Shown: positions 1 through 64,000, counted from the stretch's first letter. The stretch: DNA of 64,000 nt from Abditibacterium sp. (GCA_965199495.1 CBDASK010000003.1:192001-256000), one strand, 5' to 3'. Made by a program: numbers and translations. The notes: generated by a model not told the origin, from the sequence alone.

Positions 1-1296
1 CGGAATCGGCGGCGGCGCATCGCCAAACGCATCGGATGGGTTGTCGCCGACGCGAAAAGTGGTGGCGCCAGCGACTGTCGGCGCGTCGGCGGGCACATCA
101 ACCGGGCCGTTGGCGGCGTTTTCGGTGACGTAGGGGAAATCAATGCGAATCCGCTCGACATTGGCCAGACAAGTATTGGCCCATGTCGGCAATGGCTTAT
201 TGGCCAAAACCCAGAACGTCGGCATCGGCTCCCAATCTTTCTTGCCGACTTTCTGAACTTCAAAGGCGAATCGCGAAATCAAACTGTCGGTAAAAACCGG
301 TTCGTTGATGTCGCTTACGTCGTAACGCGGGCGCAAAAACTGGCTGAATAAGGGCGCGGTGCCTTCCCACGAACGGTCGGTCGCCGAAACCGGGCCAACG
401 ACCATCCACTGCGTCAGTTCGCGGATGTAATGGGTTTCAGGACTCATCGCGTGGTTGGCGGGCACGATCTGAAAACTGCCGACGACGCCATAGGGCGAGG
501 TCGAAATATCAATCACGCCGTTGTGGTTGGCGCGCAAGCGTCCGACGCCCGAAAAATACGAACCGACGAAACGTCCGATGCCCAAAACCGGGCGCAAAAC
601 GGTGCCAATGGCGCGTGGCTGTTCGTTGGCGTAGCGAATCGTGATCAGGCCGCCGAAACGGTTCTCGAAGATAATTTCGCGCGGATACCGCACGGGGCGC
701 CGAATTTGGATGACCCAATTATCGCCCAATTTCGGCGTGTAATTGTTGGGCAGTGGCGTCAAAACGTTATTGCGGTCGTTATCCAAAAATATCGGATTGC
801 CGACGAACGGCGTATAAACGCCGCCGAAAATGCCGGTTCCGCCGGGCATATCGGTGTAGGCGGCGCTTTGCGGCGAAACCTCCGATTGCAGCGAGTTTTT
901 TCCCGCGTCGGTGTTGGACGAGGGCGCCAGACTCCAGATAATTCCGCGATCCAGTTTGGTGTTTTGCCCGGCTTTGAGGTGAATCGCGTTGACAGCCGTC
1001 GCCTCGACCGTGCCGGGCGGGCCGTAGCGCGCGGCGGTATAGCCAATCGGGTTGGTTTTAATCACGGGAACGGCAATATGGCCGACGGTTTCCCAAGTTT
1101 TTCCTTCGTCGCGCGAGCCTTCGATGACGCCGCCTTTGATGTTTTGCAAGCGCAGGCGCGCGATTTCGATGGTTTGGGTCTGGTTTTCGGATTCGACTTC
1201 GGGCGACGGCCCGTTGCCCGCCGTTGTCGCGTAAGTCGGAGTTTTCAGGCTGACGAGCGCGCAAAAGGCCAATAAAATGAGGGAGAGCTTTCTCAT
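1..1296 (-). CDS. secreted hypothetical protein, 3' end runs off the window
   Basis: Hand translation from ATG at 1296: MRKLSLILLAFCALVSLKTPTYA (signal peptide-like) ...EIARLRLQNIKGG...IIFENRFGGLI...GRLRANHNGVIDISTSP; absent from the ORF track, consistent with no stop inside the window. Confidence 0.8.
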   Translation of the reverse strand, partial: MRKLSLILLAFCALVSLKTPTYATTAGNGPSPEVESENQTQTIEIARLRLQNIKGGVIEGSRDEGKTWETVGHIAVPVIKTNPIGYTAARYGPPGTVEATAVNAIHLKAGQNTKLDRGIIWSLAPSSNTDAGKNSLQSEVSPQSAAYTDMPGGTGIFGGVYTPFVGNPIFLDNDRNNVLTPLPNNYTPKLGDNWVIQIRRPVRYPREIIFENRFGGLITIRYANEQPRAIGTVLRPVLGIGRFVGSYFSGVGRLRANHNGVIDISTSPYGVVGSFQIVPANHAMSPETHYIRELTQWMVVGPVSATDRSWEGTAPLFSQFLRPRYDVSDINEPVFTDSLISRFAFEVQKVGKKDWEPMPTFWVLANKPLPTWANTCLANVERIRIDFPYVTENAANGPVDVPADAPTVAGATTFRVGDNPSDAFGDAPPPIP

Positions 1297-1450
1297 GGTG
1301 GGAATTTCGTTTGCAACGCTTCGATGCGCGGGTTCAACCGACGCGCCAGAGTTTTGGCAAACAACGGAGAGACAGTCTAAAGCCTTCGTCCGTTGCGCTT
1401 CCCCTTCGCCCTCGTCCCGATTTTCAAGTTCAGTGGAGAATTAACATTTT

Positions 1451-3025
1451 ATGGCCCTTTCCGCCGCCGCGCGCGCCGCGCTCGATCAATTCAAGTCCCA
1501 ACAAAACTCGTCACAATATGTAGACGACGAACTCGCCCCAACAGCAGCCACGGCGCCCGCGCCCACGATGCAAATTCCGCCGCCCGTTGTGCCCTTCGTG
1601 CCCGTGGCTGTTGCGCACGATGCCAAGCTCAACGGCGCCGCGCCTTCGGAAGTCGCGCACTGGGAGCGCATCAACGACCCTTCGACGGCGATTCAAATGG
1701 GCGGATTATTCCGGCCCGAACAGCCCAAAACCTTTCGCGAAAGCGGCATTTCGTATCGCGTTTTGGAAGGTCTGATTCTGAAAATCATCAAGCAGGAAGG
1801 CCCGCAAAACGAGGCGCAACTCGCCGATATGATGAAGATTTCGGCCAACGTGTTTCGCGAGATTTTGAGTTCGCTCAACAAGCGCGAACTTTTGGACACG
1901 CCGATGCCGTTGCACTACGATTTGACCGGCAAGGGCCGCGAACTGGTCGCAATGGTCGAAAAAGAAGACGGTTATATCGGCCCGGCGCCCGTGCCGTTTT
2001 CGCAATACGTCGCGATGGTCGAGCAGCAGGCCAAGCGCGAGCGGCGCATTACCATGAACGAAATGGACGAAGTTTTCGCTTCGTATCCGATGCGGCCCGA
2101 ACTGAAAAACACGCTCAAAGAAGGCTTCAACTCGCAGCGCGTGATGATTTTCTACGGCCCGCCCGGCAACGGCAAATCGCTCATCACCGATAACTTGCAC
2201 CGACTTTTGCGCGAACCGGTTTTGCTGCCGTATGCGTTCGAGTTCAACTCGAAAGTCGTCAAATTATACGACGGCGCGTTTCACCACACCAAAGACGATT
2301 TGATGAAACACGAAGAGGACGAAACCGCCGGTAGCGTTTCGACGGCGGGCAAACCCGACCGCCGCTGGCTGATCTGCGATCCGCCTTTGGTTGTCGTGGG
2401 AACCGAGTTCAAAGTCGCGCAGTTCGACATCACTTTTGACGGCCAATACTTCGCTCCGCCGCACATGAAAGCCAACAACGGCATCTTCATTTTCGACGAT
2501 CTGGGGCGCCAGGCCGAAGATCATAATATGATTTTGAACCAGTTCATTTATCCGCTCGAACATCGCGCCAGCATCATTCGTTTCGCCGGTGGCAGCAGCT
2601 TGCGCGCGCCGTTTTTGCAGCGCTTGTTTCTTTCGACCAACCTCAACCACGAAGATATTTTGGACGACGCGTTCAAGCGCCGCCTGTTGTATCAAGTTTT
2701 GGTGGATCGTCCGACGACGAAGTTGTGGAAGCAGATTTTCATGAACGAATCGGGCAAAGTCGGCATCGAGAAAGGCGCCGCCGCGCTGTTTGCCGATCAG
2801 GTCGTGGATTGGTATCGCGCCGATGACCGCGTTTTCCGCGCCTGCGACCCGCGCAACCTGATGGTGATGGTGGACGCCAGCCTCGATCCAGGACAGACCG
2901 CCGCGCAGATGCTCGATATGAATTTGATGCGCAACGTCTACGAACGCTACCCGGCGGCGCTGCGCAAAGACGCCAAGTTCTTCGTCGGCTCGATGGACTC
3001 GACCGGCGCGGGCGACGAAGAGTAA
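1451..3025 (+). CDS. AAA+ family ATPase with N-terminal winged-helix-like region
   Basis: Walker A GPPGNGKS, Walker B IFIFDDLG, LSTNL sensor, DDAFKRR arginine finger. Confidence 0.8.
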   Translation: MALSAAARAALDQFKSQQNSSQYVDDELAPTAATAPAPTMQIPPPVVPFVPVAVAHDAKLNGAAPSEVAHWERINDPSTAIQMGGLFRPEQPKTFRESGISYRVLEGLILKIIKQEGPQNEAQLADMMKISANVFREILSSLNKRELLDTPMPLHYDLTGKGRELVAMVEKEDGYIGPAPVPFSQYVAMVEQQAKRERRITMNEMDEVFASYPMRPELKNTLKEGFNSQRVMIFYGPPGNGKSLITDNLHRLLREPVLLPYAFEFNSKVVKLYDGAFHHTKDDLMKHEEDETAGSVSTAGKPDRRWLICDPPLVVVGTEFKVAQFDITFDGQYFAPPHMKANNGIFIFDDLGRQAEDHNMILNQFIYPLEHRASIIRFAGGSSLRAPFLQRLFLSTNLNHEDILDDAFKRRLLYQVLVDRPTTKLWKQIFMNESGKVGIEKGAAALFADQVVDWYRADDRVFRACDPRNLMVMVDASLDPGQTAAQMLDMNLMRNVYERYPAALRKDAKFFVGSMDSTGAGDEE

Positions 3026-3045
3026 CGGCGAAAACTGGCAACAGA

Positions 3046-3241
3046 ATAAGATTTATGAATTGGTCGGGCCTGTCATTTCGAGTGAGGCACGAACCGAGAA
3101 ATCTTGCGCCCGCGCGGCAGCGCAATTTGAAATCACTTTCACGTTCAAGACAAAGCGTGGTCTGCGCTGCCGCGCGGGCGCAAGATTTCTCGGTTCGTGC
3201 CTCACTCGAAATGACAGGCCCGACCAATTCATAAATCTTAT
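3046..3241. repeat. long palindromic element, GTCATT...AATGAC family, perfect 79-bp arms
   Basis: 3046-3124 is the exact reverse complement of 3163-3241; 38-nt loop; related to 59779-59926. Confidence 0.95.
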
Positions 3242-3311
3242 AAAAAAGCAAATCTAAGCATTAAACCTACGCAAACGGCGAATCTCGTGAACTATTGCGT
3301 CCAGATTCTTT

Positions 3312-5297
3312 ATGAACATGGGTTTACGGGCGAAATCTGTTTTAGCGCTTTGTTTTTGCATCGGCGTGGTGTCGCTATTGGCGTGGTTTGCCGGGGCGCA
3401 GGCGTTGGCTTCCATTGAGGCCAATCTGGGCGCGGCCTTCGCGCGCAACGCGACGCAATACAGCAAGCAGCGCATTCTCGCGCCGGTCGCGCGCGAGTTG
3501 GCGTTGTCGCAGCGTTTGGCCGATTCGCAGGTCACCAAACGCTTTTTGCTCGATCCCAAAAACGACGCCAAACGCGAACTCTTTTTCGATGAAGCCGAAG
3601 GTTACCGGCGCGCTTTCGACGATCATTCTTACTTCATCGTCGCGCGCGATTCGGGCGATTATTATTTCAACGACAGCAAAACTAAGTTCAGCAATCGCGC
3701 GCGCTACGCTTTAAAGCGCGGCGTGGCTCACGACGCGTGGTTTTTCGCGACGATGCGCAAAACCGAAGATTTCAATATCAACGTTGATCCTGATGTCGAA
3801 CTGAAAGTCACCAAAGTCTGGTTCAACGTTTTAGTTAAAGATAAAGGCGAAAACATCGGATTGGCGGGCACGGGTTTGGATTTGACGGAGTTTCTCAATC
3901 GCTTTATCACCGCGCACGAACCGGGCGTGACGCCGATGATTCTCAACGGCGCGGGCGCGATTCAGGCGCATCCCAATCGCAAGTTGATTGATTATTCGTC
4001 GGTCAACGACAAGGGCGGCGCGCACTCGACGATTTACAATCTGCTGCCGCGCGCCGACGACCAAAAATTGATGAAAGATGCGTTGGAAAAGGCGCGGCAA
4101 GACCCGGAAAATATCCCGCAGTTTTGGGCGCGTCTGGACAATAAACGCGAGCTGTTCGCGGTTTCGTTCGTGCCCGAATTGAACTGGTTCATCGTCAACG
4201 CCGTGGATGTGAGCGCCGCGCAAGTCGTGGATTCGCGATTGTGGTTGCCGCTGTTGGGCGGCGGCGTGGCTCTATTATTGTTGCTGGTCGGAGCGATCAT
4301 GTTTTGGGTCAACCGGCTGATTTTGGCGCCACTTTTCAAACTCACCGATTCGGCGCGGGCGTTGGGCGCGGGCCATTATAACGTCGAATTGCCGCCCGCC
4401 AGCCGCGACGAAATGGGCGATTTGACGCGCGCCTTTGGCGCGATGGCGGCGCAGGTGCGCTCGCATACCGACGAATTGGAAGGCAAAGTCGCGCAGCGCA
4501 CGCACGAGTTGGTCGAGGCCAACGACCAGATGGCGCACGCCAACCAGCAAATCGGCGACAGCATTCAGGCCGCCAGTCTGATTCAAAATGCGATTCTGCC
4601 CGACCGCGAAATGCAGCGCAACTTTTCCGAACATCACTTCGTGCTGTGGAAACCGCGCGATGTCGTGGGCGGCGACTTTTACGTGTTTCGCGCCGCGCAA
4701 AATGGTTATCTCATCGGCGTCGTGGATTGCGCGGGCCACGGCGTGCCCGGCGCCTTTATGACAATGATTGCCTACGCCGTTCTGGGCGTTGCGATGGACA
4801 CGCAGGGATTGACCAATCCGGCCTGTTTGCTCACCGAAATGGACGACAAACTGCGCGCGATGCTGAGCAGCGACCCGAAAAATGATGGCGTCGCCACCAA
4901 CATGGACGCCGGTTTGGCTTACGTGGATTTAGAGCGGAAAACCGTGACTTACGCGGGCGCCAAAATTTCGCTTTACGCCTGCGATGGCAAAAACGTAGAG
5001 GAAACCAAAGGCGACCGCACGTCAATCGGCGGCAAACGCGTGCCGAGTTTTAGCAACAAAATTGTCGAACTCAACCCGCAAACCACGTTTTACATCACGA
5101 CCGACGGCTTGCTCGATCAGGCGGGCGGGCCAAAAGGTTATGGCTTTGGCAACGCGCGTTTCGCCGAACTGTTGCTGCGCCAATCGCAACGCGAATTGGA
5201 GCAGCAACGCGCGGCGTTCGATTCCGAACTGCTCGAATATCAGGGCGAATTGCCCCAACGCGATGACGTGACGCTGGTTTCGTTTCGCTTCGATTGA
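3312..5297 (+). CDS. siaA: biofilm regulation phosphatase SiaA (Cache/HAMP/PP2C-SpoIIE)
   Basis: Two TM segments, HAMP, PP2C motifs VGGDFY, DCAGHGVPGA, TDG, DDVT; precedes siaB, siaC, siaD. Confidence 0.85.
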   Translation: MNMGLRAKSVLALCFCIGVVSLLAWFAGAQALASIEANLGAAFARNATQYSKQRILAPVARELALSQRLADSQVTKRFLLDPKNDAKRELFFDEAEGYRRAFDDHSYFIVARDSGDYYFNDSKTKFSNRARYALKRGVAHDAWFFATMRKTEDFNINVDPDVELKVTKVWFNVLVKDKGENIGLAGTGLDLTEFLNRFITAHEPGVTPMILNGAGAIQAHPNRKLIDYSSVNDKGGAHSTIYNLLPRADDQKLMKDALEKARQDPENIPQFWARLDNKRELFAVSFVPELNWFIVNAVDVSAAQVVDSRLWLPLLGGGVALLLLLVGAIMFWVNRLILAPLFKLTDSARALGAGHYNVELPPASRDEMGDLTRAFGAMAAQVRSHTDELEGKVAQRTHELVEANDQMAHANQQIGDSIQAASLIQNAILPDREMQRNFSEHHFVLWKPRDVVGGDFYVFRAAQNGYLIGVVDCAGHGVPGAFMTMIAYAVLGVAMDTQGLTNPACLLTEMDDKLRAMLSSDPKNDGVATNMDAGLAYVDLERKTVTYAGAKISLYACDGKNVEETKGDRTSIGGKRVPSFSNKIVELNPQTTFYITTDGLLDQAGGPKGYGFGNARFAELLLRQSQRELEQQRAAFDSELLEYQGELPQRDDVTLVSFRFD

Positions 5298-5303
5298 GTA
5301 TGG

Positions 5304-5447
5304 AAGCGAATAAATTCGCAGCCACAATTAAGTGTCGGCCAGCGCCGACACGAGGAAATTTTGAGAGTAAAGCCAGTTCTTCTTCATAACAACTTCTTCG
5401 TGTCGGCGCAGGCCGACACTTAACTGTGGCTGCGAATTTATTCGCTT
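5304..5447. repeat. palindromic element, GCGAATAAATTCGC family
   Basis: Inverted arms AAGCGAATAAATTCGCAGCCACA..GTGTCGGCC; lies between siaA and siaB. Confidence 0.9.
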
Positions 5448-5512
5448 AATATACCGGGAAATAGATTTCGCACTACTTCACTTCAATTAATCGCCAGTTT
5501 CTCTTACTTTCA

Positions 5513-6070
5513 ATGGAACATACCGACCTCTTTCGCTTGCGCGAAACCTACAATTCACAGCAGATGATGCTCTGCTTCAACGGGCCTTTTTCGCAGGGTC
5601 TCATCGAAGAAATCGGCAGCGCCCTGCGCCGCTATATGGAAGCCGAAACCGAAAATTCGTCGGCCTCGGCTTCGGCGGCGCGCGATGTTTTCGCGGTCTA
5701 TATCGAGATCACGCAAAACATTCGGCACTATTGCCAGTCGCGCGAATACAACGACACCGACGCCAGTGCGACGGTCGTCATCGGGCGCGATGTCGCCGGG
5801 CATTACGTGATTTCGGCGGGCAACATCGTCGAGAACGCCGACGCCGACGCCGTCATCGAAAAGGTCAATTCGTTGGCTCAACTCGATAAAGCCCAACTCA
5901 AAGCGGCCTACAAAGAACAGATGCGCCGTCCGGTCGAACACGACGGCAAAAGTGGCGCGGGATTGGGATTGATTGACATCGCGCGCAAAGCGAGCGAACC
6001 GGTTTCGTGTTCGCTGCACCCGATGGAATCGAAGACGCAGAGTTTTTTCAGCCTGTGCGTCGTTATCTAA
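5513..6070 (+). CDS. siaB: biofilm regulation kinase SiaB
   Basis: FNGPFSQGLIEEIG, VYIEITQNIRHY, GAGLGLIDIARKAS motifs. Confidence 0.85.
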   Translation: MEHTDLFRLRETYNSQQMMLCFNGPFSQGLIEEIGSALRRYMEAETENSSASASAARDVFAVYIEITQNIRHYCQSREYNDTDASATVVIGRDVAGHYVISAGNIVENADADAVIEKVNSLAQLDKAQLKAAYKEQMRRPVEHDGKSGAGLGLIDIARKASEPVSCSLHPMESKTQSFFSLCVVI

Positions 6071-6124
6071 ACTAACACGTTACCGCACTTTTATTATATG
6101 CTTTCGCTTCATGCGCTTCCGACC

Positions 6125-6505
6125 ATGAGTAAAATCGAACTTTCCGCCACGACGTCCACGCCCGCAATTACCGCCGATGAGCAAACCGGCCACTTAGAAA
6201 TGCGCGGCGATTCTTATCCCGAAAACTCGTTCGAGTTCTTCGCGCCCATCGTCGAATGGGTGCAAGATTACCTCAAAACGCCCAATAATTCGCTCGATGT
6301 CGCGCTGCATCTGCTCTACCTCAACACCAGCAGCGTGCGCGCGATGATGGATATTTTCGAGTTGCTCGAAGACGCCCACAACAGCAGCCACGCCGTCTGT
6401 GTGCGGTGGTTCTACGACGAAGATAACGACCGCATCGCCGAACTCGCCGAAGAGTTCAAAGAAGATTGCACCTTTCCCTTTGACATTTTGCCAACGCCCG
6501 CCTAA
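6125..6505 (+). CDS. siaC: biofilm regulation phosphoprotein SiaC (DUF1987)
   Basis: GDSYPENSFEFF, LYLNTSS (phospho-Thr motif), AEEFKEDCTFPF. Confidence 0.9.
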   Translation: MSKIELSATTSTPAITADEQTGHLEMRGDSYPENSFEFFAPIVEWVQDYLKTPNNSLDVALHLLYLNTSSVRAMMDIFELLEDAHNSSHAVCVRWFYDEDNDRIAELAEEFKEDCTFPFDILPTPA

Positions 6506-6539
6506 TTGTCATTAGAGGCCATCAAAATCGAGATTCCTT

Positions 6540-7358
6540 ATGCTTATGCGCGACACGATTCCCAATCTGGACACGGAAATAGACGACCTGCTGGCCGATG
6601 CGCAGTATGAAGGTCATCCTCTGCGCGCGGCTTTGGAGCAGCTCTACCAACGCCAGCAAGACCAAGTCGGGCAACTGGAACGCTTAACTTCAATTTCCGA
6701 TGGTTACCAATCGGTCTTAAATAAACGTTATCAAACGTTGACGGAGCGCCATCAAAAGCAACTGCGTCAACTCCAGAAAATCGTCAAAATCTCCGATCAT
6801 TACCAGCAGATGTTGCAGGATTTGAACGATACGCTGCGCATCGCCTCGACGCAAGACCCGCTCACCGGCTTGTTCAACCGGCGTCTGATGCTCGACCGTT
6901 TGGAAAACGAGGCGGCTTTGACCAACCGGCGCAACAACGTGTTTTCGGTTTTGATGATTGACATCGATCATTTCAAAAACGTCAACGATACATGGGGCCA
7001 TCACGCGGGCGATAACGCGTTGATGCTCGTCGCCAGCGCCCTGAAAATGGCGCTGCGTTCGTCGGATATTTGCGCGCGCTGGGGCGGCGAAGAGTTTTTG
7101 ATTTTGCTGCCCGATACGAGCGAAAGCGGCGGAATGGAAATCGCCACGCGCTTGCTGGCGGCGATTCGCGCGCTACGCATTCCCGAAATGCCCGCGACCC
7201 AGAATTTGACCGTGAGCATCGGCGTAGCGCGGCACCAACGCGGCGATAAATTAGAGGAAACGCTCAAAAACGCCGACCGCGCACTTTACGCGGCCAAGGC
7301 GCGCGGTCGCGATTGCATCGTCAGGGCGTTGGAATTGGAAGATTGTCCGCCCGCGTAA
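6540..7358 (+). CDS. siaD: diguanylate cyclase SiaD
   Basis: Coiled-coil N-terminus, DPLTGLFNRR, RWGGEEF; last gene of the sia operon. Confidence 0.85.
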   Translation: MLMRDTIPNLDTEIDDLLADAQYEGHPLRAALEQLYQRQQDQVGQLERLTSISDGYQSVLNKRYQTLTERHQKQLRQLQKIVKISDHYQQMLQDLNDTLRIASTQDPLTGLFNRRLMLDRLENEAALTNRRNNVFSVLMIDIDHFKNVNDTWGHHAGDNALMLVASALKMALRSSDICARWGGEEFLILLPDTSESGGMEIATRLLAAIRALRIPEMPATQNLTVSIGVARHQRGDKLEETLKNADRALYAAKARGRDCIVRALELEDCPPA

Positions 7359-8486
7359 TCAACCGATCTCAATCGCGCGTTTTTCCTCGTGCGAACGCAA
7401 CGCCGCCGCCCAAACCCGATGCGTCGCGACGGCTTCGTCGGGCGTGGCCATGCCGAATCTATCGCCCAAAAGCCCGGCGCGCTCGGCGCAAAACGCGGCC
7501 AACATTTGCAACATCAAATCGGGGAAACCGAACTCGAAAATGCCGCCCGTCACCGTCTCGAACGCGCTCGAATAACCCAGATCAATCGCGTTCCAACTCT
7601 GCTCTGCGCCGTGTTTAAACACATAAAGCGTCTTGGGATTTTTCGTCGAAAACTTCGCGCCGCCGCGCGTGCCAACAATTTCGAGCGACCACGTATTCGT
7701 TTCGGTCGGCGCCATACGCTTGGTTTCCCAGCGCATCGGCACGATTTCGTCCGCGATTTCGACATCGCAATGCAACAGCGCGTTATCCCACGTATCGCAC
7801 GCCGCCACGCCGCCTTTGCCGTCGGGACGCTGGCTAAATCCACGTTGCAATTGCGCATAAACGCACGTTGGTTTCCAGCCCAAGCGTAGCGGAAGGTGCG
7901 CGACGTGTAAGCCCAAATCGTTCATCACGCCGTTTTCGCCGCAGAATTGGCTCTGGCGTTTCCAGTTGGCCGCTTTGTTCGGGTCGAGATCGGAGCAGTG
8001 CAAAAAACTGGCGCGCACTTCCAAAACGCGGCCCAAATTATCCAAATCACGCGCCATTTGCCAAACGCGTTGGGCGCCCGGCCAAAACGGCATTTCGCTC
8101 GAACAGCGCACGAAACGCCCCAAATTTTCGGCTTCGTCGCGCACGACGAGGGCAGCCTCTAAATCAATGCCGAACGGTTTTTCGGCCAGCAAATCTTTCC
8201 CGGCGCGCAACGTTTGCAGATAAAACTCCTGATGCAAATTGTGCGGCAGCGCCACATAAACCGCGTCAATTGCGGGATTCGCCAACAATTCGTCGGCGCT
8301 CGCGGTGATTTGCGTCACGGTCGGCACGCGCCCGAACCAGTCGCGTGCGGCGGGGTTCAAATCGCACACGCCAATTAATTTGGCGGGCGGCATTTCGTCC
8401 GCAAGCGCGAACCAACGGCCCAACGCCGACGCGAATTCGCGTCCCATCAAGCCGCCGCCGATGATGCCCCAGTTGGTCGTTTTCAT
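7359..8486 (-). CDS. Gfo/Idh/MocA family oxidoreductase
   Basis: GIIGGGLMG Rossmann motif, AEKP motif, DLGLH. Confidence 0.9.
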   Translation of the reverse strand: MKTTNWGIIGGGLMGREFASALGRWFALADEMPPAKLIGVCDLNPAARDWFGRVPTVTQITASADELLANPAIDAVYVALPHNLHQEFYLQTLRAGKDLLAEKPFGIDLEAALVVRDEAENLGRFVRCSSEMPFWPGAQRVWQMARDLDNLGRVLEVRASFLHCSDLDPNKAANWKRQSQFCGENGVMNDLGLHVAHLPLRLGWKPTCVYAQLQRGFSQRPDGKGGVAACDTWDNALLHCDVEIADEIVPMRWETKRMAPTETNTWSLEIVGTRGGAKFSTKNPKTLYVFKHGAEQSWNAIDLGYSSAFETVTGGIFEFGFPDLMLQMLAAFCAERAGLLGDRFGMATPDEAVATHRVWAAALRSHEEKRAIEIG

Positions 8487-8510
8487 AATTTCGGTTTTTA
8501 GTCATTCCCG

Positions 8511-8639
8511 CCGGCGAATAAATTCGCGGCAACGTAGAGCCAAGTCCGCCTACGCGGACTGCGAGCGAACTCTTTGATGTTTCAATTCCAGTCCGCGTAG
8601 GCGGACTTGGCTCTACGTTGCCGCGAATTTATTCGCCGG
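8511..8639. repeat. palindromic element, GCGAATAAATTCGC family
   Basis: Arms CCGGCGAATAAATTCGCGGCAACGTAGAGCCAAGTCCGCCTACGCGGACTG in inverted orientation. Confidence 0.95.
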
Positions 8640-8664
8640 GTATAAGCATTGAGCAAATGATTTT

Positions 8665-9672
8665 TTATGGTTTCTCCGTCACGAAATCGAATTCGATGGC
8701 GAATTCGCGCGTTTCGCCCGCCTGTAAAATTGGCATTTCGCCGCGCTCCAACAACTGCGCGCGCGAGGCGAGCGGCGCGTTTGATGGTTCCAATCCCATC
8801 ACGTAGGCGCCCGCGCCGAGCATTTTCCACTGCGTCAAAAACGGCAGTTGCGCGCGGTCGAATTTCAATTGCACGCCCAATTTGCGCGCTTCGTTCCAAA
8901 TCGCGGCGACGGCGTGGCTGCTTGCGTCGCCGCGCAGTTGATGAAAGAAAACTTGTTCTTTATATCCCACTTGCGGCGACTCGACATTCGCCCAATTCGC
9001 CAATCCGCGCGCCGCATCTTCGTCGCGCGCTTGCACATCAAATTCAACGATGATTTGCGCGCCTTCTTCCAAAAGCGGATAGCCAAAATTGCAATGATAC
9101 AGCACGCAAAACGGCGCCGCCTCGAAGCCCGCATTGCGAATTTCATCGCGCAAAATTAACCGATTTTCGCCCAACTTCATCGAAAGCGTGCGACGCAATT
9201 CCAGATTGGCGCCGAACAATCGCGTTTGGCGCACGATGCCGCTCAAGCGAAATTCACAATCATCGTCATCACGCCAGATCGTTTGCGGCACGACTTCGCG
9301 CGCGGGCGTATAGGCGATGCGGTCGTGAATGCCCCACTTTTCGCCGTCAATTTCGCACGGCGGGCCAAACGACTCTAATCCGCAAGTCGTCACCAAACCG
9401 CAGGGCGCACCGCGCAGCCAATCGAAATTATCGGCGCCATAAAACGCCGGATGAGCGGCGCCATTGGGATGGCGCCACGTCAAATTGACGCCGTTGAGTT
9501 CCGCAAAAACTATGTCCATTGCGCGCGATGGACAAATGCCAATACGCAAGCCCGCGCCCGAACGCATTTCGATCATTTCGACGCCATTTTCGTGTCCATC
9601 GCGCAAAGTCGCGCGCGTGAAACCGGCGATTTGCGAGAGGTCGGCGTAGGATTCCAATTGTCTTCGATTCAT
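8665..9672 (-). CDS. aldose 1-epimerase family protein (DUF4432-like)
   Basis: SRAMDI, LVTTCGL, LYHCNFGYPLL, YVMGLEP motifs. Confidence 0.8.
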   Translation of the reverse strand: MNRRQLESYADLSQIAGFTRATLRDGHENGVEMIEMRSGAGLRIGICPSRAMDIVFAELNGVNLTWRHPNGAAHPAFYGADNFDWLRGAPCGLVTTCGLESFGPPCEIDGEKWGIHDRIAYTPAREVVPQTIWRDDDDCEFRLSGIVRQTRLFGANLELRRTLSMKLGENRLILRDEIRNAGFEAAPFCVLYHCNFGYPLLEEGAQIIVEFDVQARDEDAARGLANWANVESPQVGYKEQVFFHQLRGDASSHAVAAIWNEARKLGVQLKFDRAQLPFLTQWKMLGAGAYVMGLEPSNAPLASRAQLLERGEMPILQAGETREFAIEFDFVTEKP

Positions 9673-9679
9673 AATTTTT

Positions 9680-9822
9680 AGCCACCAAGTTCACTGAGAA
9701 CACACAAAGAACACAAAGAGATGTGAAACAATTAAAAGTTAGTTTCTTGAAATGTGCTTCGTATTTTAAATTCTTCGTGCTTCTTTGTGCCCCTTTGTGT
9801 GTTCTTGGTGAACTTGGTGGCT
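9680..9822. repeat. palindromic element, CACAAAG family
   Basis: AGCCACCAAGTTCAC..CACACAAAGAACACAAAG with inverted CTTTGTG arm and AT-rich core. Confidence 0.85.
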
Positions 9823-9829
9823 GTCACCG

Positions 9830-10765
9830 TCATTTATCGTCACACGTATTTGTCATTGCCAATGTCGAATCCCAATCGCCCAATCCGGCGACGGTTCCGA
9901 CGGCGCTCACGCAACGCGCGCCGGTCGCGTTGCCCATTTTCAAACGGGTTTCCATCGGCAAAGCGCGCAAAGTCGCCGCCAGAAATCCCGCCGCGAATGC
10001 GTCGCCCGCACCCGTCGCGTCAACGACAGCCACGGCGAAGGCGTCGGCGCGCGCACTTTGGCCCTGAGCGTTCAAAGCATAACTTCCGGCCTCGCCCATT
10101 TTGATGGCGACGCAACCGACGCCTTCATCAATCAGGCGCGCGGCGACGGGCGCGCGGCAATCGGGGAATAAATCGCGGACTTCGTGCAGGCTGGGCACAA
10201 AATAATCGAGATGCGGCAAACACAACCGCAGATTTTGGCGCCAAAGGTCACCGGGCGCGCCCGCCGTATCGAGCGATGTTTGGATGCCCATCCGTTGCGC
10301 GTGGCTCAACAATTCGGCGCAGGGCGCGCCATCGAAAGCGGGCATCAAACCGTGTCCGGCGATATGTAATAATTGCGCGCCGTTCAAGGTTTCGCGGCGG
10401 AAGTCGGCGCTTCCAAACGCGGCGTTGGCGCCGACGCAATGCAAAAACGCGCGTTCGCCATCGGGCGAAACCAAAACCATCGTCGCGCTGGTCGGCGCGT
10501 CTTTTTCGACGACGCCGCGCGCATTAATGCCCTCGGCGCGCAAAACGTCGCGCACGAATTGGCCGAAACCATCGCGCCCGACGGCGCCGACGATGGCGGT
10601 TTCGACGCCCAATCGGTGCAAGCCGATACCCGTATTGGCCGCGCAACCGCCGATATGCGGCGTGATGGACTCGACGAGCGCCAAAGCGCCGGGCGCGGGC
10701 ACGGCTTCGATGGGACGGCCAATGACATCGGCGACTAAAATTCCCAGACAAATAACGGCGGGCAT
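9830..10765 (-). CDS. PfkB family carbohydrate kinase
   Basis: GGCAANT and DATGAGDAFAAG signatures. Confidence 0.9.
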   Translation of the reverse strand: MPAVICLGILVADVIGRPIEAVPAPGALALVESITPHIGGCAANTGIGLHRLGVETAIVGAVGRDGFGQFVRDVLRAEGINARGVVEKDAPTSATMVLVSPDGERAFLHCVGANAAFGSADFRRETLNGAQLLHIAGHGLMPAFDGAPCAELLSHAQRMGIQTSLDTAGAPGDLWRQNLRLCLPHLDYFVPSLHEVRDLFPDCRAPVAARLIDEGVGCVAIKMGEAGSYALNAQGQSARADAFAVAVVDATGAGDAFAAGFLAATLRALPMETRLKMGNATGARCVSAVGTVAGLGDWDSTLAMTNTCDDK

Positions 10766-10856
10766 CCTCGCAGTTTAAAGCACGCGATAGTCTCAGAACG
10801 CGGGCACGCGTCCGCCCGCGTCGCGGATTTGCGCAAATCCACGACGGCGTTTTGAA

Positions 10857-11011
10857 TAGACCTCTTGCACAAGCCAACTTTCAAGCTGGCGCTCCGCGTC
10901 AAGCGGGGCTGACGCCCTCTTCCAATCGGTGGAGTTTCTCGCACATTCGCCGATTGGAAGAGGGCGTCAGCCCCGCTGTTCAAGCTGCAAGCGACTTATG
11001 CAAGAGGTCTA
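10857..11011. repeat. nested palindromic element: TAGACCTCTTGCA outer arms around a GGGGCTGACGCCCTCTTCCAATCGG inverted pair
   Basis: Outer arms match 61091-61231; inner pair matches 12981 and 32855. Confidence 0.9.
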
Positions 11012-11097
11012 ATATAATGCTTGGATAAATCTTTGCCGCCGTTGCGATTCCGCTTTGGTGCTATAAACTCTGCTATGATAACGACATCGGTGACGAC

Positions 11098-12189
11098 ATG
11101 AAAAATCAAGAAAAGGCCAAACATCGGGTGGTGCGACAGGCTTTAACCGAGTCCATTCGTCGCGGCGAATATAAGCCGGGCGAACGCATTCCCGCCGAGC
11201 GCGACTTGGCCGAAATTTACGGCGTTTCGTATATGACTGCGCGCCGCGCCGTCACCGAAATGGTCGAGGTGGATTTGCTGCGTCGCCGTCCGCGCGAGGG
11301 CACGTTTGTGCCGCCGCGCAGCGTCAAGCGGCTCGCTGCCAAAACGGTTCATCTGGTTTGTCCTGGCTTTGGTTCGCCCATGATGAGAACCTTTTTGCAG
11401 GCGGGCGACCAACAAGCCGAGGCACGTGGCTGGCGCACCGAAGTGATTCAACTGCACCATTCGCAGGTGCGCCCGGTGGCGCGCGCGCTGGAGGGCGGCG
11501 ACATGATGGTGATGTTGCCTTCTGGCCCCGACCTCGAAACGACGATGGTCGAGACGCTGCAAAAAGCCGAGGGCCGCGCCGTTTTGCTGGGCAACCGATT
11601 CGATCATCTGGGCATTCCCTCGGTCATGGCCGACGATGCCGAGGGCATTCGATTGGCGATGGAGCATTTGCAGGGGTTTGGTCACCGCGAAATCGCGATC
11701 ATGACAGCCACGCCCGACCACAACGTGGATCGCGTGCAAATCGCGGCGTGGCGCGCGGCCTCGCCCGCCGATTGGGACGAGGAACACTTCGCCAAGCGCA
11801 CGATTAGGGTGGAGACGCCGCGCCACGAAAGCCACGATGATACCGTTTATCAGGCGCTCGGCGAATATCTCGCGGCGGATAACGGGGAAACCACGGCGAT
11901 ACTCTGTCTGCTGGAACGCATGGCGCTGCCCGCCCTCGCCGCCTGTCGCGACGCCGGGCGCGCGGTGCCAGACAAAATGTCGCTGATCGCATCGGGCAAC
12001 AATCCCACGCTCGCCTACGCGCATCCGCCCGTGACCTGCATTGACGTTCACGTCGAAGAACACATGGAAAAGGCGCTTCAGTTTTTCGATAAATTTTTGG
12101 AAGGCAAACTCGCCGATTCCGATTTACTCCATTTGATTACGCCCCATTTGGAACTGCGTAAAAGCGTGCAAAATCCGCCCGCGATATAG
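11098..12189 (+). CDS. GntR-family regulator with LacI-type sugar-binding domain (AraR-like)
   Basis: GERIPAERDLAEIYGVSYMTARRA HTH; GHREIA and PPVTCI LacI-type motifs. Confidence 0.9.
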   Translation: MKNQEKAKHRVVRQALTESIRRGEYKPGERIPAERDLAEIYGVSYMTARRAVTEMVEVDLLRRRPREGTFVPPRSVKRLAAKTVHLVCPGFGSPMMRTFLQAGDQQAEARGWRTEVIQLHHSQVRPVARALEGGDMMVMLPSGPDLETTMVETLQKAEGRAVLLGNRFDHLGIPSVMADDAEGIRLAMEHLQGFGHREIAIMTATPDHNVDRVQIAAWRAASPADWDEEHFAKRTIRVETPRHESHDDTVYQALGEYLAADNGETTAILCLLERMALPALAACRDAGRAVPDKMSLIASGNNPTLAYAHPPVTCIDVHVEEHMEKALQFFDKFLEGKLADSDLLHLITPHLELRKSVQNPPAI

Positions 12190-12197
12190 AAGATTTC

Positions 12198-12962
12198 TCA
12201 ACCTTCGCGCACGCGTTGGCCATCCACAATAAACAGTTCGGCCAAATTCCACAATCCGCTTCCGTCGGCTTTCGTAATCGGTTCGCTCGAATATTGCGGC
12301 AGATAAACGCGGCGCATTTTGTCGGTTGTGTTGGGGCCGCTGCGATGAAAAACCGTCGAAGCAAAACAGGCGATTGAACCCGCCGGACAGATAATCGGAT
12401 CGCCCAAATCGTCGCCGAAATAACCGACTTTATCGTTGGTTTCCGCGTCCCAGCGGTGCTGCACCATCGTTTTGGTTCCGGCGCGCTCGTAGGACAACAG
12501 GTAAACAGTGCCGTTTTCTTCGTTCACGTCGTCGAGCGTGACCCAGCACGTCAAATACGGTTTATGCGCGTGGCCGACATAACCCGAATCTTGGTGCCAC
12601 GAGAATTTGCCGCCCTTTTCGGCGGCTTTGACGACGTATTGTTCGTGGAACAGATAAACGTTGTCGCCCAACGTGGCGAGGGTGATCTGCGCCATCAAAT
12701 CGGAAAAGATAAACGCGCCGATGGCGGTATCATCTGGCTTGTAGCCGCCGACGAAATAGCGACTGCCCTTCTGATTAATGCCCAGCTTCTCGACGCCGCG
12801 CGCTTCCATTTCGGCATCAATGCGCGCGATATTTTCGTCAACTTTGCCGCGCAACAGTTGCAAATGCGTGGGCGAAACGACGCTTTCAAGAACGAAAAAA
12901 CCGTCGTTTTCAAACGCGGTTTTGTGAGTTTCGGTCACAACGGAAGTTTGAGTTGGGGACAT
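12198..12962 (-). CDS. phytanoyl-CoA dioxygenase (PhyH) family protein
   Basis: FENDGFFVLE, WHQD, TCWVTLDD, HRSGPN. Confidence 0.85.
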   Translation of the reverse strand: MSPTQTSVVTETHKTAFENDGFFVLESVVSPTHLQLLRGKVDENIARIDAEMEARGVEKLGINQKGSRYFVGGYKPDDTAIGAFIFSDLMAQITLATLGDNVYLFHEQYVVKAAEKGGKFSWHQDSGYVGHAHKPYLTCWVTLDDVNEENGTVYLLSYERAGTKTMVQHRWDAETNDKVGYFGDDLGDPIICPAGSIACFASTVFHRSGPNTTDKMRRVYLPQYSSEPITKADGSGLWNLAELFIVDGQRVREG

Positions 12963-12980
12963 GATGATTACGACGCTTGC

Positions 12981-13052
12981 AGCGGGGCTTGCGCCCTCTT
13001 CCAATCGGGGACGCAAGCGAAATTATGATTGGAAGAGGGCGCAAGCCCCGCT
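12981..13052. repeat. palindromic element, CTCTTCCAATC family
   Basis: AGCGGGGCTTGCGCCCTCTTCCAATC and its inverted copy. Confidence 0.9.
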
Positions 13053-13092
13053 CGAAGCGAAGCGCACCCCAAACAAATGAAACGGCGTGGCC

Positions 13093-15027
13093 TCAATAAC
13101 TCAGTCCAAATCCGACATCATACAGCGCATTGGGCTTGTTATTCGACAGATTAATCGGCAACTGATCCATCGAGCGCGGCCACACAACTGGCATTTTGCC
13201 GGTCGGACTATAATCGCCAAACAACACATCGGCCACGCCCTGCCCTTCGCTGCCGGGCAGCCACGCCGCCACCAGAGCATCAGCGTTGTTCACCGCGTCG
13301 CCTAAAATCTGCGGGCGGCCCGATACAATGACGACAACTGTCGGCTTGCCAGTCTGGCGCGCGCGCGCAATTGTCGTGGCGTCTTCGGCGGGCAAAGTCA
13401 GGTCGCGCGCGTCACCCTTGTATTCGGCGTAAGGAGTCTCGCCGACGATGACCAAATTGGCGTCGGCGTCGGGCAAACCTTGGCCGTCGCGCGAATAAGA
13501 AACTTGCGTTTGCGGCGACACGGTTTTCTTGATCGCGCTCAAAATCGAGGTCGCGCCCGGCACGACGTTGCCGGTTTGGCCCTGCCACACGACCGACCAG
13601 CCGCCGCATTGGCGCCCGGTATCGTCGGCGCCCGAACCGCTCACCGCCAGACTGCCGATGTTTTTGGAAAGCGGCAAAGTCTGGTTCTCGTTCTTCAACA
13701 AAACCAGCGATTGGCGCACCGCCTGACGCGCCAAGTCGCGATGAGCGGCGCCGCCAAAAGTGCCCGCCAAATAACTCGGCGGCGCGACGTTGGGACTATC
13801 GCGGAGCAAACCCATCGCGCTTTTGACGCGCAAAATGCGCAGCACCGCCTCGTCCATACGCGCTTGAGGAATGCGGCCTTCTTTGACGAGCGCGATCAAA
13901 TTGTTATAGGCGATCTGATATCTATCAGTCACCATAATCATGTCTAAGCCCGCGTTGACCGCGTTGGAAATATTGGTTTTGTAATCCGGGCCGAGCTGAT
14001 CTAAGGCGTCGTAATCCGACAAAACGATGCCCTCGAAACCCAATTCGCCTCGCAAAACGTCGGTCAAGAGCGTGCGGTTCTGCGACATCTTCAGGCCATT
14101 GAGCGAGCTATAAGAAACCATCACCGAGCCGACGCCCGACGCAATCGCGCTGCGAAATGGCGGCAGATGCACGTCGCGCAGGTTGTCCAGACTCAAGCGC
14201 GTATCGCCCTGATCCAGACCGAAGCCGTTGATGGGCGAAGTCCCGTAAATCGTGCCGCCGTCGCCGACGAAATGCTTGGCGCACGCCAGCATCGAAGCGG
14301 GCGCGCTCAGATTCTGGCCCTGCAAACCTTGGACAGTCGCATCACCCAACTGGCTGACGACGTTTGGGTCTTGCGAGAATCCTTCGTAAGTGCGGCCCCA
14401 GCGCACATCCTGAGGAATCGTGACGCACGGCGAGAAGTCCCAGTTAGCGCCAATCGCCTTGGTTTCTTCCGCCGTGGCTGTCGCGATGCGCTGCACCAAA
14501 CCGGCGTCGCGCGTGGCGCCCAAGCCGATGTTATGCGGAAAGAGCGTCGCGCCCGGCACGTTGTTGTTGCCGTGAACCGCGTCAATGCCATACAGAAGCG
14601 GAATCTTCAAACGGCTCTGCGCCGCCTGCGCCTGATAGCCCGCGATCATATTCGTCCAGCCGCGCTGATCGTTCGAGCCGCCGCGCGGGCCCGAACCGGC
14701 GCCGCTCAAAAGCGCGCCCAGATGATAATTCGCGATGTCGGCGGGACTTTTGAGAAAGCCCTGCTCGGCCATAATCATCTGGCCCGCTTTCTCTTCGAGC
14801 GTCATCTTCGCCAGTACCGCGCGTGCGTTGGCGTCTTCGCGCACGAACGCGATTTGGCCGGGATTCGATGGCGTCGGGGTTGTCGGAGTTGTTGGATTAG
14901 TTGGCGTTGTCGGGCCAGCCGAACCTTTGGAGCCGCCGCCCCCGCCGCAACCGGCCAGAGCAGCAACGCCCAGCAGAGCGACCAAAGGAGAAAAACGAGC
15001 GGGGGCGCGGCGTTGATGGGGATTCAT
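13093..15027 (-). CDS. GH3 beta-glucosidase, lipoprotein
   Basis: LAGC lipobox, PT linker, DAVHG, RWGRTYEGFS, CAKHFVGDG, LSDY nucleophile. Confidence 0.92.
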   Translation of the reverse strand: MNPHQRRAPARFSPLVALLGVAALAGCGGGGGSKGSAGPTTPTNPTTPTTPTPSNPGQIAFVREDANARAVLAKMTLEEKAGQMIMAEQGFLKSPADIANYHLGALLSGAGSGPRGGSNDQRGWTNMIAGYQAQAAQSRLKIPLLYGIDAVHGNNNVPGATLFPHNIGLGATRDAGLVQRIATATAEETKAIGANWDFSPCVTIPQDVRWGRTYEGFSQDPNVVSQLGDATVQGLQGQNLSAPASMLACAKHFVGDGGTIYGTSPINGFGLDQGDTRLSLDNLRDVHLPPFRSAIASGVGSVMVSYSSLNGLKMSQNRTLLTDVLRGELGFEGIVLSDYDALDQLGPDYKTNISNAVNAGLDMIMVTDRYQIAYNNLIALVKEGRIPQARMDEAVLRILRVKSAMGLLRDSPNVAPPSYLAGTFGGAAHRDLARQAVRQSLVLLKNENQTLPLSKNIGSLAVSGSGADDTGRQCGGWSVVWQGQTGNVVPGATSILSAIKKTVSPQTQVSYSRDGQGLPDADANLVIVGETPYAEYKGDARDLTLPAEDATTIARARQTGKPTVVVIVSGRPQILGDAVNNADALVAAWLPGSEGQGVADVLFGDYSPTGKMPVVWPRSMDQLPINLSNNKPNALYDVGFGLSY

Positions 15028-15067
15028 TTGTGGAGCGAGAGTTTAGCGGAGAACCAAACCAAAAGTT

Positions 15068-15877
15068 TCAATTGTCCAACGCGGCGCGCAGTTTCTCGCG
15101 CCCGGTTTTCGCCGTCTGCAAAGCGTCGCCTTCCCAGTATTTCGGATTGAACAGTTCCAGCGACAAATAGCCGTCGAAACCAATTTCGCGCAAAACGCCG
15201 AGGACTTCACCCAAAGCAGCCACGCCGTCGCCGGGCCACACGCGGTCGGCGTCGCCAATGGCGGCGGGCGCAACATTGGGATAATCGTTGACGTGAAAAA
15301 TCGGCAGCACAGCCGCATTGAGCGTTTTCAAACCCGCGAGCGGCGAACCGCCTTTATAAAGATGGTAAACGTCGGCCAACACGCTCGCATTGTCGGCGCC
15401 GCTTTCGACGGCGACAAAAGCCGCTTCGCCCAATTTCGACAAGGTCTGCGAAAATCCCCACACTTCGACGAGCGGTCGCACACCGACTTCGCGCCCGATG
15501 GCGCACAGCGCGCTGTAACGCTCGGCAATCAAATTTAAATCGGTCATTTTCGCATCAACCGCGCCCATTGGCGGCGCGGCCATCAGCGTGCCGCCAACAC
15601 GCGCCACCAATTCCATATCGCGCCGCGCTTGTTCCAAACTTTCGGGCGTGCCGGTAATCCACGGCGCGAAACCGATGGCGCCCTGCACACTCAACCCGGC
15701 ATCACGGATTTGCGCCCCCAAATCTTCGAGCGAACCGCCCAACTTTTCGTGCGCGTCCAATTCGTCAATCCACGGCTCGATGGCATCGAACCCGGCGTCG
15801 CGCGCGATCTGAACGAGTTGGGCCAGCGGCAATTTATAGCCGCGCAAAGTCGAGGTATTAAGGCAAGTTTTAAACAT
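15068..15877 (-). CDS. sugar phosphate isomerase/epimerase (AP endonuclease 2 TIM barrel)
   Basis: GFDAIEPW, DVYH, FHVND, RVWPGDG, SLELFN. Confidence 0.85.
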   Translation of the reverse strand: MFKTCLNTSTLRGYKLPLAQLVQIARDAGFDAIEPWIDELDAHEKLGGSLEDLGAQIRDAGLSVQGAIGFAPWITGTPESLEQARRDMELVARVGGTLMAAPPMGAVDAKMTDLNLIAERYSALCAIGREVGVRPLVEVWGFSQTLSKLGEAAFVAVESGADNASVLADVYHLYKGGSPLAGLKTLNAAVLPIFHVNDYPNVAPAAIGDADRVWPGDGVAALGEVLGVLREIGFDGYLSLELFNPKYWEGDALQTAKTGREKLRAALDN

Positions 15878-16025
15878 AAAATCGTAGTTTAGTTAAACGA
15901 ATTTCATTGGTTTCGTTGAGGGCGATAATTAATTGTAACAGTTATTTTTGTATGGACGCTGCAAAACTTGACAGTTATACTGCGTGAGCGTCGGCACGAT
16001 TTTTTGCCGAATTAAACATATTCTC

Positions 16026-16772
16026 ATGTTGACTAAGAAAATTTGGCTTTTAGCCGTTTCTGTGGCGGTTATCGCCATCCAAGGTTGTGGCGGCGGCGGT
16101 GGCTTGTTATCACCCGGCAGAACCCCAACACCCGCCAACACTCCGGTTCCCGGCGCGACGCCGATTCCCGGCGTTACAGCCACGCCCGTTGCAACGGCTG
16201 TTCCGGGAAATACTCCCATGCCGGGAAATACGCCCGTTCCAACAACTGTACCGCCGACGGGTGATAATATCGGTGTCTTCTCGGATGTGGCTCCGACGAA
16301 CGGGCAAAACGATGTGGACAGCGCCTCATTCGTTCCAACAGTGCGCACGGTGAGCGGCGATAACCAACAGATCGATTTGCAACAGCGTTCGGCCAATGTC
16401 AACCGCATTCGGAGTTTTCAGTTTTCTCCCAGAGGTGTGACGGTCAATCCCGACGGCGGTGCTGGTCTGGCGGGCGGCGAGTTCGTCGCGGGTAAATCCT
16501 ACTCGCTCGCGCGCACGGGCAGCAACCGCATGGGCGCGGCTTACATCCAACAGAGCGATGTCAACAACACCGAGAACAACGTGTGGACTCCGACGGCGGG
16601 CACCTTTATCGTGGACTCAGTGACACGCGATTCCAATAACTTCGTCACAAGCGTCAAATTCCGCGTGGTTGACGCGCAATTCGCGCCCCAGCCCACGACG
16701 CTCATCGGCAACAACTCGCAGGGCACTTTCACCTTCAACTTTAGCGGCACCGCCGTTTACGTCAGCCCATGA
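16026..16772 (+). CDS. hypothetical lipoprotein with TP-rich linker
   Basis: IQGC lipobox followed by GGGG and repeated (N/A)TP(V/M/I)PG units. Confidence 0.75.
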
Positions 16773-16782
16773 AACGGGAATT

Positions 16783-16820
16783 AAAAAAGCGCCCATCTCG
16801 AAAGAAATGGGCGCTTTTTT
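16783..16820. terminator. bidirectional intrinsic terminator
   Basis: A6-GCGCCCAT..ATGGGCGC-T6 between convergent genes. Confidence 0.85.
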
Positions 16821-16832
16821 GTGTGACCAAAC

Positions 16833-17609
16833 TTATCGTTTGACCGTTTTCTTTACTACCACTTTAGGTGCGGTTTTAGCCTTGACCACGATCTCGTTTT
16901 TGACGTTCTCGAAGTTTTTCAGCGCGAGTTGGTTGGCGCGAACCTTATCGGCGTTGGTCGCAACCGAACCGACCAAACGCAGAGTTTTGCCATCGGGCGC
17001 CGCGATGGCATCAACGCCCATTTTTTTCAAAGCCGCGTCTTTGGCGAAAGCCGCATCGGTCAGGCGCGTCGCCGAAGCCAACTGATTCTTCAACGCGGCG
17101 GGCGTGGCTTTGACCTGATTGACCTTGGACTGGGCCATCGTTTTGGCGGTTTGAGGCGCGTTTTTGACTTGACTGGCCGTGTTTTGCATCTGCGCGGCTT
17201 TGTTTTGCATGGTCGCCGCTTTCGATTGCATTTGCGCGGCGGCGTTTTGTGCGTCGCGCACCGGTTGGGGCTTTTGCGCTTGCTCGGCGGCGGCCTGATT
17301 GAGATTGGCCTGCGCGTTGTTGACCTGCGCTTGCGCCGCGTTGACCTGAGCCTGCGTTTGCGCCACGGGCGCCATCGCTTTGTCTTTGGCGTCGTCGGCT
17401 TTGGCCCTGGCGTCGTCCACGGGCTTAGTCGCCTTGTCGGTGGTTTCGTCCACTTTTTGCGTGGCTTTGTCCACTTTGTCGGTGGCCTTGTCAATTTTCT
17501 TCTTGATCTTATCGAAAACTCCGGCGTGGCTGGTGTTGACCAACACGCACGCGCTGCCCAAAACAATCAGGCTCGGCCATAACACACTTTTCGTTCTTTT
17601 GGTTTTCAT
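16833..17609 (-). CDS. secreted protein with C-terminal BON-like domain
   Basis: Signal peptide, K/D/Q/A-rich coiled coil, LRLVGSVAT..A..VKNEI BON-like C-terminus. Confidence 0.7.
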   Translation of the reverse strand: MKTKRTKSVLWPSLIVLGSACVLVNTSHAGVFDKIKKKIDKATDKVDKATQKVDETTDKATKPVDDARAKADDAKDKAMAPVAQTQAQVNAAQAQVNNAQANLNQAAAEQAQKPQPVRDAQNAAAQMQSKAATMQNKAAQMQNTASQVKNAPQTAKTMAQSKVNQVKATPAALKNQLASATRLTDAAFAKDAALKKMGVDAIAAPDGKTLRLVGSVATNADKVRANQLALKNFENVKNEIVVKAKTAPKVVVKKTVKR

Positions 17610-17735
17610 AAGTAATATCCTCCGATTGTCGGCAAGCGCTCTTTCACCGCAAAGCAAAGGCGCATTTTCTTTATAGAGGTTACACTTTTGGCGTAGAAAA
17701 CGCAAGTAATGTCAAGGCGAGGTAATTTTCTTCTT

Positions 17736-18455
17736 ATGAATCGTTCTGCTCTGCTCATTTTATGCGCTTTGTGGGCGTTGCCGACTTTCGCGGCGCCCAC
17801 CAAACAAGCGGGCAAAACTCCGCCCAAATCCGCCACTCCCAAACCTGTCGCAACTGGCGCGTTGATCGAAGGTCAGGGTTTGATGCACATCAAAGGCACG
17901 ATTCTCAGTCGCGGCGCCAACACGCAAGCCAAAGTTTATGAATCTACCAACGGCGAGCGCACTTTTGCTTTATCCAAGGCCACCATCACGCAGAGCAACG
18001 GCATGATGACGGTCGTTGCCCTCACGCAAACCCAGTTGGCCGACGAAGCGCCGATGCGATTGCAGCAGGGATTGACCCTCGCGTTCGCTTCCAAAGGCGG
18101 ATTTCGCGTCGGCCAAACCATTCCGGTTCGCATTCCCGTCGCCGATAAAGCTGGCAACTTTCCAACGGCCACGGCGATTTTGAGCTATACCCAACACGAG
18201 ATCAAGCAAGACCCCAAACAGCGCCAGCGCGCGTCCGAACCAATTCGTCATCTGACGCGATACAGCACCTGGGTCGGGATGCGCGGCACCCTAAAAATCG
18301 AAAGCGTGGCGCCGCGTCAGGTGACTTTCTCGCTGCAAAACGTGGTTTTCGAGCGGGGAACCGATCCCAACAAAGACAACTACGCCAAAGGCAACTTTGT
18401 CTTCAATGGTAAGGGCGAAGCGACAATCACCGAAGTAGACGATGGCTTTCATTAA
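17736..18455 (+). CDS. secreted hypothetical protein
   Basis: Signal peptide ending PTFA-A; long ORF. Confidence 0.7.
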   Translation: MNRSALLILCALWALPTFAAPTKQAGKTPPKSATPKPVATGALIEGQGLMHIKGTILSRGANTQAKVYESTNGERTFALSKATITQSNGMMTVVALTQTQLADEAPMRLQQGLTLAFASKGGFRVGQTIPVRIPVADKAGNFPTATAILSYTQHEIKQDPKQRQRASEPIRHLTRYSTWVGMRGTLKIESVAPRQVTFSLQNVVFERGTDPNKDNYAKGNFVFNGKGEATITEVDDGFH

Positions 18456-18463
18456 ATTAGGTC

Positions 18464-18994
18464 ATGATTTCATCCCGATTTTCAAAGCGCGTCGCACTGC
18501 CGACTTTGGCGGCGCTGACATTGTTTTCGTGCAGCTCCCCAAAAAGTGATTTGCCCTCGCTCGCGCCCGCGACGCAGGTCGTAGTGACCAATTATGCCCC
18601 GGCAAAAACTCACAAGGCGGGCGCGGTAACAATTTGGACGATAACCAATCCGCGAAAAGTCGCGCAATTGGCGAAGTTGGCCGACGCACAAGGCAAAGGT
18701 TGGCGCGATGCCAACGCAGCGAATATCAGTGAACAATCGGGCATTACACTGAAGTTGACTGGCGGAGGCGTAAACCAGATTTTCACGATTCAACCGAACG
18801 GTTTCGACAACTCTTACAACACGGCGTCGGGCAACCTCTGGTCGCGCCCAGATACCGTCGGGCCTTCGACGCTGATTAAGTTAATTCCCGATGCGGAATT
18901 GGACAAGTTAATGGCTGATATTCGCGCGGTTTTAAAAGGCGTGAACCCAGACCCGACGCCGATACCAACAGCCACGCCGAGGGCGTCGAAGTAA
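18464..18994 (+). CDS. hypothetical lipoprotein
   Basis: LFSC lipobox-like motif. Confidence 0.7.
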   Translation: MISSRFSKRVALPTLAALTLFSCSSPKSDLPSLAPATQVVVTNYAPAKTHKAGAVTIWTITNPRKVAQLAKLADAQGKGWRDANAANISEQSGITLKLTGGGVNQIFTIQPNGFDNSYNTASGNLWSRPDTVGPSTLIKLIPDAELDKLMADIRAVLKGVNPDPTPIPTATPRASK

Positions 18995-19002
18995 TCAAAC
19001 GC

Positions 19003-19042
19003 AGAACAGCCGCGCTCTCCTTTCGGAAAGCGCGGCTGTTCT
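19003..19042. terminator. terminator-like hairpin after rplO, between convergent genes
   Basis: AGAACAGCCGCGCT..AGCGCGGCTGTTCT. Confidence 0.7.
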
Positions 19043-19055
19043 AATTTGCCGAAAA

Positions 19056-19520
19056 TTAGATGACTTCGGCGGTGCCACCGGCGGCTTCGATTTTCTCGCG
19101 CGCCGTTGCGGTGAAATGGTTGGCCTGAATCGTCAGCGGTTTGGTAATTTCGCCGACGCCCAGAACGCGCAGTCCATCCCAGCGACCTTTAACAAGGCCG
19201 TTGGCACGCAATGACGCGGCGTTGTGCGTCGAACCAGATTCCAAACGTTCGAGCTGTTCGAGATTGACGATGCCGTAATGTTTGCGGGTCGGGCCGAGCG
19301 GCATGGCGCCTTTGCCTTTGCCGCGCAATTTGGGCAAACGCTGGAAGAGCGGCGTCTGGCCGCCTTCGTTGCCGCGCGCGGTTGAGTTGCGCGAGTGCTG
19401 ACCTTTGTGGCCGCGCGTCGAGGTTTTACCATGCCCCGAACCGATGCCGCGTCCGACGCGCTTTTTCTTTTTGCGCGATCCGGCGGCAGGTTTCAAGTTG
19501 GTGAGTGTTAAAAGTTCCAT
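19056..19520 (-). CDS. rplO: 50S ribosomal protein L15
   Basis: RVGRGIGSGHGKT, EGGQTPL. Confidence 0.98.
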   Translation of the reverse strand: MELLTLTNLKPAAGSRKKKKRVGRGIGSGHGKTSTRGHKGQHSRNSTARGNEGGQTPLFQRLPKLRGKGKGAMPLGPTRKHYGIVNLEQLERLESGSTHNAASLRANGLVKGRWDGLRVLGVGEITKPLTIQANHFTATAREKIEAAGGTAEVI

Positions 19521-19540
19521 TGGAATTCTCCTTTTGATAT

Positions 19541-19650
19541 CACTGTAGGGGCGGGGTTACCCCGCCCAAAACGTGAATGCGCGATTGAACTTCATTGAAC
19601 TTCGCGGTTGCATTGACATTTGGGCGGGGTGACCCCGCCCCTACGGGTGT
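19541..19650. repeat. GTAG-REP doublet, family 1
   Basis: GTAGGGGCGGGGTTACCCCGCCC ... GGGCGGGGTGACCCCGCCCCTAC. Confidence 0.95.
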
Positions 19651-19653
19651 TCG

Positions 19654-19854
19654 TTAATCAATAACGGTGACGAGGTGTTTGACTTTGAACACCATGCCTT
19701 TGACGCTATCGTTGGCGGGGAGCGCGACGACCGCGCCCATTTTGCGCAGACCCAGGGCCTCCACGGTCGCCTTTTGATCTTTGGGAGTTCCGATTGGACT
19801 TTTCGTCAACATCACTTTGATAGTCGATGTCGATTTTTGGTTGTCTTGGTTCAT
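19654..19854 (-). CDS. rpmD: 50S ribosomal protein L30
   Basis: [31 protein letters not shown]-like AAGGA upstream. Confidence 0.95.
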
Positions 19855-20383
19855 AGAGAGTTACATCCTTGAGTGGGCGAGGAATCGCCAATTGGTCCAC
19901 TGAGATACCGCGTCGCGCGGCCACGTCGGTGGCTTTTTGCATTTGTTTCAGACCGTCCAAGACGGCGTAAACGTTGTTGATCGGGTTGTTGCTGCCCATC
20001 ACTTTGGTCAAAACGTCGGTGATGCCAGCCGCTTCCAATACGGCGCGCGCCGCAGGCCCGGCGATAACGCCGGTTCCGGGCGAGGCCGGTTTCAGCATCA
20101 CGCGCGCGCTGCCGTTGCGCCCGATGACTTGGTGCGGCACGGTCGTGTGAATGATCGGGACTTCGATCAGGTTCTTGGCGGCGTTTTCCGATCCTTTGCG
20201 AATCGAATCGGGCACCGAGGCAGATTTGCCCATGCCGACGCCGACGTGACCGTTGCCGTCTCCGACAACCATCAGCGACGAGAACCGACGCTTGCGTCCG
20301 CCTTTCACGGTTTTGGAAACCGGCTTCAGTTGGACGACTTTTTCGATCTTCAGATAATCTGGATCAACTTGAACTCTGGGCAT
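19706..20383 (-). CDS. rpsE: 30S ribosomal protein S5 with C-terminal tail overlapping rpmD
   Basis: [21 protein letters not shown]; first in-frame stop at 19706. Confidence 0.95.
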
Positions 20384-20458
20384 GATTTTTTGGTGTTTGG
20401 ATTAGTTTGAGTTCGCGGCTTTTGCGTCCGCAAGTGCGTAATCGGCGCACTCCATTTG

Positions 20459-20574
20459 TGTTGGTGGACGTGGCTGGTGGGTTTGCGCGGCAAACCCCTA
20501 CATCGGCCTCAACGTAACGGCGTATGTAGGGGCTTGCCGCGCAAGCCCGATACCAGCCACGTCCACGACCAACA
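20459..20574. repeat. GTAG-REP doublet, family 2, tags facing inward, with outer CAGCCACG-containing arms
   Basis: GGGTTTGCGCGGCAAACCCCTAC .. GTAGGGGCTTGCCGCGCAAGCCC inside GTGGACGTGGCTGGT/ACCAGCCACGTCCAC. Confidence 0.9.
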
Positions 20575-20943
20575 TTAGAATTCCAATCCGCCTTCGCGGG
20601 CAGCGTCGGCGAATTCTTTGACGACGCCGTGATACAACACGCCGTTGCGGTCGAAGACGACGCTTTCGACGCCCGCCGATTTGGCGCGCTCGGCGATGAT
20701 TTTGCCGACGACGATGGCGGCGGCGGCGCTACCTTTGCCGCCTTCGACCTGGCTGGCGATGTCGCTTTGCACCGTCGAGGCGGAGGCGAGCGTCTTACCA
20801 GCCACGTCGTCGATGATCTGGGCGTGAATGTGGGCCAAAGTGCGATTGACGCACAGGCGCGGGCGCGCGGCGGTGCCTTTGACTTTGGCGCGCAAGCGCA
20901 GATGACGGCGCTTGCGTAAAATTGCGGGGGTTCGTTTTGACAT
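20575..20943 (-). CDS. rplR: 50S ribosomal protein L18
   Basis: [23 protein letters not shown]. Confidence 0.98.
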
Positions 20944-21064
20944 GATTGCTTGTGAGCCTGAAGTTGGGGCAGGGACACCGATTACCGACCGGTGACCGCC
21001 GCTTCCAAGTCCAAAGCGATTTGGTTTAGCTATTCTGGATTCTAATTGCCGACACGGTGTCAGC

Positions 21065-21286
21065 TTACAACTTTTTGCGGGGACGAATGATTCCGACCAT
21101 AGTTACACACGCAATGGATACGACAGTCGCCTCAGAAAAAAACTTTATCCAGTTAACAGCAGTTGGGGAAAAGACCGGAGAGAAAAGTAAAGGAGTAAGC
21201 CAATCTACAACGGTTACTCCTAAAACTATCACGAGCGGAAGCGCGAGTATTTGCCACCAGACAATGCCAGAATCTTGATTTTTCAT
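21065..21286 (-). CDS. small two-TM hypothetical protein inserted between rplF and rplR
   Basis: 73 aa, two hydrophobic stretches, AT-rich relative to its flanks, co-oriented. Confidence 0.6.
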
Positions 21287-21303
21287 TGGTTAACCTATGA
21301 AAT

Positions 21304-21332
21304 ATGCTACCACTGAACTGATGTAAATACAA
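21304..21332 (-). promoter_or_regulatory. putative internal sigma70-type promoter
   Basis: TTGTAT-17nt-TAGCAT with TG extension, immediately after the rplF stop. Confidence 0.45.
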
Positions 21333-21911
21333 CTATTTCTTCTTCTTTTCGGCTTGTTTACCGACTTTACGCACGACGCGTTCGCCTTTGTAGCGCAGAC
21401 CTTTGCCTTTATACGGCTCGACGGGGCGGCGACCTTTGACGTCCGCCGCGAAATCGCCCAGGGCTTGTTTGTCCCACGATTGCAGCGTGATGGTCGCGGC
21501 CAACAGGCCGTTTTCCTGCGTCGGCGTCGAGGGCGTGACCGCCGCCGTGATCTCTTTGGGCAAAGCCAAATCGACCGGATGCGAATAGCCCAGCGCCAGT
21601 TTCAGCGTTTGGCCGGCGACTTCGGCGCGATAACCGACGCCGCGCAGTTCGAGGACTTTGGTAAAGCCTTCGCTCACGCCGGTGACGGCGTTGTTGAGCA
21701 AAGCGCGCGTCAGGCCATGACGCGAGCGGTCTTCTTTGTTATCCGAGGGACGCGTGATGGTCATCACGCCGTCGTTTAATTCGACTTCAAAGTTGTGCGG
21801 AACCGGCGCGGTGACGGTGCCCTTGGGGCCTTTCACCGTCGCTGTTCCGTCTTTGACGTCAATATTCACACCGCTCGGCACGGTGATAGGGGATCGTCCA
21901 ATTCGTGACAT
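21333..21911 (-). CDS. rplF: 50S ribosomal protein L6
   Basis: MSRIGR, GVGYRA, EPYKGKG. Confidence 0.98.
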   Translation of the reverse strand: MSRIGRSPITVPSGVNIDVKDGTATVKGPKGTVTAPVPHNFEVELNDGVMTITRPSDNKEDRSRHGLTRALLNNAVTGVSEGFTKVLELRGVGYRAEVAGQTLKLALGYSHPVDLALPKEITAAVTPSTPTQENGLLAATITLQSWDKQALGDFAADVKGRRPVEPYKGKGLRYKGERVVRKVGKQAEKKKK

Positions 21912-21957
21912 TTGCTTGTTTACTCCTTTAGGTTTGGTGTTGTTCGTCGGCGTGGCT

Positions 21958-22088
21958 GCAATTGCTGCGCAACGAAATGTAGGGGCGGGGTTCCCCCGCC
22001 CAAATGTAACGCCGTCATCAACGTTTCAGAGAGCCGACGTTTTGGGCGGGGGAACCCCGCCCCTACATTTCGTTGCGCAGCAATTGCA
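21958..22088. repeat. GTAG-REP doublet, family 1
   Basis: GTAGGGGCGGGGTTCCCCCGCCC pair with outer arms TGCAATTGCTGCGCAACGAAAT. Confidence 0.95.
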
Positions 22089-22092
22089 CACC

Positions 22093-22485
22093 TTAATACA
22101 CCTTCGCCATCAGTTCGCCGCCGACGCCCGCTTTGCGGGCGTTTTGGCCGGTCAGCACGCCGCGCGGGGTGGACAAAATGGTGATGCCCAATCCGCCCAG
22201 CACGCGGGGAATGTCGGCTTTACCAACATAAACGCGACGACCTGGGGTCGAAACGCGGTCGATTTTTTGGATGACGCGGTCGCGGTCGTTGTAACGCAGC
22301 GTGACGGTGATGAGACCTTGTTTGGTGTCTTCCTGCGTGGAGTAATCGGCGATATAGCCCTCTTCTTTGAGGATGCGCGCGATTTCGATCTTCAGTTTTG
22401 ATGACGGCATGGTTACATCCACTTTCTTCGCTTTGTTCGCGTTGCGGATGCCCGTCAGAAAGTCCGCGATGGGATCTGTCTGCAT
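22093..22485 (-). CDS. rpsH: 30S ribosomal protein S8
   Basis: TDPIADFLT, STPGRRVY, GGEL. Confidence 0.98.
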   Translation of the reverse strand: MQTDPIADFLTGIRNANKAKKVDVTMPSSKLKIEIARILKEEGYIADYSTQEDTKQGLITVTLRYNDRDRVIQKIDRVSTPGRRVYVGKADIPRVLGGLGITILSTPRGVLTGQNARKAGVGGELMAKVY

Positions 22486-22543
22486 AGTGTTCCTCTACTT
22501 GATATCCCGACTCGTAGAAGTTGGGGAAATTTTCTTGGTTGAA

Positions 22544-22675
22544 TGTTCGTCCGTAGGTTTCACCTACGGCAGAAGGCGGCTTTGCCGCCGAACGTGCTTC
22601 GCACTTGATTTTGCTGAGTGCGAAGCACGTCCAGCGCTTGCGCCATCTGCCGTAGGTGAAACCTACGGACGAACA
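22544..22675. repeat. palindromic element, CCGTAGGTTTCACCTACGG family
   Basis: TGTTCGTCCGTAGGTTTCACCTACGGCAGA arms plus inner hairpin CGTGCTTCGCACT/AGTGCGAAGCACG. Confidence 0.9.
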
Positions 22676-22686
22676 AAAGTTCGGTT

Positions 22687-22881
22687 CTACCAGGAGCTTT
22701 TGGTGACGCCGGGGATTAACCCTTTGTGCGCCATGCCGCGAAAACAGATGCGGCACACGCCGAACGCGCGCATATAGCCACGCGGGCGACCGCACAACTG
22801 GCAACGGTTCTTCTGGCGCGCCTGGAACTTGGGGTTGGCGTTCTGGCGCTCGGTTTTGACGACTTTTCCTTTTTTAGCCAT
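22687..22881 (-). CDS. rpsZ: 30S ribosomal protein S14, Zn-binding (type Z)
   Basis: 64 aa, [12 protein letters not shown], ends KSSW. Confidence 0.97.
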
Positions 22882-22911
22882 GATGGTTTGTTGGTTTTGA
22901 TTAACGGTTGC

Positions 22912-23047
22912 CGGGCGGCGTGGCTGCATAAATCGTAGGGGCGGGGTTCCCCCGCCCAAACATAACGCCGCCATTCACGTTTCGGCGATGCCGACGTTTT
23001 GGGCGGGGGAACCCCGCCCCTACGATTTATGCAGCCACGCCGCCCGA
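22912..23047. repeat. GTAG-REP doublet, family 1
   Basis: REP pair with outer arms CGGGCGGCGTGGCTGCATAAATC. Confidence 0.95.
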
Positions 23048-23050
23048 CTT

Positions 23051-23620
23051 CTACTGCACTTGTTCCACGCCTTCGCCGCGTTTGCGCATCGGCAAACCCA
23101 GCTCGCGCAGCAAGAATCTCGCTTCTTCGTCGGTCGCGGCGCTCGTCACGAAGGTGATGTCCATGCCGCGCACTTTGCCGATGGTGTCCTGATTGATCTC
23201 CGGGAAGATGATCTGTTCCTTGACGCCGAAGGTGTAGTTGCCGCGCCCGTCGAACGAGCGGTCGGGGATGCCCTGAAAATCGCGGATGCGCGGCAAAGCC
23301 GCGTGAATCAGACGATACATGAACTCCCACATCCGGTCGCCGCGCAGCGTGACCATACAACCGACGGGCATGCCCTCGCGCAACTTGAAGTTGGCGATGC
23401 TCTTGCGAGCGCGACGAATCGCGGGTTTTTGTCCGGTAATCAAAGCCAATTCAGCCGCAGCGGCGTCCATCAGCTTGGAGTCTTCTTTGGCGTCGCCCAC
23501 GCCCATGTTGACCACGATCTTTTGCAGTCTGGGCAACTGCATCGCGTTGTCAAAGGAGAATTGCTTTTGCAAATTCGCCTTCACCTGCGAGTCGTAGCGT
23601 TCTTTTAAAATTGGTGTCAT
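23051..23620 (-). CDS. rplE: 50S ribosomal protein L5
   Basis: [23 protein letters not shown]. Confidence 0.98.
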
Positions 23621-23660
23621 CTTGTTGGATGTCGCACGGTTTCCGAGCGTGCGAAATTTG

Positions 23661-24050
23661 TTATTTCTTTTTCTTGAGTTGCTTAAACTTTATGCGAGTA
23701 ACGTCTTTCGTCGGAATGCTTGAAGTGATGAACGCGGATTGTTCTTTTCCTGCGGACATCCATCGTTTGAGATTTCTAACCTCAATCGTGGAATCTGTCA
23801 CTTTGTAAAGAGTTCCCTTGTAAGTCATTTTCACAGGCTTCTCGCTGGGCAATTTTGCGCCACCAAGACTTGTGTATGTGTAATCTCTGGATTCAAAGAC
23901 AGTGCAATCCATTCCGACTTTTTTGCTCCATTCAGCAACTCTCGAATCTTTGGGGGCTTCCAACGTGGCTGCATCTTGAGAGTGAACGACTTGGGAAAAT
24001 GCGGGCACGGCAAGCGCGCCAGCTAAAATTACGACTTTGGTAAATTTCAT
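23661..24050 (-). CDS. secreted hypothetical protein inserted between rplX and rplE
   Basis: 129 aa, signal peptide, SD AAGGAGA, lower GC than its flanks. Confidence 0.75.
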
Positions 24051-24114
24051 GGTTTTCTCCTTTTCTTTCGCTAAACGCAGACTTCTCGATCTGCAACCCG
24101 CAGTTTAACTTCCC

Positions 24115-24486
24115 CTACTCTGCGACGATAATTTCGCCGCTTTTGACGCTGGCGCGTTGGCTTTTACCGTCGCCATCTTTGACGCGTTTCACCCTCGTCG
24201 GCGCGCCGGTTTTGGGATCGAGCAACATCACGTTGCTGGCATCAATCGGCATCGGTTTTTCGACGATGCCTTCGGTTTGCCCGCCCTGTTGCTGGGCGCG
24301 TTTGTTGGGCGTGTCCTTCATCACGTTGACGCCTTCGACGGTGATTTTACCGGTAATGCGGTTCACGTCGAGCACGGTTTTGGGCGTCTTGCGGTCGCGG
24401 CTTTTGCCGGCGATCACGACGACTTTATCGCCGGTGCGGATGTGCATCTTTTGGGGACGCGCTTTGGCTTGAGTTTTGGCTTTCAT
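24115..24486 (-). CDS. rplX: 50S ribosomal protein L24
   Basis: [22 protein letters not shown]. Confidence 0.97.
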
Positions 24487-24487
24487 G

Positions 24488-24856
24488 TTACAACACCTCC
24501 GGCGCGAGCGAGACGATCTTCATAAAGCCTTTGTCGCGCAGTTCGCGGGCGACCGGGCCAAAGATGCGCGTGCCGCGTGGGTTGCCCTCGGCGTTGACGA
24601 TAACGCAGGCGTTATCATCGAACTTGATGTGGCTGCCATCCTGGCGGCGCACGCCATCAACGGTGCGCACGATGACGGCGGTCACCACATCGTGAGTTTT
24701 GACCGGCGCGCCGGGAATGGCGTCTTTGACGGCGCACTTAATCAAGTCGCCGACATTGCCGGTTTTGGCGTTGGAGCCTTTCATCACACGGATGCACAAC
24801 AGTTCGCGCGCACCCGAATTATCAGCGGCTCGCAGCCGCGTTTCTGTCTGGATCAT
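24488..24856 (-). CDS. rplN: 50S ribosomal protein L14
   Basis: [25 protein letters not shown]. Confidence 0.98.
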
Positions 24857-24900
24857 AATGTCACCTCTTCCTTCGCCCGATGTCGAGCGTGGTTAAGACG

Positions 24901-25112
24901 TTTTTATTTCACACAAAGAAACAAAGGGGGCACAAAGGAGTTTGTAGAGATTAACTCTCTATCGCTCGATTTTTATGTTTGTTCTTCTTTGGTTTAGATT
25001 TCGACAACCCAACCTGAAAAGAACAACTTTAATTTATCTACACTTTCAGAGTTCTCTTTGAACTCCTTTGTGCCCCTTTGTGCGATCTTTGCTTCTTTGT
25101 GTGAAATAAAAA
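24901..25112. repeat. palindromic element, CACAAAG family
   Basis: TTTTTATTTCACACAAAGAA..CACAAAGGAG arms around an AT-rich core. Confidence 0.9.
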
Positions 25113-25114
25113 CC

Positions 25115-25378
25115 CTATTTCGCCCGCTCCACGAGTTCCAACACGCGCCAGCATTTATCTTTGCTGATGGGCCGCGTTTCCATGATTCGCACGCGGTCGC
25201 CCACGTTGAATTCGTTTTTCTCGTCGTGCGCTTTGAAGCGTTTGGTCACGCGCTGCACGCGGCCATAAAGCGGGTGACGCTTCAGCCGCTCCACAGCCAC
25301 GACGACGGTCTTGTCCATTTTGTCCGACACGACCAAACCTTCGCGCACTTTGCGTGCGCTGCGTTCTTGTGTTTCCAT
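25115..25378 (-). CDS. rpsQ: 30S ribosomal protein S17
   Basis: [21 protein letters not shown]. Confidence 0.98.
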
Positions 25379-25385
25379 AATCGTT

Positions 25386-25643
25386 TTAGGCCACCGCCTC
25401 GGTTTTGCGACGCGCGTTTAATTCGGTCTGCACGCGCGCAATTAATTTGCGGACGTGACGAATGCGCATCGGATTGGGCAACTGTTGCACAATGCTCTGG
25501 GTGCGCAGGTTGAAGAGTTCCATTTCGCAATCCTTCAACACTTCGCGGAGTTCGCTTTCGTCGGCGCCATGAATGCGCGTGCGCAAATCGTGGGTTTTGA
25601 CTTTGGCGTTGCCGCTCGAAATATAATTATTCAGATCCGCCAC
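25386..25643 (-). CDS. rpmC: 50S ribosomal protein L29
   Basis: [23 protein letters not shown]; position in operon; 17-nt overlap with rplP. Confidence 0.93.
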
Positions 25644-26064
25644 TGCTTGTCACATCCTCTTCGCGCCGAATGAATTTGGTTTTCATCGGCAATTTCATGC
25701 GGGCGCGTCGCATCGCTTCTTCGGCGGTGGTTGCATCTACGCCCGACATCTCAAACAAAATACGGCCCGGTTTCACAACCGCGACCCAGAACTCAACCGA
25801 GCCTTTGCCCGAACCCATGCGGGTTTCGGCGGGCTTCTGCGTCACCGGTTTATCGGGGAACACGCGAATCCACAACTGACCGCCACGCTTGACGTAACCG
25901 CGAATCGCACGACGCGCGCTTTCGATCTGGCGCGAAGTAATCCAACCGGCTTCGGTGGCCTGAATCGCGTAATCGCCAAAAGCGATATAGTTTCCGCGCG
26001 TTGCCGGGCCGCCTCTGCGTCCCCGGTGCTGACGGCGATATTTAACGTTCTTAGGCATCAACAT
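25627..26064 (-). CDS. rplP: 50S ribosomal protein L16
   Basis: MLMPK, RVFPDKP, RMGSGKG. Confidence 0.98.
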
Positions 26065-26103
26065 GATACATCAACTCCTTTATTATTGTTTGTTGTCCCA
26101 CAA

Positions 26104-26230
26104 TTCGTCGCAACCCCATGTAGGGGCGGGGTTCCCCCGCCCAAAACTTCGCATTCACGCAGTTGGCGGTTTTACCAATCGGCGTTCGCCAACTGGGCGG
26201 GGTTCCCCCGCCCCTACATATTGCGACGAA
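26104..26230. repeat. GTAG-REP doublet, family 1
   Basis: REP pair, outer arms TTCGTCGCAA/TTGCGACGAA. Confidence 0.92.
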
Positions 26231-26243
26231 CTATGGAAATCAA

Positions 26244-27098
26244 CTAATCCCGACGAGGCCGACGATCTCCGCCGCCCCGATTGTCCCCGCCGCGATTGTC
26301 CCCGCCGCGATTGTCGCCGCCGCGATTGTCGCCGCCGCGATTATCGCCATCACGGCGCGGGCGACGATCACGATCATCGCGGTCGCGTCCGCCGCCGCGT
26401 TGGCGCGACAGAGCCGCGACTGGCGATTCCATATCGCCGATAATGTCGCCCCGGTAAATCCAGCATTTGATGCCGACGTTACCATAAGTCGTCGCCGCTT
26501 CGGCGGTGCCGTAATCAATATCGGCGCGCAAGGTGTGAAGCGGCACTTTGCCGTCGCGCACTTGCTCGTGACGCGCGATTTCGGCGCCGCCCAGTCGGCC
26601 CGAAGCCAACAGGCGACAGCCCAGCGCGCCATCTTTCATCACGCGTTGCAGCGTCATGCGCATGGCGCGGCGGAAAGCGATACGACGCTCGATCTGCTGC
26701 GCGATGCTTTCGGCGACCAATTGCGCGTCCAAGTTGGGCGCGCGCACTTCTTCGACCGTAACGCGCACGTCTTTCTTGGTCAAACGCTGCAAAGCCTTCT
26801 GCAAACGCTCGATGTCGGCGCCGCGCTGGCCGATGACAACGCCCGGTTTGGCGGTGTGCAACTTGATCGTCACACGATTGGCCTGACGCTCGATTTCGAT
26901 TTTGGACAGAGCCGGATCGTTAAAGCGGTCGCGCGAGCCGGGGCGAACCGGCTTGTTCTTGAGGAATTTCCGAATGAAGCGACGAACTTTCTCGTCCTCA
27001 ATCAGAAATTCGACGTAATTGTCTTTGGAATACCAACGGCTCTGCCACGGGCGAATAATGCCCAGTCGCAAACCGTAAGGATGAATCTTTTGTCCCAT
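26244..27098 (-). CDS. rpsC: 30S ribosomal protein S3 with (DNRGG)5 tail
   Basis: MGQKIHP, GRLGGAEIAR, PLHTLRADIDY. Confidence 0.98.
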   Translation of the reverse strand: MGQKIHPYGLRLGIIRPWQSRWYSKDNYVEFLIEDEKVRRFIRKFLKNKPVRPGSRDRFNDPALSKIEIERQANRVTIKLHTAKPGVVIGQRGADIERLQKALQRLTKKDVRVTVEEVRAPNLDAQLVAESIAQQIERRIAFRRAMRMTLQRVMKDGALGCRLLASGRLGGAEIARHEQVRDGKVPLHTLRADIDYGTAEAATTYGNVGIKCWIYRGDIIGDMESPVAALSRQRGGGRDRDDRDRRPRRDGDNRGGDNRGGDNRGGDNRGGDNRGGGDRRPRRD

Positions 27099-27106
27099 AG
27101 TCTGTT

Positions 27107-27217
<111 letters not shown>

Positions 27218-27550
27218 CTAAATCTTCTCCTCGACCACAACGGTGATGTGGCTCATGCGTTTGCGGATCACGTCGGCGCGGCCACGGCTGCGCGGTAGGA
27301 AGCGGCGCAACGATTTGCCTTTGTCAATCATGATCGTTTTGACGATCAACGCTTCTTCGTCGGCGCCTTCGTTGTTGACGGCATTGGCTGCCGCCGACTT
27401 GATGACTTTCGACAGAATCGGTGACACGATGTGAGGATCGAACGCCAGAATGTTGGTCGCGTCCTCGACGGTTTTGCCTTTGACCAAGTTCGCCACGCGG
27501 CGGACTTTCATCGGGGTCATGCGCAGGTCTCGTAAAATTGCTTTTGCCAT
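27218..27550 (-). CDS. rplV: 50S ribosomal protein L22
   Basis: KVRRVANLVKG, SAAANA, SHITVVV. Confidence 0.97.
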   Translation of the reverse strand: MAKAILRDLRMTPMKVRRVANLVKGKTVEDATNILAFDPHIVSPILSKVIKSAAANAVNNEGADEEALIVKTIMIDKGKSLRRFLPRSRGRADVIRKRMSHITVVVEEKI

Positions 27551-27828
27551 TATCGTTTCGCCTTTTCGGTTTTTCCGCCGTGACGCTTGAACGTGCGCGT
27601 CAAAACGAACTCGCCGAACTTGTGGCCGACCATGTTTTCCTGAACGAACACGGGAACGTGTTTGCGTCCATCATGAATCGCGATGGTATGGCCAATCATT
27701 TCGGGGAAGATGGTGCTGCGGCGGCTCCAAGATTTGATGATCTTCTTTTCGCCCGCGTCATTCATCTTCGTTATTTTCTTCATCAGGGAATCGTCTACAA
27801 ACGGCCCTTTTTTCAGTGAACGTGACAT
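27550..27828 (-). CDS. rpsS: 30S ribosomal protein S19
   Basis: [24 protein letters not shown]. Confidence 0.98.
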
Positions 27829-27850
27829 TGTAAGTTGGTTGTGGAATCGC

Positions 27851-27958
27851 ACCCGTAGGGGCTTGCCGCGCAAGCCCTTTTCATGCGGCTGCAACGTCGA
27901 ATTCGCGCCATATTTCGGCGGCTCTAACGTTGGGCTTGCGCGGCAAGCCCCTACGGGT
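27851..27958. repeat. GTAG-REP doublet, family 2, tags facing outward
   Basis: ACCCGTAGGGGCTTGCCGCGCAAGCCC ... GGGCTTGCGCGGCAAGCCCCTACGGGT. Confidence 0.95.
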
Positions 27959-27969
27959 TCAGGCGAATC

Positions 27970-28809
27970 CTACCGTTTCCCCCTCTTGCGAATAATCATC
28001 TTATCGCTGGGTTTGTTCTTCTTGCGGGTCTTGAAACCAATCGCCGGAACGCCCGTCGCCGAGACCGGGCCGCTCTTGCGACGACCAATCGAGGCGCGGC
28101 CTTCGCCGCCGCCGTGCGGGTGATCGTTGGGGTTCATCGCCTTGCCGCGAACGTGCGGCGTGATGCCCTTATGACGCTTGCGGCCCGCGTTGCCCCACAC
28201 CATCGATTCCCATTCGCTGTTGCCGACTTCGCCAATCGTGGCGCGGCAGTTCAATTGAACCAAACGGGTTTCGCGCGAGGGCAGCAAAACGAGGGCGAAC
28301 TTGCCTTCTTTGGCCTGCAACACAACTGAGGTGCCCGCCGAGCGCGCCATCTGCGCGCCTCTGCCGGGCTGCAACTCGACGTTGTGGATGCGCGTGCCAA
28401 CGGGAATGTTGCGCAGCGGCATCGCGTTGCCGATGCGAATATCGGCTTCGGCGCCGTCCATGATTTTGTCGCCAACGTTGAGATTGGCGGGGCGCACGAT
28501 ATAACGCTTGCTGCCGTCTTCGTTTTGGATCAGCGCGATGTGAGCCGAACGATTGGGATCGTATTCGAGCGCGATGACTTCGCCGCGCACACCGTCGGTG
28601 CGACGCTTGAAATCAATGATGCGATAGAGCGTTTTGTGCCCGCCGCCTTTGTTGCGGGCGGTCATGCGGCCCTGATTGTTGCGACCCGCCGTCTTGGGAA
28701 GCGGCGTCGTCAGCGACTTTTCCGGGCGCTTATCGGACAAATCGGGGTTCTTAACCACCGTCATTGTCCGACGCGCCGGGGAAGTCGGATTGTAACTTTT
28801 AATTGCCAT
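27970..28809 (-). CDS. rplB: 50S ribosomal protein L2
   Basis: [27 protein letters not shown]. Confidence 0.99.
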
Positions 28810-28830
28810 GATGAAAGGTTTGTTTTTTGG

Positions 28831-29184
28831 TTAGTTGACTTTCTCAAGCTCTTTGGGAGTATTTTCAACCCATTCGCCTGCATTAACCTGCACCCAGAAT
28901 CGGCCAGTCGCAGTATCAAAGATGTAACGGCTACTGCGGCTGGAATCGATTACCAATTGATAACGTCCGAATTGGTTAAAATTGGAGTCGGAAAATGTTC
29001 GTGGAGCAGAAAACGCTGGCCCTGAATATCCGCCTCCCATAAATTCACCTCTGCCTGATGCCCCAAATCCTCCGGGGAGAGGAGAACTTGGCGTTGTCTG
29101 GGCAAATACTTTGTTCGCAACAACGCCAAGAACGGGAGCAATTAGCAAAGCTCCAACAACGTAGATTTTGATTGACTGTTTCAT
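28831..29184 (-). CDS. secreted/membrane hypothetical protein inserted between rplW and rplB
   Basis: 117 aa, signal-like N-terminus, SD AGGAG, YIFDTATGRFW, lower GC. Confidence 0.75.
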   Translation of the reverse strand: MKQSIKIYVVGALLIAPVLGVVANKVFAQTTPSSPLPGGFGASGRGEFMGGGYSGPAFSAPRTFSDSNFNQFGRYQLVIDSSRSSRYIFDTATGRFWVQVNAGEWVENTPKELEKVN

Positions 29185-29220
29185 GAGAAATCTCCTAACC
29201 AAAAACTTGAGGACATCTCC

Positions 29221-29526
29221 TTATGCGCCCTCGAATATCTCTTTGAGACGGCCATCGTTTTCGCCGGGGGCGAGCGTGACCATCGCTTTTTTGTAATCCG
29301 GAACTTTGCCGGGGCGACCTTTGCCGACCTGTTTGTGTTTACCCTTGATGATCAAGGTATTGACCGTGGCCACCTTGACGCCGAAGGCTTCCTGAATCGC
29401 GTCTTTGATCTCGATTTTGTTCGCTGCCGTGCTGCACTTGAAGGTGTAGCGGTCGTTCATCGAAGCTTTCACGCTCTTTTCGGTGATAATCGGACGCTCG
29501 ATGATTTGATGTAAAGGCTTTTTCAT
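29221..29526 (-). CDS. rplW: 50S ribosomal protein L23
   Basis: PIITEKS, ANKIEIK, KKAMVTL. Confidence 0.97.
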   Translation of the reverse strand: MKKPLHQIIERPIITEKSVKASMNDRYTFKCSTAANKIEIKDAIQEAFGVKVATVNTLIIKGKHKQVGKGRPGKVPDYKKAMVTLAPGENDGRLKEIFEGA

Positions 29527-30179
29527 GCTGCCACCTCATTTTCTTTACCCTTGCCGACGATGCGTTCGCTCAAATCGCCCCAAGCTCCGGTCGTGCAAAG
29601 CACGATTTCGCTGCCCAGAACGTCGGACAAACTCGTCATGTTCACGCTCTGCGCCTTGACTTTAGGCAAGTTGCGCGCGCTAAGTCCCACGTTTTCTTCG
29701 CCCGCGCCCACCAGAACCAGCACTTTTTTACCGGTGAATTCCAGCGCGGCCAAAAGTGCGACGAAGGCTTTGGTCGAAGGCTTGTCCATCGTGACGCCGT
29801 CGAGAACGACGAGCGCATCGTTTTGCAAGCGCGAGTTGAGCGCCGTGCGAAACGCCGCCTGACGCATTTTGCGCGGCGTGTTCTGCGAGTAATCGCGCGG
29901 ACTTGGGCCATGAACGACGCCGCCGCCACGCATATGCGGGACGCGCTTGTCGCCCTGACGCGAACGTCCGGTGCCTTTCTGGCGGCGAATTTTGACGCCA
30001 GAACCGGACACTTCATCGCGCCGTTTGGTCTTGGAGGTGCCCTGACGCTTGCCCGCCAACTCCGCCACAAGAACTTGGTGAACCAGAGAAACTTTGGAGT
30101 CCGCGTTGGCGAGCTTATCGGGGGCGGGGAGCGTGCCGGTGGCTGCTCCTTCGCCGTTGTAGATTTTAATATCTGCCAT
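29523..30179 (-). CDS. rplD: 50S ribosomal protein L4
   Basis: RQGT, QKGTGRSRQG, GGGVVHGP. Confidence 0.98.
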   Translation of the reverse strand: MADIKIYNGEGAATGTLPAPDKLANADSKVSLVHQVLVAELAGKRQGTSKTKRRDEVSGSGVKIRRQKGTGRSRQGDKRVPHMRGGGVVHGPSPRDYSQNTPRKMRQAAFRTALNSRLQNDALVVLDGVTMDKPSTKAFVALLAALEFTGKKVLVLVGAGEENVGLSARNLPKVKAQSVNMTSLSDVLGSEIVLCTTGAWGDLSERIVGKGKENEVAA

Positions 30180-30305
30180 TGTGTGTGTTTCGCGTCTCAA
30201 TGCCGACGGACGCGGTTTAGGGTTTTGTAGGCTCGTCGTCAGCCGGGGATTGTTCTTCGCGGTTTAAATTGCCGCACAACGCGCCGTTCGTCGCGTTGAT
30301 ATTTA

Positions 30306-30433
30306 CCCGTGCCCCGTAGGGGCGGGGTTCCCCCGCCCAAAATGTATCGCCCGCCGAAACGTTAATGATTAATTTCGACGTTCTGCGTGCATTGACATTT
30401 GGGCGGGGGAACCCCGCCCCTACGGGGCACGGG
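30306..30433. repeat. GTAG-REP doublet, family 1
   Basis: REP pair, outer arms CCCGTGCCCC/GGGGCACGGG. Confidence 0.95.
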
Positions 30434-30471
30434 CGAATTATTATCAATTAGCGTGTGCAGCCACGTCGCCT

Positions 30472-31131
30472 TTAATAAGTCCGAAACTCTTCGGGAATCT
30501 TTTCCCAATCGGTATCAAACAATTTCAAACCAATATCGGTCAACGGATTGTTGATCAACATCTTGAACAGCTTCATCGGCATAGTAGCCACGTCGGAACC
30601 GGCCAACGCCGCATCGCGAATGTGGAGCGTCGAGCGCGTCGAGGCGGTCAGGATTTGCGTAGAGAAATCGTAGTTGTCGTAGATTTTGCGAATCTGACGG
30701 ACGACTTCCATGCCTTCCAAACCGATGTCGTCTTCGCGTCCGATGAACGGCGAAATGTAGGTCGCGCCGACTTTGGCCGCCAACAACGCCTGCACGCTCG
30801 AAAAGCACAACGTCACGTTGGTTTTGATGCCTTCGTCGGTGAAGACTTTGACCGCTTTGATGCCTTCGGCGGTGAGCGGCACTTTGACCACGACGTTGGG
30901 CGCGATGTCGGCCAGAAAGCGGCCCTGTCGCAGCATTTCGTCTTTGCCGGGCGCGGTCACTTCGGCGGAGACGGGGCCGGGCACCATTTCGCAAATCTGT
31001 TTGACCAGAGCGGTGAAGTTGGTGTTGGCCTTGGCAACGTGCGAAGGATTGGTGGTGATGCCATCCAAAAGCCCGGTTTCCTGGGCCTCCTGGATTTCTT
31101 TGATGTCTGCCGTATCGAGAAAGAATTTCAT
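30472..31131 (-). CDS. tal: transaldolase (short type) inside the S10 operon
   Basis: FFLDTA, GITTNPS, PVSAEV (Glu), VVKVP (Schiff-base Lys), YISPFIGR (Phe); Glu/Phe pair indicates transaldolase rather than FSA. Confidence 0.92.
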   Translation of the reverse strand: MKFFLDTADIKEIQEAQETGLLDGITTNPSHVAKANTNFTALVKQICEMVPGPVSAEVTAPGKDEMLRQGRFLADIAPNVVVKVPLTAEGIKAVKVFTDEGIKTNVTLCFSSVQALLAAKVGATYISPFIGREDDIGLEGMEVVRQIRKIYDNYDFSTQILTASTRSTLHIRDAALAGSDVATMPMKLFKMLINNPLTDIGLKLFDTDWEKIPEEFRTY

Positions 31132-31206
31132 GATGATTTTCCGTTGGGGGCTTCTCGTTCTGTCGCTTTCCTGCTTTCCTACATTCGCTGAGTGGGTCGC
31201 AACTTC

Positions 31207-31386
31207 AACGTTTAACCCGCTCTGGGCTTCGCCCATCTCCCCCTTCGTAAAGGGGAGAAGCGGCCTTACCGTCCGACGTGGCTGCTACTTTCGACCGCCC
31301 TCAAACTTTTGGCGATGTCGATTGTTATGCCGCCTCTCCCCTTTACGAAGGGGGAGATGGGCGAAGCCCAGAGGGGTTAAAACGTT
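31207..31386. repeat. palindromic element, CCCCT..AGGGG family
   Basis: CTCTGGGCTTCGCCCATCTCCCCCTTCGTAAAGGGGAGA arms in inverted orientation. Confidence 0.92.
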
Positions 31387-31397
31387 ATGCTCGCTTC

Positions 31398-31622
31398 CTA
31401 ATTTCGCTTTCCCATTTCCGCTAATTCTCCGGCTTTGTAACATATTACAGAAGCACAAAAGCAAATAAATGATGCTACTGCATTTGTAGCCACGGCATAG
31501 AAGATTCTTTCTTCAGCAGGAGGAACGAATGTCATAAAAGCAGGCTGGATTGCGAGTAGTGCACAATACCCCGCGAACAAAACTCCAATCAAGCCGAAGA
31601 GGAAAGTGAGAAAGCGCAGCAT
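31398..31622 (-). CDS. small two-TM hypothetical protein abutting rplC
   Basis: ATG 1 nt after the rplC stop; two hydrophobic helices; lower GC. Confidence 0.65.
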   Translation of the reverse strand: MLRFLTFLFGLIGVLFAGYCALLAIQPAFMTFVPPAEERIFYAVATNAVASFICFCASVICYKAGELAEMGKRN

Positions 31623-31623
31623 T

Positions 31624-32307
31624 TTACTTCGTAATTTTCAACAAGCCGCCGTTGGCGCCTGGGACGGCGCCTTTGACGATGAGCAAATTGCGTTCGGTGT
31701 CGATTTCGACGACGCTCAAGCCCAATTGGGTGATGGTGTCGTTGCCGTAGCGACCGGGCCTTTTGACGCCGGGGAAGGTGCGGGCCGGATCGGTCGCGCC
31801 GTTGCTGGCGGGTTTGCGGTGAATGCCTTGACCGTGCGAAGCCTTCTGCCCTTTAAAGCCCCAACGCTTGATGACGCCCGAAAAGCCGCGCCCTTTGCTG
31901 GTGCCCTGCACGCGAATCGCATCGCCCACGCTAAACACATCAGCCACGGCGACCGTGCCGCCAGCCTGGGGTTCGTCGCCCTGGGCGATCAAACGAAACT
32001 CGCTCAGGTGACGGGTCGGGTTGGCGCCGCCATTTTTCTCGAAGTGCCCGGCTTTTGGCCCATTGGCCTCGCCGCGCCCGCGCCGCCCGCTCTCGCCGCG
32101 CGAAACTTTGGTGTCTTTGCGCGGCGTCTTCAGTTCGACGTAACCCAACTGCAAAGCGTCATAACCGTCTTTCGCTTCGGTTTTGCGTTGCACGACCGCG
32201 CACGGCCCACACTCGATGACGGTGACGGGAATCGCTTTACCTTTTTCCGCGTCGAAGATTTGCGTCATGCCGACTTTGCGGCCCAATAATCCATTGACTG
32301 TTGCCAT
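31624..32307 (-). CDS. rplC: 50S ribosomal protein L3
   Basis: [24 protein letters not shown]. Confidence 0.98.
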
Positions 32308-32356
32308 TTAATTTCGTTCTCCAGAGGTCATCCCGTTCGGGGTAGACGTTCGTTGT

Positions 32357-32479
32357 ATTTCACACAAAGAAACAAAGAACGGCACAAAGAGCACAAAGAG
32401 GATGAAGAAAATAAAAAGGTTTAACCCTCTTCTTACTCTTCGTTTCCTTTGTGCCGATCTTTGTTTCTTTGTGTGAAAT
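32357..32479. repeat. palindromic element, CACAAAG family
   Basis: ATTTCACACAAAGAAACAAAGA arms; matches the 24901 element. Confidence 0.9.
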
Positions 32480-32485
32480 GAGTTT

Positions 32486-32794
32486 TTAGGTGAGTTTAAT
32501 CTCGATGTCCACGCCCGACGGGAGGTTGAGTCCCATCAGTTCGGTGACGGTGCGCGGATCCGGTTCGATGATGTCGATCAAACGCTTGTGCGTTCTCATC
32601 TCGAAGTGTTCCATTGATTCTTTGTCAACGAAGGGCGAACGGATCACGCAGTAGATGTTTTTATCAGTCGGCAACGGCACGGGGCCGCTCAAACGCGAAC
32701 CGGTGCGGCGCGCCGTGGCTACGATCTGCTGGGCCGATTGGTCGAGCAATTTGTGATCGAAGGCGCGCAATTTGATGCGGATTTTTTCGCTCAT
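32486..32794 (-). CDS. rpsJ: 30S ribosomal protein S10
   Basis: [25 protein letters not shown]. Confidence 0.98.
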
Positions 32795-32854
32795 AATGTG
32801 TGTTAGTGCCAGCGAAATTTCCTTTTCGCAACCTTCGCTGGCCTCTGAGGTTAT

Positions 32855-32990
32855 GCGCTTTCTTCCAAGTTATACCGATTGGAAGGGGGCGTCAGCCCCG
32901 CTCACGTTGGAATCGCAATACAATATCGCGACCGCTTCGTTCTGCGGGGCTGACGCCTCCTTCCAATCGGTATAACTCGGAAGAAAGCGC
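32855..32990. repeat. palindromic element, TTCCAATCGG family
   Basis: GTTATACCGATTGGAAGG(G/A)GGCGTCAGCCCCGC arms. Confidence 0.92.
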
Positions 32991-33088
32991 GGATTACGAA
33001 GAGAACAAACGTTCCTTTCGCAATTGCAGCTAACAGACGCGACAAAGCCGACAAGTCGAATTAACGGCTCATCGGCTTTATCAGCCAT

Positions 33089-34279
<1,191 letters not shown>

Positions 34280-34383
34280 TGTCTTATATCCTCCGCAAAA
34301 TCTGCGTTTAATGAAGTCGGGCCATCGTGTGGATAAACCCGCTCGAAGCGTTCCATAAGTGAATTAGCCCATATTTCAAACAA

Positions 34384-34429
34384 CAAAAAACCCTCCGCGA
34401 GTGCCGATTACAAGGCGCGTGCGAAGGGC
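34384..34429 (-). terminator. terminator/attenuator-like hairpin in the tuf-S10 leader
   Basis: Minus strand CCCTTCGC..GCC..GGC..GCGGAGGG followed by T6. Confidence 0.55.
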
Positions 34430-34528
34430 AATAATTTCGATAAAGAAAGTTGCTGCTCTGAAAGGCACGCCGACAGTATCCGCGAAGGACTTAACGACGA
34501 AATAGGGCTGGGGAGACGCCAACAGAAA

Positions 34529-34557
34529 AATATAACACGAACTCGAAAAGCCCGCAA
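34529..34557 (-). promoter_or_regulatory. putative promoter of the tuf-S10-spc operon
   Basis: TTGCGG-17nt-TATATT with extended -10 TG. Confidence 0.55.
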
Positions 34558-34566
34558 GGGCGAAGG

Positions 34567-35556
34567 TCAAAGTTTTTCGTGATCCGCCTTCCATTCGCGC
34601 CAACGCAAAGCGGCTTCGAGTTGTTCGTGTGCAGTTGGGCGAGATACAGACACGTCAAAAGAAGGATAATCGAACTCAACCCAATCGCGAATAGTGAATT
34701 GGTTGAGTATTTCTGCCCTCAACGGCTGGAACCAATTCCAGAATATCTCTAAATCTGCTTGTAACGCTGTAGGAATTTCAATGCGTTTAGTGTTGCCTCT
34801 TCCTCTATCGCCAGAATAAAGTGAGTTTTGTAAATCAGTCGTCTGAAGCGTCACTTTAACATCGTCCGGCAGATCAATCCATATCTCTTGCGCCTTCACC
34901 AATTGGCTCAGTATCCTTTTGGCATCTTCCTTATTAACTTTTGCTTCCTCGAAAGCGAACTTTTGACGTTCTTGAGAATCCATTGAAGCGAAGCGGCGCG
35001 CAGTAATTGCCTGACTATCCACTTTTTTAACCGTGGACTGGAGACCTAACCAAAATTCAGTAAAAGGCAAACGCATAAAGTCGAAACAGCTCATCGGCTC
35101 ATTCCACTTAAATGTCAGAGCGTGACAATTACCGCCGTCTATTATTTCTGAATCCCACGAAGCCAAACCATTTGAAGCGACAAGTAATCCTTGATGAGCG
35201 GTTTCATCCTCGCACCGTAAATTGCCATTTTCATTCAAAACAATATACCGAGCGAAATGGCGGCATAACGTGTTCTCAAAAATGTGGCGCAACACAAAAT
35301 CATTCAATTTAACGGGATGACGTTCTACGTGATGAGAAGACGATTTGAGCGGCACAAAGCCCGCGTCAAATCGGTTATTGAGAGGACGCGTCCACATATA
35401 ACCGCCTGGATCGTCGGAAGTTTGCACCAACGCCACCAGCCAATCCAATTTCTCGCCATCGAACTCGCGCGTGACGACGCTCGCGCTCTCTTCCAAAACG
35501 CGAAAGCCGGGCGGCACTTCCCACGATTTGGGCGCGAATGCGGTGGGGATTTTCAT
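34567..35556 (-). CDS. hypothetical protein with AT-rich interior
   Basis: 329-aa ORF, no recognised motif. Confidence 0.7.
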   Translation of the reverse strand: MKIPTAFAPKSWEVPPGFRVLEESASVVTREFDGEKLDWLVALVQTSDDPGGYMWTRPLNNRFDAGFVPLKSSSHHVERHPVKLNDFVLRHIFENTLCRHFARYIVLNENGNLRCEDETAHQGLLVASNGLASWDSEIIDGGNCHALTFKWNEPMSCFDFMRLPFTEFWLGLQSTVKKVDSQAITARRFASMDSQERQKFAFEEAKVNKEDAKRILSQLVKAQEIWIDLPDDVKVTLQTTDLQNSLYSGDRGRGNTKRIEIPTALQADLEIFWNWFQPLRAEILNQFTIRDWVEFDYPSFDVSVSRPTAHEQLEAALRWREWKADHEKL

Positions 35557-35580
35557 CGGGCGCAGTTTAACGAGGGGGTC

Positions 35581-35843
35581 GAGGAAATTTCAAACGATTG
35601 CGGCACTGGCGGAGGTTTGGCCCCCTCCCCAGCCCTCCCCCGTGCCGGGAGAGGGAGCTACTTTTCGGTCGCCGATAAAATGTCGAGATTTCTTTATAGT
35701 TACGGGACGGCGCCGTCTTTTCACTTTGAAGAAAGTTTCGTTACCTATCGGCGGCTTCGACGTGGCTCCCTCTCCCGGCACGGGGGAGGGCCGGGGAGGG
35801 GGCCAAACCTTCGCCAATGACGCAACCGTTTGAAACCTCCTCG
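35581..35843. repeat. palindromic element, CCCCTCCCC..GGGAGAGGG family, directly upstream of the DUF559 gene
   Basis: GGTTTGGCCCCCTCCCC(A/G)GCCCTCCCCCGTGCCGGGAGAGGGAGC arms plus outer TTTCAAACG/CGTTTGAAA. Confidence 0.92.
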
Positions 35844-35871
35844 TCAAACCAAAACCAACTAAACTGCCGCC

Positions 35872-36234
35872 ATGACGCCCAAAGCCAACATCGCTCGCGC
35901 CCGCGAACTGCGGCGCGCCACAACCCTGCCCGAACGCACCTTGTGGAAACTGCTACGCGCTCACCAAATGGAAGGCTTGCACTGGCGCCGTCAACATCCC
36001 ATCGGAAATTATTACGCTGACTTCGCCTGTAAAGCCGCGATGCTCGTCGTCGAACTCGACGGACGCAGCCACGACGACAGGCAAGACGCTGACGCGAACC
36101 GCGACGCGGCGCTAAATGAGTTGGGTTGGACGACGCTTCGCATTCCAAATCGCGATTTGTTGCGCGATACCGAAAGCGTCTGGCAAACGATCCTCGTTTA
36201 TCTGGAGCCATTCGCGGAAAAATCGAACGAATAA
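35872..36234 (+). CDS. DUF559 / Vsr-like endonuclease domain protein
   Basis: ARELRR.T.PE..LW, RRQHPIGNYYADF, VVELDGRSH, D..RD..L...GW..LR. Confidence 0.9.
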   Translation: MTPKANIARARELRRATTLPERTLWKLLRAHQMEGLHWRRQHPIGNYYADFACKAAMLVVELDGRSHDDRQDADANRDAALNELGWTTLRIPNRDLLRDTESVWQTILVYLEPFAEKSNE

Positions 36235-36235
36235 A

Positions 36236-39200
36236 TTACCAACGCAAATCGCGTCGCAACAATGCTTCGACGCCCGCGCTTTCCTGCGGCTTCGACATCC
36301 AGAAACCCTGGGCGTAGCCGCAGCCCATCTCGCGCAAATAGACGAGTTGATCGGGCGATTCGACGCCCTCGGCGACGACGCGCATCTTCAGGCCGCGCGC
36401 CATCGAGATAATCGTGTTCACGATTTCGTGATCGCGTCCGCCCGGCTTCATGTGCGAAATGAACGAACGATCAATTTTCAGAACATCGAGCGGAAAACGA
36501 TGCAGGTAACTCAAACTCGAATAACCCGTGCCGAAGTCGTCCAAAGCGAATTTAATCCCCAATTGTTTCAACGATAAAAACATCTCAACCGAAGTGTGGG
36601 CGCTCTCCATAATCACCGTTTCGGTCACCTCTAACTTCAACATTTCCGGATTAAATCCAGTGAGTTTCAAAGCGTCCTGCACGCGCTCGAACATATCGGG
36701 TTGCGACAGTTGTTTGGGCGACAAATTCACCGACATCCGCAAATCCCCGAACTCAGCTTGCCACGCCGAGCCTTGTCGGCACGCCTCTTCTATAACCCAC
36801 CAGCCAATCGGCACAATGAGGCCCGTTTCCTCGGCGAGGGGAATGAAATCGCCCGGCGAAACTAATCCGCGCTGCGGATGCTGCCAACGCACAAGCGCCT
36901 CGAAACCGTTGATTTTACCGCTTGATAAATCAATTATCGGCTGATAGTGCAAGCGCAGTTCGTTGCGTTCCAAAGCGCGCCACAAATCGGTTTCCATTTC
37001 GAGCAATTTCACGGCACGCGCGTGCATCGTCGCCTCGAAGATTTCGTGGCGGCCACGTCCGGCGCCTTTGGCGCGATACATCGCGGTATCGGCGCTGCGC
37101 AACAGTTCTTCGGCGCTCGATTCGCTGCCCTGCCCCAACGCGATGCCCATCGAAACCGTGACGAACGCCTCGTGACCATCGAGCGCAAACGGCGCGGCCA
37201 ATTCGGCGTGAATGCGGTCGGCGATTTGATGCACATCTTCGATGCCACTCAAATCGTCCAGCAGAATCGCGAACTCGTCGCCGCCCAGACGCGCGACGGT
37301 ATCGCCGGGCCGCAAACAACGCTCGAAACGCTTGGAGGCTTCGACGAGCAGACGGTCGCCGCTCAAATGGCCCAAGGAATCGTTGACCTTTTTGAAATGA
37401 TCGATATCCAAAAACAAAACGGCAAAATTTTCTTTGGGATGCCGGTTGTTGCGCGCAATGGTGCGGTCAAGCCGCTCAGAGAAGAGCGCGCGATTGGGCA
37501 GATTGGTCAACGCATCGTAAAACGCGTTATGTTCGAGTTGATTTTCGGCGATTTTGCGTTCGTTGATGTCGGTCTGCGAACCGGACAGACGAGTAGCCAC
37601 GCCGTCCGCGTCGAACAAAGCCAAGCCGCGTCCCAGCATCCAGCGATATTCGCCGTCGCAATCGCGCAAACGATACTGGCATTCGCACTGCGCTTTCTCG
37701 CCACTGAGATGCAACGCGATTTGCGATTCGACCTGCGCTTTATCGTCGGGATGGATGCGGCCCAGCCACTCGGCGGGCGAGTTTCCGATTTCGTCCTTGC
37801 CGTGGCCGATCATCGCTTTCCAATGCGGCGAATAATAAATTTCGTCGGTGATTAAATTCCAATCCCACAAACCGTCGTTGGTGCCGCGCGCCGCGAGGGC
37901 ATAGCGCTCCTCGCTTTCGCGCAGCGCCCGCTCGGCTTCGACGCGCTCAGTCACGTCTTGCAGCGAACCGGTCATCAAGATAGGTTGCCCGACAGCATCG
38001 TATTGAACGCTGGAGCGCGTCTCGATGTGACGAATGGAACCATCGCGGCGCACCAGTCGCACCAGCCGCCGATTGTCTTGGTTGCGCGACGCGAGCGTCT
38101 TCATGGCCTGCATCAATTCGGCGCGATCTTCGGGATGATAGCGCAGCAACACCTCTTCGGGCGGCGGAATCGGCGCGCCAACTTCCACTTCCAACATCCG
38201 ATACATCTCGTCCGACCACAACGACTCGCCCGACCGCAAATCCCAGGTGAACGAACCGATGTGCGCCAACTTCTGCGCTTCATCGAGCGCGCGTTGGCTC
38301 TGACTCAGCGCCTGCTGGGCGCGCTGGCTTTCGGTCAAATCTATCATCACGCCGTCCCAAATGACGCTTCCACTCGCCGTGCGCACGGGACGCGACTGGG
38401 CGCGCACCCGCCGCCTTTGGCCGTCGGGCCGCGTCACGCCAAATTCCAGCAGCCACGGCGTTAGGTCGCGCGCGGATTCGATTAACGTTTCCCCCAATCG
38501 TTCGAGGTCTTTGGCATCGAGCAACGCGACCAAATTGTGGGCATTCTCCAAAAGCGCGGCGGGCGTCAAACCAAAAATTTCTTCGCAGCCTTCCGAGACA
38601 TAAATGAAACGATCATCTAAGCCGAAGTTGCCCACTGGGCGTTCGACGCTGTAAACCACGCCCGGCACGCCCGGCATGATGCGCTCGAAACGCGCCTCGC
38701 TTTCGACGAGCGCCTGTTGCGCGCGAAACTGCTCGGTCACGTCATAAGAAAGTCCAACGACGCCGACTTGCTGGTGGCTCTCGTTCCATTTGGGCGCGGC
38801 ATAAACCGCGAAGTTGCGCCCGCCTGAAGTGGTGATTTCCTCGCAGACTTCGCCGCGCAAAGCGCGCTTAAATATATTTATGACCTGCGCATTGTCCTCA
38901 TACATCTCGAAGGCGGATTGGCCGACGACCTCTCCCGGCTCCAGCCCGATGCGACGCAAAAAGGAACCTTCAGATAAGGTAAAAACGCCCTGCATATCGA
39001 GCGCCCACAAAATGACCGGAGCGGTTTGGGTGATGACGCGCAGTTGCGTTTCCAATTCGCGTTCGGCTCGCTGTGCCCGCTCGCGCTCGGTCACGTCGAG
39101 GAAAGTGCCGTTCATGCGCATGGCCTGTCCCTGCGCGTTGCGTTCAATTTGCCCGCGTGCCTGAACGAAACGCTCTTCACCGATGGGACGCACGATGCGA

Positions 39201-40339
39201 CAATCGAGCGCGTAGTCGCGCGCGTTTTCCATCGCCTCGCCCAAAATTCGCTGGGCCGGTTCCAAATCTTCGGGATGGACGCGCGCAAACCACGCATCGC
39301 GCGACGGCACGACCGAATTCGGCTCCAATCCTAAAATACGGAAAGTTTCGTCCGACCAAAATCCCACGGCATCAAACCACTGGCCGGGCGTGGGAAACTC
39401 GTAATTCCACGAACCCAGATGCGCGATCTGCTGGGCGATTTCCAGATTGCGCCGCGCTTCGGACGCCGCGTTTTCGGCTTCGACGCGCGCGCTCACGTCC
39501 TGAAAAAAGCCGACGTTTCCGATGTGGTATTCTTCGTCCTGATAAATGGGCGCGAAGTGCGCCTGATTCCAAAATGCCGTACCGTCAGGCCGAAAATTGA
39601 TAGCTGTGCCTTCGGTTGGTTTGCCCTCGTTCAACGACTGGACAACGGCACGCGCCAGTTCGGGCGCGGTTTGCCGCCCGCCCAAAACGGCCAATGTTTT
39701 CCCCAAAATACTATCGGCTGGATATCCCGTGATGCGCGTGAACGCCGGATTAACATAGGTAATGAAATTGTCTTCGTCACGCGATTCTGTCAAAACCACG
39801 CCCACATTCGCCGCTTCGATGGCGGCCTGCAAGCGCGCATTTTGCGCGGCAACGGCGCGCAGTTGTCGCTCGTTCTTTTTGCCAGCAATCGCATAACGCA
39901 ACGTCCGTTCGAGCAACGCCGCGCTCAAACCGTCTTTGACCAGATAATCGGTCGCGCCCACGCGCATCGCATCGGTATCCACGCGCGGGTCGTCCTGTCC
40001 AGTCAGCAAAATGAGCGGCGCTTCGCAACCCGCAGCCACGGCGCGCTCGATGAGTTCCAAACCGGTGTGGGCGCCCAGACGATAATCAATCAGATAAACA
40101 TCGTGATCCGCGCGCGCGATGTGCGACAATGCCGTTTCGACATCGCTGGCCCATTCGACCGAAAATTGCAGCGCACCCGGCGTCTGGCGGCTCTGGCGCA
40201 ACAGAGAACGCAAAATCAACAACTCGTCTTCGTCATCGTCCACTAATAAAAGGCGAACCAGAGCGCTGGGATTGTCTAAATCAGCAGTCGCCCTATTTTC
40301 CGGGTTGGCTGTTTCTGAACTTAAAAATTCGTCAATCAT
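36236..40339 (-). CDS. REC-multiPAS-GGDEF-EAL c-di-GMP enzyme
   Basis: LLVDDD receiver, about 6 PAS/PAC repeats, RLGGDEF, FEALVRW, DDFGTGYSS. Confidence 0.92.
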   Translation of the reverse strand: MIDEFLSSETANPENRATADLDNPSALVRLLLVDDDEDELLILRSLLRQSRQTPGALQFSVEWASDVETALSHIARADHDVYLIDYRLGAHTGLELIERAVAAGCEAPLILLTGQDDPRVDTDAMRVGATDYLVKDGLSAALLERTLRYAIAGKKNERQLRAVAAQNARLQAAIEAANVGVVLTESRDEDNFITYVNPAFTRITGYPADSILGKTLAVLGGRQTAPELARAVVQSLNEGKPTEGTAINFRPDGTAFWNQAHFAPIYQDEEYHIGNVGFFQDVSARVEAENAASEARRNLEIAQQIAHLGSWNYEFPTPGQWFDAVGFWSDETFRILGLEPNSVVPSRDAWFARVHPEDLEPAQRILGEAMENARDYALDCRIVRPIGEERFVQARGQIERNAQGQAMRMNGTFLDVTERERAQRAERELETQLRVITQTAPVILWALDMQGVFTLSEGSFLRRIGLEPGEVVGQSAFEMYEDNAQVINIFKRALRGEVCEEITTSGGRNFAVYAAPKWNESHQQVGVVGLSYDVTEQFRAQQALVESEARFERIMPGVPGVVYSVERPVGNFGLDDRFIYVSEGCEEIFGLTPAALLENAHNLVALLDAKDLERLGETLIESARDLTPWLLEFGVTRPDGQRRRVRAQSRPVRTASGSVIWDGVMIDLTESQRAQQALSQSQRALDEAQKLAHIGSFTWDLRSGESLWSDEMYRMLEVEVGAPIPPPEEVLLRYHPEDRAELMQAMKTLASRNQDNRRLVRLVRRDGSIRHIETRSSVQYDAVGQPILMTGSLQDVTERVEAERALRESEERYALAARGTNDGLWDWNLITDEIYYSPHWKAMIGHGKDEIGNSPAEWLGRIHPDDKAQVESQIALHLSGEKAQCECQYRLRDCDGEYRWMLGRGLALFDADGVATRLSGSQTDINERKIAENQLEHNAFYDALTNLPNRALFSERLDRTIARNNRHPKENFAVLFLDIDHFKKVNDSLGHLSGDRLLVEASKRFERCLRPGDTVARLGGDEFAILLDDLSGIEDVHQIADRIHAELAAPFALDGHEAFVTVSMGIALGQGSESSAEELLRSADTAMYRAKGAGRGRHEIFEATMHARAVKLLEMETDLWRALERNELRLHYQPIIDLSSGKINGFEALVRWQHPQRGLVSPGDFIPLAEETGLIVPIGWWVIEEACRQGSAWQAEFGDLRMSVNLSPKQLSQPDMFERVQDALKLTGFNPEMLKLEVTETVIMESAHTSVEMFLSLKQLGIKFALDDFGTGYSSLSYLHRFPLDVLKIDRSFISHMKPGGRDHEIVNTIISMARGLKMRVVAEGVESPDQLVYLREMGCGYAQGFWMSKPQESAGVEALLRRDLRW

Positions 40340-40427
40340 CACCGATAGAGCAAAGCCTCCAATTAGAACGCTACCAAACAAAAAACCCGATCAACAGCGG
40401 GCACCGAAAAACGCAACTCTAATAATT

Positions 40428-40874
40428 TTACTTGGATGGGAGTTGCACTGTTTCGGCCCAGTAACTTCCGATATTGCGCATAGTTTCCACCAAACCCTGA
40501 AAAGTGACGGCTTTAGTGATATAAGAGTTGGCGCCGCGCGCATAGCAAGCGTCAATATCCGAAGCGGCAGCGGAGGTGGAAAGCACAACGACCGGCATCC
40601 GGCACAGAGACGGATCGCGTTTAATTTCCAGCAGAGCCGCGCGTCCATCCAATCGCGGCATGTTCAAATCGAGCAACAACAAATCGGGGATGTTCTTTTG
40701 AACTTCTCTGCGAGCGGCCCCTTGAAGATAAGCGAGCAGTTCCACTCCATCGCCCACAAATTCCAACGTCGCTCGCGTGCCGCTCTCTTTGAGCGCATCC
40801 TGAGCCAACATTCTGTCATCGTTATCATCGTCGGCCATCAAAATAACGAAAGGGTGAGAAGGAAAATACGGCAT
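40428..40874 (-). CDS. single-domain response regulator (Rcp1-like)
   Basis: ADDDNDD, LLDLNMP, GANSYITK, YW near C-terminus. Confidence 0.9.
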   Translation of the reverse strand: MPYFPSHPFVILMADDDNDDRMLAQDALKESGTRATLEFVGDGVELLAYLQGAARREVQKNIPDLLLLDLNMPRLDGRAALLEIKRDPSLCRMPVVVLSTSAAASDIDACYARGANSYITKAVTFQGLVETMRNIGSYWAETVQLPSK

Positions 40875-40966
40875 GAAATTACGGCACAAAGGAAAAACGA
40901 GTTGGCTGCGAATGGATTTCGCGCCAACTTATTTAGCATTCCTTTATCTATTAGTAAAACATATTT

Positions 40967-42520
40967 TCAGATAAAAGAATGGGATTCCCTCGCAAGACTC
41001 ACGAGGAAACGCGCGCCTTGGCCGTGCGTGGAAATTGCACGAATGTCGCCACCATGTTCATGCGCCACGCGCTGACATATCGCCAGCCCAATACCAGTGC
41101 CCGGATATTTGTTGCGTCCATGCAGACGCGTGAAGGGTTCGAGAATGGACTTCGCCTCCTCTTCATCGAAGCCGATGCCGTTGTCGCGAACTTCAATACA
41201 GACTAATTCCGAATCGCATTGAGGCGCCGTTTCGTCTTTGTTCAAAGCGCGCACACGGATAACGGGGCTTTGCTCGCCGCGAAATTTGAGCGAGTTGGAA
41301 AGCAAATTGGCGAAAAGTTGTTTCAATCGCACCGCGTTGCCGGGCACAACGGGCAACGCTTCGACTTCGAGTTGCGCCCCACATTCGTTGAGGGCAGTTT
41401 CAAATTCTTCGCGCAGTTCGGCCCACAAAACTCCCAAATCAACTGGCGTCTGGGCGACGCTGCGATCCAACAACAGCCCGTAGGCCAACAAATCTGCGAT
41501 GAGATTTTGCATTCTCTCCGCCGCGCGCGTCATGCCCTGAAGATAGCGGGCGAAAGTATCGTCTTCTGGATTATCGTCGGGAGCAGCCACCGGCAACGCG
41601 AGCAAACGGTCACCGAACACGCGAATCTTGCGCAGTGGCTCCTGCAAATCGTGCGAGGCGACAAAGGCGAACCGTTCCAAATCGGCATTGGAACGCTGGA
41701 GATCAATGTTGGCGCGTTCCAGTTGTTGCGTGCGTTGCGCCAGACTCGCTTCGGCGCGGCGCCGCAACGTAATGTCCTCGATTTCGGCGGTGAAGTAGAG
41801 CGGCCTGTGGCGCGAATCGCGAATCAGTGTCAGCGAAAGCAGACAGTTCAGATAATGGCCGTTTTTGTGGCGATAGCGCGCTTCGATGCCCGCGACGGAG
41901 GGGCCGCCATCGAGAATAGATTGGTAGTACGCTTCCACGCGGTCGCGGTCGTCGGGATGGCGCACATCGCGCGCGCACAGCTGCAATAATTCCGGTTCCG
42001 CGTAGCCAATCAACTGGCAGAGCGCGGGGTTGACTTCGAGCGTTCGTCCCTGCAAGCAAATGAGCGCCTTGCCCGCCGCCGCACCATGAAAAAACGCGCG
42101 CCAGTTGCGCGCTTGCAGACGCAGAGCCACGGCGTCCATTTCGAGTTCGACATCGCGCGACCTGACTTCGGCGGGCGAGGAAACGCGTTCGCTGTTGGCA
42201 CTTTCTTTGTCTTGCGCAACGGCCAACAACCACAAACGCGATTGCTCGGCTGCGATTTCCTCGGCGCCCACCTTGGCCAATCGCAACTGCAAAGGCTTGA
42301 GTTCGCCGGGCGCCTTGACCATGCGATCTATAAACGCGGGTTTTGCGTTCTCGTTTTGAACAGCCACGGCGCGCAATTCGGCCATCGCGTCGGGCAGACA
42401 AAGCGCGAGTTCATCAAAGGCGCCAAAGCGCGCGCGCCAGACGCCGTTGGTTTCGCGCAAGCGCCCGTTTGCCTCAGCGATGGCGCACGCCCACGGTAAA
42501 ATCGAGATGTCAACTCTCAA
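40967..42520 (-). CDS. PAS sensor histidine kinase
   Basis: ASHDLQEPLR, NLLSNSLKF, DNGIG, GTGIGL; start position uncertain. Confidence 0.9.
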   Translation of the reverse strand: MRVDISILPWACAIAEANGRLRETNGVWRARFGAFDELALCLPDAMAELRAVAVQNENAKPAFIDRMVKAPGELKPLQLRLAKVGAEEIAAEQSRLWLLAVAQDKESANSERVSSPAEVRSRDVELEMDAVALRLQARNWRAFFHGAAAGKALICLQGRTLEVNPALCQLIGYAEPELLQLCARDVRHPDDRDRVEAYYQSILDGGPSVAGIEARYRHKNGHYLNCLLSLTLIRDSRHRPLYFTAEIEDITLRRRAEASLAQRTQQLERANIDLQRSNADLERFAFVASHDLQEPLRKIRVFGDRLLALPVAAPDDNPEDDTFARYLQGMTRAAERMQNLIADLLAYGLLLDRSVAQTPVDLGVLWAELREEFETALNECGAQLEVEALPVVPGNAVRLKQLFANLLSNSLKFRGEQSPVIRVRALNKDETAPQCDSELVCIEVRDNGIGFDEEEAKSILEPFTRLHGRNKYPGTGIGLAICQRVAHEHGGDIRAISTHGQGARFLVSLARESHSFI

Positions 42521-44135
42521 GCGAATCCCTCCCAGATGCGGCGCCGTCGAGCGGCAAGCGCACGCGGAAAATCGCGCCGTATTCGGGCACGCCGTGAGCG
42601 GTCAAAGTGCCGCCGTGACGCTCGGCGATGGCGCGGCAAATCGTGAGTCCAACGCCCGCGCCATCGTCGGGAAGGTCATTGTCTAAGCGGCGAAAAATCT
42701 CGAAAATCGTTTCGGCCTGTTGAACAGTGAAACCGCGCCCATTGTCGGCGACTTCGATGGTGCAAAACTCGCGCTCGGCGCGCCCGCTTATTCGCACGAC
42801 GAGCGGCACATCGGGGCGACGATAGCTGAGCGCGTTGCCGATGAGATTTTGCAAAAGTTGGTGCATCTGCGTGGCGTCAGCGCGCAACTCAGGAAGTGGG
42901 CCGACTTCAAGCGTCGCGCCCGCGCGTTCGATGGCCAGTTCCAGATCGAGCAACACATCGCGCAGCACGCGATTCAGGTCAACGTTTTGGTGCGTAGTTT
43001 CCAAGGTCGCCACGCGCGAATAGGCGAGCAAACCGTTGATGAGGCCAGTCATGCGATGCGCGGCGCGGCGCGTTCTTTCCAGATAATGTTGGCCCTGCGG
43101 CGACAGTTTCGCGCTTTCTTCGTCCTGCAAACGCTCGCAAAAAACTTCGATTTTGCGTAGGGGCTGCTTGAGATCGTGCGAGACGGCGAAGGCGAAAGTT
43201 TCCCAATCGCGGTTGGAATTTTCTAATTTTTTCGCGAAGCGCGCGCGTTCGTTTTCGTCCCTTTTGCGGTCGGTAATATCGAAGTGCGCGCCGATAGTGC
43301 CGACGATTTGGCCACTGGCATCGCGCAGGGGCGAACCGTTAATCAGCATCCAACGCGTCGAACCATCGCGGTGCCGAAGCGCAACTTCGTAGGTGCCGCT
43401 GTGGCCTTGCGCGCGCATCTGGTTGCGGTGGCTGCACGCGGGCCAATCTTCGGTATGGGCCAACAAACGGTAAGCATTTTGGCCCATCAACTCGGCGTTG
43501 GAGTAGCCGGTCATCTCCGAAATGCGCGCGTTGGCGTAAGTAATCGAATCGTCGAGGTCGGTGAGGAGCAGCCCATCGTGCAGATTTTCGACGATGGCGC
43601 GCATTTGGTTCTCGGAAGCGCGCAAATCGTCCTCGATTTTTTTGCGCTCCGAAATATCCAAAACCCACATCAACATCGTTCGCGTGTCGCCCTCCTCGCC
43701 GCCATGAATTCGAGTTTTGCAGTTCCCGGCATCAATCAGGGTCGCGCCGGTAATGATGGGCACGCGCGAACCGTCGGGGCGCAAAAATTCGGTTTCCCAC
43801 GCCGCACACGAACCGCTCGTCCAGAGTAACTCTCCTTTTTCGCGATGAAGTTCCTCTTCTTCGGGCGCCACATAATTTCGCCAGTGCGACAAATTCAACT
43901 GCGCGCTCGAACGCCCGATGATACGCTCAAAAACCGGATTAACTTCCAAGATGTCTCCATTGGCCGCGCCAATGAGGACGCCGATAATCTCCGAATCAAG
44001 CAAACGCCGAAAGCGCAAATCGGACAAACAGAGCCGTTCGTTACGCGCCCTCAACGCGCCATTTTCGGCGCGCAGACGAGCCACTTCGGCGCGCAGTTGC
44101 GCCAATTCGTCGGCGTTAGCGTCGTTAGCATTCAT
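42510..44135 (-). CDS. PAS-PAS sensor histidine kinase
   Basis: VSHDLKQPLR, NLIGNAL, DNGRG, GAGVGL. Confidence 0.9.
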   Translation of the reverse strand: MNANDANADELAQLRAEVARLRAENGALRARNERLCLSDLRFRRLLDSEIIGVLIGAANGDILEVNPVFERIIGRSSAQLNLSHWRNYVAPEEEELHREKGELLWTSGSCAAWETEFLRPDGSRVPIITGATLIDAGNCKTRIHGGEEGDTRTMLMWVLDISERKKIEDDLRASENQMRAIVENLHDGLLLTDLDDSITYANARISEMTGYSNAELMGQNAYRLLAHTEDWPACSHRNQMRAQGHSGTYEVALRHRDGSTRWMLINGSPLRDASGQIVGTIGAHFDITDRKRDENERARFAKKLENSNRDWETFAFAVSHDLKQPLRKIEVFCERLQDEESAKLSPQGQHYLERTRRAAHRMTGLINGLLAYSRVATLETTHQNVDLNRVLRDVLLDLELAIERAGATLEVGPLPELRADATQMHQLLQNLIGNALSYRRPDVPLVVRISGRAEREFCTIEVADNGRGFTVQQAETIFEIFRRLDNDLPDDGAGVGLTICRAIAERHGGTLTAHGVPEYGAIFRVRLPLDGAASGRDSLES

Positions 44136-44419
44136 AAAACTCAATTGAATTTCGCCGCTTCAATCCACAACGACGAGCGAAGAATCATCGGGCAGTTTTG
44201 CGTTCTTACCGCTATGTTGCAACTGGCGCAATTGCCAAATTAGATTCGCGCGCTGTTGCGCACGCGCCGTCGCTCAAATCGCTTCCATGTCCCGAAGTTC
44301 CTCCAAAGAACACCGATTGGGATGGATGCCTAAGTAGAGCGACTTGCAAGACGCTCTACTCAATCCTGCCCGAAGCGAAGGCTCGTGTCAAAACGGACTT
44401 ACGCAAAAGGTCTAACTAA

Positions 44420-44453
44420 AAAAGGCGCGACTTAAAAACAAGTCGCGCCTTTT
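44420..44453 (-). terminator. intrinsic terminator after fabI
   Basis: AAAAGGCGCGACTT..AAGTCGCGCCTTTT. Confidence 0.8.
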
Positions 44454-44465
44454 ACTTTGTCAAAT

Positions 44466-45242
44466 TTACATGCCCATCGTGACGTAACCGCCATCAACAT
44501 AAAGCACTTGTCCGGTCATAAACTCGGAGGCGTCCGAGGCCAAATACAAACCGGTTCCGGCCAGCGCCGAGGCTTCGGCGGGCCAAGCGAGAGGCGCTTT
44601 TTCTTTGACGTGCGCGACCATCGTGCCGAATCCAGCGATACCGCGTCCGGCCAAAGTGTTGGTTGGCCCCGCCGAAATGCAGTTGACGCGAATGTTTTTG
44701 GCGCCCAATTCATGGCCCAGATAACGCGCGCTGGCTTCGAGGCCCGCTTTAGCCACGCCCATCACGTTGTAGTTGGGAATGACTTTTTCGCTGCCCAGAT
44801 AAGTCATCGCGACAATCGAACCGCCGTCGGTCATCAAGGGCGCGGTGTGACGCGCCAGAGCCAACAACGAATACGTTGAAACATCGAGGGCGATGCGAAA
44901 ATCGTCGCGTTTGGTCTGCGAAATCGGCTCGGCCAAAGTCGCTTTGGGCGCGAAAGCGACCGAGTGCAACATCAAGTCAACGCGGTCGGTTTTGGTGCGG
45001 ACGAACTCGAAAAACGAATCGAGTTCTTCGTCGCTCGAAACGTCGCACGGCGCGAGGGCGATGTCGTCGCCAAAGGCCGAAGTCAACTCTTCGACGTTCT
45101 CTTTGAGGCGCTCGCCCTGATAATTGAAAATCAGGGTCGCGCCCGCTTCGTGCCAGGCTTTGGCAATCGCCCAGGCGATGGAGCGCTTGTTGGCGACTCC
45201 GAAAATAAGACCGACTTTTCCGGCCAATGGTTTATCTTGCAT
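44466..45242 (-). CDS. fabI: enoyl-ACP reductase
   Basis: GVANKRSIAW, YNVMGVAKA, ISAGP. Confidence 0.95.
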   Translation of the reverse strand: MQDKPLAGKVGLIFGVANKRSIAWAIAKAWHEAGATLIFNYQGERLKENVEELTSAFGDDIALAPCDVSSDEELDSFFEFVRTKTDRVDLMLHSVAFAPKATLAEPISQTKRDDFRIALDVSTYSLLALARHTAPLMTDGGSIVAMTYLGSEKVIPNYNVMGVAKAGLEASARYLGHELGAKNIRVNCISAGPTNTLAGRGIAGFGTMVAHVKEKAPLAWPAEASALAGTGLYLASDASEFMTGQVLYVDGGYVTMGM

Positions 45243-45264
45243 GATGAATGGAAGGAGACAAATG

Positions 45265-45297
45265 AAAGGTTGGCGCCGCGAAATGGCGCCAACCTTT
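45265..45297. terminator. terminator-like hairpin
   Basis: AAAGGTTGGCGCC..GGCGCCAACCTTT. Confidence 0.65.
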
Positions 45298-45314
45298 GTT
45301 TTGCGAAGGTGAGT

Positions 45315-46691
45315 TTAGTAGGCGCGGCGCAAGGTGTTGCGGCGCTGTGCATTGAAGAAATCGGGGTCGCCGAAGATATAGATGCGCACGACGCGGTTGT
45401 TGCGAATGGTGAAAACCACGTTATACGATTGCTCGTAACGCAAATCGTAGGTGCGAAACGCCGCGTTATCGGCGGGCGCCGCCGCACCGCCGCCGCCCGC
45501 GTCGCCACCTGCCGCCGCACCTGCTGGGCCACCGGGCGCGCCGCCGGGGCCGCCAAGCGCGCCACCGCCAGCCGCGCCGCCGCCGGGCGCGCCAGTGACG
45601 CTATTAGCCACGGCGGCTGGGTCGGAAGCCAAAGGCACGATGTCATCGGGATAGCCGTAGCGAAAGACGACTTTGCGGAAGTCGTCGCCGAGCTTTACGG
45701 TATGAACCGGGTCTTCGAGCTGTGTCGAAGAAATGTCCGACTGCGTGCCCGCCACAATAACGGCGTCCACAAAGCCCAGACGATCCACGACGAAACCCAT
45801 CTGATAATTATCGCGCTTGTAAAGCCACTCGACGTGATTCTGATCGAGTTGAACCGTGACAGCCAACGCCCATGCGGGCAAACCGCCCTCTGGACTTGTC
45901 GGAGGGAACAGCGAAGTCACTTCGGGCGGCGTCTGCAATAGGGTCAAATTGGTATTGGTCGGAGCCGCCGTCGCGCCGCCGCCCTCTGCGCCACCGGGGC
46001 CGCCCGCACCGCCCGGCCCGCCGGGGCCACCCGCACCACCGGGAGCGCCGCCCTCAGCGCCACCACCTGCCGCCGCACTTTCGACAGCGCGCACGACAGC
46101 AGTTGGGTTGCCATGCAGGGCGAACAAGCCGTAACGATCAATGCGATTGAAGCGATCTTTATCCACGGCGCGCGTGCCCAGACCGATGCCAGCCAACTGA
46201 AATTCGAGCGGATAGCGCACCCACTTGGGCAAAGTCGGCGTGGCTGGTGCAAAGTTGCGAACCGACGCCGGAGCGACCGGACGGGGGAAGTTCTGCGCGT
46301 AACGCTCATAGGCTTTGGGGTCAACTTTCTTCCAGCCGCCTTTGCCATCGGGAACTTTACCGCCAAAGTCGGGCGTCGGGCCGGACAATAAATCGCGCAT
46401 CGGCACATTGATGGGGCGCTCGTTAATCATCGGCTGCAAAGCCGCGCCGGGCACTTGTCCTGCCTTGGCGCGTTGGCGTTGAATCGCCTTGATCTGAGCC
46501 AATGGTAAATAATTGGAATCGGCGGGCGGCATCGCCTTGGCGTTGGCCTGAGTTTTGACGACAGTTTTAGCGGCGGATTTTGCGGTGGGCGCGGCACCAG
46601 AATGGGCGGCGCTCAGGGCGACCGTAGCGACGCAAGCCGCGAGCGGCAGGGAAGTCGCCAGCAGCGGGCGAAAAGCGAGAAATTTAGTCAT
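45315..46691 (-). CDS. secreted hypothetical protein with Gly/Pro/Ala-rich inserts
   Basis: Signal peptide; two GGAPGGPGG low-complexity tracts. Confidence 0.75.
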   Translation of the reverse strand: MTKFLAFRPLLATSLPLAACVATVALSAAHSGAAPTAKSAAKTVVKTQANAKAMPPADSNYLPLAQIKAIQRQRAKAGQVPGAALQPMINERPINVPMRDLLSGPTPDFGGKVPDGKGGWKKVDPKAYERYAQNFPRPVAPASVRNFAPATPTLPKWVRYPLEFQLAGIGLGTRAVDKDRFNRIDRYGLFALHGNPTAVVRAVESAAAGGGAEGGAPGGAGGPGGPGGAGGPGGAEGGGATAAPTNTNLTLLQTPPEVTSLFPPTSPEGGLPAWALAVTVQLDQNHVEWLYKRDNYQMGFVVDRLGFVDAVIVAGTQSDISSTQLEDPVHTVKLGDDFRKVVFRYGYPDDIVPLASDPAAVANSVTGAPGGGAAGGGALGGPGGAPGGPAGAAAGGDAGGGGAAAPADNAAFRTYDLRYEQSYNVVFTIRNNRVVRIYIFGDPDFFNAQRRNTLRRAY

Positions 46692-46823
46692 ATTGTCCAA
46701 AGGCAATTACACGGGCCAATCAACTTACCACAAACAGGCGGGAACGGGCACAGTTTACGCCGCGCGGAGAGTTGCGCCTAATTTTACAATAATTAGCGGT
46801 GGGAAGTCAGGAGTAATTTTAAT

Positions 46824-49343
46824 TCACCCCGCTTTTTCTACTTCGTAGCGCGCCGCCAAATTGCAATAAAACTGGCGTTTAGCGCCGTCCACATACAATT
46901 CCCACGCGCCGCCATCCATCCAAATGCGCAGTTGCGGCTTGCCATTCAAACCGATCTCAATCGGCTCTGCCGTCGAAACGCCCGGCGTATCAATCGGCCC
47001 ATCGCCAATCGCTTCAACTTTCCACTGACCGTTCGGATTATCTTTAAAACGCGGGTCGCGCATAACTTTCTGATCGACGTTCTGCGCATCACTCGTCATT
47101 TTTATCAGATAACGCTGGCTCTGCGCGAGCGGCAAACCGTCCAGCGAAATCGCCACTAAAGCGCCTTCGCGCGCGTTTTTCACCGTGAGGCCGCCCGCAA
47201 AACCCGTCGAATTTTTCAGGTTGCCCGCCAAAATTTGCACCTGCGGCGTCTCGACCGACAGGCGCCCGCGCTTGACATCGCGCATGACCTGTCCGGTATC
47301 GGAACGCAAAACCGTCTCGGCGCTCGCCACGTTGCGCGGCGCCACAGCATCCGATTTTTGCAGCGCCTCCAACTCGGCGCCCCACACTTCGTCCTCGCTC
47401 AACTGCGCGTAAACCATGCGTTTTTTGCCCGCATCCCAAAAGCCGCGCGCAGTTTTACCAGCCACGCCGACCGGCTCCAAATTTTTGGCTTTGAGTTGCG
47501 CCAAATCGAACGTTTTGCCATCAGTCGCGCTCAAACCGTAATCGGCCCAGTAACTCGCGCGCCCTAAATTTCCGGCGGCGTCCAATCGCCGGTCGCGCGT
47601 GTAAAGCAACACGGGCGCACCAGTGTATTGCGCCCCTAAACTGCGCCCCGGCGGCACGATCAAATCCACGCCTTTGGGCGCGCGATAGGTTTGGCCCTCG
47701 AAAAAATCGTTCTCGACGCGCGTTGTCCAGCCCAAGGCATAAAGCGGCTGGTGAAACTTTTCGTAAGAATACAAATCGGCTTCGCTATACGGCACGACAA
47801 CCGTATGTTTGGCCGGTTCGATCATGTTGCCCAAAAACATGCGCGCGCCGACCGCCGCCATCTGCCAGCGCGATGGGTCAGAGCGCACGTTGAAATAGCC
47901 GACGCGCGCTTTCGGATCGGTCTCGTAGGTAAACAGAATCATCGCGTCCAAATCGTGGAGGCCAGCGAACGTGGCGGCTTCGAGCATCCCGGCACCGCGA
48001 TTGGGATTGGGCCAACAATAATTCCACTCGCGCACAACGAGCGGTTTACCGCGCATGCGCGCCAGCCCAATCGCCGCCGTCAGCGAATGGTCACCGACAT
48101 CCTGAATTGGGTTACGCCCGTGAAAATACGACGGCAGTTGCCATTGCGGCAAACCGGTGCCCCAATACGGATGATCATAATAAAAATTGCAGCCGATGAA
48201 ATCTAATTCTTTGGTTTGCGAACTTAGATCAGCCACGTCGTCGTAACGCCCGGTCGCGCAGAGCGGGACTTTAATGCCGATTTCGCGCAGATACGATTTC
48301 ATCTCGCGAAAATATTTGCGGTGAACCTCGACCGCGAAACGCGCGCCGTCGCCGCGCCGCGCTGGCATCGCGTAAGGTTTGTCGGCGTCCGAAATCCGCG
48401 AAGTTTCCCACGTCACAAACGGCACTTGGACGTTGCCCTTTTCCAACGATTCGCCGTTAAACAAGGCCGATTTGCCATTTGGCCCCGTCCACGCGCGGCG
48501 CAATTTTTCGGTCGTGCCGTAACGATCTTTCAGCCAATCGTTCCACATCCGGGCGAAGTGCGTCGCATACGGTTCGGGCATCGAGCGCCACAGGCCGCGG
48601 CGCATGAACAGGCCGTTTTCGTCGTAGAGTTCGAGCATCACGACGGCGGGATCGTTCGCGTAAGATTTGCCGGTATACGGGTTGATATGCTCGACCATCA
48701 AGCGGCGCGCGTATTCCTTTTGCAGCTCGATAAGTTTCGGATCGAAGACCGCGTAAGGCTTGGCGCTGCGCCCGATGGCTTCGGCGTTGGGCACGCCGTC
48801 GCCGTCTTTGAAATGGCGATAATCCAACAAATCGAGATAAACGTAAAGCCCATTTTTGGCGGCGGTCGCGATCCAAAAATCGAGTTTGCGCCATTTGGCC
48901 TCGTCGAACCCGCGCGACGTGGCTGCGTTGAGGTCAATGATGCCATCGCGCTCGTCGAAGTGGTGCAGTCGCACCAAATTAAAGCCCGCCGAGCGAAAAC
49001 TGCGAATCATCGTTTCGATGTCCGCATCGGATTCTTGCAGCGACGAATTGGCGACGTTGATGCCCCAAAACTTGGCGCGCGAGCCGTCGCCGCTCCACAC
49101 GAAATGCTCGCCGCGCGTTTGCAAAAAGCCTTTACGTCCGGCGGGCGCGGGCACGATGTCAGAGAAATCGGCCTGCGAGGCGCGCGGAAAACGCGTGACG
49201 TTGGGGTCGAGCGAAGTCTGGGCGCGCGCCGACAGAGACGCCCCGATGAGAACGATGAAACACCAGAGAAAAACCATGAAAAACAGGCCGAAACCGAGCG
49301 CGCGCAGGCGCGCGGATTTAGTCTTCGGCAACGACAGCTTCAT
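46824..49343 (-). CDS. clan GH-A (GH5-like) glycoside hydrolase, secreted
   Basis: KFWGINV, GFNLVRLHH, HINPYTGKSYANDPAV, PLVVREWN. Confidence 0.75.
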   Translation of the reverse strand: MKLSLPKTKSARLRALGFGLFFMVFLWCFIVLIGASLSARAQTSLDPNVTRFPRASQADFSDIVPAPAGRKGFLQTRGEHFVWSGDGSRAKFWGINVANSSLQESDADIETMIRSFRSAGFNLVRLHHFDERDGIIDLNAATSRGFDEAKWRKLDFWIATAAKNGLYVYLDLLDYRHFKDGDGVPNAEAIGRSAKPYAVFDPKLIELQKEYARRLMVEHINPYTGKSYANDPAVVMLELYDENGLFMRRGLWRSMPEPYATHFARMWNDWLKDRYGTTEKLRRAWTGPNGKSALFNGESLEKGNVQVPFVTWETSRISDADKPYAMPARRGDGARFAVEVHRKYFREMKSYLREIGIKVPLCATGRYDDVADLSSQTKELDFIGCNFYYDHPYWGTGLPQWQLPSYFHGRNPIQDVGDHSLTAAIGLARMRGKPLVVREWNYCWPNPNRGAGMLEAATFAGLHDLDAMILFTYETDPKARVGYFNVRSDPSRWQMAAVGARMFLGNMIEPAKHTVVVPYSEADLYSYEKFHQPLYALGWTTRVENDFFEGQTYRAPKGVDLIVPPGRSLGAQYTGAPVLLYTRDRRLDAAGNLGRASYWADYGLSATDGKTFDLAQLKAKNLEPVGVAGKTARGFWDAGKKRMVYAQLSEDEVWGAELEALQKSDAVAPRNVASAETVLRSDTGQVMRDVKRGRLSVETPQVQILAGNLKNSTGFAGGLTVKNAREGALVAISLDGLPLAQSQRYLIKMTSDAQNVDQKVMRDPRFKDNPNGQWKVEAIGDGPIDTPGVSTAEPIEIGLNGKPQLRIWMDGGAWELYVDGAKRQFYCNLAARYEVEKAG

Positions 49344-49758
49344 CAATAACCGACTCCGAGGCGGCGAAAAACTGGATGCCGCGCGCGGCAATCGCCGAAG
49401 CGAAATAGCCCAGAATTAACAAATACAAAACGCGCAAAAACTCGACGCCAAACACGGAGACGACCGCCTGAACGACTTTGGCGGTTTCGGTGGAATTACC
49501 GGCTTGCTTGTTGAACTCGTCGTTGAGAACGCCCGGCTGCGCCAGGCGCGCCAATCCGCCCAGCGCTTGCCAAAAGACGTAAAGCAGCAAAGCAGCGCCG
49601 AACACGAAAAAGGCGAGACCAAGCCAGCGCGAAATGCGCCGCCAGCGCCCTCCGGCGCGACGGGCTTCGCGCGCTTCTTCGCGGCGCTGGGTCTCGCGCG
49701 GGGAATCGGCGACGAGCGTTTCGGTTTCTGTTGGCGTGGGCGGTGACGATTGGGACAT
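49318..49758 (-). CDS. two-TM membrane hypothetical protein
   Basis: Two hydrophobic helices; overlaps the start of the hydrolase. Confidence 0.7.
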   Translation of the reverse strand: MSQSSPPTPTETETLVADSPRETQRREEAREARRAGGRWRRISRWLGLAFFVFGAALLLYVFWQALGGLARLAQPGVLNDEFNKQAGNSTETAKVVQAVVSVFGVEFLRVLYLLILGYFASAIAARGIQFFAASESVIDEAVVAED

Positions 49759-49815
49759 TGTTTTAGACGGCGTTTCAGTGTAGACAATCGGCGCGTTGGG
49801 GTTGAGGCGGGGTTT

Positions 49816-50409
49816 TTAAGAAAGCCAGCTCACTTCGCGCCTCAAAACCTCGTTCCACACGTCATAGCCCGCGCGCGACAGATGCAACTCATCTTTCATA
49901 AACAGCTCGCGCCGTGGCTGCTCGTCGGCATCGAGCATCGCCGCAGCCACGTCCACCCAAATCGCGTTTTGCCGCGCCCAAATTTCGCGCTGACACCAAA
50001 CATTGGTTTGATCAATTTGCGCGCGCAGTTCGGCGCGCGCGGACGAAATTTTCAGCGACAAAAACGCTGTCTGCACCGCGTCTAATCTCTCATCGCGTCC
50101 GTTCATCAACGTGCCCAGCGATTGCCAGACATCTTCGGGCAAAGCGCCGCGTGCCAGATCGTTATCGCCCGCGTAAATCACCAAACCGCTCGGCTGGCGC
50201 GGCACGATAAAATGCTCGAACGCTTCGACGCACTCGCTCAAAGTGGAGCCGCCAAAACCCCAATTTTCGATGGTCACAGCGGGAAACGCGCGCTTCAAAC
50301 CGGGCCATAAACGAATCGAACTTGACCCGAAAAAAATAATGTTGCCGGTTGGAACGTCGCGATATTTCGCTTCAGTTGCTTTCAATTGCGTCAAATGTTC
50401 GGGAAGCAT
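49816..50409 (-). CDS. SGNH/GDSL hydrolase
   Basis: FFGSSSI, GFGGS, YAGDND, DELH. Confidence 0.9.
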   Translation of the reverse strand: MLPEHLTQLKATEAKYRDVPTGNIIFFGSSSIRLWPGLKRAFPAVTIENWGFGGSTLSECVEAFEHFIVPRQPSGLVIYAGDNDLARGALPEDVWQSLGTLMNGRDERLDAVQTAFLSLKISSARAELRAQIDQTNVWCQREIWARQNAIWVDVAAAMLDADEQPRRELFMKDELHLSRAGYDVWNEVLRREVSWLS

Positions 50410-50423
50410 AATGTTCGGCTATT

Positions 50424-50559
50424 GTAAATCGTAGAGGCACCGACCGGGTGCCCTTTGGGCGGATGTCTAAAAAGGCTGAACTTGCTTTGGAATTAGCGGG
50501 TTCACTGACGTTTTAGACATCCGCCCAAAGGGCACCCGGTCGGTGTCTCTACGATTTGC
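50424..50559. repeat. GTAG-REP doublet, family 3
   Basis: AAATCGTAGAG(G/A)CACCGACCGGGTGCCCTTTGGGCGGATGTCTAAAA arms. Confidence 0.92.
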
Positions 50560-50564
50560 TCAAC

Positions 50565-51863
50565 TTAAAACGCGTAAGACAACAAACGTTCGTCGCGTAG
50601 GATATAATCGGGGCGTTTGGGCGAAACCGAAACGAGGGAAATCGGCACGCCCGAAACTTCCTCCAAACGTTCCAGATAAATGCGCGCATTGGTCGGCAAA
50701 TCTTCCATACGGCGCACGTTTTCCGTCGAGACGTTCCAGCCCTGAAACGTTTCGTAAATTGGCTCGCAACGCGCCAATTTGCCCAGACTGGCCGGGAAAT
50801 ATTCCAACTCCTGCCCGTCGCACATATAGCCGGTGCAGAGTTTGATTTCGTCGAATTGGTCGAAAACGTCCAACTTGGTAATCATCAAACTGTTGAAACC
50901 ATTCACGCGCGTGGCGTGACGAATCAGCATCGCGTCGAACCAGCCGCACATCCGTTTGCGGCCCGTCGTGGCGCCAAATTCGTGGCCGATGCGTCCGCAC
51001 ATTTCCTCGGTTTCTTTGTCCATCAGCGTCGGAAACGGCCCTTCGCCCACGCGCGTGGTGTAGGCTTTGGCAATGCCGGTGACGTGATCGATAAACGTCG
51101 GGCCGACGCCGCAACCGGTGCAGGCGCCACCCGCCGTGGCGTTGCTGCTGGTCACATACGGATACGTGCCGAAATCAATGTCCAAACCGGTGCCCTGCGC
51201 GCCCTCGAACATGATATTTTTGCCCTCTTTGCGCGCCTGATTCAAAAACACCGAGCCGTCCACGACATACGGTTTTAATCTCTCGGCATACGACAGATAA
51301 TCTTGCAACACGGCTTCGGGATGCGGGCGCTGCTGCGGCGTGAGATGACGCAGACCGTGCGTTTTTTCTTCCCAGTTGGCAGCGATTTTCTCGGCCAAAA
51401 GTTCCGGCTCGAACAAATCGCACACGCGCACGCCGATGCGCATCATTTTATCAACGTAGGTCGGGCCGATGCCGCGCTGCGTCGTGCCGATTTTGCGCGC
51501 GCGGTTTTGATTTTCGCGCGCCGCATCCAATAAACGGTGATACGGCAGCGTCAGGTGCGCGCGGTCGGAGACCAACAACTTACCATCCAATTGCAAACCT
51601 TTGCCTTCCATCTCGTCAATTTCGTCGAACAAAGTCGGCAAATCAATCACAACGCCGTTGCCGATAAGGCAAGTTTTGCCCTGCACGATGCCCGACGGAA
51701 TCAGGTGCAAAATATATTCGATGCCACCGGCGATGATGGTGTGACCGGCGTTGGCGCCGCCCTGAAAGCGGGCCACGACATCGGCCTGTTCGGAAAGTAA
51801 ATCAACGACGCGGCCTTTGCCCTCGTCGCCCCACTGCGCGCCTACCACAACTAATGAACCCAT
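50565..51863 (-). CDS. purA: adenylosuccinate synthetase
   Basis: GAQWGDEGKG, GGANAGHT, EGAQG, GTYPYVTSS. Confidence 0.98.
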   Translation of the reverse strand: MGSLVVVGAQWGDEGKGRVVDLLSEQADVVARFQGGANAGHTIIAGGIEYILHLIPSGIVQGKTCLIGNGVVIDLPTLFDEIDEMEGKGLQLDGKLLVSDRAHLTLPYHRLLDAARENQNRARKIGTTQRGIGPTYVDKMMRIGVRVCDLFEPELLAEKIAANWEEKTHGLRHLTPQQRPHPEAVLQDYLSYAERLKPYVVDGSVFLNQARKEGKNIMFEGAQGTGLDIDFGTYPYVTSSNATAGGACTGCGVGPTFIDHVTGIAKAYTTRVGEGPFPTLMDKETEEMCGRIGHEFGATTGRKRMCGWFDAMLIRHATRVNGFNSLMITKLDVFDQFDEIKLCTGYMCDGQELEYFPASLGKLARCEPIYETFQGWNVSTENVRRMEDLPTNARIYLERLEEVSGVPISLVSVSPKRPDYILRDERLLSYAF

Positions 51864-51976
51864 ATTATTTGAAAACCTTGTCCCGCCAACTTCGTTAATT
51901 TCGAGCAACGGGCAAACCCCTTGATTTTAAGTCAAAAGATGGGGTAAAGTCAAATCGGAACGTCTTTTCAAAGCCT

Positions 51977-52555
51977 TTGTCCCCTACTCTTTTAAATCGA
52001 AACCGCCCGCGCGAAATCCTCGCATTGCTTCCACTGGGCGCCCTCTGCGGCGCAATTTTCGGCGTTACTACCAATGCCATCAACGGTTGGATTAGCCCAG
52101 AATATTTCCAGACGATAAGGAAAGGCCCTCTGCCGCAGGGTTCTGTAATTTGGGTGCCGTCCATCGGTCAAGGATTTTCTAAGGGTGCTCTGCTGGGCGC
52201 GGTCTGCGGCCTGATTCTGATGATCTACATTGGACTTGTCTCACATCTCCGTTCACCTTTGAAGTTCAGTGCAAAAACATTATTTGAAACGCTGGCTCTC
52301 ACCCTATCATTGTGGGTCATCGGCGGCATCAACGCGATATTACTGGCGCTCTTTGTCCCGCAGTTCTACGATTTTTTCATAGGCTTACCCACATCAATCC
52401 CGGACACCATTAATTTTGCATGGGTTCAAGGTTCGATGGTGGGCGCGCAATGGGGAGGCTTACTCGCAGTTTGCATCGCGTGCGCTCGTTTTGGCGCGCG
52501 CTGGAAACGATTGACGAAAGCCGCCGAAAGCGAGAATTCCGATCATTCCAAATAA
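51977..52555 (+). CDS. four-TM membrane hypothetical protein
   Basis: Four hydrophobic segments; ISPEYF motif. Confidence 0.7.
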   Translation: MSPTLLNRNRPREILALLPLGALCGAIFGVTTNAINGWISPEYFQTIRKGPLPQGSVIWVPSIGQGFSKGALLGAVCGLILMIYIGLVSHLRSPLKFSAKTLFETLALTLSLWVIGGINAILLALFVPQFYDFFIGLPTSIPDTINFAWVQGSMVGAQWGGLLAVCIACARFGARWKRLTKAAESENSDHSK

Positions 52556-52570
52556 TTTGCGCAATTGCCC

Positions 52571-52599
52571 TTGACGCCGCTCTCCAATTTTGCTAATAT
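52571..52599 (+). promoter_or_regulatory. sigma70-type promoter of the tRNA gene
   Basis: TTGACG-17nt-TAATAT with TG extension. Confidence 0.7.
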
Positions 52600-52635
52600 T
52601 TATCGGGCAATTCGCCAGCGACTTGCATTTTTCGA

Positions 52636-52708
52636 GGATCGGTAGCTCAGTTGGTAGAGCAGGGGACTTTTAATCCCAAGGTCACAGGTTCGATCCCTGT
52701 CCGGTCTA
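52636..52708 (+). tRNA. tRNA-Lys (UUU), CCA not encoded
   Basis: Cloverleaf: acceptor GGATCGG/CCGGTCT, D-arm GCTC/GAGC, anticodon loop CTTTTAA, T-loop TTCGATC. Confidence 0.93.
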
Positions 52709-52714
52709 AATAAC

Positions 52715-52752
52715 AAAAAACCGCGCGCTTTTCCCAAAGCGCGCGGTTTTTT
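52715..52752. terminator. bidirectional intrinsic terminator
   Basis: A6-CCGCGCGCTTT..AAAGCGCGCGG-T6. Confidence 0.88.
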
Positions 52753-52766
52753 GCTGTGCCCTACTC

Positions 52767-53780
52767 TTACGGCTCAAAACTCACCGATTCTTTCGGCTCT
52801 TGGCCCTGCGCGAACCATTTGATGTGCCCATCAGCGAACGCGATATTCGATCCGCCCAAATGGCGATAAGCGCGCTCGTCGGCCACGCCGAAGGCGTTGC
52901 GCGTTAAATCGTTGGTCTCGTAAATCGCCACGGTTTGCGCGGGGTTATTCATTTTTGCCAAGCCCAATCCGTCCAAATTTTGATTGAGCGCATAACCGTA
53001 ATTGTCGCCATCGGGCAGCGACGGACAACGAAAAATTTGCTCGTTTTTCACATAAGGCATCACGTTATCAATCCATTTGCGCGCGGTCGGAAAAGTTTCG
53101 TTGTAATCCTGCGAATACTGCAAAATTCCCAACATCATTTGCTTGAGATTCGATTGGCAACTGCTGCGTCGCGCGTTTTCGCGTTCGCTTTGAAACGCGG
53201 CGCTGTTGGCCAAAGTCGGCGCTTCGATGCCGGTGAACTTATACCAAGCCACGTCGAGGTCTTCGCCATTCAAATCGTTCCAGCGCCCGTAAGTCGCTTT
53301 CAAATCCACGCGAAAACCACCGTCTTCGGCGATGACGACGACCGCGCGTTTGCGGGCGGGCGCGGGCGCAACTTCGACTAACGTTTGTTCACCTTCTTTG
53401 CCAACGACTTTTGCTTCGTATTGCGGCTCATCTTTTTGTTGCGCCAGCAAGACAAATAATTTCAACGCACCTTCATCTTGCCCTCCCTTAAATTCATTAG
53501 CGGCGATAGCTTCGAGTTGCGCGCGCGAAATTGAATTTAGATAAGGGCGCACCTGTTCCGAACCAAATTTTATCGAGAGGCCCGATAACGGTGCTCCCGC
53601 CGACAAGAACTGGTAAAACCGTTCCCCTGCCGCTTCGGGCGTTTTGGCGGGCGCCGGATACTCGTTCGCCGTGGCTGCATCGGCAGCCACGGCGTCTTGG
53701 GCGTGCGCGATGGGCGCATTGGCCAACACAATCGCACCGCACAGCGATAGGGTTAGTCGCAGAAATCTAAATTGGGACAT
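52767..53780 (-). CDS. secreted protein with C-terminal DUF1559 / H-X9-DG domain
   Basis: ARRSSCQSNLKQ..QYSQDY; HLGGSNIAFADGHIKW. Confidence 0.85.
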   Translation of the reverse strand: MSQFRFLRLTLSLCGAIVLANAPIAHAQDAVAADAATANEYPAPAKTPEAAGERFYQFLSAGAPLSGLSIKFGSEQVRPYLNSISRAQLEAIAANEFKGGQDEGALKLFVLLAQQKDEPQYEAKVVGKEGEQTLVEVAPAPARKRAVVVIAEDGGFRVDLKATYGRWNDLNGEDLDVAWYKFTGIEAPTLANSAAFQSERENARRSSCQSNLKQMMLGILQYSQDYNETFPTARKWIDNVMPYVKNEQIFRCPSLPDGDNYGYALNQNLDGLGLAKMNNPAQTVAIYETNDLTRNAFGVADERAYRHLGGSNIAFADGHIKWFAQGQEPKESVSFEP

Positions 53781-54093
53781 GGGCGTGGAGAATTTTACAT
53801 CAAATGAGACGATTTGAACCAATCCGAAAGTTCGATGGCACCGCCGACTTTTTTAACGCTCTTTCCACACCACACGATAGGGCAAATGCGTCCATGCGGC
53901 GGCGAACTCCGCGCTGATGGTGACTGTTGGCCGACATCAAACAAATCAGCAAGCAGTGAACAACCCAAATTGCGTTAGGATGCGGCGACCCGATTTGCTG
54001 ACGCGCGGTTCAGGGGCGAGACCTAATTCCCAAATAGATAATAACGCGCGTCGCCCTTCTTCTAAACTTCACTCACATTTTTCTTTCAACCCA

Positions 54094-57000
54094 ATGAAAT
54101 TTATTCTTCCGCTCGCCATCGTCGTCTGTGCCCTGCCCGCTCGCGCGCAAAATCCGCTTGTCGTGCGCGTTCTCGACGAAAGCGGTCAGCCCGTCGCGGG
54201 CGCGCTTGTCGCGGCGCAAACTTACGAAAAAGACGCGCCCAAAACCGCGACGCAAACGACCGATGCCAGTGGCCAAGCGAATTTTTCGTTGCCCAATCAA
54301 GCCGACGGCAAACCGACGACAGCCACCGTCACGGCGGGCGCCAGAGGTTATAGTTTCAGCGCGTCCAGTGGCGCGAATAAGTCGGTCGAAATCCGATTGA
54401 CGCGCGGACAGATTTGGCGCGGCAAAGTTGTGGACGAGAAAGGCGCGCCGCTCGCAAACGCGCAAATCGTGATTAACGGCGCAATGAAATTCATGGATTT
54501 CGGAGGCGCGATTTTCATCGAAAGCGACGCGATAAAAGCGCTTTACAGCGCCCAGTCCAAAGCCGATGGCACGTTTGAAATCGCCGGTTTGCCCGCGAAT
54601 AAACAATTGTTCTATCGCGTGTCGTTGCCGGGCTTCGCTCCGGTAAAAGAGCAAGACGGGCGCGTAGATAAACCCGAAACTTTCAAATTAGTGCGCAGTG
54701 GAGCTTTGCGCGGGCGGGCACTGGGCATCGCGGGCGAGCCGTTGGCGGGCGTTCAGGTTTTCGCGACTTCTCGGACGACTTCATCAATGGAAGTCAGCGA
54801 TGAAGTCAAAACCGATGCGGAGGGCGCTTTTACCCTCAGCGGTTTGCCGCCCGGCGACTATGAATTGCACGGGACTTTGAGGGACAAAATGCCGTTTTTG
54901 TTATTGAATCTCAAAGATGTGCGTGTTGTGGCGGGACAGACAGCCACGGCGGGCGAATGGCGAGCGATTAAAGGCGTCGAGATTCGCGGTTTCGTGTTCG
55001 ATAGCCTCACCAAAAAGCCGATTGAGAACGCCATTTTTTCCGCGCAAACCAAAGCCGACGAGAAAAGCGGCAGCGATTCGGCGTGGGCGACCAGCGATGC
55101 CACCGGGCACTTCGTTTTGCACGTTTTGCCCGGTGATTATCGCGTGCGCGTTGGTGGCAACGCGCCCGGTTATTTGAGTGCGCCGACGATTCGGAGCGCG
55201 CAACCCAAAGCAGGCGCGCCCGCGCAGGTGAGTTTCGAGCTGCAAAGCGCGCCGATTGTGCGCGGCATCACGCGCGACGAAAAAGGCGCGCCCCTCCAAG
55301 CGCAACTGCTCGTCGGCACGTTTGGCCAACCGCTCGAAACCGACGCGCAGGGCAAATGGCAATATACGCCCTTCAATGCGAGCGCCATTACTTTTGGCGG
55401 CGGCGAAGACGACGACGGATATTTCGAGATTATCTCGCCCAAACGCGTGGACTTTCCTGCCAAAGGCCCGATTGTGGTGACGGTGCGCCGCCATGCGTGG
55501 CAACAATTGGCGGGCCGCGTCGTCACGCCCGACGGCGCGCCGATTGAGGGCGCGACGGTCAAAGCGACTTTTACCGTGATGACCAGCGACCGCAACGGTC
55601 GCGGCGCGCAGAGCAGCGCGCTGAGCGACCAAGACGGCCGCTATGTTTTGCGGCGTCTGCGCGATTCGCGTCAGCCCTATGTGACGAACAGCGAAATCAA
55701 AGTTTCGGCCAAAAAAGACGGTTACGATTTTGAGAGCGGCGGCAAAGTCACGCGCGAAGGCATCGAGCCGCGCGTCAGCGATCTGGTTTTGGTACCGCTT
55801 TCGGTAAAAATCAGCGGCGTAACTTCGGCGGGCGCCGATGTCGTCGTCGCGGGCCGCCAAACGCGAGCCGACGACGCGGGCCGTTTCAGTTTCGAGTCGA
55901 TTCCGGCGGGCGAAAACCGCGTTTACGCCGCCAAAGGCGATTTGTTTGGCAGCGCGCCCGCGTCGCAATCGCCGCTCGAAATCGCGTTGTCGCGCCCGCA
56001 AGCGCAACCGCGCGACGAAGTTTTGGCGCGCGAAGTGTGGGCCAATAATGTCGCTGCACAGACCGACCAAAGCACGCTTGATTTGGATCAATGGTCGCAA
56101 AGCAGCGATTTTGCGGGAAAGTTGCGCGTCGCACAACGGAGCGGCAATCCGTGGCAAATCGGCGCCGCGCTGGGGCGTCTGAAGCCGACCGATTCGCCCG
56201 CAGCGCAGGCGATTGCGCGCGAAACTTTGAACGAAATGGCACCTTCGGAGGCGCGGACGGGCGCGTTTTTGGAAATCGCGCTTTCGAGCGGCGACGCCGC
56301 GTTGACCGACCGCGCGCTCGAACTCGCCAACGCGCAATTTGAAGAACAGACGAAGGACAGCCAATCGCGCGAAGCCCAGCTTTATCAAGCCGCCGTTTTG
56401 ACCGAGCGCCGCGACGGCGCACAGGCGGGCGCGCTGGTTTTGCGCCGCGCGCTGGCTTACACGTTGCGCAATCATCCCGAACAATCGCGCGTGGAAGGCG
56501 GCTATCAAACCGCCGTCGGGCGCAACGAAACGCTGGGCCGCATCGCCGCCCCGATTGTCGCGCAGGGTTCGCCCGCGATGCTGCGCGAACTGCTGGAAAC
56601 CATCGAACCCGCTTCGGGCTTCGCGGTTATGGCGCGCCTCGAAGCGATTCCGGTCATCGCGCGCGTTCACGGATATAAAGCCGCCGCGCCAGTGTTGGAA
56701 GAGTTGCGCCAACTGCCAGCGCCCGCAGCCGAAGGTGAAATGGGTTATCGCGGTTTCGATGCGAATTGGGCTTATCGTCAGGCGATTGGCGACATTATCC
56801 CAATCATCGGGCCAACCGATGCAGCCACGGCGCTGGCGCTGGCAGATAAAGTCGAGGGCGACGACGAACAACGCGGGCGGGCGTTGGCGAGCGCGGCGCG
56901 TTTCCAGTCGCTCGCCGTGGCTGCTCCGTTGTTGAGGGAAGCCGCCGAGAAAATCGACGTCGAAAACGCGCCGCGCGTGGCCGCGTATGCCTACGAGCGC

Positions 57001-57408
57001 GACGAAAAACTGGGCTTGGAATTGTTTGAAATCGCGCGCCGACACATCGAAACCGAGATGAAAGACCCGATCAACGAGCGCAATTTATGGATCGGTTTCG
57101 CGTTTTCTTACGCGCGCGCCAACCCGGCGCAGTCGCGCTTGATTTTAGAACGCGAGTGGGCTTCGAGCCTTCAGAAAAAAATCGAAGCCGACGATTTGTC
57201 CCTCATCGCCCGCGCGATGGCGCCCGTTGACGCCCGTCGCGCGACGGAAATGGCGCGCCAATTGTCGGCGCAAAGCAAAAATTGGGCGACAGAAGCGCAA
57301 ATCAAAATCGCGCGCTATTTGGTGGCCGACGAAGCGACGCGACGAGATTTCGTCCTCGATCCCAACAGCCCCGACGCGCCGTGGAACGCAGGCGAATTGC
57401 AATGGTGA
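54094..57408 (+). CDS. large secreted protein with repeated carboxypeptidase-regulatory-like domains and a helical C-terminal half
   Basis: Repeated G.V.D..G.P..GA.V ... TD..G.F modules; signal peptide. Confidence 0.8.
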   Translation: MKFILPLAIVVCALPARAQNPLVVRVLDESGQPVAGALVAAQTYEKDAPKTATQTTDASGQANFSLPNQADGKPTTATVTAGARGYSFSASSGANKSVEIRLTRGQIWRGKVVDEKGAPLANAQIVINGAMKFMDFGGAIFIESDAIKALYSAQSKADGTFEIAGLPANKQLFYRVSLPGFAPVKEQDGRVDKPETFKLVRSGALRGRALGIAGEPLAGVQVFATSRTTSSMEVSDEVKTDAEGAFTLSGLPPGDYELHGTLRDKMPFLLLNLKDVRVVAGQTATAGEWRAIKGVEIRGFVFDSLTKKPIENAIFSAQTKADEKSGSDSAWATSDATGHFVLHVLPGDYRVRVGGNAPGYLSAPTIRSAQPKAGAPAQVSFELQSAPIVRGITRDEKGAPLQAQLLVGTFGQPLETDAQGKWQYTPFNASAITFGGGEDDDGYFEIISPKRVDFPAKGPIVVTVRRHAWQQLAGRVVTPDGAPIEGATVKATFTVMTSDRNGRGAQSSALSDQDGRYVLRRLRDSRQPYVTNSEIKVSAKKDGYDFESGGKVTREGIEPRVSDLVLVPLSVKISGVTSAGADVVVAGRQTRADDAGRFSFESIPAGENRVYAAKGDLFGSAPASQSPLEIALSRPQAQPRDEVLAREVWANNVAAQTDQSTLDLDQWSQSSDFAGKLRVAQRSGNPWQIGAALGRLKPTDSPAAQAIARETLNEMAPSEARTGAFLEIALSSGDAALTDRALELANAQFEEQTKDSQSREAQLYQAAVLTERRDGAQAGALVLRRALAYTLRNHPEQSRVEGGYQTAVGRNETLGRIAAPIVAQGSPAMLRELLETIEPASGFAVMARLEAIPVIARVHGYKAAAPVLEELRQLPAPAAEGEMGYRGFDANWAYRQAIGDIIPIIGPTDAATALALADKVEGDDEQRGRALASAARFQSLAVAAPLLREAAEKIDVENAPRVAAYAYERDEKLGLELFEIARRHIETEMKDPINERNLWIGFAFSYARANPAQSRLILEREWASSLQKKIEADDLSLIARAMAPVDARRATEMARQLSAQSKNWATEAQIKIARYLVADEATRRDFVLDPNSPDAPWNAGELQW

Positions 57409-57419
57409 AAACGAAGGCA

Positions 57420-57544
57420 AGCGAATAAATTCGCGGCAACGCAGGGCAAAGGCCGTCTGCGCGAACTGGAATTGGAACCCTAAAGATTTCGCCCGCAGTC
57501 TGCGCAGGCAGACATTGCCCTGCGTTGCCGCGAATTTATTCGCT
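57420..57544. repeat. palindromic element, GCGAATAAATTCGC family
   Basis: AGCGAATAAATTCGCGGCAACGCAGGGCAA arms; related to 8511-8639. Confidence 0.92.
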
Positions 57545-58003
57545 CGCTTTGCCCCAGCCCAGCGCCAGAGCTAACAAGACGTAAACCGCGAATAATCCCC
57601 TATTCGATAATTTGGTTTCAAACCCCGGCTTGTAACGCTGCGGCGCTAATTTGAAATCCACGACGTAAGCGAGGGCCGAAACCAGAAAACCGCCCGCCAG
57701 CGAAACACCCCATTTTCCTTGGTCGCGCGCGCGGCCAAAAATCCATTCGTGCAACAGCGCCCAACTCGTGACGGAAACCTGATTGAGCACCAAAGCCGCG
57801 CCAGTATATTTGAGCGAAAGTTCGCTCTGCTCCAAACCTTCGTCGCCCCACGCGATATGCGAAACCGTATTAATCGCCGCCAAACCGTCGCGATTTTCGA
57901 GTTGGCCCATAACAGCCACGGCGGCGGCGGCGCTGATGGCGACGAGTTGCGAACGCACGGCGCCATCGCGCAGAGTTTGAAACGGAGATTTGAGAAAGCT
58001 CAT
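57536..58003 (-). CDS. membrane hypothetical protein
   Basis: INTVSHIAWGD, LAYVVDF..P.R.KPGFE..LS; stop codon lies inside the repeat arm. Confidence 0.75.
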   Translation of the reverse strand: MSFLKSPFQTLRDGAVRSQLVAISAAAAVAVMGQLENRDGLAAINTVSHIAWGDEGLEQSELSLKYTGAALVLNQVSVTSWALLHEWIFGRARDQGKWGVSLAGGFLVSALAYVVDFKLAPQRYKPGFETKLSNRGLFAVYVLLALALGWGKASE

Positions 58004-58050
58004 TGGAATAGTTGCGATTCATCGAGAATCGTGCCCGAATAATTGACGCG

Positions 58051-58090
58051 AAAAAGCCCGCGAACGCCATTGGCATTCGCGGGCTTTTTT
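58051..58090. terminator. intrinsic terminator
   Basis: A5-GCCCGCGAA..TTCGCGGGC-T6. Confidence 0.8.
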
Positions 58091-58100
58091 GTGTTTCGAT

Positions 58101-58622
58101 TTACATGGCGGCGCTGCGAGCGCCATAGTTGGAAAGCACGTCTTTGACGGCGCTTTCGTTAAGGCCAGTCGTGTCAATCGCGACGAGGGTGCTGCCACCC
58201 TCGATGGCTTGGCCGTAATAGTTGGACTCGTGTTCGTCGTAACCAGCGTTAGCCAGCGCGCTGGCAATTAAACCGGTCGTGCCGCCCACAACCGCACCAG
58301 CCACGGCGCCGCCGCCGACGGCGCCCAAGGCCGTCGAAAGCAACGTGCCCGCCGTGATGAACGGGCCAACGCCCGGAATCAAAGCCGCCGCGATGCCGAA
58401 CAACGCGCCGACCCCCATACCCGCCACGGTGCCTTTGGCCACGTCGCCGCCATCGTGTTCCACAACGGTGTCATTGCCCGCGACAGCGCCACCATTGCCC
58501 TGACGCGCGATGATGGACATCTGGGAATCGTTTACGCCCAATTGGCGCAGTTCGTTCACGGCAGCCTCAGCGTGCGCGCGGTCGTCAAAAAGAACCGTCA
58601 TGCGGTTTGTCATTGAATTCAT
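58101..58622 (-). CDS. general stress protein-like, Gly-zipper membrane protein
   Basis: AEAAVNELRQLG, LIPGVGPFITAG, Y...IEGG..LV. Confidence 0.75.
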   Translation of the reverse strand: MNSMTNRMTVLFDDRAHAEAAVNELRQLGVNDSQMSIIARQGNGGAVAGNDTVVEHDGGDVAKGTVAGMGVGALFGIAAALIPGVGPFITAGTLLSTALGAVGGGAVAGAVVGGTTGLIASALANAGYDEHESNYYGQAIEGGSTLVAIDTTGLNESAVKDVLSNYGARSAAM

Positions 58623-58741
58623 AGTTTTGTTTTCCTTGGCTTCAAAATGAAGCTGGGGCCATTCATAAGCAATAACTATTCCTAAACTCAAAATAACGGT
58701 GTGGGAATTCCCTGCTTAGCCATGAGAGTTTTCTTTAGAGC

Positions 58742-59734
58742 TTAATTTTCAACCAACGGTTTGAACATCCATTGGCTTGCGGGAACCTCGCCTTCGATTA
58801 TTTGGCCGTCGCGTTTGACGGGGAAACGGACGGACATTATGTCCGCATCGTCATAACGAAAAGTTTCCGAGACCCACGGATCCGCAAACACTTCCTCATT
58901 GGGATTCTCGCTCCATGTAAAGCGCACTCTGGTGTTGCGATAGGGAATCGGCACGGGCGCGCTGTTGGTTTCAAAGCCGTCAAAACCTTTGGAGGTATAG
59001 CTAAATATCGCGTTTTTGCGGATGGGAATGCCATCAGCATCGGTAAATTCTACTGAGCGTTCAAGCTCTGGCTTCCCAGCGCGCGCCAAACGTCCCGCGA
59101 CCATAATGTCGGCGCCATATTTGATTTCGCGCGATGGAACATTCATATCGAAACCGAGGCGAAACACGCGCACCCACTTCACCCAGACCGAAGGCGTGGG
59201 CGCGACGAGTTGGGCGTCGGCGTAACCTTTGGGCGGACGCGCACCGAATGCCACGGTAAATGGTAAATTGGTCTGCGCGGTAATCGGAGCATTGATTTCC
59301 GTCTGATCGCGAAAAATGATGGGCAAATTTCCGGCGTAATTGAGCGCGACACTTTGGGGCCAAAATTTGCTTTTTATCGGCGCTCGCACGCGCACGGTGT
59401 AAAGTCCCAACGATTCGTTCCAGCGCGGTGTGTAAGCCGTAGAATAAATCATTTCGAGTTCGCTCGTTTGTCCGGCTTTGGTCTGCGTTAAACGCGCCTG
59501 GAAATCTTCGGGCTTGCCGCTGTTCGTGACGAAATCGCGGCCCCACCACGCCGGGCGCGGATTGGCGCCAATGAAAAAGTCCAAACCGATCATGCTATTT
59601 TTGGGTTCGCCAGCGGATTCCTGCGTGACGGGCATCGCGTCCACGATATAGAATCGCGGTTCTGCCGCGTGGGCGTGGCTGGTAGTGGCGCACAGCAGAC
59701 AAAGCGTAATGAGAAGCCTCAAAAATATTTTCAT
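58742..59734 (-). CDS. secreted hypothetical protein
   Basis: Signal peptide ending HAHA-A; 330-aa ORF. Confidence 0.7.
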   Translation of the reverse strand: MKIFLRLLITLCLLCATTSHAHAAEPRFYIVDAMPVTQESAGEPKNSMIGLDFFIGANPRPAWWGRDFVTNSGKPEDFQARLTQTKAGQTSELEMIYSTAYTPRWNESLGLYTVRVRAPIKSKFWPQSVALNYAGNLPIIFRDQTEINAPITAQTNLPFTVAFGARPPKGYADAQLVAPTPSVWVKWVRVFRLGFDMNVPSREIKYGADIMVAGRLARAGKPELERSVEFTDADGIPIRKNAIFSYTSKGFDGFETNSAPVPIPYRNTRVRFTWSENPNEEVFADPWVSETFRYDDADIMSVRFPVKRDGQIIEGEVPASQWMFKPLVEN

Positions 59735-59778
59735 TTTAATGGTGTTAAATATGGAAATTGAATTTAGAATTGACGCAG

Positions 59779-59926
59779 TTTTGCGTCTGTCATTCTGAGC
59801 GCAGTGAGGCACGAACGTAGTCGAAGAATCCATAGGTCGCGTGTCGACTGAGCTTTATCTTCGTCCAGAGTTGTGGTTCTTCGACTACTTTCGTGCCTCA
59901 TTGCGCTCAGAATGACAGACGCAAAA
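59779..59926. repeat. palindromic element, GTCATT...AATGAC family
   Basis: TTTTGCGTCTGTCATTCTGAGCGCA.TGAGGCACGAA.GTAGTCGAAGAA arms. Confidence 0.92.
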
Positions 59927-59928
59927 AG

Positions 59929-61050
59929 TTACGCATTCTTCAAATTTTCCGGGTTCAAGCCCTGCAACCGTTCCGGCACGAACAGACCATCTTTGCGAAT
60001 CAGTTCGCCATCGAAGAAGATTTCGCCGCCACCGAAATCGGGGCGCTGAATGCAAACCATGTCCCAATGCACTTCGCTGCGGTTGCCGTTGTCGGCCTGT
60101 TCGTAGGCCTGGCCGGGCGTGAAATGAAAACTGCCCGCGATTTTCTCGTCGAACAAAATATCTTTCATCGGCTGCAAAATGAAGGGATTATAGGCCAGCG
60201 ACCATTCGCCGATGTAGCGCGCGCCTTCGTCGGTATCGAGCGTTTCGTTGAGCTTTGCGGTTTGCGAACTCGTCGCCTCGACGATTTTGCCGTCTTTGAA
60301 AACCAACCGCACGTTTTCATGCGTCACGCCGTGATCAATCGTCGGCGTATTGTATTGCAAAATTCCGTTCACGCTGTCTTTGACAGGCGCGGTAAAACAC
60401 TCGCCATCGGGCACGTTGTGCGTGCCGTTGCAGGGAATCACGCCGATGTCTTTGATGCTAAATTCGAGTTCTGTGCCCGGCCCAACGATGCGCACCCTAT
60501 CCGCTTGTTCCATGCGCTCGACCAGAGGTTTGACGGCCTGCGCCATGCGCATGTAATCGAAGGTGCAGACTTGAAAATAAAAATCTTCAAACGCTTCGGT
60601 GGACATCTGCGCGTCTTGCGCCATCGAAGGTGACGGATAGCGCAACACGCACCATTTGGTGTGTTTGACGCGCTGCTCCATGTGAACCGGATGCACCCAA
60701 TTTTTGGTGTAGAGTTTCATTTGGTCGCCCGGCACATCAGACAATTCGGCGGAATTGTCGGCGCCGCGAATCGCGATATAGGCTTGCATCTGCTGCATCT
60801 GATGAAGAGCCACGGCGCCGTTGAGCTGCATACTTTCGGGCGTTGCGGCGTGCAAAAGCGCGCGCGAAACGGCGCTTTGGCGCGTGTTCACCACGGGATT
60901 GCCGCCCGCTTTAGCGGCGGCGCGCACGATAGCGATGGTAAGTTCGGGCGGCACATCGGTCGCGTCAATGAGGATGTTTTCGCCCGGCTGCAAGCTGGTC
61001 GAATGCGAAATCAAAAGGTCGGCGAGTTGGTCGAATCTGGGGTCTTTCAT
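59929..61050 (-). CDS. M29 aminopeptidase (AmpS/AmpT family)
   Basis: NVPDGECFTAP, DEGARYIGE, LFDEKIAGSFH, HWDMV. Confidence 0.93.
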   Translation of the reverse strand: MKDPRFDQLADLLISHSTSLQPGENILIDATDVPPELTIAIVRAAAKAGGNPVVNTRQSAVSRALLHAATPESMQLNGAVALHQMQQMQAYIAIRGADNSAELSDVPGDQMKLYTKNWVHPVHMEQRVKHTKWCVLRYPSPSMAQDAQMSTEAFEDFYFQVCTFDYMRMAQAVKPLVERMEQADRVRIVGPGTELEFSIKDIGVIPCNGTHNVPDGECFTAPVKDSVNGILQYNTPTIDHGVTHENVRLVFKDGKIVEATSSQTAKLNETLDTDEGARYIGEWSLAYNPFILQPMKDILFDEKIAGSFHFTPGQAYEQADNGNRSEVHWDMVCIQRPDFGGGEIFFDGELIRKDGLFVPERLQGLNPENLKNA

Positions 61051-61090
61051 AATTGTTCGACAGAGAATGAGCAAAGCGTCCGCCGCAATC

Positions 61091-61231
61091 CAATAGACCT
61101 CTTGCATAAGTCAGTTTTGAGGGTGATATTGCTCTGTATCTTTTGAAGTCTGCGGGGCTGACGGCCTCTTCCAATCGGCAAAGCTCTTCGCAAGATTGCC
61201 CTCAAAGCTGACTTATACAAGAGGTCTATTG
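61091..61231. repeat. nested element: CAATAGACCTCTTG outer arms with a single inner CTCTTCCAATCGG unit
   Basis: Outer arms CAATAGACCTCTTG(C/T)ATAAGTCAG; inner GCGGGGCTGACGGCCTCTTCCAATCGG. Confidence 0.9.
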
Positions 61232-61380
61232 AAAATAGGCGATGAAGTGCGCGTTGGTTATTCTGCTTGGGTTTTCTTTGGGTAGCAAACGCTCCAACAA
61301 AAACAAAGCGGCGAGGCTATTTACGTAGTGGCGCTTTGTGGTGAAATATGTAAAACTGATAAGTAAAGCGAGGGAAAATC

Positions 61381-61644
61381 ATGGAATGTCGTTTCACCAA
61401 AAGTTCTTTTCCTTACTGCGCGACAGCGCGGGCGGCGCACGATTTGGCCGATTTACTCAAGCGCTTGCGGCCCCAAGTGCGGCCCGAAGTCGAGCAGTTG
61501 CAGTGCATCGTGGTTCACGCGCATAAGAGGTTGGACGAAGCGAAATCTTCGCCCGAAATCGCCTCGGCGTGGAATGATTTGGATGCCGCCTATCACACGT
61601 TGCACCAATTGAAACGTTGCTCGCGCGTAGGAAACGGTCTTTAA
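61381..61644 (+). CDS. small hypothetical protein
   Basis: 87 aa, SD-like GAGGGA, AT-rich upstream region. Confidence 0.5.
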   Translation: MECRFTKSSFPYCATARAAHDLADLLKRLRPQVRPEVEQLQCIVVHAHKRLDEAKSSPEIASAWNDLDAAYHTLHQLKRCSRVGNGL

Positions 61645-61740
61645 CCTTTCTAAATATCGTGAGGTTAAACCTCGGCATTGGGCGCGAATCGAATAGCCCA
61701 ACGCTCGCGTTCACACGCTTGAAATGGCGAAATTTATTCG

Positions 61741-62169
61741 TCAACCGAAAACATGCGCGATTGAAACGCGTGGCTTTTTCGATGACTTATCGCGCCAAAT
61801 CAGATGGGGTCGCGCGCGACAATATTCCACCACGCAATCGGTGATGCGGTCATAGCAATTTTCGTCGGCGCCAGTCAATCCGCGCCCATGTTGCCGCATG
61901 ATCTCGATATCTTCTTCGATTTGTCTCATGGTTTCTTCATCAAAGATACTTTTTAGCCGCAAGCGTTGGCGCAAAAAAGTCGCTAAACGTTGATAACTCG
62001 GAAAGAAGTTGGCGCTACCATTGCGATAATAATCGCTTTCCAATTTTCGGATCGCGCGAACCAGTTCGCCCTGAACCGATTCGGCTTCGCCGCTTTGAGG
62101 CACAAGCAAATCGAAGAGTTCGTCATATTCTTTCTGGTAACGCCCCTTGAAATTGAGGTAAAGCATCAT
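61741..62169 (-). CDS. hypothetical protein (LVPxSGxAxxVQGE..YYRNG motif)
   Basis: 142-aa ORF with plausible globular composition. Confidence 0.7.
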   Translation of the reverse strand: MMLYLNFKGRYQKEYDELFDLLVPQSGEAESVQGELVRAIRKLESDYYRNGSANFFPSYQRLATFLRQRLRLKSIFDEETMRQIEEDIEIMRQHGRGLTGADENCYDRITDCVVEYCRARPHLIWRDKSSKKPRVSIAHVFG

Positions 62170-62201
62170 AATTTATTCCGCATAAAAGCTACAAAATAGC
62201 A

Positions 62202-62246
62202 AAATTTGGGCGGCGCTTCGCACCCCGCGAAACACCGCCCAAATTT
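62202..62246. terminator. hairpin after the oxidoreductase gene
   Basis: AAATTTGGGCGG..CCGCCCAAATTT. Confidence 0.6.
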
Positions 62247-62251
62247 CAATT

Positions 62252-64000
62252 CTACTCCCGCCCGCGCCACCAATTCCACGCCGACACAACGCCCACACCA
62301 ACAGCCACGGCGCCCGCGCCGATGATGGCGATTGTCTTCAACAGCGACGGTTGCGACGGATAGCTCGCCGCGAATTTGTCCGGCGATTCGCTCGGCCCGC
62401 GCACGCCCTGCGTTTGCGCGAGATGCAGCACTTCGGCCAAGTGCAGCGCGTGACGTTCGGTGGTTTGCGAGATTTGTTCGCGGCACGAAAAACCGTCGGC
62501 GATGAGAAGCTCGTCGTCGTTGGCATCGCGCACGGCGGGCAAAAGCACGCGTTCGCCGCACTTAATCGAGACATCGTAATGCTCGCCTTTCTCGAAACCG
62601 AAGGCGCCCGCCATGCCGCAACAACCGGAATCCAACTCGTTGAAATCTACGCCCATGTCGCGCAGAATTTCGATTTCATCGGTCATGCCCATAATCGAAA
62701 TATGGTGACAATGGCCGTGAACGACGGCTTTGCGTTCGAGTTTCGGCGCTTGCCAATTTTTCAAATGGCCATTAAGATATTCCGACAGCAAAAGCGTGTT
62801 GCTTTTCAGGCGTTGCGCATCGTGATCGTTGGGAAACAGATTGGTCAGCTCGTCGCGAAAAGTCGCGCAACAGCTCGGCTCCAAGACGATCATCGGCGTG
62901 CCCTGGCGGATTTCTTCGCGTAGGGCGGCCAAGATTTTTTGCAACCAATCTTTGGCCATGCCAAGCATTCCGAAATCGTAGAGCGGGCGTCCGCAGCACA
63001 AAAATGGGAACGGCACCACGACGTTGCAACCGGCGTTTTCCAAAACTTCGCACGCGGCTTGGGCCGTCGTCGGGTGGAAATAGTTGTTGAAACTATCGGG
63101 AAACAGAATCACGCGCGGCCCGGTCGCGTGCGGATCGAAAATCGTGGTGCGCGCGTGGCCGCTCTCGTCGTGGGGTTTCCAGCCGCGCTGCGTCATGCGC
63201 GCCACGAACCATTCTTTGAACGAATGATCGGCAAACGGCGGCATCCGGCGCTGCGGCGCGATGCCGACGACGGCTTTAAAAGCGTCGCTCAGAAGCGGCG
63301 ATTGCGTGGCGAAGTTGGCCAAAAATCGCAGATAGGGAACGGCGAAAACGAAGCGCGAAACCTGCGAAATCACGCCGAAAACGTAGGCGTGAACCGGGCG
63401 CAAACGGCCTTTGTAATAGTGCGCCAAAAACTCGGCTTTGTAGGTCGCGATATCCACTTTAACCGGGCATTGGCCTTTGCAGCCCTTGCACGACAAACAC
63501 AAATCGAGCGATTCTTTGACGTGTTCGTCCTTCCAGCCGTCGGCGATGGTTTCGCCGCGCAACATCTCGAACAGCATATGGGCGCGCCCGCGCGTGACGT
63601 GTTCTTCTTCGCGCGTGACCTGATAACTTGGACACATCAAACCGCCGTCTTCGCGGCGACATTTGCCCACACCAACGCAACGCAACGTCGCGCGCGCGAA
63701 ACTGCCGTTGTCATCGGGGAATTGGAAGTAGGTTTCCGGCTCGTCGGGATTGTAATCGGTGCCCAAACGCAGATTCGACAAAATCGGATAAGCGTTGACG
63801 ACTTTGCCGGGATTGAGCCGGTTTTCCGGGTCGAAAATCGTCTTCATTTCGCCCATCGCTTGCATGATTTGTGGGCCGAACATCATCGGCAATAGCTCGG
63901 CGCGCGACTGGCCGTCGCCATGTTCGCCCGACAGCGAGCCGCCATAACTCACCACCAACTTCGCAGCAGCCACGGCGAAGGCGTGATAATTTTCCAAACC
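62252..64000 (-). CDS. FAD-linked / 4Fe-4S oxidoreductase (GlcD-GlcF fusion type), 5' end outside the window
   Basis: SGEHGDG, LNPGK, CVGVGKC, CLSCKGC..CP, two CCG motifs. Confidence 0.9.
   Translation of the reverse strand, partial: GLENYHAFAVAAAKLVVSYGGSLSGEHGDGQSRAELLPMMFGPQIMQAMGEMKTIFDPENRLNPGKVVNAYPILSNLRLGTDYNPDEPETYFQFPDDNGSFARATLRCVGVGKCRREDGGLMCPSYQVTREEEHVTRGRAHMLFEMLRGETIADGWKDEHVKESLDLCLSCKGCKGQCPVKVDIATYKAEFLAHYYKGRLRPVHAYVFGVISQVSRFVFAVPYLRFLANFATQSPLLSDAFKAVVGIAPQRRMPPFADHSFKEWFVARMTQRGWKPHDESGHARTTIFDPHATGPRVILFPDSFNNYFHPTTAQAACEVLENAGCNVVVPFPFLCCGRPLYDFGMLGMAKDWLQKILAALREEIRQGTPMIVLEPSCCATFRDELTNLFPNDHDAQRLKSNTLLLSEYLNGHLKNWQAPKLERKAVVHGHCHHISIMGMTDEIEILRDMGVDFNELDSGCCGMAGAFGFEKGEHYDVSIKCGERVLLPAVRDANDDELLIADGFSCREQISQTTERHALHLAEVLHLAQTQGVRGPSESPDKFAASYPSQPSLLKTIAIIGAGAVAVGVGVVSAWNWWRGRE

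What the first reader, a model, noticed from the sequence alone, without database searches (positions are those of the whole stretch)
614..63974. Highly iterated non-palindromic motif CAGCCACG(N)CG: candidate DNA-uptake or HIP1-like genome signal
Seen in sequence (hand count, a minimum): CAGCCACG on + at 1545, 6385, 10027, 11705, 13258, 15217, 16177, 18969, 20554, 20799, 23032, 25294, 30458, 31941, 33463, 36066, 38450, 40033, 42361, 47459, 48230, 49944, 53684, 54941, 56822, 57913, 58298, 62302, 63967 (29 sites). Its complement CGTGGCTG occurs at 614, 1603, 8913, 11425, 14473, 17525, 20469, 21951, 22919, 23964, 31277, 46239, 48918, 49913, 53670, 56916, 59674 (17 sites). That is about 1 per 1.4 kb; a zero-order estimate at about 58% GC gives 3-4 in total. 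Most sites are inside genes, often followed by NCG, and often use ACA/GCA/GCT codons that look uncommon here. Variants such as TAGCCACG and GAGCCACG are also frequent. Established: Neisseria DUS and Pasteurellaceae USS are non-palindromic, on both strands, about 1 per kb and often in inverted pairs; Chi and KOPS are strongly strand-polarised; HIP1 is palindromic. Inference: an undescribed uptake sequence, protein-binding site or methylation-linked motif in this lineage.
Basis: partly seen in the sequence, partly recalled or inferred. Interest (0 to 1): 0.85.

Follow-up and report, generated by a model that had tools for sequence, protein, structure and literature searches.

The report
Strand-tiled hyper-abundant genome word, Abditibacteriaceae
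This soil or rock bacterium writes the short DNA word CAGCCACG(G/C/T)CG about once every 1.5 kb into its own chromosome against its normal codon habits, much like the self-recognition words that some bacteria use when taking up DNA from their own kind, and each DNA strand is tiled with it separately.

Summary
The chromosome holds 3083 copies, equally on both strands.

The full word is W-N-CAGCCACG-B-CG. It survives a protein-preserving synonymous shuffle 11-fold and shows no useful replichore polarity. It is at background on the two small contigs and sparse in low-GC stretches. It arises in place by point substitution and overrides codon usage.

Only 3 of 13 genus members carry it, and one of them uses a longer, hairpin-forming dialect. 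Other species of the family carry two unrelated words at similar density.

A further feature: same-strand copies exclude each other over about 0.5-1 kb, while opposite-strand copies are independent.

Best reading: a DUS/USS-like self word tied to natural transformation, read in a strand-specific way. Its function is untested. Chi-like, HIP1-like and REP-like readings fit less well. A candidate helicase-nuclease reader was tested and rejected.

Earlier notes of this scan report comparable words in other phyla.

The parts
614..621 (-). word copy, core only
1545..1552 (+). word copy, full (CAGCCACG[GCT]CG); with 1603(-) forms a loose inverted pair
1603..1610 (-). word copy, core only
6385..6392 (+). 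word copy, full
8913..8920 (-). word copy, full
10027..10034 (+). word copy, full
11425..11432 (-). word copy, core only
11705..11712 (+). word copy, core only
13258..13265 (+). word copy, full
14473..14480 (-). word copy, full
15217..15224 (+). word copy, full
16177..16184 (+). word copy, core only
17525..17532 (-). word copy, full
18969..18976 (+). word copy, full
20469..20561 (.). two inverted copies (20469-20476 -, 20554-20561 +) bounding a 93-nt near-perfect hairpin between ribosomal-protein genes
   Evidence: fold of 20440-20590: -92.9 kcal/mol
20799..20806 (+). word copy, full; shared with G004; G011 and three outgroups have unrelated letters at the orthologous site
21951..21958 (-). 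word copy, full
22919..23039 (.). two inverted full copies (22919-22926 -, 23032-23039 +) bounding a 121-nt hairpin that holds an inverted pair of GTAG-type REP-like units
   Evidence: (fold of 22890-23070: -127.9 kcal/mol)
23964..23971 (-). word copy, core only
25294..25301 (+). word copy, core only; G000-specific, made by substitutions relative to G004 and three outgroups
30458..30465 (+). word copy, full
31277..31284 (-). word copy, full
31941..31948 (+). word copy, full; core shared by G011 and G004, absent in three outgroups
33463..33470 (+). word copy (core) inside the EF-Tu gene; shared by G011 and G004; outgroups differ by 1-2 letters
36066..36073 (+). word copy, core only
38450..38457 (+). 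word copy, full
40033..40040 (+). word copy, full
42361..42368 (+). word copy, full
46239..46246 (-). word copy, full
47459..47466 (+). word copy, full
48230..48237 (+). word copy, full
48918..48925 (-). word copy, full
49913..49951 (.). inverted pair (49913-49920 -, 49944-49951 +), 31 nt apart
53670..53691 (.). tight inverted pair (53670-53677 -, 53684-53691 +): 12-bp stem, 4-nt loop, inside the 5' part of an ORF as I called it
54941..54948 (+). word copy, full
56822..56829 (+). word copy, full
56916..56923 (-). word copy, full
57913..57920 (+). word copy, full
58298..58305 (+). word copy, full
59674..59681 (-). word copy, core only
62302..62309 (+). word copy, full
63967..63974 (+). word copy, full

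Best explanation
CAGCCACG[GCT]CG (fuller form W-N-CAGCCACG-B-CG) is a lineage-specific 'genome word'. A sequence-reading machine of the cell favours it, so point mutations that create it spread and are kept, even against codon preference. Most likely it works like the DNA uptake sequences of Neisseriaceae and Pasteurellaceae: it marks DNA of the bacterium's own kind during natural transformation and accumulates by biased uptake or integration plus recombination. The spacing data add one step. The word is read on one strand at a time, or by a reader moving in one direction, and one good copy per strand per roughly 0.5-1 kb is enough, so further same-strand copies nearby gain nothing and are not built or kept. 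Shown here: the DNA-level enrichment, the origin by substitution, the conservation, the depletion in atypical DNA, the dialect, and the strand-specific exclusion.
For: The word occurs 46 times in the window against 2.2 expected and 3083 times on the chromosome, 1558 + and 1525 -. Its two main 11-mers are the commonest 11-mers of the genome. Specificity is sharp: 349 copies of the 13-mer consensus against 0-23 for each single change at a defined position. A synonymous shuffle within genes (30 shuffles) gave 97 +/- 11 sense and 151 +/- 12.5 antisense copies, against 1210 and 1517 observed. All six frames and intergenic DNA are used. Rare codons are recruited, and the encoded tripeptides are 1.3-1.5 times expectation against 0.9-1.1 in motif-less genus members. 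This matches the abstract of PMC2817400 for DUS/USS. Strand bias is only about 52:48 per replichore. Relative to 40 same-composition 8-mers the word is enriched 10-11 fold in typical 10-kb windows, 3.7-7.3 fold in windows under 51% GC, and about 1.7-1.8 fold on contigs C1 and C2. Origin is in situ: orthologous sites in motif-less relatives differ by 1-6 letters. Between G000 and G011, 118 sites are shared, 45 are G000-only and 30 are G011-only, so 72-80% are conserved against 38% for all 8-mers in the same 221 kb. The word is clade-restricted: the 11-mer count is 1692 in G000, 1392 in G011 and 413 in G004, while the other 28 relatives are at control level. G004 keeps the core at 0.685 per kb but as GACACCAGCCACGTCCTA, 62 of 86 copies intergenic, and I saw many in long inverted pairs flanked by A and T runs. 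Within 60 bp there are 99 inverted against 6 direct neighbour pairs, and some pairs lie between convergent genes followed by a T run. The mean gap of 1529 nt compares with about 1500 nt between composite DUS in meningococci (passage of PMC2397512). ComEC, ComEA (SLBB+HHH_3), DprA, PilC, PilD, four pilin-like genes and secretins are present. For strand-specific reading: same-strand pairs are at 0.10, 0.25, 0.29, 0.53 and 0.85 of expectation at 0-60, 60-200, 200-400, 400-800 and 800-1500 bp, while opposite-strand pairs are at 0.91-1.10 beyond 60 bp. Eleven other 8-mers of similar abundance show no same-strand depletion. The effect recurs in the G011 and G004 samples, grows with word quality, and reaches one-off variants on the same strand only.
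Against: No uptake or transformation data exist for this organism or phylum in what I could search; one search lists 188 papers, and none of the 20 shown deals with competence. The competence and pilus genes are not specific to the motif-bearing genomes: secretins occur in 13 of 13 genus members. ComEC, ComEA and DprA were looked for only in G000. No candidate receptor was found. In Haemophilus influenzae, uptake does not depend on the orientation or position of the uptake sequence (passages of PMC1939737). A classical uptake word should therefore show orientation-blind redundancy, whereas here the exclusion is strictly same-strand. I could not test whether true DUS/USS show the same spacing rule (searches failed to reach a Neisseria genome). 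Words differ completely between species of one family, a faster turnover than the one- to three-letter DUS dialects (recalled from Frye et al. 2013, seen only in the search listing). My gene calls are home-made (ORFs of 80 aa or more, longest start), so genic and intergenic counts are approximate.
Confidence: 0.45

Rival explanations
1. The word is an intracellular, strand-specific signal for a translocating repair or recombination enzyme, Chi-like in logic. Each orientation stops or modulates an enzyme arriving from one side, so the benefit of a new copy grows with its distance from the next same-strand copy. DNA lacking the word, such as plasmids and phages, is less protected.
For: Same-strand exclusion with smooth recovery over about 1.5 kb and full independence of the opposite strand is what a directional reader predicts. 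The word is at background on the two small contigs and sparse in low-GC stretches. Relatives use palindromic or hairpin words that serve both strands at once.
Against: There is no replichore polarity, about 52:48. From recall, known Chi sites are strongly co-oriented with replication and are 5-8 nt long, against 11-13 here. No RecC was found. Only two PD-(D/E)XK_1 matches exist, and neither is in an AddAB- or RecB-type protein. The one large helicase-nuclease does not track hyper-abundant words across genomes.
Confidence: 0.2
2. The word is HIP1-like: tied to a DNA methyltransferase or a repair bias that converts near-matches into the word, with a role in chromosome biology or DNA exchange that is still debated even for HIP1.
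For: Enrichment of 10-fold and more, origin by substitution, conservation and fairly even spacing (10-kb window counts have mean 6.54 and variance 5.61) recall what the abstracts of PMC5861425 and PMC4390886 report for HIP1 (start of abstracts only). Word C of the sister genus is a true 12-base palindrome at 0.7-0.9 per kb.
Against: The word is not palindromic, and its 11-13 contiguous specified positions exceed any contiguous methyltransferase target I recall. Vsr was not found in G000 or G011. C5 methyltransferases occur in 8 of 13 genus members without an evident clade-specific copy. N6/N4 methyltransferases were not examined. The word is confined to 3 species rather than conserved phylum-wide.
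Confidence: 0.12
3. The word is a binding site of a nucleoid-associated or other architectural protein that organises the chromosome and has nothing to do with DNA exchange.
For: The word has even genome-wide coverage, with no cluster above 5 copies in 1.5 kb, and equal strand use. From recall, Karlin proposed such roles for USS; a passage of PMC1939737 cites this.
Against: A double-strand binder should not distinguish same-strand from opposite-strand neighbours. Complete replacement of the word between sister species, and its absence from most genus members, is hard to reconcile with an essential architectural role.
Confidence: 0.12
4. The word is the footprint of a mobile or selfish repeat (REP/RAYT, MITE) or of selection against close direct repeats, or merely a by-product of peptide and codon usage.
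For: In G004 and G017 most copies sit in extragenic palindromes, as REPs do. Y1 transposases are present in 12 of 13 genus members. Among the few close same-strand pairs, long identical runs are rarer: a run of 13 or more in 1.0% against 6.9% of distant pairs.
Against: In G000, 2732 of 3083 copies are inside genes, in all frames. No flank is conserved beyond 13 nt. Copies arise by substitution at orthologous sites. G000 has separate classical GTAG-hairpin REP-like families of 157 and 123 copies. The shuffle test rules out a peptide or codon artefact. Same-strand exclusion also affects pairs whose identical run is only 8-9 nt (median 9) and one-off variants, too short for efficient slippage.
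Confidence: 0.04

Closest known systems
DNA uptake sequences: DUS of Neisseriaceae and USS of Pasteurellaceae (DUES)
   Same: Both are non-palindromic words of about 10-12 nt, on both strands in equal numbers, at roughly one per 1-1.5 kb and without polarity around the chromosome. Both occur inside genes in biased frames with an effect on tripeptide frequencies. Both are rare in recently acquired DNA, form inverted pairs that make terminator-like hairpins, and have lineage-specific dialects. Sources; the abstracts of 10.1101/2025.10.24.684340 and PMC2817400; passages of PMC1939737 and PMC2397512.
   Different: The phylum is different (the nearest named relative is an Abditibacteriaceae MAG), and no competence data exist. 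No ComP- or ComN-type receptor was identified. The spacing rule is strictly same-strand, whereas USS-dependent uptake is orientation-independent. The word is replaced entirely between species of one family rather than by one- to three-letter dialects.
HIP1 (GCGATCGC) and variant highly iterated palindromes of cyanobacteria
   Same: Both show hyper-abundance, origin by substitution, conservation and quasi-even spacing. A proposed link to DNA exchange appears in recent work (start of abstracts only).
   Different: HIP1 is a palindromic octamer recognised by orphan methyltransferases and is conserved across a phylum. This word is non-palindromic, 11-13 nt long and restricted to three species. Word C of the sister genus (TCGAGTACTCGA) is the closer analogue of HIP1.
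Chi sites read by RecBCD/AddAB
   Same: Both are over-represented in the cell's own DNA and read on one strand from one direction. That kind of reading is the logic the same-strand exclusion suggests.
   Different: Chi is 5-8 nt long and strongly co-oriented with replication (recalled). Here polarity is about 52:48, and no RecC or AddAB-type nuclease was found.
NTS/SRM hairpin repeats cut on single-stranded DNA by Ssn nucleases (PMC11893778)
   Same: This is a precedent for an abundant genomic repeat that is read on single-stranded DNA and modulates natural transformation (abstract and sections 6-7).
   Different: [quoted passage not shown] This word is a short linear motif, evenly spread, and mostly inside genes. 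G000 appears to have a separate SRM-like family.
REP elements with RAYT transposases
   Same: The hairpin forms in G004 (word A') and G017 (word B) are extragenic palindromes in about a thousand copies.
   Different: In G000 the word is 89% genic and is made by substitution. G000's true GTAG-type REP-like families are separate.

Membership tests
DUES (DUS/USS) | Short non-palindromic word, hundreds to thousands of copies, both strands, about 1 per kb | tested here: met
   The chromosome holds 3083 copies, 1558 + and 1525 -, at 0.65 per kb. The logo spans 11-13 nt.
DUES (DUS/USS) | [quoted passage not shown] | tested here: met
   The fraction on + is 0.43-0.56 per 200 kb. The cumulative excess is about 60 of about 1370 sites per replichore.
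DUES (DUS/USS) | Enriched in long-resident DNA, scarce in acquired DNA | tested here: met
   Enrichment is 10-11 fold in typical windows, 3.7-7.3 fold below 51% GC, and about 1.7-1.8 fold on contigs C1 and C2. Motif-free stretches of up to 18.5 kb exist, many of them low in GC.
DUES (DUS/USS) | Inverted pairs forming terminator hairpins | tested here: inconclusive
   There are 86 inverted pairs within 40 bp. Only 16 are intergenic by my calls, a few of them between convergent genes with a T run. In G004, inverted pairs flanked by A and T runs are common. Termination itself was not tested.
DUES (DUS/USS) | Dialects among related species | tested here: met
   G000 and G011 use GCAGCCACG-B-CG. 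G004 uses GACACCAGCCACGTCCTA with the same core at 0.685 per kb.
DUES (DUS/USS) | Competence machinery present | tested here: met
   ComEC, ComEA, DprA, PilC, PilD and four pilin-like genes, and secretins are present. This does not discriminate, because motif-less relatives also have secretins.
DUES (DUS/USS) | Word-bearing DNA is preferentially taken up; a specific receptor exists | not testable with these tools
   This needs uptake and transformation assays and binding studies.
DUES (DUS/USS) | Function independent of orientation (as measured for USS) | tested here: inconclusive
   Spacing here is orientation-specific. Whether DUS/USS genomes show the same rule could not be tested.
Chi | Strong co-orientation with replication | tested here: not met
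   Searches show about 52:48.
Chi | RecBCD or AddAB reader encoded | tested here: not met
   PF04257 (RecC) gave no match. PF12705 gave two matches, a 299-aa protein and a Dna2-like 1421-aa helicase-nuclease. The genome is 95% complete.
HIP1-type palindromes | Palindromic word | tested here: not met
   CAGCCACGBCG is not its own reverse complement.
HIP1-type palindromes | Cognate orphan methyltransferase(s) | tested here: inconclusive
   C5 methyltransferases occur in 8 of 13 genus members with no evident clade-only copy. Vsr was not found in G000 or G011. N6/N4 enzymes and the methylome were not examined.
REP/RAYT | Extragenic imperfect palindrome with 5' GTAG, spread by insertion | tested here: not met
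   The word is 89% genic and arises by substitution. Separate GTAG-hairpin families exist.
KOPS/AIMS | Very strong leading-strand polarity converging on dif | tested here: not met
Ssn-related motifs (SRM/NTS) | Hairpin repeat of about 30 nt, clustered around genes, with an ssnA homolog | tested here: not met
   The word is linear and evenly spread, with at most 5 copies per 1.5 kb. A small GIY-YIG gene exists but fits another repeat family.

The most novel reading that the evidence does not exclude
Abditibacteriaceae carry a family-wide system of fast-changing 'self' words, each laid down separately on the two DNA strands with an exclusion zone of about 0.5-1 kb. There are at least three unrelated words in 27 species genomes: CAGCCACGBCG with a hairpin dialect, the GTACGGTCGA hairpin, and the TCGAGTACTCGA palindrome. 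This would mean a reader that scans single strands, or scans directionally. Palindromic and hairpin words would then simply be the compact way to serve both strands at once.
Probability: 0.3. Interest if true: 0.85.

Novelty: new variant of a known kind. Interest (0 to 1): 0.74.

Why it matters
Sequence-specific DNA uptake is established only in Neisseriaceae and Pasteurellaceae; the abstract of 10.1101/2025.10.24.684340 treats these two families as the known cases. A word with every genomic hallmark of an uptake sequence in a little-studied, deep-branching soil and rock lineage would widen that picture. It would also offer a practical handle for genetics in a phylum with almost no genetic tools: adding the word to donor DNA.

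The strand-specific exclusion rule is a quantitative constraint that any mechanism must explain. It can be checked at once in Neisseria, Haemophilus and the other hyper-abundant words that this scan has turned up in several phyla.

Tried and rejected
**1. Candidate reader.** A 1421-aa protein (C3:4111365-4115630) has an N-terminal PD-(D/E)XK nuclease and a C-terminal SF1 helicase. It matches no known defence family above cut-off. In the genus it was found only in the three word-bearing genomes, 3 of 13. The link failed on wider testing.
- Homologs occur in 22 of 401 phylum genomes.
- Samples of carriers G016, G033, G097, G400, G041 and G136 (83-200 kb each) show no hyper-abundant word.
- The non-carrier G066 has word C at about 1 per kb.
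- Carrier G017 has word B, but that now counts as coincidence.

**2. Control on true DUS.** I tried to reach a Neisseria genome through a 'Betaproteobacteria' MAG locus (L005, which became G401). Its order and class hold only 64 genomes, all at background for the DUS 12-mer and 10-mer. One search was a syntax error. The question of whether DUS/USS show same-strand exclusion remains open.

**3. Identity of contigs C1 and C2.** They are called 'small contigs', not plasmids.

**4. Word clusters around a gene**, as for NTS and ssnA. None was found; the maximum is 5 copies in 1.5 kb.

**5. Position within genes.** There is no strong bias along gene deciles.

**6. Public runs.** Only assembled contigs are held, with no raw reads.

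**7. Literature searches.** The 8-mer as a whole word gave 0 papers. Abditibacterium or Abditibacteriota gave 188 papers, and none of the 20 listed deals with competence or repeats.

**8. Earlier scan notes.** The one note returned for this genome concerns an unrelated TIR gene.

**9. Other genome-wide words in relatives.** The G006 and G012 samples (200 kb each) and the G009 and G010 samples (100 kb each) show none. The top k-mers of G006 are a CRISPR-like repeat.

Full report
**Observation**

One hundred dinucleotide-preserving shuffles gave a mean of 2.22 and a maximum of 6. The window is G000:C3:192001-256000.

- The 4.72-Mb contig C3 holds 1558 + and 1525 - copies (0.65 per kb).
- The two small contigs C1 (24.7 kb) and C2 (64.6 kb) hold 2 and 6.
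- CAGCCACGGCG (1051 copies) and CAGCCACGCCG (640) are the two commonest 11-mers of the genome. CAGCCACGTCG has 421 and CAGCCACGACG 67.
- The logo is W-N-C-A-G-C-C-A-C-G-B-C-G.
- The best 13-mer occurs 349 times, and each single change at a defined position occurs 0-23 times.

**It is a DNA-level signal**

I made my own gene calls (3226 ORF-genes of 80 aa or more, chosen by a codon model, 80.5% of the contig). With these, copies fall in every frame on both coding orientations:

| Frame and peptide | Copies |
|---|---|
| Antisense, reading x-Val-Ala-Ala | 1170 |
| Sense, reading Ala-Ala-Thr | 820 |
| Sense, Ser-His | 308 |
| Antisense, Trp-Leu | 290 |
| Gln-Pro-Arg | 82 |
| Arg-Gly-Trp | 62 |
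| Intergenic | 351 |

Shuffling synonymous codons within each gene (30 shuffles), which keeps the protein and the gene's codon usage, leaves 97 +/- 11 sense and 151 +/- 12.5 antisense copies. The observed numbers are 1210 and 1517.

The word overrides codon preference. GCA and GCT are 5.9% and 10.0% of Ala codons. Yet 548 of 1370 Ala-Ala-Thr are written GCA-GCC-ACG (11.7 expected), and 610 of 1481 Ala-Val-Ala are written GCC-GTG-GCT (17.5 expected).

The four encoded tripeptides stand at 1.31-1.51 times expectation in G000. In samples of four motif-less genus members they stand at 0.91-1.12. Six control tripeptides do not differ in this way. The abstract of PMC2817400 reports the same kind of effect for DUS and USS.

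**No polarity, even spread, scarce in atypical DNA**

- The + fraction per 200 kb is 0.43-0.56. GC and TA skews define weak replichores, and the cumulative orientation excess amounts to about 52:48.
- Counts per 10-kb window have mean 6.54 and variance 5.61. The densest 1.5 kb holds 5 copies.
- Against 40 same-composition 8-mers, the word is enriched 10-11 fold in windows of 51-59% GC, 3.7-7.3 fold below 51%, and about 1.7-1.8 fold on C1 and C2.
- The longest motif-free stretches reach 18.5 kb and are often low in GC.

**Who has it**

The nearest named relative of the window's purA is an Abditibacteriaceae MAG at 82% amino-acid identity.

Among 30 relatives the 11-mer is abundant only in G000 (1692), G011 (1392) and G004 (413), all in one genus. 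The other 10 genus members and 18 more distant genomes are at the level of the reversed-pattern control. G011 and G004 are the closest relatives by DNA identity.

A 400-kb sample of G011 shows the same word at 0.57 per kb. A 260-kb sample of G004 keeps the core at 0.685 per kb, but with the consensus GACACCAGCCACGTCCTA.

- In G004, 62 of 86 copies of ACCAGCCACGTCC are intergenic. In the listing I read, many form long inverted pairs about 33 nt apart with A runs and T runs outside, like bidirectional terminators.
- By contrast, 47 of 53 GCAGCCACG copies in G004 are genic.
- Samples of motif-less G006 and G012 (200 kb each) and of G009 and G010 (100 kb each) show no alternative genome-wide word.

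**Origin and maintenance**

At orthologous sites the outgroups carry unrelated or near-miss letters. In EF-Tu, AACCAGCCACGGC stands against AACCGGC[G/C/A]ACGGC, and at site 20799 the difference is three substitutions.

| Compared with G000 | Aligned, identity | Sites shared | Only in the other genome | Only in G000 | All 8-mers identical |
|---|---|---|---|---|---|
| G011 | 221 kb, 85% | 118 | 30 | 45 | 38% |
| G004 | 160 kb, 81% | 37 | 23 | 70 | 32% |
| G012 | 65 kb, 71% | 1 | 1 | 30 | 12% |

Word sites are thus 72-80% conserved between G000 and G011, against 38% for all 8-mers in the same alignment. At the 30 G000-only sites against G012, the orthologous site differs by 1-5 letters. The word is therefore made in place by point mutation, is kept better than its surroundings, and still turns over.

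**Hairpins**

Within 60 bp there are 99 inverted and 6 direct neighbour pairs. Of 86 inverted pairs within 40 bp, 16 are intergenic by my calls. Some of these lie between convergent genes and are followed by a T run.

In the window the pairs at 53670/53684 and 49913/49944 fold as hairpins. The pairs at 20469/20554 and 22919/23032 bound long, near-perfect hairpins between ribosomal-protein genes. The second of these encloses an inverted pair of a separate GTAG-type REP-like family.

**Strand-specific exclusion**

Same-strand pairs are strongly depleted at short range, while opposite-strand pairs are not:

| Distance (bp) | Same strand, observed/expected | Opposite strand, observed/expected |
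|---|---|---|
| 0-60 | 0.10 | 1.62 (hairpin peak) |
| 60-200 | 0.25 | 0.92 |
| 200-400 | 0.29 | 0.91 |
| 400-800 | 0.53 | 1.04 |
| 800-1500 | 0.85 | 1.10 |
| beyond | 1.05 | 1.02-1.04 |

- Adjacent copies are inverted 1940 times and direct 1142 times.
- Same-strand gaps have a CV of 0.85, and 4.4-4.5% are under 500 bp against 15% expected.
- Eleven other non-palindromic 8-mers of similar abundance show ratios of 1.08 or more at all short ranges.
- The rule recurs in the G011 sample (0.24, 0.30, 0.14, 0.47, 0.73). Beyond its tandem repeats it also recurs in the G004 sample (0.35, 0.25, 0.33, 0.78).
- It scales with word quality. Full-full pairs are at 0.07, 0.11, 0.18, 0.42 and 0.76. Core-only pairs are at 0.64-1.02 beyond 60 bp. 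One-off variants are depleted near a full copy on the same strand (0.35-0.66) but not on the opposite strand (0.92-1.30).
- It holds within genes (0.26, 0.43, 0.64) and across gene boundaries (0.44, 0.61, 0.81).
- Selection against close direct repeats is an unlikely cause. The identical run of close pairs is only 9 nt at the median, and interrupted one-off variants are affected as well.

The simplest reading is that the two orientations are separate signals. Each is read on its own strand or from one direction, and one good copy per 0.5-1 kb makes further copies redundant.

**Other words in the family**

- G017, from another genus, carries 1473 + and 1508 - copies of GTACGGTCGA. The other 26 family genomes have 0-11. 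The unit is the hairpin AGTACGGTCGA-WW-TCGACCGTACT with an A-rich stretch upstream, 81% intergenic, with a gap CV of 0.54-0.56 per strand.
- Three further species of that genus carry the palindrome TCGAGTACTCGA at 2261-2770 sites (0.7-0.9 per kb). One species has 144 sites and the rest 0-2. In the G066 sample, 56 of 106 sites are genic.
- The two words share a half-site, GTAC(GG)TCGA. It is joined head-to-head in one word and tail-to-tail in the other. This fits the idea that the unit read is a non-palindromic half-site needed on both strands.

**Machinery**

G000 encodes ComEC, a ComEA with SLBB and HHH_3 domains, and DprA. A locus holds pilC, pilD, four pilin-like genes and two large ORFs without Pfam matches. 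There are eight secretin matches, and secretins occur in 13 of 13 genus members.

RecC was not found. The only two PD-(D/E)XK_1 matches are a 299-aa protein and a 1421-aa nuclease-helicase. Vsr was not found in G000 or G011. C5 methyltransferases occur in 8 of 13 genus members without an evident clade-only copy. Y1 transposases occur in 12 of 13.

**A lead that failed**

The 1421-aa nuclease-helicase is present in exactly the three word-bearing genus members. I therefore looked further. Homologs occur in 22 of 401 phylum genomes.

- Carrier G017 has word B.
- Carriers G016, G033, G097, G400, G041 and G136 show no such word in samples of 83-200 kb.
- The non-carrier G066 has word C.

The association is explained by shared ancestry and by my having looked at carriers first, and I drop it.

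**Comparison with known systems**

All the genomic hallmarks of DUS and USS are met: length, both strands, density, lack of polarity, genic copies with frame bias, scarcity in acquired DNA, inverted pairs and dialects. This rests on passages of PMC1939737 and PMC2397512 and the abstract of 10.1101/2025.10.24.684340. The mean gap of 1529 nt resembles the roughly 1500 nt between composite DUS in meningococci.

What defines the family, preferential uptake through a receptor, cannot be tested here. One measured property of USS, independence of orientation, does not predict the same-strand rule.

- Chi and KOPS are excluded by the lack of polarity and of a RecBCD/AddAB reader.
- HIP1 differs in being palindromic and methyltransferase-linked.
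- REPs differ in being extragenic and insertional.
- The NTS/Ssn system (PMC11893778: abstract, sections 6 and 7) is a precedent for a repeat read on single-stranded DNA that modulates transformation, but its repeats are clustered 30-nt hairpins.

I found no paper containing the 8-mer as a word. None of the 20 listed of 188 Abditibacteriota papers deals with competence or repeats. Earlier notes of this scan report comparable hyper-abundant words in Pontibacter, other Bacteroidota, Kiritimatiellota, a Helicobacter and a giant virus clade. None mentions strand-specific spacing.

**Verdict**

The feature is real, strong and undescribed. Its most likely role is as a DUES-like self word of natural transformation, read strand by strand (0.45). 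A polarity-free, Chi-like or other strand-reading intracellular signal is the main rival (0.20). A HIP-like role (0.12) and an architectural role (0.12) follow. Function is unproven, and the decisive tests are listed under next steps.

Noticed in passing
genome-wide in G017 (sample L178-L197) and five other genomes of genus g6: Two further hyper-abundant words occur in the same family. One is the hairpin AGTACGGTCGA-WW-TCGACCGTACT, with 2981 half-sites in G017 only. The other is the palindrome TCGAGTACTCGA, with 2261-2770 sites in G066, G164 and G249 and 144 in G131. They share the half-site GTAC(GG)TCGA.
   Followed up: partly
G000:C3:4111365-4115630 (outside the window; L176:7365-11630:-): A 1421-aa protein has an N-terminal PD-(D/E)XK (Cas4/RecB-like) nuclease and a C-terminal Upf1-like SF1 helicase. 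It is patchily present in 22 of 401 phylum genomes and matches no known defence family above cut-off. In G011 it appears in two pieces with a TGA.
   Followed up: partly
window 22927-23031; genome-wide: There are GTAG-plus-hairpin REP-like families: GTAGGGGCGGGGTTCCCCCGCCC-type (123 copies of GTAGGGGC) and GTAGAGACACCGACTTGTCG-type (157 copies). In the window an inverted pair of the first type forms a 121-nt hairpin in the ribosomal-protein operon, bounded by the word.
   Followed up: partly
genome-wide in G000 (not in the window); G000:C3:3607888-3608100: A 121-copy repeat with consensus GTCATTCTGAGCG...GAAGAATCC resembles the published NTS/SRM hairpin repeats. A small GIY-YIG gene (134-aa frame) is present, so this may be an Ssn-SRM system (PMC11893778 section 6).
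   Followed up: no
genome-wide in G000 (not in the window): The unit GTTTTAATCGGGTCTTGTGAGATTGAAAT is present 131 times, and the flanks between units are not conserved. It is most likely one or more CRISPR arrays.
   Followed up: no
window about 31200-31390, 32350-32490, 35620-35800: Short stretches here match dozens of places in G004 in both orientations at 72-88% identity. They are probably MITE-like palindromic repeats shared by the clade.
   Followed up: no
G004:C8, about 1,102,486-1,102,560 and 1,090,944-1,090,980 (L111, L110): The G004 dialect occurs as tandem 18-nt units (GACACCAGCCACGTCCCR). If these lie in a gene they would encode Asp-Thr-Ser-His-Val-Pro repeats.
   Followed up: no
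window 3312-5297, 16800-34300, 50565-51908, 52636-52708: Gene content of the window includes a SiaA-type biofilm phosphatase (923 bits), EF-Tu (33089-34279) with what look like small ribosomal-protein genes upstream, adenylosuccinate synthase and one tRNA. There are also several PAS/GGDEF/EAL and histidine-kinase genes at 36236-44144.
   Followed up: no
genome-wide in G000: CGCGCGC and GCGCGCG are the commonest 7-mers (17505 each) in a genome of only 55.7% GC, so CpG-rich alternating runs are unusually frequent.
   Followed up: no
G000:C3:437068-445604: An 8.5-kb motif-free stretch (GC 0.513) holds the stand-alone 299-aa PD-(D/E)XK gene.
   Followed up: no
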